NCBI RefSeq assembly: GCF_963853765.1
Contig: NC_088854.1
Span: forward strand, 57,846,001 to 57,910,000
Length of the DNA: 64,000 nucleotides
Origin: Magallana gigas
Taxonomy: Eukaryota
Direction: 5' to 3'
Position 1 is the stretch's first letter. Each line of letters opens with the position of its first letter. The notes beneath the pieces are model-generated. The model saw only the letters and a list, made by a program, of their open reading frames with translations, was not told the origin of the DNA and did not search any database. Shown in pieces: positions 1 through 64,000 of this stretch. A program made the translations under genes and the position numbers.

Positions 1-2811
1 TCTCCTTGGTGGTCGAAATCTAAAACAATGTCAACAAATTAACAATGATCCAACACTTTCCAAACCTTTTTAACAATGGTCAAAACTTTCCAAGCTTTCT
101 TTTTGATAATGCTTTAATCCTTTCCAAATTTTCTTTTCAACAATGATCCAAATCATGAGCAAGAATCCCTTTTCTTACCCTTTCACAGGTCAAGCACTGC
201 ACTGAGCTCAAGATTTTACCATCAAATATGTCTGATATCACACTTCTGTATTGCACATTTTTCTTGTTTCCTAATGGAACAAAACAAGTGTTATATCTTT
301 TTTATAAATTCCACTCTGAACCAATATATTGGTACATGCAAATGGTAATAAAATAAAACATTTTCTATTACACATATTATGAATTTCACAAATACTCACC
401 CTTTGGTCCAAGAGATGCTTTAGATGAATACTGAGACTTTTTGGAGTCCACATTTTCTGAGAACTTCCGGGTCCTGCTGGAACTTTTCTCTGTGTCTCCC
501 TTTCCCCCATCCGAGGGCTCTTTACCCCTGCCCCCTTGTTTCATCATCTTGTTGCTCTGTGTGTCACTGTCTTTAGAGGCAATGCTATCCCCCGCCCCGG
601 AATCCTGGTCACTGTTATTCACCTGAATGTAAGTTTTCCCACCTGACACTATACTGTTTGGACACTGATTTTGATTTTCTTTGTTCAGCAGAGTTGAGTC
701 TGTCAAATTTTTTTCACTACTGTTTCCAGAATCACATGACTCGTAACACTCCTCTGATTGGGTACTGCTATTAGAATCTCCCGACAACTGCCTGTGATGA
801 TTATTTTCTGTTTTATCACCACTCGTCTCTTCATCGTCATCATCATCAGTAACCAGGGGTTGTTTTAATTCTTCATGGATTTGATCCATAAAACATCTCA
901 AGAATTCCTGAGCATCCTTTTATTAATAAATAAAAATTTCATATTCTTTTAGTATTAAAATGTTGCTTCACATTTATGTAGAGGACAATATTTTTGAAGC
1001 CAATTTTCTACAAGTTATACCTGTTGAGAATATCCTCTGAACATTGGATGAACTACTTTTATGCCAGTAACAACTCCATTTGGAATGACATAGCTGGGCC
1101 TACAAAAAATTTTCAACCAAGATTTATGCTTTCAAGAAACAAATTGTAAATATATTCACATGCATATTTTCATCAAGTTTTATTTATGCAAACATACATT
1201 ATCATGGATTAGAAAGAACCTACAATTTTCATTCAGGAAGTTCTTATACTATATTGTCAGATTTCATTGATAAACTTGACAATGAAACAATTCACTTGGA
1301 TTCAGGGGGGGGGGGGCAGTACCTCTTCTTGTGCCAGATTTCATTAACAAGCTTCATGTAGTTCTTGGACAACATGGGGGATCTCTCTGGTCTAACATAG
1401 GCTGAGCAGTCCAGGAAAAATCTGGTTAGTGGAGGACTGAAAATTAAAACATATAGTATAAGGCTTTATTACAATAGTATTCTCCTATCTACAAAGCAAA
1501 AAAAAATTCTCTAATAAGAATTAATTCAATAATAATGGTTTGCATTTCTTCTTTAAAATTGGCAATTGTATCAAATAAAGTGTATGCATCATGTACACTT
1601 CATATACAGTAATGATAAAGTGAGACATTCAGCATTTTAAAAAAGGAGTTGCAGAAATTTCACCAGTTGGATAAAGCTTGAACAGCTGCATTAAGGTAAC
1701 AGGTGTTCCCCAAATTCTGTAGTCCTGTTAATCCTACAATGTACAATAAATTTGTTATCAGATATTACTAAAATTTTAACCCCTTTATTGCTTCTTGGCC
1801 ATATTAAAATTCATTTTTTTTTCATTCATAAATAAGTAAAAACTAACAAACAGTCAGGATGGTCACTTCACCATGCTATTGCCATCTAAAAATGGTGGTT
1901 TGAATGTGTTTACCTCTAGGCTTCATGTTTTCGTCTTCACCCTCAGAGTCTGATTCTTCACCAGCTGAAATACTACGATATGGAGAACTGTCTGAGCCCA
2001 GCTTTCTGCTCCGTGATCCACTGCTAGGTAATGAACTCATTCCATCCTCCAACATATCACAGTCCTTTTTAATCGGAACACTGGCAGAGTTTTCTGGGAT
2101 GCTGAAAGGAAATTAAATTATGGTTCAGAAGAACTGCACACATTTAACTTCTTGTCTCTAGTAAACAACATGGTGGTATGGGTAATGGTGAAATACACAT
2201 ACATGAAGGTTGGTGTATTCCTTGATGGAAAAACCTCACTTTCACATCTGTAACACCATATTCGTAGAGTTGTCAAGTTGATTGTCAAATAATGTTGATA
2301 CTCCTGCAATAAAACCACCATACTATCAATTAAAGTATTACAATGTATATCTAATAATGCTTTAGTGAACATTAGCAAAAAGTAGAAAATAAAAATTAGT
2401 GAAAGTTACTGATTATGTGTTGAAATACAATTAACTAGCATTAGTTTTTCCTAATAACTTTTTTGAATGTTTAGAGTATATCTTACATCAGAGTGAGCGG
2501 AGCTGTGGTCGGAGTAGGACTCTCCACAGCCTACATACTGACAGGACCCAACCAAACACAGCCACAGGTTACTGGTGCTCACCTTACAGGTAAAACAACT
2601 TACAGGGCCCTGAAACAATCAAACAACTTTTAGTTGGCAAGCGCCCCTCAAAGACTTGTGCACAAAGTAAATCAGCCTTCTATGGGATGTTAGTGACGAA
2701 TGAGAGTGCTTGTGATAATTGATTTCATACCTGTTGCTTGCGTCTGAGCTCTTCCCAAGTAACGCTGTCTACTACATTCACATGGGGACATGCAGAAGTT
2801 TTTGCTGGCAT
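1..2811 (-). CDS. USP20/USP33: Ubiquitin carboxyl-terminal hydrolase 20/33 (zf-UBP + USP catalytic domain), 5' part; gene continues beyond the left edge
   Basis: Exons (minus): 2811-2731, 2609-2487, 2303-2203, 2101-1914, 1733-1664, 1436-1323, 1099-1021, 916-400, 270-179, 19-1. All are GT-AG and in phase. The translation gives [11 protein letters not shown]..., zf-[30 protein letters not shown] / [22 protein letters not shown], Cys box [28 protein letters not shown], then [19 protein letters not shown] and [23 protein letters not shown]. These match vertebrate USP20/USP33 as I recall them; an invertebrate copy is probably co-orthologous to both. Confidence 0.95.
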
Positions 2812-3450
2812 TCTTTATTTACCCTTGTCTAAATTAAAATCATCAGACATTTTAGTAAGATCTCTAAATATTTCACAAGCTAAAATGAGTATAGTTTCCC
2901 TTATAAATCAAATGCTTCAAATCTCTTCTTTAACAGTTTAATGTAATTAGCCGTATATGAAAATTTCTAACTGTAACCACTAATATAACCTGATGACATA
3001 TCATTTCTATAAATCAAATTGAAATAGCTTTCGTTTACTATGTATTCATTCAGACTTAAACTTTTGATGAATGTGAAGTCGATTTATAGACCTACTGTAT
3101 TATATGCACCCTTCCTAATTTTTTGTTCGTTTATCAAGCAAAACTAAACCACGCTCATCGGAACATGATTTTTGAGCTCTAGGGAGCAGTTTCGGGTTTG
3201 CTGCTGGTCATCGATCGGAGAGGAAGTAGTGTCTGGCTCAGTCGGACGTTTGAGATTTTTCGGCTATCTTCGACTTTATGTTGAGAGTTTGTACTCACAA
3301 ACCGAAGAGTTCCGAGTAGAACAAGAATTTTTATTCAAAATGGTGGAGAAAATTCTGACGATGGCGAAAATAAATCAGTGTGACTGTGTCTGTGGGTAAA
3401 CTCTCTCCTCCAGAATAAATGTAATTGGACCATTCCCAGAAATTTTGAAT
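2812..3450. promoter_or_regulatory. Shared bidirectional promoter region, USP20/33 - WDR47
   Basis: Divergent start codons lie 640 bp apart. There is a CpG-containing patch at ~3150-3370 and YY1-like AAAATGG/GATGGCG motifs near 3337-3367. TSSs were not determined. Confidence 0.6.
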
Positions 3451-10443
<6,993 letters not shown>

Positions 10444-12694
10444 GCCCCCCAACCACCCAAGAACTGCTATATATATGGCTTTATCTGAACCAATTTGTAC
10501 AGTGCTTTATGTTTGAACTTTAAACCTTGTTCATATGTTTGCAGATATACAATAGATTTATAGATATTTTATGAATCCAATAATTTCATGTCTGGTTATT
10601 GCAAAATACATGTTTACTCACATTCATGGACTTTGAACTTCAAAACACCATAAACCAAGAATTATTCAAGTGCAATAAATATTGGTTAGATTTGAAGCAA
10701 TATACAAAAAGTACTTCTGGAATTAAAAAAGAATTAATACTTGCTTGCAGAAATTAATCATTGCAGAAAAATTATCAACTTGCCAGAAAAAAAATTGTAT
10801 AAAAATTAGGTTTATACAGTTTTTAAGTGAAACAAAATTGGGTGCTTTGATAACAAAAGTACAATGCACAAGTCAGTGAAAGAAAATTAAGAAAAGGAAA
10901 GCTTTGAACTTGCTGGTGTTTTGAGTTCAAAGTACATGGATATGGGCAAACTTTAGTAAATATTATTGTACATAGGAGATATATAGTTTGTGCACATTGT
11001 AAAGAGCTTTTATATAAAAACATTTACACAACCAGTGTGCACTGCCATGATTATTTTATGATTATGTTTACCGGTAATTATCTCATTTCTTTTGGAATTT
11101 ATTATTTGTGTTTATAATGTTTTTCTTGACGTATATATCAGTAAGTAAGAACTTACTGAACTGGTTATTGAAGAGAAAGAAAGAGAGAGAGGCTGGAAGT
11201 TTGACTACTTTACACTTCTAAAGCTTGCTTACAATGATGTACAGTTTATTTTACATGTTTCTGAAGCACTTGTATATATTTTAAGCATTATGGAGGTTTT
11301 TATACAGTTGTATAAACCAGTGCCATTATATCTAGTCAAATACTTGTGTGTGTTACTTCATGCAAGTGATATTTTTTGTGTCATGTCGCCATTTAGCAGT
11401 TTATCCTTCAAGTACTTAAATTGTGGTCTCATGGTTTTGTTTGCTTGTTTACAGCTATTTTCTTACCATACAAGGTTTCTGTTGTTTACACAAGTAACCA
11501 ACTGTACAAATGATTCTGTCCCCAAATATTTAGTCTGTGATGCTGACAAGTTGGGTATTATATTTACAGATTTTGTTTTCTCTTTTTTTTTGTGATGGCT
11601 TTCATTCCGCCCATTATTTTTCTTTTGGTTGGTTTTTCCTCCCCTGTGAAGATTTTTTTTATTTTATTTATATTATATTTCCCACCATTATTACCCATTT
11701 ATATAGACTGTATAAAGAATAGAGTTCCATTATACAAATATATTCCTATGTGTTGTGAAAGATAAATACATGTATTCACATTATACATAGTATAGTATCT
11801 CACTATTTATTGTATACCATTCTTACTTATCTGTAGATCTGAGATTTGTACACATGTATTGTGCATGTTAACTGTATTACACACAGAAGAGGAAAGAGGA
11901 CAAGTCCAAACTTGTTTCTGGAAATTCATGGATGTAGGATTTTTATGAAAAAATATAAAAAATGTTTATTTAGAAAAAATTACATTCAAAGATTTGCAAA
12001 AAAAGATTATTACATGATTTGAAAAATTAGGCTTTTAGAATATCAATTGATAGATTCAGCTTGACCTTTTGTGTACAAGTTTGGCTCTGTACCTGACAGT
12101 TTAAAAAAATACCCAAGATTTTGATGTAAATTCATATACTGAGTGAACTTATTTGTAGATATCACTCACATGTATTGCTAAATCAATCTAACAAATGCAA
12201 CATGTAATTTCAAACTTTATAACTTAATAATGATTAATTAGGACACAGTAACAAAAATTTTGAAATTAACTAGTGGGAAGAACATTAATTTCATTTTTCA
12301 CCCTATTTCTGTTACAATTTTAGTTTTGCTTTACAATGTACATTTTTGAAAATATAAATTCAACTTTTGTACATGAATAGCTTTTGTCACAGAGACAGAT
12401 TTGCTAGGTACGGGACTGAGTTAGGCTTCGCATGTTCAGCTCATTCTTTTGATGTTACTGTCTTTGCAAACTTTTTTCAAATTTTCTTGCAGTAAAGGTA
12501 GAATAAACTCCACAAGAATTATGTGTTGTTTTTTTGTGAACTCTCATTTAGTCCTCAGTTAACACTGCCCACTGTATGTCAATGTATTGACGGTGAGATG
12601 TTGACCTCTTGTTAACACTGGACTTTAACTATAATGGACATAGTGGCTGCACTGAGTGGTCTAGTCTTGTACAACACTACAACAGGGCTGACAA

Positions 12695-15600
12695 TCAAAA
12701 GATATCCTCCGCATCATAGCTCACAATCTCCCTCTTGTCTTTGTAGGAGCTCTTCTGAGAATTACTGGCAGCTAAAAGATAACAATTTGTAACCCTGGTA
12801 AATGTCTTGCATGAATAATGTAAAACAGGTACATAATTTGGAGTTTAATAATAAATGTTTCCTAATTGTGGGTATACATGTATGTGGTACCAATACATTT
12901 GATTTCACAAGTATGTTATTGTACAAGACTCTTAACAAAACACTATGTAGACAAGAATAGAATTCCACGGTCCCCCGCCGGTCAAGCAGTATACTAGTAT
13001 ACTGTATATTGGAATATTTTCAAACATTCAGGGCTGTTCCAGAATTAAATGTGTGGGGAGGTTGGGAGGAACATTTTTTTACCCCCACCACCCATTTTTT
13101 ATACCCCCGCTCCGAAGGAGAGGGGGTATACTGTTTTACCCTTGTGTGTCTGTCTGTCTGTCCGTCCGTTTGTCCGTCTGTCTGTCTGTCTGTCCGTAAC
13201 AAAAATTTCTGTCGCATTTATCTCAGCAACTATTTATCGCAGATGCTTGAAATTTTAACACAGTGTTTGTTAAGGCATGCCATATCGTGGGATATATTTT
13301 TGTACCAATCGGATGTCAACTTCCTGTTAAATGACGACTTTGCTTATTTTTTAACCAAAATTTTCAAACAAATTTTCGTCAAAGATTTCTCAGCAACTGT
13401 TTATCGCAGATGCTTGAAATTTTTACACTGTATTTGTATAGGCATGCCATATCGTGGGATATATTTTTGTACCAATCAGACGTCAACTTCCTGTTAAATG
13501 ACAACTTTGTTTATTTTTAGCCAAAATTTTCAAACAAATTTCCGTCAAAGAATTCTCAGCAACTGTTTATCGCAGATGCTTGAAATTTTTACACAGTATT
13601 TGTATAGGCGTGCTATATCGTGGGATGTATTTTTGTACCAATCAGACTTCAACTTCCTGTTAAATGACGACTTTGTTTATTTTTAGCCAAAATTTTCAAA
13701 CAAATTTTCCTCAAAGATTTCTCAGCAACTATTTATTGCAGATGCTCGAAATTTTTACACAATATTTGTATAGGCATTCCATATGGTGGGATATATTTCT
13801 CTACCAATCGGGTGTCAACTTCCTGTTAAATGACGACTTTGTTTATTTTTAGCCAAAATTTTCAAACAAATTTTTGTCAAAGATTTCTCAGCAGCTATTT
13901 ATCGCAGATGCTTGAAATTTTAACACATTATTTGTTTTGGCATGCCATATTGTGGGATATATTTTTGTATCAATCGGATGTCAACTTCCTGTTAAATAAT
14001 GACTGTTTATTTTTTGCCAAAATTTTTAAACAAATTTTCGTCAAAGATTTCTCAGCAGCTATTTATCGGAGATGTTTGAAATTTTTACACAGTGTTTGTT
14101 AAGGCATGCCATATCGTGGGATATATTTTTGTACCAATCAGACGTCATCTTCCTGTTAAATGAGTACTTTGTTTATTTTAGCCAAAATTTTCAAACAATT
14201 TTCCTCAAAAATTTCTTAGCATCTATGTATCGCAGATGCTTGAAATTTTAACACACTATTTGTATAGGCATGCCATATTGTGGGATATATTTCTGTACCA
14301 ATCAGATGCCAGCTTTCTGTTAAATGTCGACTTTGCTTATTTTGCATATTCACATCAGAGCGGGGGTATCACTAGTGAGCATTGGCTCACAGATATCTTG
14401 TTTTTTCTATTTTTCCTGTCGCAAATATATCAAAAATACTACAATCTAAAAGAACTTGACCAAGATAATAGTGGTATAAACATTTGGTATAAATTTAATG
14501 AAAATCCGTCAAAATTTGTAGGTATGAGAGCGCTTACAAGGTCAATTTTTTTTATAAAACGGAGACGTTATTGTGGTCAAAGTCCCATAACTCCAACAAA
14601 AAGTATCGACCAATGATGATTTTCGAACTTGACCAAGGTAATAGTAGTATAAACATTTGGTATAAATTTAATGAAAATCTGTCAAAATTTGTAGGTATGA
14701 GAGCGCTTACAAGGTCAATTTTTGGATAAAACAGAGTCATTATTGTGATCAAAGTCCTATAACTCCAACAAAAAGTATCGACCAATGCTGATTTTCGAAC
14801 TTGACCAAAGTATTAGTGGTATAAACATTTAGTATAAATTTAATGAAAATCGGTCAAAATTTGTAGGTATGAGAGCGCTTACAAAAAAGTGTGACGGACG
14901 GACACACGGACGCACAGACGCACGCACGCACGCCCGGCATTTCTATGTCCCCGCACCGCGTTGCGGCGGGGGACAATTAAAGGCTTGCAAAAAGAGCACC
15001 ATACCTATGGAGGACCAGGATTTGGTAGACTGGTCATTGTTCTGATCAAAAGATGGCTGTCTACGTGCCATGGTCACTTTTAACTGAATTCCTTCAACCA
15101 TTGCCCCATTCACCTATAGAGGAAAGTAATGAAACAATGTCAAACAATATTAAACTATTACGGTGAATTAACCATGCATCGGACACATACCTTGGATCGG
15201 ACAACTTTGTTTATAAATATACAAATAAATGTGCATGCGCTCTTGTGTTGTTTCGTATATTCCTGAATTACAACAAATGATTTTTATCATTATTAAGAAT
15301 TTGACAGTCACATTGTCAAAGAAATAGCAATATAGGTATCATAAAATGACGCCAAATACGACATCATTGAAAATTTAGTTACGAAGATTTTACACTAAAG
15401 CATTATTTGAATGTTGTGCGTTTGATTGTGAATTAGTGAAAATGCACCCTCTGCGTAAAATAATTAGAAAAAAGTAAGTTTTGAAACAAAATTTGAGTAA
15501 AATAAGTCCAAGAAATTTGAACAATTAATGTCAAGGTCATTTTTGCTCCATATGTTCATTTCACCATGGATCGGACGCAAATTAACCATGCATCGGACAG

Positions 15601-18027
15601 TTTTCACTGCATGATTTCTTCTAATAATAAGGATATTATGTGCCCATTCCTTGTGTTATACTTTAAATGTGAAGTAAAATAAAAATTAAAAAAATAATTG
15701 ATACAAACATTTTCCTCAGACCACTTAAAAATCGAGTTTTACGAACACAGGCTTTTTAGTCCAAAGTTCCTGTAGGAGCTGGCACGATAAAGAACCCCTT
15801 ATGATAAATATTCATTTAAACAGAAGCACTAGTCTAAATTCCTAAATGTAGATTTGAGGATTTACATTAAAAGAAATCTGAATAGCAATTGAATAAATTA
15901 ATATTTTCGAACCTTTGTATTTTTGCATTAAAACCAGAAAATGTTATTTTTAATCTCTACTGTTCTGCTATAGCTGTCCGATGCTTGGTAAATATTGTCC
16001 GATCCATGGTGAAATAGTTCAACACTTCATTAATGTGCTTTATTTTCTACATTTTGAACAATTTCACAAATTTTTCTCCAATAATTATGCAAGGGGAAAA
16101 ACTGTAACTTTTAAAACAAGTTTTATTTATATTTGAACAATATTTGATGCGTGAACAAAGGGAAAAATCCAAAGGTGCCTGATGCATGGTGAAATCACCC
16201 TAAATAGAATCTCTTTTATTTATTTACCTACGGAGCAAAGGATGAAACTGTTACAATGTATCCATTGACCAAAAATTTGTTTACAACAAAAAAGTACCTC
16301 AGCAATGGCTGTATCTGCCGACTCCATTCTCTCAAAAGAAACAAAACCAACACTGAAAAACATCAAGACATCTGTGATTACAAAGGTCATATAAAATACA
16401 TTAATGAAGTATTAACCTCTTACTATCATAAACAAAAATAACATATAGACCTTGTAGAAAAAGACATACTGTTTATCCCGCTCCATATTGATGTTGAGTA
16501 TGGTGCCTATATTAGAGAAAGCCTTCCTGAGGATCTCCTCAGTGATCCCTAATCCATTAACATAAATCGTGTTTCCTTTCTTAGGCAGGTCGTAGTCTCG
16601 ATCCCGTCTCTCCTGCTGAGCTCTTTCTTCCCTTCTTTCTTCTCTTTCACGATCATAACCTGGTGGGAAAGGGTAAATTGATCAAACTGGTTCAAATCTT
16701 CTATTAAACAATACCTGTTATTGCTGTATATAGAATTTCTTCAAATTAGAATCATGTCGTGATGAATGAAATTTTCTAAACATGTCTAATTAGGAGATAA
16801 ATAGGACAGATACACAAAGTAATACCTCCGCTGACAAAACTGTCATACAGGCCCCTCATCCTTGGTCTCTGAGAAGTTTTCTGTTAAAAAAAAAAATAGC
16901 AACAAAAATTATCAAGCAATCAATATCTAAACTCTATTTTAAATAATAAATGAACGTCAAGTCAGTTTTTGCTTCTTTACATTTCCATCTTTGTCTTCTT
17001 CCTCGGCTTGAGCTGCTGAAAAAGGTTGAAATCCTACAGCTGTTGGGGTCTTCTCAGGATCCTAATAAAGAGGTCAGCACATTTCAAGAAATCCGATAAT
17101 GAATACACCTTTTTAGCACTTACTTAATATTTTACAATGTATAATTCTATAAATTATACTGATGAATAAGTTTTGATATAGGCAATAATAGATGATTTCA
17201 AATTACCTTTAATTTTCTCTCTTGGTTCTTGGATCGTTTAAAACTTTGTTTCTCATTGTCTACTTTGATTTTGATCGACTGCAAAAAAAAAAGAAAATCA
17301 TTGACAGTCAAAAATTATAACAAAACACTGTTTGTCAAAAAGATAATAACTTATTTCTTAGCATTTTTGCTTATCTCTGTAGGGTACATAAATAAAATAT
17401 GCTGCATGATCTGCGATGTTTACCCCTGACTTGAGCAGTTTCTTGGCTTGTTCCTTGGCATCTTCTGCAGACTCAGCTGCAGCTGTAAGACAGAGATATC
17501 ATTTATTATAGACATACATTTCACAGTTTATACTCAAACAATTTTACTCTGGCATAGAATGCTTGTCGATGTATTAGACTAAAAATAATATATACTTATC
17601 ATTTTAGTGCAACCAATATGCTCGTTCATGTGCAAGAATTTTGATTCAGAGAATGTCACTGACGCTGGCTAATAAGGTTACTGTTTGTCACAAACTTACG
17701 TCTTTTAGCAGGAGCCGCCTCAGCTTGTACCCGCTCTGGTTTTGCTGTTCTTATTGCTTGTAATGCCTTTTTCTGTTAAAATTAAGAATTTTAGATTTAT
17801 TTAGTTATTGAGTCAAACAAAAGTGCAAGGTAGAAAGTTTAAAAATCGAAAATTTTAGGTTTTCTTTATTCACAGAATGGTAGCTTGTAGAAATCTTTTC
17901 CTCCCAAAACTATCTTATTTGAATTCATTGATAAACAAAAAAATACCTTCTTTTTCAAAGTGGCATATTTTTGCTTCAAAATGAGCTCTTCTTCGGTTAA
18001 ATTTTGTGGAAAATTGACGTAAACCAT
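12695..18027 (-). CDS. NELFE: Negative elongation factor E (RRM protein), ~283 aa
   Basis: Exons (minus): 18027-17947, 17772-17700, 17482-17424, 17278-17207, 17061-16981, 16880-16826, 16659-16470, 16352-16298, 15113-15005, 12771-12695 (852 nt, in frame). MVYVNFPQNLTEEELILKQKYATLKKKKKAL, EQAKKLLKSG, FKRSK..ERKLKDPEK, GLYDSFVS, RRM KKGNTIYV..FVSFERMESADTAIAEVNG..QLKVTMARRQP and C-terminal KDKREIVSYD all follow NELF-E. None of these exons appears in the supplied ORF track. Confidence 0.93.
12950..14980 (-). mobile_element. Outer HINE/pearl-like element (interrupted) with ~172-bp tandem units
   Basis: Perfect 11-bp subterminal inverted repeats GTCCCCCGCCG (12970-12980) / CGGCGGGGGAC (14964-14974). 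A GACG/CACG microsatellite lies at 14892-14934. About 2.7 units restart at GAACTTGACCAA near 14452, 14626 and 14797. ACAAGAAT terminus at 12951. Confidence 0.8.
13095..14406 (+). mobile_element. Inner, intact-looking HINE with ~7 tandem 166-bp units, inserted into a T-run of the outer element
   Basis: Perfect 12-bp subterminal IR ATACCCCCGCTC (13101-13112) / GAGCGGGGGTAT (14358-14369), GTCT/GTCC microsatellite at 13146-13197, and 3' hairpin GTGAGC-ATTG-GCTCAC (14375-14390) followed by CTTG-T(n). The 166-bp period is visible in the repeated ORFs starting at 13498, 13664 and 13830. Confidence 0.9.
15161..16200. mobile_element. 1040-bp non-autonomous TIR element (Tc1/mariner-like MITE) with TA TSD in a NELFE intron
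   Basis: TA flanks at 15159-15160 and 16201-16202. Imperfect ~25-bp TIRs CGGTGAATTAACCATGCATCGGACA / TGCCTGATGCATGGTGAAATCACCC. Seven copies of a 13-bp CCATG(C/G)ATCGGAC-like motif, four direct and three inverted. Confidence 0.75.
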
Positions 18028-18327
18028 TTTTACAAGTAGATAAAAATTACTCTTCTTAAAATGGAGGTAACAAAATGGTCGGTTACACTAATTAACGAAA
18101 TGCTCGAATTAAAAGTCTAAAACAGAATTCTCAAGTTTCATCTATTGCTCTATAAAATCTCATTTTTATTATTTCGTAAATAAATTTTGTCTTTATCATT
18201 TATTGAAATGCTAATATAAAATTCTTCTGACATAATATAAAATATTTTAAAACTTGTATTATGATTCATGTAGTTAGCGCACCTTGAAGGAAAACGTGTG
18301 CCTACTTTCACTTTACCAAATATTGTG
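18028..18327. promoter_or_regulatory. Compact bidirectional promoter, NELFE - QTRT2
   Basis: Only 300 bp separate the divergent ATGs (18027 and 18328). AAAATGG-type motifs lie at ~18058-18082. Confidence 0.65.
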
Positions 18328-21300
18328 ATGAGATTTTCATTACGATCCGTGTCGCATTGTGGCTGTCGAGTGGGAACACTCTCGTGTACAAGAGCGGTGA
18401 ATGATGGAGAGAACAAAGAAGTGGAAACCCCTCTGTGTACACTCTATACGAAAAAGGGTAAGCATTGTGTATAGAACTGGGGATATAAGTTCTGTAGTGT
18501 CCCGTTTGAAATAGTAAATGAATCATGTATTTGATTAATTGGTCACCTGAGTCGCACTGTGAAAAGAAATTGTGAATAAAAACAAATAATGTACTGGTTT
18601 TATACATACATGGTAAATGTAAAAATGCATCTAATACATGTAATATAATTGGGATTTTACTTATGTGTTAAAATTCCAAAAACTGTGCCAGATACATACC
18701 GGTACATGTTAATTGATGCTAAATTACATGTATTTTAATACTAAACTTTGATCTATTACTTTGTACGAACAACAAGATGTATATTTCCAAGTTTAATGCA
18801 GCAGGGACGTATATATTAATGGGATAGGCAAATCTCGCGAGTCTCGCCGAAATCATGCGGTACGTGATTTCTTAGGTAATTTTTAACTTCATATATCTAT
18901 AATGTTATCTGATATATTGTTATAAAAACTTAAACAAACTATCTTGAAATTATTCTAGAATTGTTATTTGTACTTTATAACCCTGATGATCTGATCATAA
19001 TTATGACAGAGTTCTCAAAACCCCGAGACCCATTTTTGCCCCATTTCCAAGAGTACGTAAAAATTGATGTTTATTTTCTTTATATCTAAATTAGTTTACT
19101 ACATGTGATTAAAAATGTATGAAAAAGCTATTCCTTTTAACAAGAGGAAATAAATAATCTAATGAAATATGAATATTTTACTGGGATAAAACAGAGTTTT
19201 AAAAACATGTCAAGATAGTTTGGGAAGTATCGGTAAACATGGTGAATGTAGAAGTTGCCTATCCCATTAGTATATACGTCCCTTGTTACAGGTATTACTT
19301 CATCTTTATTTTATCCTTTTAGGCAGTGCTCCATATCTTTCAGTTGACATGCTGAAAAGAATTGAAAAATTACCTCACATTGCAAACATGCATTTATCTT
19401 CTCTGTGAGTTATGTTAATATTTTATTACTAGTAATATCTTAAAATTGTTTGCCTCTCCTAATTGAAAGTACCGGTGATCAACTCTTATTTTTGTGATTT
19501 TTTTCATATTATTGAATAGCCATATTGACTCCAATAAGACATTTCCTTTTAGGGCAGATTATACAGAAGCTTTAAATAAGTTCCAGCATGGTGTTGGCCA
19601 GTTTACAGCATTGCAGGTATTCCTTGTTCAGAATTTAAACATTTGTATTCATATTTTACTGTTTGTAAATTCCTGGCTTCTTGTTTCACAGGATTTTTTG
19701 GTGTACATCTCTGTACATGACACAGGTATAGAGATCCCCTCCGGATACAACACAAAGGCAGGCACAGCTGTCTGGAACAAAGCTGGCAAGAAACTGGTCA
19801 GTAAACATAAATAATTTGTTATTGATATGCTCCCTTATAGTAAATCAGATCAAACAGTATATTCTCTGGTAGAAACTGGTCAATGAAACTGATCTGAGTT
19901 CTTAATATTCTCCCCTTTAGAAACTAGTTGTGTGATGCTATCAAGACATGTATATGGTAGTCCCCGATACTTGTTGTAGATATCTTCTCTATTCTCATCA
20001 TGTGACACCAAGTTCGATATTTCAAGAAATTTTGGATATTCTTATGCATAAAGATTTCATATTCTACATGGCATTAAAATGCAAGTGAATTTTGTAGATA
20101 GAGCCCCAGCAGTTTGTGAAATGTCAGGAGGCCTTCCGTCCCACTTTCTACCAAGCCCTGTCTGACAGTGACACTGACAAGAATTCTGGGAAGAAGCGTG
20201 CAATGAAAGCTGTGGACCGGACACTTGACTTCCTGGACACGATACTAGAATTACATAAAAAGTCAGAGGTGAGACACGACAAAAATTCAATCAGTCCTTG
20301 CTTTCTTTCTTTATTTCCTCCCAAAGGAGATTATCATAACATATTTACAAAAATACAAACATATAGACAATTGTAGAGAAAACGATATAATATAGGTCTA
20401 CTATGACATTTGCTTTTCAACATTGGTAATGGGGCCTATTTAAAATCTTGTATAAATGTAAAAAATGTCCCTAAATTGAGATATAAGAGCTCTGTAATAT
20501 TAAAATAAAGTCTAAAGGGAGATTTCAAATTTCTATGAAAAGTCTTTGGCAATGCTAAGTTTGAGGAGCTATGATTAGATGCTGGAGCTCCATTAAGTGT
20601 TTCAGCTTAGATCCTTTAAATGTTTGAGATGAGATACTGAAGCTCCATTAAATGTTTGAGCTGAGATACTGAAGCTCCATGAAATGTTTGAGATGAGATA
20701 CTGAAGCTTCATGCAATATTTGAGATGAGATATTGAAGCTCCATGAAATGTTTGAGATGAGATACTGAAGCTCCATGAAATGTTTGAGCTGAGATACTGA
20801 AGCTCCATGAAATGTTTGAGATAAAATACTGAAGCTCCGTGAAATGTTTAAGATGAGATACTGAAGCTCCACGAAATCTTTGAGATGAGATAATAGATCT
20901 CCATGAAATGTTTGAGATGAGATACTGAAGCTCCATGAAATGTTTGAGCTGAAATACTGAAGCTCCGTGAAATGTTTAAGATGAGATACTGAAGCTCCAT
21001 GAAATCTTTGAGATGAGATACTAGAGCTCCATGAAATGTTTGAGCTTAGGTATTAGAGCTCCATGTAATGTTTGAGATGAGATACAAGGGCTCCATGAAA
21101 TGTTTGAGATGAGATACTAGAGCTCCATGTAATGTTTGAGATGAGATACTGAAGCTCCATGTAATGTTTGAAATGAGATACCGAAGCTCCCTGTAAAGTT
21201 TGAGATGAGATACCAAAGCTCCATGTAATGTTTGAGATGAGATACTGAAGCTCCATGTAATGCTTGAAATGAGATACCAAAGCTCCCTGTAATGTTTGAG

Positions 21301-24300
21301 ATGAGATACCAAAGCTCCCTGTAATGTTTGAGATGAGATACTAGAGCTCCATGAAATTTTTTAGCTTAGGTATTAGAGTTCCTTGAAATGTTTGATATGA
21401 GATACATGTACTAGAGCTTTATGAAATGTTTGAGCTGAGATATTAAAGTTTATTGAATTGTTTTAGCTGAGATACCAAAGCTTTATTAAAAGTTTGAGCT
21501 GAGATATACTAGAGTTTTATGATTTGTTTTGGTGATCAACAACTTCTGTTTCCCGGTACATGGCTATTCTGTAATCTTCACCTGGGTCTTGTTTTGTAGA
21601 GACTGCGAGATGTGGGTGTGTTTGGTTCTGTGGAGGGGGGATTCCATGAGGAGGCAAGAATGAGGTCGGCCAGGGAAACAGCTGCAAGGAATGTTGATGG
21701 TGAGCAAATACCATAGGCCATGCTAGAGTTACCTCCCTTACAGCATCTCAAATTATTCTCCATTTACTGTTAAAATTTACAGCCTGAGTGAACTTTTTTT
21801 TTTAGGATTTGTGATAGAAGGTTTTTATGCACAGAATGAGAAAAATAAACAAATAGATGTTGAAGAAATAAAAGATTTATGCAACAAAGTGTTTGTAAGT
21901 ATATATACTGTATATATTTGGCATATTTATAAAGAAGAAAAATATTAAAACTTCTTTTTCAGAACTATAAGTTGTGAGGTATTTTATCAAATATGTTTTT
22001 ATTTAAGAAAATTTTGCCGGAGGAAAAGCCACGACTTATGCACGCTGTTTGGTCACCTGATCAGGTTGTTATGGCGTTGGAGCTTGGCATTGATGTATTT
22101 GACAGCTGGTATCCTTAACACAAACGTCTGTGGATATCATCCATTAACATATTTATTCAATGTTTACAAACTCAACAGAAACAGTATCAGTGGTAATGTT
22201 TTTAACATCATTCAGGCAGCTTATGGGTTTCTCAGCATTTTCAGTTACCAGTATAAGGAGCTGGAAATGAATCCACCATTCTTGTTTATGGCTTTTCCAT
22301 GAGCTGACAAATGTAAGAAAAACCTTTGAAGCAAGGAGATGTGAAACTATAGGGCTTTCCCAAATGATATGGAAGTGAGTTCAAGAAACACTGGCTCAGC
22401 AGTCCTGCAGGTTTATTTTGTAAATAAACTGTCTGTTCATGTTAAGTAACCCCTGCTGGTGGAAATCGTATCTAATTCTTAGTGCTGATTTAATAGGTTA
22501 AAGAAACTTAAAATTCTAGCACTCTGAATTTACCATGCCCTGTAAAATTTCAAAAAAAGGGTTTTTTTTACATGATAATTTTCCTTGAAGTTTTTTTTGT
22601 ATTTCATATACCTTTACATTTATTTCCTATAAATAACTTTCTTTATTTTATTGTTTTGTTTTAGTCTTCCACTGAATAACATATACATGTATATGTGATT
22701 TTTTAAATTTTCATGCAGTACACTTATTACACCCTTTTGTACAATACACATGTAGCTTTGTTTTCCTTCATTGTCCAAGTTACCCATGGCTGGTCACAGA
22801 GAGGGGTGGGGCCCTAGTCTTCTCCTTCCAGTATCACAACAATTCGGAGAATGAAAGAGAGGCTAGGTCAACTGATGGGTTCGAAATCTCCTTGAAAGAT
22901 AAAAGGTATGGAACAGGTGTGTAAAGAGAGGCTGAAGTGTGTGAGGATTGGCGGATACTTCCATCTCTTTGTAGAGGGCTTCTTCACCGTACCATTCCTC
23001 AAGTGTGGAATCCGGAATCTCTCGGCCAGTAGATCTTTTTTAGTTCAAGAACAGGGTTTAAGAATTCATTTTAAATGTGTGTTCACAGCTGAAAAATATT
23101 TATAAACACACTCTGTATTTGTTATATATAAATATTTTACCTGTCAGTGATTACTTGTAAATAAATGTGGAGTGATGTGGGTGCTTAGATGCTGCCTTTT
23201 GAACACTGACATAATGTCTCTCTGGTCACTTTTCAGCATGTTTGAGGACTTCGGAGCCCCTGTACCTGGCTGCTCTTGTTACACCTGTCAGAATTTTACA
23301 CGGTCCTACATTCACCATCTCCTGAACACCTCAGAGCTCCTAGCTCCAGTCCTCCTTATGATGTGAGTCCATTACTTCCTCTAGGTGCAGTCTACAGTAG
23401 TAATACTGCTAGTACTTATAAACCAATACATCAATTTTGCCTCTTGTTGAATATACCTTAGTTAATTGCACTTTGGGGATTTTGAGGGGAGGAGGGGGCA
23501 TTTTTTTAATGGAATGCCGTGCAAGACTTTAGTGAATGTTGTCAGAAAATTTGGTCATGGTATGATGTGTGTAGATTAGAATTTGATCTGGTTAATTATC
23601 ACCATGTGCGGTGTTTAGGGGGTATTTAGGTCACTCTGCACATAAATACTTATGGATATACATACACGCCTCTTATAAAGTTTCAAGGTTATTCAACTCA
23701 GAAAAGAACCTGAAATTCTTTATGGGATTGTACTGCTTATATCAGTGAATTTGATGCCTCTTTACCCATGATATTTTTCAAATAAGAAAAGAACCTGTGG
23801 TATTTAAAAGAGTGTGGTAATTCCCGGTCTATGTTTATACTGGAGATAGTGTTCAGAACAAATTGAAAAGAATTTTTATGTCAAATTTGATTAAATTCAT
23901 TGTGAAAATGAAGTGAAATTTGATAAGAGAGTTAAGAGTGGCTTTGTAATGTATATAAAGATCAGATAAGATTTGAGGAGATAATCGTCAATAGAAAAAA
24001 AAGCTAAGGTAGATTTCTTTGACAAGAAAGGTGGTCTTGCACTGTACACACCTGAATGTATATACCTGTCCAGGTAGATGATGTCTCACCTGTATCAGCT
24101 GACACTCTGTCAATAGGCTCTCTTGTGTTATGCAGGGATATCAAAATTCAACACAAAACCAATCTCATCTTACTAGGTCATTCCTTACTGTCATTTGTTT
24201 AAAACAGATGAATGAAAATTGGTTTTGTGCATGCATTGATATTTTTTTTACCTCTTTTATTTTCCAGACACAATTTTCATCATTACTTCGAATTCTTTGA

Positions 24301-24391
24301 ATCCCTTCGCTCATCATTGAAGACTGACCAATTCCTGAAACTAAAGACATTGATTCTAGAACAAAGGCCATCACAAGAGCCACCAAAATGA
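18328..24391 (+). CDS. QTRT2: Queuine tRNA-ribosyltransferase accessory subunit 2 (QTRTD1), ~405 aa
   Basis: Exons: 18328-18457, 19323-19404, 19553-19616, 19692-19796, 20098-20268, 21600-21699, 21806-21894, 22008-22108, 22780-22905, 23237-23362, 24268-24391 (1218 nt, in frame). Motifs [71 protein letters not shown] and the zinc site [38 protein letters not shown] match QTRT2. Confidence 0.94.
18802..19285. mobile_element. ~480-bp MITE in QTRT2 intron 1
   Basis: 29-bp TIR with one mismatch: AGGGACGTATATATTAATGGGATAGGCAA (18803-18831) vs TTGCCTATCCCATTAGTATATACGTCCCT (19255-19283). The right end is also found at ~52810-52896. No clear TSD, so the superfamily is unassigned. Confidence 0.75.
20575..21515. 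repeat. Minisatellite, 32-bp unit GAGATGAGATACTGAAGCTCCATGAAATGTTT, ~29 copies, QTRT2 intron 5
   Basis: Direct reading of the tandem units, which are degenerate at both ends. Confidence 0.95.
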
Positions 24392-24693
24392 CACAGTTAC
24401 AGGCAGGATGGTGTGACAAAATGAGTGTGAGAAGCAGTCCTGGGACAGGATTCCTTGTGACACAATTATCACCCAGAGGGGCTACAAAATGGTGGGGGAT
24501 TATTCTGATTAGAGGGGAGGTCCCAGTAAATTACACCAGTTAGTTTTACATAAATCAGAAATTGCTGTTTTTAAATAAACACTGGAAAGGAATAAGTAAT
24601 GTTCCTTAGATAAAAAAAAAAAAATCAAACAAAACGACTTGTTTCAATCTTTTTCCCCTCAAATTTGTATTTAATTCTTTTTTTGTGGTTGAG

Positions 24694-24730
24694 GTGGGGG
24701 GGGGGGGGGGGGGGGAGAGAGAGAGAGAGA
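24694..24730. repeat. G homopolymer followed by (GA)n
   Basis: About 20 G followed by about 8 GA units. Confidence 0.9.
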
Positions 24731-27116
24731 GCACGGAATGGGCTTCCTGCCTCCAGAAGGTATGCATGGTGAAAGTTTACGTGATTTCTGATTCCTGCAA
24801 GAGGGCAGTGTTTTGAGAAATTCCAAATTCCTCGATCCTCCTGATCACGGGGGATGTACGGAGTCTCCATACCTGTACCAATTGCAGGTTCACGTAATGC
24901 AACATTATATTGAATTATGTAATCATGCTTACAACCAAGAGACATATTTCACTGGTATTAATTAGCGATCGAGAATTCTACCCGGTTCTTCCAGCACGAT
25001 TCGTTAATTAAAACGTAAGGGAAGCCCCTGATGTTGACTAGGGACAGACACTGCCGTAGCTCAGGGTGACATGATATTGAGTCGCTCTGTCGTATCTCTC
25101 CGTCTGGACCGCACGTGTTTTCCACTATGGAGGTTTACAGTACAGACAAAATGAAAGTCGCATTTTTTATCGCGGTGTCAAATAACTCCGTAAACCCCTC
25201 CGCGCTGTTATGGGCACGATCTGATGCCGACTCAAACATGTTGTGTAAATGTTTGAGGACGGCATTGGGGGAGATTTGTACATGAAACTAATTCTTAAGG
25301 CTTTCTTTGACAATTAAAAACGGTAAATAATTGGTCCTTGACAACCATTGAAATCAATTTCCTATAGTTTGTCTTTTCTGCAGAAACTTTTACCTCTTGC
25401 ATTAAATGTCAGAATTTGTCAACTGATCGGGATTAACTATTTGCTTTGGGCATGTTAAGTTCCAGAGAGACCACCCCACTAAGGGCGAGCTATTCCAAAC
25501 CTGCTGACAATGCGAATCTGGCGATTGAATTAAATACTTTTTGACACTGTAATGTTTCACAATTGATAGGGAAGTGAAGACATAGGCTATATTTAAATGG
25601 TAACTTACACTGCTATGTTTAAGCAGAGGACATAAATATGTAATGGGGCAGGTGAAGCACCTGTAAATCCGGAGAATGTTACCCCTAGAGGCCCGCGGGG
25701 TCGTTTGTCTGGGCCGTGTCTGACGCGGCGGATGCGAGAGTATGAAGATGGTTGATCAAAGTAGATTGCTGATTGACCTTCTACCGCTTATTGAATGTAC
25801 CCATGTTCAACGTGGTCTTTGCAACATGCAAGTTTAAATTGGGGTGGGGGTGGGGGGGGGGGGCAGGGGGTAGGCACGTTAGTAAATTTCATCATCTAAA
25901 TACTAATCGGACACTTGGCGATCCCAGAGACCCCATCAAGAAAGCGCCTGAAGACTTTTTTTGTATGTAGCTCATGGTTAATTAATGTGAAAACCCATTC
26001 AATTCCAACCGCAGGTTGAACTGGCAACAGAGAGTTTGCGGTATAACCACCCCCTCAAACAATATATCGGCAGCCGATGAGGATGCCTTTGGGTTTACCA
26101 GGCGGGGCGAGGGTGGGGTGGATGACGGAAACAGGAAATTGACCCAAGGGCATTTAATTGTCACTAGTGGCATCGATTGTGTGCAAGATTATCAATTGTT
26201 GTGATCCTGTTAGAATTTGCTGGTTAGTTAACAAAGTCTACAGAGAAGTCTGAGAACGCTAATTACAGCTAGTCGGCAAACCACAGGTAGCCCGGGTCAG
26301 GGCTGCGGTTTCTGTGGCCGAGGTGTCAGAACAGCTCAAACTTTCTGTCAATGTCGATTAGTAATGCGCTAAAATCAATGTCTGTCGCCACGGACAAAAA
26401 ATGAAGAAATTAGGTTCCCATCGCCCTGGAAACTGTTTTCTGTAAACAATCACTAGGTTAGGCTGCTGAGATAGGATCTTATCGGTCCATCAGAAACCCG
26501 GTACTTGTAGGACGCTGATGATATAAACTCGGGAGAAGGGACGCGGAAGCCAGTGCCCCCTTTCTCCCGTATCAGCCTCAGTGGTTGTAAAATGTTGTGT
26601 GGCAATAACTTGATGGCCCTCAACGGAACACGGCCTCCCCTCTCCCCATTCTGATGATATTTTCATTAAACGCGATAGCAATTTATCAGAATCAATATTT
26701 TTAGATAAGCTGAAACGTTGTCCGCATAAAACATAAAATTCAAGGATCCGATTTTTCTCCTTCCTTCGAACTGCTGTTTGATTTTTGTGGTCTTTTATCG
26801 GTGAACTGATGCGGCGATGACGAGCAAGGTTAACAAATATTCACAGAGAGATAACCGTTCTTATGCCGAACTCTCCACGTCTTGGCCAATGTAACAGCTG
26901 TCAAAATTCAACTTTATGACTTTTCAAACATCTTTTGATATGATCACTTCTTTCCACATGGCTTAAATGCTTGGAAAAAAAAACCCGACTTGGCAGAGTT
27001 TCATTCACACACTTTCTTGCGTGTGAAAAATTTTAACAATTGATATAACGCCATCTCTTTTTATCCTTTTATTGTTTTTGACAATTACTTAATGTTTCTC
27101 CGAGTTATATCTGATA

Positions 27117-27118
<2 letters not shown>

Positions 27119-27170
<52 letters not shown>
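27119..27170. repeat. (TC)26 microsatellite
   Basis: Perfect dinucleotide run. Confidence 0.98.
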
Positions 27171-27172
<2 letters not shown>

Positions 27173-30100
27173 CTTTTCAGGAATCCCATTCATGCCGATA
27201 GGAATGATGTGCTCTTTGTATCTGTTTTCTCCATTCATTCGGTATACCCTTGACTGCAGTGTATATATGTGCATTCTGCTAGCAGCGCGGTTATTTCTCA
27301 CGCAACATTATCTGTTTTCACTGAGAAAGTGCTTATCGTTTAACAGCATTTCCGGACAGTTGTTCAGCGCTTCCCACTCTAACACTTACATTTCCCGCCC
27401 TTTCCTCTTGGAAAAACCAAAAAATTTTCAAACTGGTACTTGCAGTAAAATATTCACTTGAAATAACATTACTTTTACATTACTCGGCAAAAGATACTGG
27501 TTGTGCAAATCAAAACGAATTACAGTTTCTTCGTCTTCTATGAAATAGAAACACCAAGAAAAGAGATTACTGACATTTCGCCACACCGTGCATGTAATTT
27601 CAGTTTGTGTCCCCCCCCCCCCCTAAAAGTTTGATAACACTTGTATTTTTTTCAAGAAAAAATGTTCAGACGCAGTAAATTACAAAAATCTAGTCGAAGT
27701 TATCACTCAAAACTACATGTGTGGTAATATAATACTCTGAGTGACATTTTAATTTTTCGCTGAAATTATGTATCATAATACAAATCTTCAAGGAGTTTTT
27801 CAAAGTTTATGTGAAACGGCAAGACCACATGAACATTTAATGACACCGCGCTCTGAATGAGAAATGCAAAAAGGTGTTTAAAACCATTATTCCAAGCACA
27901 GTGCGTGAGGAGGAAGCATAGTCGAGCACACAAATTGCTGAAAATCGAAGTCAAACTAATGTTGACATTCGTCTTCTTGTTGTTACAAATCGATTTAAAG
28001 TTTAATTGTACGCAACCAGGGGATGTACTTCAAAAAAGCGGTAATTGGAAAATGAGTTAGCGTTTGATTTTATGATTGTTTTTCCCAGATTCTGTGTCAA
28101 GATTTTATTTCTTTTTACTTAATCTATAGCAGTTTTACTGAGATCATGCCGCAAATCAAACACACAATTGGATTTTTGTGAGTTTTATTTTACTGGAGGA
28201 ACAGATATGCTAAGATTTCTGACCGTGGGAATGGAGGTTCGGATGATTTCGATGGGAAACGTTTATGAAATATCATCTAATTCGAGCTTTGCCACTGCCA
28301 ATTTTCATTATCGACAAGTAACCGGGGCACTTGTTTCCTTTTACAGTCATTTTCAATTAAACTGATCACAAATGAACGATTTGAGTCGAAACTCTATTTT
28401 TGGAGAATGGCGAAGTCCGAGCGCTCTAAAACCCGGATCAGCACGCGCAACACTTTCCGAATTGTTTCCATTCATTGCTGACAGGTCGCTCGTGCAGATT
28501 GAAATCTAGTCACCTGTATTCATCATTAATGTCAAAAAGACGCGATATGGGCTGCTGTTGCATCGTCTATATTCGGCTGGAAACAAAGACTGATGCAGAG
28601 AAGGTCCAATCATTTGATACTTCTTAATGAATGAAGTGAAAAGCGCCGGATTTGATCACAATTAAATGTTGAACCCATTGACTCGTGGCACGCGCAGGCC
28701 AGCAATATTAATGTAAAAGCATACAGTTGTCTCAAACAAAGGGCTGTTGAAACTGTTGAGAATAAATCAGATGACGATCTGGCATGGCCTTAAATTAGAA
28801 CTGCATGAAAGCCTGCTCCGTTATTGATTTTGTTTGAAAATAATTATTATTCCTAAAATATGATTTGGGCATTTATTGCCATTTTGGTATTTTATGCCCT
28901 TTAATGTAAATGACCGAGCGTCTACTTTACCATTGGTTAGAGCAATTCATTTAAAATTTCTGACCTCGATTTCCCCTATAAACTTGACTTGGTCATTGGT
29001 CGTTCCGTATAAAGCTCGGTTTCGAATAATATTATATTTTACCATGCTTCATGCAAAAATGCTTTTCGCTTATTATATCAATGAAAATGTATCTTGACAT
29101 TTGACAAAAGACCTTTCTGCCATTGCGTTCATTATTCTGTATTTTTCTGTTAATCTTTGTTTTAATTAATGGAACAGTTTAGGTACTTTATATTACTTTA
29201 AAATGGATAAGGACAAGATTCCAAAAAAATACATCCCCAAAAGACTTTCACTATTTGAAAAGGTATCAATTTTTCACCATACATGTAATAAATCTGAATG
29301 AAGATTTCCTGAAATTACCATGTACCCACAAGGCGGACTTTCATGATCTTTCGACACATCAGTCGTTTTCTTTGTAAACATGAAAAGCAAACTAAAGTAT
29401 TAGCAGTGGAAGATGCTTATGTCCTTTACAAAAATTTAGATTTTTGGGAATCAAAATTTGTCATATTGCAGATATTATTTGAAAAATAATATATGTCAGA
29501 AAGGACACTTACATATTTGATGCAAACTAATACGTGTATCCGTAAATTAGGTGCATATTTAGAGGTGTAAAACTGTCCTACAGTACTTTAATATTGATAA
29601 TTTTATAAACTGGAAACGTAACCTATGCATTGTTCCCGCCAAAACATTTATCGCAAATTCATTGAATAAAAATTTTAAACATATTTATATCAAGACTTTC
29701 TGTATTTCACAGACATAGAGTCGCTGAGAATTTGATCAGAACAATACACTGGCAAACGGCTTTTCACTCAATAAACATCGATTAAATAATTCTATTTTCA
29801 CGACAAACAAGAAACGGAAAGTGCTATTTATAACCAGGATCACAAACTGACACTAATTAACGCTAAAATAATCGCCACTCGCTCCGGGGGTGTCAACGAG
29901 TGCCACCAAAGCCTGAAACTGCTGTATCTGGGATAAGATTTGTCACTGGTCATCGCTCATCGTCGCTAGCAGTTTCATTATCGACATCTTGCAGGTCATG
30001 CTAATCACCCAAACTAATCAACCCCGACACTTTCTCACGCTGCTTGAGGAATATTGGACTCTCGCGGGGAAATCAATTTATAGACGCAGTCGCTCGTAAT

Positions 30101-53959: not shown

Positions 53960-54019
53960 CTTGTGAAGAATGCGACAGACCAGTTTGGTGACTTGGTAGG
54001 GCACCTGACTAGAGATTCA
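53960..54019 (+). mobile_element. Fragment of a tRNA-derived repeat (probably the same family as 63641-63753)
   Basis: TTGGTAGGGCACCTGACTAGAGATTCA resembles a tRNA D-arm/anticodon-arm, preceded by GACAGACCAG (cf. GTCAGACCAG at ~63649). Not a complete cloverleaf. Confidence 0.4.
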
Positions 54020-54272
54020 TATGAAGGGGCGGGGGGGGGGGGCTTAACCTCAGTGTACAACACTGCATAGTGTGAATAGGGGTTTCGCTCTAGTTGGATA
54101 TTGATTCAAGCAAAAAGATTAAATATTCAGACCATCGAGTTAAGCTATTTGGTTAAATCAAGAGATTATGTTTGTCCTGATAGTTGTTAAGATTTCTGCA
54201 CTTGAAATACAAAATGTTCATACTGCATTTATTAATAATTTTAAAAAAAAATTTATTTCATAGGACACTGTG

Positions 54273-57200
54273 ATGGCGTCACAACAAGTTGTAGGAGGCT
54301 ACAATGTAGAGATATTTATGGGGGAAAATTTTGACAGAAAATTTCTGTGTAACCACTGTAGTTTGATTTTGAGAGACCCTGTACAAAGTTATTGCGGTCA
54401 CAGATTCTGTCGATCATGCATGGAAAGCATCATCAGGTAAAATGTTTTTTACACTTAATTTTTTTTGGTCAAGGTGCACGCAAAATGGGATGTTTTAATG
54501 TTTGGTTCTGTAAAAGTGTGCTTATTCTATCAACTGCTTGCATTGATAAAATGAATTATTGAAATATTGACTCGATCTGTTTTAAATACAGATTAAAAAT
54601 AATTCTTATGGTTTTTTGTATTTTTTTTATATTTTGAACCTCAAAGAAAACTATAAAATAAGTATATAGATATGATCTACATGTATTTTATGCTTTTATT
54701 TTTCAAGATATTGTAATTGCTACTGGAATAATTGCAATATTTTATCCCTTCCCATTAGATAAAGCTCAAATAAGGCTACATCTTTGCAGCTACTATGAAT
54801 ACTTTTTAAAAGGAACGGTAAACACTATCAGTTGATATAGTTCAATTATTTTTGCTACAGGTCCCATGAACAAGTGAGATGTCAGTCCTGTATTGAAGAA
54901 GGGACAATGGATGAAGAGTACAGTATACTGAAAATGGACCAGGTTAGTGAGGGGAGAGAACTCCAGGGTTCAACTTTCAATAAGTAAAATTATAAGACAC
55001 ATTCTTTTTCATCTTATAACCTATCACCCTGCTCACTCCTTTAAAGATCTTGCTTTATAAGCTCATCTGAACTAAAAATATGTTATATCGCCATTATCTT
55101 TTCAATGGAATATATTATTAATGTTTTTTGGAAATTAATACGTATTGAATAGGAATAATAGTTGATATTGTGTTATGTATTTAAGCTATATGTAATTAGC
55201 TGTTTGTGGTTCCATTTGGACATTATTGCATAGGTGAGCAATGTAACCCATGGGCCCCTTGTTTTAGAATTTCAAAAAAGTACAGGTATATGTATACTCT
55301 AAAATAATATAATTTAATATAGATTTTAGAATAACATAACTCATAGATGATAGAACTATTCTTAAAAGAGATTAAAACTTTCCATATTTATTAAATGTAC
55401 ATTTCAATGGAAAGCTTTTAAAATATTTGAATAACTTTTAGATGTTCCCAGACAATGCAGTCAGAAGAGAAATGGGAGCCATGGCCGCTAAGTGCATCAA
55501 TCCTAACTGTACATGGAAAGGAATCTTCAAGCAGTATGAAGTATGTACCACATTCTGCATTTACAATTAAGCTTTGTCATCTCGAACATCAACTCTCTGA
55601 ATACCATTGATAGTTGGAGTTATATTTTAGTCTTGTTTTAACATCAATATCTTGAATCCTTAGATATATGGAAGTTTCACTGTTTTTAATTACATTTGTA
55701 CCTCACTGCATACTTCGATGGGATAAGCTTTATTTTGTTGAATTTTAATACTGAACTGCAATCTGATTTTCAGGCTCATGTGGCCGAGTGTAAATTTAAG
55801 CAAGTTCCCTGTCAACTGTGTGGTAACTTGATTGAACCACAGGCCCTCCAAGATCACATGACCAAGGAATGTACAAAAAGAAAAATTGCCTGCAAGCACT
55901 GTCAGTCAGAGGTCGTAGTTGAGAACCTGGAGGTGGGTGTTTGTACAGGGGGATTTTCATGCATGCTTACAATGAAATAGTCAAAGCACTTATCTGCAAG
56001 ATTTCTGTGAAGAATTAAGACTACAACACATTTGAAATATAGTGTTTAGTTATGTTTACATGTAGTTGTATTTGGTTCTTTTTGCACAAACAACAATCTT
56101 GATATAGAATTTGATGGTAAAGAAAGGTAAATAATTTTTGTTTTTAGATAATGTAGACAACATTCTGTTGTTGGATATTAAATTTTAAATTTTGTTCGAT
56201 ATAATACAATGCTTATAAATATACATGTATGTGTCATTCTTTTTTCTGTATTTGTTGGCACACAGGCACATAATGCAGAATGTCCCAAAATGCCCATCAA
56301 ATGTGACTCTTGTGGCAAGAAAAAAATACCCAGAGACAAGGTATTTCTCTATTAAGCTCTGTGAGTCAAACTGGCTTTATAAGAATATAATTTGTGTAGA
56401 ATATTGTGAAATATACATGTACTTATAAGGTTAATTTAGACAAATTAAGCTATGGGTAGTTTATACACAATCTATTGGATTTTTCATGATTTGTGTATGT
56501 ACTGGTGTATGATTTTTATCAAACATGCTTTGTAAGTTTTCTATCCCCCAAGCCTGAAAGACTTTGAGTAGGGATATAATTTTAACAGAGTTGGAATTCT
56601 TCTGAGAAAAATGGAATTGATAAACTTTGAATTAAAAATTGAATTATTCCTGACTATTGTATATGTTTTATTTAGATGCAACATCACATAGACAAAGAGT
56701 GTTCCAATCAGAAGGTCCCATGTCTACCAGACTGTGGTGATGTATGTACAGGTCTTACTCATAGGGAAACCAGTACAAGATGTGAAACTTTTGTAATACA
56801 TGTATTGCTTGGTTGAATTTGTCATTTATTAAACATGCATTACTCAGGTAGTAGATTCCAATCAATTTTTTATACATACAGAAATCAATACAATGAACTG
56901 CATATGTACCTGTGCTTCTAGCAGTTTTTTCTCAACTTTCTATAGATCAGCAGAGATAAGTTTGTGGAGCATCTGGATAAACGTCCTGGGATCCACTTAA
57001 AAGCTCTGTCGGACAACTTAAACTCTTTACGTAATGATATAAACTCAAGGCTTGAAGCTGTCATTGTTCAAAGTGACCTTGGACAGTTTATTTCACACAT
57101 CACTGAACTCAAACAAAAAGTTCACCAACAGGAACAGCTGATTCAAACTCTACAAGGTCATCAAGCAGCCAATGGCACACCAGCAAATTCAAATCCAAGT

Positions 57201-59631
57201 GTGATACAAGCCAAAGTTCAGGCCTTGGAGCTGAAGACAGGTACCTTTGAAGGCATTGTTACGACACTTCACAGAGAAATTGAACGGTGTATTACTGCAA
57301 TTGAGAATGTTGAGAGGGGCAGGCAGGGTGAAAAGCAAGTAGTGGATAGTCTAGAGAAGAAGATACGTGCTCTGGAGAGGAGTATCTCACTGAAGGTGGG
57401 TTTAGTTTATTGTTGTTTAACAATGAACATCATATTGAATGTGAAGATGTACATGTACATTCTTGCACAAAAAGTTTAGCAGTAATACCTTTCTCCATTT
57501 TGTGTACAGTACTTTGCTTTGTAGCTCTTGGTAATGGTATATATTTACTATATTCTATCTTACTTCTTGTATAAATTGACACAAAAATTGATATATGCAA
57601 ATAATTTGTTAACAACCTACGATTTCTCTTTGAAGGATGTAGCTCTTGCTGAACAGGAACTGCGAATAAAGACGCTGGAATTGACGACTTATGATGGAAC
57701 GCTGTTCTGGAAGATTTCTGAGTGGAGCAAGCGGCGATCGGAGGCACAGAGCAACCAAGTGACCAGTCTCTACTCCCCCATCTTCTACTCCAGCAAGAAT
57801 GGCTACAAGATGTGTGCCAGACTCTACCCCAATGGAGATGGCATGGGCAAAAACACACACATGTCAATTTTCTTTGTTGTCATGAGAGGTATGAATTTGA
57901 TTAGATTATTCTTTTTACAGATTAAATCTTAATCAGATAGTGTAAATAAATATACTTGAGAGTTATCAGAACTTGTTCATGTATTTTGTGGATAACCCAT
58001 GATAACAAATCATTTGTTTTCTCAGAGATATTGATGTTTTTACCTTAATGCTTGAAAATTATTTTGTTTTAGAAAAATACATTTACTTTCTTAGACTACT
58101 CAATTATGAGTTATCAAAATTATTATCAAATTTGTTCTCTCACTATATTTTATAATTCTGCATTGTTTAAGAGACCTACCAGGTAGACATGATAAGAGAT
58201 CGAAATTTCATAATCTTATTTTTCATTTATTATGTTTGAAATGGTTTACTTGGGTATTCTGAATGTTTGATTAAAGTCACAGGTGCTTGAGGACAGGATC
58301 GACCCCCCCCCCCTTCCACCCCCCCCCCCCAATATATAGACCCCCGGGACTTTATTATATTATATATGTAGATGGTCTGATTTTTTAGAAATATTTGTTT
58401 TAAGCAATTTTGGGCAATGAATGTATAAATTAGATTAGAAATATGTCATAAAAAGATAATTTAAAAAATAATAATAAAGTCCCGGGGGTCTATAATCTGG
58501 GGGGGGGGGGGGGTGTGGATGGGGGGGGGGGTCGATCCTGTCCTCAAGCACCTGTGATTAAAGTTTGAATGTTAGAAGTTAAGATACAAGAGAGACACAG
58601 AGGTTGGAATTGATTGTTATGCTGACATTTGTTTACAAATAGTAATGTAATATATAACTATAATTTTAACAAATTGACTCACTGCAAACAGGATAGACTG
58701 ATTCATTGTGTTATGAATATTATTATTTACAAAAGAAAGCAACATTTGATTGCAATGTATACAATATGACACATATGTAAACAACAACAAGACTCAAGCT
58801 CTGTTTACAAAACAAGGATATTTAAAACTTTATAACTCTGTAACATGATATTTGACATTAAAATTTGAATGAAGCATAAAAAATGCCCATATTAATTATT
58901 CTAAACATTAAAAAATGTAAAAATTAAATGTGAAAATGTTGAGGACAGATTTTAGGAAACATATATCACCGTGAACAACCACATATTTTATACATGTACC
59001 AATATACAAGTTTATTTGAACAAATTTGCAATTGTTGCATAGCTCCCTACTATCATGAATTCCCCTTGCACACATCTCTCATAGAGCTGCTTAACCAGTG
59101 AGCAAGTAAAGAACGTCATCAGTCCTACTTCATCACTTGTTGTGCATATGACGTATGGCTGATGAATTTACCGTTACACATGAGGTTGCTTTAATGACCC
59201 CTATCGTATTAAAGTCTCTATAAAATTTGCTTCAAATATGTTTCATTTATTAAAATTTTTCATATTTTCATGAATGCATCAGAAAAGTATTATTAAAATG
59301 TAACTTCATAGCTTTACATGTACATCCACTGAGAGACAATCATTTATATAACTGGGTTCAATTTTTAGGTAACTTTGATGCTTTACTTCAATGGCCATTC
59401 TCATACCGTGTGACATTCATGCTCCTTGATCAGAACAATAAAGAACACCAGGTGGACTCATTTCGCCCCGACCCAAACAGTAGCTCTTTCAAACGCCCCA
59501 CTACAGAGATGAACATTGCGAGTGGGTGCCCACTCTTTATTCCGCTTGCCAAACTTGATGATCCAAGTCTTGCGTATGTCAAGGAGGACACTATGTTTAT
59601 CAAACTGGTGGTAGATGTACCAAGGGGTTGA
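54273..59631 (+). CDS. TRAF2: TNF receptor-associated factor 2 (RING, TRAF zinc fingers, coiled coil, MATH), ~536 aa
   Basis: Exons: 54273-54436, 54861-54942, 55442-55540, 55774-55932, 56266-56340, 56676-56741, 56946-57395, 57636-57888, 59369-59631 (1611 nt, in frame). RING CNHCSLILRDPVQSYCGHRFCRSC, FPDNAVRRE, CPKMPIKCDSCGKKKIPRDK, LELKTGTFEGIVTTLHREIER, LERSISLKD and MATH TYDGTLFWKIS..NGYKMCARLYPNGDG..FRPDPNSSSFKRPTTEMNIASGCPLF best follow TRAF2 among the TRAFs. Confidence 0.92.
55055..55265 (+). mobile_element. Short HINE remnant in TRAF2 intron 2
   Basis: AAGCTCATCTGAAC near 55060 and AGGTGAGCAATGTAACCCATGGGCCCCTTGTT (55232-55263) match the two ends of the 43381-47107 family. Confidence 0.55.
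58278..58556. mobile_element. 279-bp hAT-like (or P-like) MITE with 8-bp TSD in the last TRAF2 intron
   Basis: TSD ATTAAAGT at 58270-58277 and 58557-58564. The TIRs begin with a perfect CACAGGTGCTTGAGGACAGGATCGACCCCC / GGGGGTCGATCCTGTCCTCAAGCACCTGTG and extend imperfectly ~80 bp through poly-C/poly-G tracts. Confidence 0.85.
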
Positions 59632-62399
59632 TATCTAGTCCCAGCCTGCCAGACTAATTGATGTATGACGCAGATTGGTTATATATGTATATGTTAGGTT
59701 GTCCAAAGTTTATTCTACCTTTAATTTTACCTTAAAAAAAAATAATTGTTAAAAGGGCTATGCTATACTACATGTATACTTTAGAGCATTTATTATGCTA
59801 TCTCCATGTGCCAATTTCGAAAAAGAAGTAACAGCACTGATTCGACAATCAACAATAAGATTTAATCAAAATTTTCACAAAAGCAATTTTTATTCATTAA
59901 CATTGATTTTATACTAGCAGATACAGTGAATATTGAAATAAAATAGAGACTAGAAGTTTAAATATTTGTCTTGTCCGTTATGATAAAGAAAATCCCTGCA
60001 AGTATACCATATATGATCCAAACATTTTGTGCCCTAAATATTTTGTACCAATATTTCTACAGATTGCATTTGTATACATGTAGATGCAAAATGTAGAACA
60101 TAACTGCAAATGATATCATATTTGTTAATTTAAGTGATAATTTCTACAAGTGCAGGTGGTGTTAAAAAAGGATTAACTTTGGACAGCCTAATTTAGTTTT
60201 TTTTCTCACTTATTATATTTTAAAACTAGGGTCAGTTTACATTTTAAAATGCCCAGTTGTTGTTACATGCTTTCTAACTGTTAACAAGTTCTCATTTTAT
60301 TGTCAAACAATTACAATAAGTTTTAGAGATGTACATATGGGACTATGATAGAGTACATTACATAGTAATGGAAAAAGCAGCAAATGATGAGTTAACGATG
60401 TACAGTTTATATACATATGTATATAAATGTACATGTAAATATTGTAAACATATTGTAAATAAGTATTTAGATTGTGACTTTATGCTTGTGTATTTCTGTG
60501 TAAATATCAGCACATACTTAGCTTTCGTTACAAGAGCATATTAAGCTGAAATACAAAATGTTTGTATTTGGGATTTAAAAAGTGTCATCAGTACATGTAA
60601 TTATTAACATTTATATTGTCAGAACATGTTTTGTACATGTATGTATATGATTTTATTATGTAATCTTAAATGAATACTTTGCTAAATATATCATTTACAT
60701 GCAGTACTATAGGACAGTACTAAACATTGTTATAATGAACGGCAATCAGCAACTCACAGACACATGTACAAGTAAAACAGAAGTGGTGATGGTCAAATAG
60801 CGTTCTAAAGGTGATAGAAAAGCTGCTACTTCTATTCAGTACACTCATTTACAGTGAGGATAGTTTACCTACTTTTACTCACTTTTAATTGATAATTGAA
60901 AAGGGACTTAGAGAGGGTTATAATTATTGATAGCAACGATAAATGCCTTTATGGTGTTTCATACGAGCTATGAAGGTACCTGGTAGTATTGATGATCAAA
61001 ATTGGCATTTTTCTGATATGCTTGCTACCTTCATACCATCATGAACAACCAAAGATGAAGTTATGTTGTTTTAATACATTTTATTGATTAATTTATAGAA
61101 AAAGCTGAACTAGCTGGCTCTCCCAAATATGATATATATAGATAATTTGTTGGGTTAAGCGTTTTGAGTTATATACACCAATTGTACATGTATTTGGTTT
61201 TTTCCTGCATTGCCCACATCTGCTGTACCTTTAAGACCAGTAAAACGAGCATTTTATTGTTTGATTAAATGAAAAATATATATACATGTAGTAAGAGGAT
61301 GTACCAAACTAAGTTGCAAACTTACTGAATTGAAAAAAAACTTTGCTCAAAAACAAAATTAGAGATATAAAGCAACAAGGTAATGCATTTATGATATAGA
61401 CTTGTTTATTGCCTTTTATTTCATTATTATTGAAATATTATGTTGTATATTTTATGATGTAATTATAATTTTAATTTTTTAAAATTATTTATTTCATGAT
61501 TATTATAATGAAACTTTACATCCTCATATTCAGTATTTTCCATGTAACTATCCCAAGTTTAGAAAATCAAAGTTGTACATATATAACTGTCAATTTAGTG
61601 TGAACATGCAGCCAATTTTGTTTGCTTTATAATATTGCACTCTATCATTATAATTTATGTTTGTACATAAATTTACTGTAGATTCCTTATTTTATGAGGG
61701 TACTTGATATTCTATGATTCTGCCATTTTGTATCAAATTGCAAAAATTATAAATCATAAATAATTAACCTTTTTTATCATAATTTCACATACTGCCCGGT
61801 AGTTTAAAACCTTCGAGGTGTGCTTCTTGTGATTTTACATGGATATTAATTTCTCGCATTCAATTAGGAATCTACAGTATGCATGTACTTTACTGCAGCC
61901 ACTTTTTCAAATGTAAATAATTGCTTTCTGCTGGAATGTTCATTGTTGTGTAATAAATATATAAAAAGAAATCTGAATTAAGAAACAAGTTGTCATCATT
62001 TGTCATAATAAGCAGATTGAGAGCAAGTTGTGCTCCTATACCTATATGCAAACATACCAAAACTTTGGACTCTGAAAGGTCTTTGATCACTTCTGTATAT
62101 ACCGGTATACTATTAAATTTTATCTCTTTATATACCTTGTGATTGACCAATTTGATACCTGCATGGAGATTTTTAGGTGACCTCTTGCCATTTGTCTTTG
62201 TCCCATATTGTCAATATTATAAGACAATTTAACATTTTTAACTCCTTGAAAATTGCAAGGCCAATTGTTATCTATGAAGATTCTTTATAAGTTATGTTAC
62301 AGTAATAGAATTCATGATCTTGACTGCCTCACAAATGGGGCAAAAAATTAATGTTCAATTTTATAAACTTTCTTTTTATTTTGTTTTTATTTAAACAAT

Positions 62400-62600
62400 A
62401 TTTTATTCAATATAATACATGTAAATTGAATGGGATAGGGCAGCAGGCACAGCTTATTTAGCCCTCTCCCTACATCAAGGTCAAAATGAACAAATTGAAA
62501 TATTTAAATGTTATATAAATATTGATAAAACAAGACAGACTATAGAAAGATACAGATGAAAAGAAGAAAACAAAAAACTAACAATAAGGTATTGGTTTAA
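62400..62600 (-). mobile_element. Possible 3' tail of a non-LTR retrotransposon
   Basis: The minus strand reads GGAGAGGGCTAAATAAGCTGTGCCTGCTGCCCTATCCCAT..AATAAAA, resembling LINE 3' ends from memory. No intact ORF. Confidence 0.3.
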
Positions 62601-62874
62601 AGAGAAAAAATAAGAATAAATGCTGTTTTTTTTTATTTCACAGTGGAGAGAAACCAAATGCACCTGGAAATGATGTCAATGGAACCAATCTGTATCTCGC
62701 TCAAATACTTAGATCAAATACTTTTTAACACCAAAAAAATTATTAAGAAATAATTAATCAAACTAACTGTTTGCATGAAAAATATTACATGTATTATAGT
62801 TCCAAAACGTTGCTTTTTTCGGAAACAATTTTGCTGTCTGCAGATGTAAAACTGGTTTCACAACTAGTTTGGAT

Positions 62875-62963
62875 TGCGCAAGCGCACTGAATCGTAAACA
62901 TGGCAGAAGTCATTTCAGAGTGGGAGGTAAACCAAACGCTAGGTTTACGGGGATATCTCTCAG
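62875..62963 (+). other. Probable promoter and first (coding?) exon of an unidentified gene
   Basis: NRF1-like TGCGCAAGCGCA at 62875-62886, AAACATGGCAG start context at 62900, then MAEVISEWEVNQTLGLRGYLS and a CAG|GTAAC donor at 62964. Downstream exons could not be phased. Confidence 0.4.
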
Positions 62964-63640
62964 GTAACATCAAAAATTACCTTAATGTCTTTCTTATATC
63001 TTATTTCGATTACAAAGAGTTTCTGTGTCAGATCAGAAATGACAGTCGCAGTGTAAAGTCTGCCTCGGACTCGGCTGTATGTAGAGTGCTCATCATGCAT
63101 TGAACCACTCGATCACTTGTCCTCGAGTGACTCTCCTCTACGCTGTGTAGGGCCACAACAGATTCGCTATCAGCATGACAAGGTCTGATTGTTACAAAAA
63201 TTAAAACAACATGTGACCATTAAAACTATTTCAATCGCAACGAAAATAGGCAAATATACGCTGTTTTCGATACGGAGCTGGACCCTCCCCCTTTCCACTG
63301 AAAACAATAAGTGTCATACGACTTGCACTCCTTATAAAGAGTATTGAATATTTTTGGTTTATTGTTAGCTACAGTTAAATTTTTATTGTGTGTGGACAAC
63401 TATTAAATATGCATAAAATTGAAACTGGATCTCCCACTGAAATGACCAATCACCGTTCTGTCCTTTAAAAGATTATCAAATAATCATAGAAAATGGCACT
63501 CTCCATTGTGTACATTGAAAAGATCATTGTTGTAAGAATTTACTAGTTGTAATTTTATTAAAGTTCTGGTTGTGTGGAGATGCTTTTTGAGTTAATCAAA
63601 TTTTAAAAGAATGACTTCAGATTGTTTTGGCAAAGTATAC

Positions 63641-63753
63641 AGGTGTGTCAGTCAGACCAGTCCAAATACAGGTGCCAGATAGCTAAGTGGGTAGAGCTTC
63701 AGTGGTTCGGGTTTAATCACAGTCTGATCTGTCATCATTCCCATCCTGTTACA
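63641..63753 (+). mobile_element. Degenerate tRNA-containing repeat ending in TGTTACA (SINE or LTR-like)
   Basis: A-box TAGCTAAGTGG at 63680-63690 within GGTGCCAGATAGCTAAGTGGGTAGAGC, a degenerate B-box region GGTTCGGGTTTAATC, an internal deletion, and the terminus CCCATCCTGTTACA. Confidence 0.5.
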
Positions 63754-64000
63754 CATGTTTTAGTTTTAGAAATAGGGTTTCTTTAGAAAATACTATAATT
63801 TATCAGAAAAATATATAACGGGACCATGATTGAATAAGACTAACTTTTATTAAAAGAATAATTTACTTTTATTTGCACTAAGCTTGAAATTATTTTGTGC
63901 ATTTTATTTTTATAGGAGACTTCAGTGATATAGATCAACATGTTCAGTAACAGATTTCCCCTGTGAGGATTGATAAGAAAAGTAAGATGGAACTACTAGA

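Follow-up and report, generated by a model that had tools for sequence, protein, structure and literature searches.

A six-gene block of the Pacific oyster as a probable further example of chromosome-scale synteny with vertebrate MHC-paralogous regions

When genes whose human counterparts lie largely in MHC-paralogous regions are found side by side on an invertebrate chromosome, is the block a surviving piece of an ancient gene neighborhood, or has the chromosome kept its genes and lost their order? We considered this question for a window of 64,000 nucleotides (the whole stretch of DNA analyzed) on a 61.47-Mb chromosome of Magallana (Crassostrea) gigas. A preliminary description of the window had proposed that it preserves pre-duplication linkage, that this includes a retained NRARP-TRAF2 neighborhood, and that the genes might be grouped by function.

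Our reading, to which as a whole we give a probability of about 0.8, is that the window is an ordinary gene-dense part of a Pacific oyster chromosome and that descent from one ancestral linkage group with shuffled order explains the block. The oyster genes would descend from a single ancestral bilaterian linkage group, the same one from which, in vertebrates, the MHC-paralogous regions on human chromosomes 1, 6, 9, and 19 would derive. Chromosome membership (macrosynteny) would have been kept for ~550 My, and order and adjacency would have been lost because, in other lineages, intrachromosomal shuffling separated these genes by megabases. The 15-kb spacing of NRARP and TRAF in the oyster would then be a lineage-specific product of shuffling.

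Gene content of the window

Pfam and PDB comparisons together with exon mapping bore out the claim that USP20/33, WDR47, NELFE, QTRT2, NRARP, and TRAF lie, in that order, within 60 kb, each where the preliminary description had placed it (Table 1), with USP20/33 and NELFE as probable assignments. The six are real, separately transcribed housekeeping or signaling genes. A further 20 open reading frames (ORFs) from the gaps between them gave no Pfam match, so the count of six genes for 60 kb holds. Two gene pairs stand head to head with ATGs a few hundred base pairs apart (~300 bp for NELFE and QTRT2), and these intervals are putative shared promoter regions.

Table 1. Coordinates of the six genes in the window
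Gene	Position	Strand	Elements	Basis
USP20/33-type deubiquitinase, N-terminal part	1..2811	-	ATG ~2811; exon-bearing ORFs 2728-2814, 2454-2618, 2121-2405 (coding ~2226-2310), 1879-2112, 1663-1764 (catalytic Cys box exon), 389-919	Pfam zf-UBP, PDB, exon location
WDR47 (LisH/CTLH, WDR47_COR, C-terminal WD40 propeller)	3451..10443	+	exon blocks 3451-4929, 6988-7098, 7230-7394, 7552-7722, 8109-8282, 8466-8594, ~9051-9290, 10279-10440	Pfam, RefSeq identity
NELFE (negative elongation factor E), probable	16223..18027 (3' end may fall below 16223)	-	ATG 18027; small exons within ORFs 17659-17775, 17361-17498, 17201-17314, 16960-17061, 16779-16883; RRM exons 16415-16681 and 16223-16411	PDB, exon ORFs
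QTRT2 (queuine tRNA-ribosyltransferase accessory subunit 2)	18328..24391	+	ATG 18328; exons within 18328-18471, 19479-19811, 20098-20373, 22676-22921, 23151-23363; last within 24212-24391	PDB, Pfam TGT, exon location
NRARP, 115 aa	38675..39022	+	single exon	Pfam ankyrin, PDB, named orthologues
TRAF1/2-family gene (oyster 'TRAF2-like', paralogue A), 536 aa	54273..59631	+	coding exons 54273-54436, 54861-54942, 55442-55540, 55774-55932, 56266-56340, 56676-56741, 56946-57395, 57636-57888, 59369-59631	Pfam, PDB, trees

USP20 and USP33 carry an N-terminal zf-UBP, a USP catalytic domain, and two C-terminal DUSP domains. In the oyster gene, the start exon, second zf-UBP exon, and catalytic Cys-box exon were all located; the zf-UBP exon matched Pfam PF02148 and, in PDB, only USP33 (44 bits) and USP20 (36 bits), and Atlas matches, taken as a lead only, were UCH clusters. 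As the gene extends past the window start, its DUSP domains are out of view. WDR47 showed the LisH/CTLH region, cross-over region, and C-terminal propeller of its family, with Pfam matches to WDR47_COR (1.8e-29) and WD40, and was 100% identical to the RefSeq entry 'WD repeat-containing protein 47 isoform X6 [Magallana gigas]' (P0422) over eight exon blocks (3451-10440).

NELFE proteins combine an N-terminal leucine-zipper region, an RD/RE-rich middle, and a C-terminal RRM. The RRM exon of the oyster gene matched NELF-E RRM structures best among named natural proteins in PDB (E 7e-6), an R/E/D-rich run lies upstream of it, and Atlas ranks 2-3 were NELF-E clusters (again a lead only); the N-terminal exon had no match in PDB. 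Five further small exons appear collinear with motifs of human NELF-E. The RRM exon, the R/E/D-rich run, and single-exon matches indicate that this gene is probably NELFE. For QTRT2, the zinc-site exon scored 56 bits to QTRT2 versus 23 bits to QTRT1 in PDB, placing the gene, on single exons only, nearer the accessory subunit than the catalytic one. Two of its exons gave TGT-domain matches, one slightly below the Pfam gathering score, and its first and last exons were located.

The NRARP ORF has the form of its family, ~110 aa without introns and two ankyrin repeats, with Pfam Ankyrin matches and NRARP as its best match. Its alignment to human NRARP (6py8_B; 115 bits) was unbroken from residue 11 to residue 106 of 114, and its identity to named orthologues from scallop to vertebrates was 52-73%, the scallop protein being the 73% case.

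A co-orthologue of TRAF1 and TRAF2

The TRAF model has GT-AG borders at every intron and a clean reading frame, and its product matches in length, and at 97.6% identity, a 536-aa oyster protein from a separate gene call (P0314); identity to the 'TRAF2-like' proteins of Ostrea and Saccostrea is 84%. It follows the TRAF1/2 domain order of RING, TRAF zinc fingers, coiled-coil TRAF-N, and MATH TRAF-C, in that exon 1 is of RING type and zf-TRAF (8.6e-9) and MATH, the latter across two exons (1e-15 and 1e-24), gave matches, and its top PDB matches were TRAF1/TRAF2. A scallop orthologue that aligned with it end to end carries RING, zf-TRAF, TRAF_BIRC3_bd, and MATH; among the best 119 named database matches of that scallop protein, all were TRAF2 or TRAF1.

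An IQ-TREE analysis split a TRAF3-like clade from a 42-row TRAF1/2 group with support of 100/99; the latter held TRAF1 and TRAF2 of vertebrates, TRAF2-like proteins of amphioxus and a hemichordate, and a clade of molluscs (96/92) to which the window gene belongs. A second, quick tree of named proteins gave the TRAF3-like split at 96-99 SH-aLRT, with branching that follows the species tree. Vertebrate TRAF1 and TRAF2 formed one clade there (98-100), with mollusc TRAF outside it, and oysters and Pinctada had two in-paralogues, A and B. In these trees, the TRAF3 side consisted of invertebrate 'TRAF3-like' proteins only, without labeled vertebrate TRAF3 or TRAF5.

By its place in the trees, the window gene is best described as a co-orthologue (pro-orthologue) of vertebrate TRAF1 plus TRAF2, and as one copy of an apparent TRAF1/2 duplication common to oysters and pearl oysters. 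One-to-one orthology to TRAF2 was rejected, since the mollusc gene falls outside the TRAF1 plus TRAF2 clade and the in-paralogues are present. The name TRAF2 in the preliminary description was right as to family and too specific as to gene. Molluscan proteins labeled TRAF2 (scallop UniRef A0AAU6MWZ4, 53% identical to the window protein, and the 'TRAF2-like' proteins of Ostrea, Saccostrea, and Pecten) have the same architecture and fall in the same clade; unlike what that label implies, the window gene is co-orthologous to both vertebrate genes and has a sister paralogue, B.

Linkage and spacing in other genomes

NRARP and TRAF1/2 share one chromosome in five bivalves (the oyster, Pecten maximus, Mactra, Sinanodonta, and Dreissena), the hemichordate Glandiceps, and amphioxus. 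They lie at 30.63 and 14.72 Mb, respectively, on Mactra CM103830.1, at 2.03 and 4.19 Mb on Glandiceps OZ203274.1, and at 16.25 and 5.02 Mb on amphioxus CM027638.1; for Pecten maximus, Sinanodonta, and Dreissena, the shared record was recognized by the equal length of the contigs that carry the two genes. In humans, band 9q34.3 holds TRAF2, NRARP, and NOTCH1 (PMC3774745). WDR47 is on a contig with TRAF2 or NRARP in Ostrea edulis, Pinctada, Pomacea, and the chiton Liolophura and on a 6.06-Mb ENA contig. A contrary case is the land snail Bradybaena, whose WDR47 and TRAF are on separate large contigs. NRARP, TRAF1/2, and WDR47 are co-chromosomal in other species, and pre-duplication linkage stood at chromosome scale, for the first two in bivalves, hemichordate, amphioxus, and human and for WDR47 in four further molluscs, and failed as a compact neighborhood. 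As these three of the six genes were the ones placed elsewhere, the one-linkage-group statement is proven for only half the set.

By human map positions, USP20/33 and NELFE would belong to the same linkage group. The human positions are 9q34.1 for USP20, 1p31 for USP33, 1p13 for WDR47, 6p21.3 for NELFE, and 3q13 for QTRT2, with five of the six counterparts on chromosomes 1, 6, and 9 and QTRT2 outside the paralogon. TRAF2, NRARP, and USP20 presumably lie between DAB2IP and EHMT1 on 9q, inside 9q33.2-q34.3, and NELFE, an MHC class III gene, inside 6p21.33-p21.31. QTRT2 would have moved in the vertebrate lineage or have come with a second linkage group fused into the oyster chromosome. An amphioxus study (2026) ties the 9q33.2-q34.3 and 6p21.33-p21.31 blocks to one amphioxus chromosome (PMC13012124).

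The block could instead mix genes of at least two ancestral linkage groups, brought together by fusion and intermixing on the way to the 10 chromosomes of the oyster, leaving the proto-MHC flavor of five of the six genes partly a coincidence. The 3q13 position of QTRT2 would fit such a history, as would the positions of WDR47 and USP33, both outside the 1q23-q25 block of PMC13012124, the restriction of cross-genome tracing to NRARP, TRAF1/2, and WDR47, and the view of Nakatani et al. that the broad 'proto-MHC chromosome,' a disputed concept, conflates several proto-vertebrate chromosomes (PMC8302630). We nevertheless consider this history unlikely: NRARP, TRAF1/2, and WDR47 stay together across chiton, apple snail, and bivalves, NRARP and TRAF1/2 do so in two deuterostomes despite differing karyotypes, and single-gene translocations are rare, affecting <1% of families in 100 My (PMC13689697). 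Neighboring genes in bivalves by default belong to one and the same ancestral linkage group.

The spacing of NRARP and TRAF raises a different possibility, that the two are an ancient microsyntenic pair, held for example by regulatory elements in or beyond the neighboring gene, intact in the oyster and loosened to a remnant in humans. The oyster genes are 15.25 kb apart with no recognizable gene between them (a spacing expected with probability 5e-4 if a pair is placed at random on their chromosome), their counterparts share human 9q34.3, and NRARP stands in ~30 kb where comparison of ORFs with Pfam gave no other recognizable gene, as is frequent for developmental genes. Yet the two genes are separated by 15.9 Mb in Mactra, by 11.2 Mb in amphioxus, by 2.16 Mb in Glandiceps, and by ~1,700 locus tags in Sinanodonta. 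In Pecten and on an ENA bivalve contig, the 10 kb around NRARP contained no TRAF exon, and in Argopecten the 7.8 kb upstream of TRAF2 contained no NRARP; spacing was thus covered in Mactra, amphioxus, Glandiceps, and Sinanodonta and, in scallops, up to 10 kb. The oyster pair was also chosen post hoc among many possible pairs, and a combined distance test against random placement on the shared chromosome gave p = 0.20 when human was included and p = 0.55 when it was left out. Against shuffling, NRARP and TRAF2 in humans lie only ~0.4 Mb apart, by itself a 5% event within the 16-Mb block.

An ancient pair is thus very improbable, and the retained neighborhood of the preliminary description was not supported: outside oysters, the genes lie 2-16 Mb apart, distances no different from random placement on a shared chromosome (p = 0.2-0.55). 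Adjacency in several distant lineages, the mark of a conserved microsyntenic pair, was not found. As adjacency is absent in every other species measured, the locus is unremarkable and fits the known pattern of synteny at chromosome scale. Also very improbable is the specific history in which NRARP directly upstream of TRAF1/2 was the ancestral bilaterian state, lost in separate events in heterodont bivalves, unionid bivalves, hemichordates, and amphioxus, and left as a remnant in the ~0.4-Mb human spacing at 9q34.3; if true, that order would be a very old regulatory neighborhood joining a gene of Notch feedback to an adaptor of the TNF pathway. Hardly credible is a co-regulated cluster of Notch feedback gene, TNF/NF-kB adaptor, and deubiquitinase held by selection, a hint drawn from pathway annotations (USP20 is reported to dampen NF-kB signaling in mammals, PMC10362797), given that strands differ, the unrelated WDR47, NELFE, and QTRT2 intervene, and the order is conserved in no other species examined.

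Comparison with the proto-MHC and ancestral linkage groups

Descent from one linkage group with shuffled order would make the block one more example of known macrosynteny, in which invertebrate chromosomes retain the content, and not the order, of the linkage group behind vertebrate MHC-paralogous regions. Its significance is small beyond bookkeeping. It does illustrate that a striking adjacency in one species needs other genomes before it is called conserved or functional, and by-products of the work are a verified 9-exon oyster TRAF1/2 model and evidence for the oyster/pearl-oyster TRAF1/2 duplication.

The block resembles the proto-MHC (human 1, 6p21.3, 9q33-q34, and 19p13) in the positions of five of its six human counterparts on chromosomes 1, 6, and 9. 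The classical anchors NOTCH, PBX, RXR, BRD, C3/4/5, and PSMB are all absent from the window. In amphioxus, by contrast with this compact block, proto-MHC genes are scattered along the whole length of one chromosome, which corresponds to human 1, 6, 9, and 19 (PMC13012124). A close parallel is with bilaterian and metazoan ancestral linkage groups (Simakov et al. 2022, PMC8809688; Lamb, Peterson & Patel 2026, PMC13689697), in which one chromosome is kept and order is scrambled, as for NRARP, TRAF1/2, and WDR47.

Gene identities and layout of the window

The six genes that the preliminary description placed within 60 kb are real, with their identities borne out by domain, structure and protein matches (see the table of features). 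Among solved structures, the zf-UBP exon of the first gene matched USP33 (44 bits) and USP20 (36 bits) and no others, and because the DUSP domains lie off the window, its membership of USP20/33, as seen in the N-terminal part, is probable rather than complete. Over its first exon, WDR47 matches the RefSeq protein 'WD repeat-containing protein 47 isoform X6 [Magallana gigas]', on a 61,469,542-bp record, at 100% identity, and eight exon blocks agree with the annotated oyster protein. Isoform X6 gave only a 70% alignment over 9051-9413 but matched a terminal exon block lying apart from it, at 10279-10440, which suggests that WDR47 may have alternative 3' exons. NELF-E clusters turned up as leads in an Atlas comparison of the probable NELFE, and five small exons upstream of the RRM are presumably collinear with human NELF-E motifs; the N-terminal exon had no match in the PDB. 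The zinc-site exon of QTRT2 scored 56 bits against QTRT2 versus 23 bits against QTRT1. NRARP shares 73% identity with its scallop counterpart and matched human NRARP in a single stretch at 115 bits.

Features located in the window, with coordinates counted from its first nucleotide
Feature	Position	Strand	Description
USP20/33	ATG near 2811, exits window start	-	zf-UBP exons within 2454-2618 and 2121-2405
USP20/33 catalytic Cys-box exon	1663-1764	-	
USP20/33 further USP exon	389-919	-	
WDR47	3451-10443	+	Family-specific WDR47_COR domain, 1.8e-29
Tandem array, satellite-like	9375-10040		Period 158 bp; between last two WDR47 exon blocks
Tandem array, satellite-like	13221-14343		Period 166 bp, 6.8 copies, 89% matches; between WDR47 and NELFE
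Tandem array, satellite-like	14452-14884		Period 172 bp; between WDR47 and NELFE
NELFE	ATG 18027	-	RRM exon; NELF-E RRM structures rank best among named natural proteins (E about 7e-6)
QTRT2	18328-24391	+	TGT domain matched by two exons, one just below Pfam gathering score
Minisatellite	20618-21506		32 bp x 27.6 copies; within QTRT2 intron
Minisatellite	33694-34657		23 bp x 42 copies, alternatively 111-bp unit; QTRT2-NRARP gap
NRARP	38675-39022	+	Intronless, 115 aa
TRAF	54273-59631	+	Nine-exon model, all introns GT-AG, 536 aa

The DNA itself is AT-rich and eukaryotic, with no runs of N. Two pairs of genes stand head to head: the start codons of USP20/33 and WDR47 are 640 bp apart (2809-3453), and those of NELFE and QTRT2 about 300 bp apart (18025-18330). 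Given this layout, each spacer may act as a bidirectional promoter for its two genes. A USP zf-UBP or Cys-box exon flanked the WDR47 first exon at none of 73 metagenome-derived loci holding that exon, most of them with short flanks, and for this reason the USP20/33-WDR47 pair does not look broadly conserved; the 73 include two loci, at 64-67% identity and with >2 kb upstream, both of which lack a USP exon.

NRARP lies 14.3 kb past QTRT2 and 15.25 kb ahead of the TRAF start codon. In contrast to the tightly packed genes on its left, it is alone in about 30 kb, with 14-15 kb on each side (24391-38675 and 39022-54273) holding no recognisable coding sequence. Twenty further ORFs from the gaps between genes gave no match to Pfam, and on that result the idea that further genes or intact transposon ORFs lie hidden between the six was rejected. 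The long ORFs in the 166-, 172- and 158-bp arrays are repeat artefacts.

Family placement of the TRAF gene

At the same length, the window TRAF has 97.6% identity to P0314, a separately called 536-aa oyster protein, and this independent protein validates the splicing model. Identity to the 'TRAF2-like' proteins of Ostrea and Saccostrea is 84%, and all of the best 119 name-bearing matches in a word search with the scallop orthologue were TRAF2 or TRAF1. When the last MATH exon was used in an exhaustive profile search, 150 cluster representatives came back, and a careful IQ-TREE tree was built from 49 of them. There, a TRAF3-like clade of sponge, echinoderm and brachiopod sequences split off with 100/99 support, and the other group joined vertebrate TRAF1 and TRAF2, the TRAF2-like proteins of amphioxus and hemichordates, and a mollusc clade (96/92) to which the window TRAF belongs. 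A second tree, of named sequences, agrees with the species tree, its groups branching in the order echinoderms, amphioxus, hemichordates, vertebrate TRAF1 plus TRAF2 (98) and, last, Lingula plus molluscs (99); neither tree included labelled vertebrate TRAF3 or TRAF5.

Within the Pteriomorphia, the named-sequence tree contains a TRAF1/2 duplication common to oysters and Pinctada, setting proteins P0315 and P0312-P0314 against P0163, P0325, P0326 and P0328, with the window TRAF as the short-branched copy A. From these sequences, the TRAF1/2 duplication is placed in an ancestor shared by oysters and pearl oysters. The TRAF2 identity proposed in the preliminary description holds at the level of the TRAF1/2 group and proved too narrow as a label: the right name is 'TRAF1/2 pro-orthologue, one of two oyster in-paralogues'. 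Nor is the gene a mollusc-specific paralogue instead of TRAF2 in any sense that damages this placement.

Copy B is more diverged than copy A, and both Pinctada copies lie on one 67.3 Mb record. Local duplicates of TRAF1/2-type genes tend to occur in other animals as well. In Glandiceps, a MATH-only gene sits 8 kb downstream of the TRAF2-like gene (24879-26069 of the Glandiceps locus L002), amphioxus CM027638.1 has several TRAF2-like genes on the one chromosome, and two TRAF1/2 copies are almost adjacent in Sinanodonta (locus tags 040104 and 040106).

Chromosomal linkage and the spacing of NRARP and TRAF1/2

At the scale of whole chromosomes, NRARP and TRAF1/2 were placed together in the hemichordate Glandiceps talaboti (OZ203274.1, 25.08 Mb; NRARP at 2.03 Mb, TRAF1/2 at 4.19 Mb), in amphioxus (CM027638.1, 25.39 Mb; 16.25 and 5.02 Mb) and in the bivalve Mactra antiquata (CM103830.1, 32.14 Mb; 30.63 and 14.72 Mb). 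For three further bivalves and for pairs involving WDR47, a shared record was read from record sizes identical to the base. By this reading NRARP and a TRAF2-like gene share records of 55,138,983 bp in Pecten maximus (on identical record size only), 148,733,821 bp in Sinanodonta woodiana (NRARP locus tag 038409 versus 040104 and 040106) and 111,411,237 bp in Dreissena polymorpha. In human, 9q34.3 is the listed location of TRAF2, NRARP and NOTCH1 (PMC3774745). Because of these shared records and the human location, we conclude that NRARP and TRAF1/2 have co-travelled at chromosome scale in bivalves, a hemichordate, amphioxus and human.

For WDR47, the partner on the record is a TRAF2-like gene in Ostrea edulis, Pinctada imbricata and Pomacea canaliculata; in the chiton Liolophura, and likewise on a 6.06 Mb ENA contig, it is NRARP. 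The sole exception is the land snail Bradybaena, with WDR47 and TRAF on separate large contigs. WDR47 has thus kept company with NRARP or TRAF1/2 through four mollusc lineages, and an old linkage of USP20/33 and NELFE is plausible. The ancient linkage put forward in the preliminary description is upheld as chromosome membership for NRARP and TRAF1/2, and for WDR47 in part, within molluscs.

A different answer was obtained for the same description's 'NRARP-TRAF2 neighbourhood' as a retained unit. Outside oyster, the two genes are 2.16 (Glandiceps), 11.2 (amphioxus) and 15.9 Mb (Mactra) apart in the three species measured, distances that fit random placement on a shared chromosome (Fisher-combined p = 0.55). 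Human NRARP and TRAF2 are spaced by about 0.4 Mb, and adding this value to the same test gave p = 0.20. The Sinanodonta locus tags of NRARP and TRAF1/2 are about 1,700 apart, the 10 kb around NRARP holds nothing related in Pecten or in an ENA bivalve contig, and a 7.8 kb stretch upstream of Argopecten TRAF2 contained no NRARP. Taken by itself, the oyster spacing would have a probability of 5e-4 had the pair been named in advance, but the pair was picked after being seen. The adjacency is not old: in oyster it is a local, unconserved arrangement, and no function is attached to it.

Relation to the proto-MHC and ancestral linkage groups

The window had been described as looking like a fragment of the proto-MHC, the proposed ancestral chromosome behind the MHC-paralogous parts of human chromosomes 1, 6, 9 and 19. 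TRAF2, NRARP and USP20 lie within the human block 9q33.2-q34.3 (TRAF2 and NRARP in its band 9q34.3), NELFE lies within 6p21.33-p21.31, and human 1p13-p12 has the ohnologues VAV3 and NOTCH2. A full-text literature search joining 'proto-MHC' to TRAF2, NRARP, USP20, WDR47 or RDBP returned nothing relevant.

According to a 2026 amphioxus genome paper, human chromosomes 1, 6, 9 and 19 have a single cephalochordate chromosome as their counterpart, through the blocks 1q23.3-q25.3, 6p21.33-p21.31 (GNL1 to FKBP5), 9q33.2-q34.3 (DAB2IP to EHMT1) and 19p13.2-p13.11, and the amphioxus orthologues of these blocks are spread along the whole chromosome (PMC13012124). Human WDR47 (1p13.3) and USP33 (1p31.1) lie beyond the 1q block given there, and QTRT2 (3q13) is outside the blocks altogether. 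Nakatani et al. hold that the broad 'proto-MHC chromosome' wrongly merges several proto-vertebrate chromosomes (PMC8302630). Single-gene translocation is estimated to affect <1% of families per 100 My (Lamb et al. 2026, PMC13689697), and therefore neighbouring genes in a bivalve share a linkage group by default. The pattern as a whole is how ancestral linkage groups are already known to behave.
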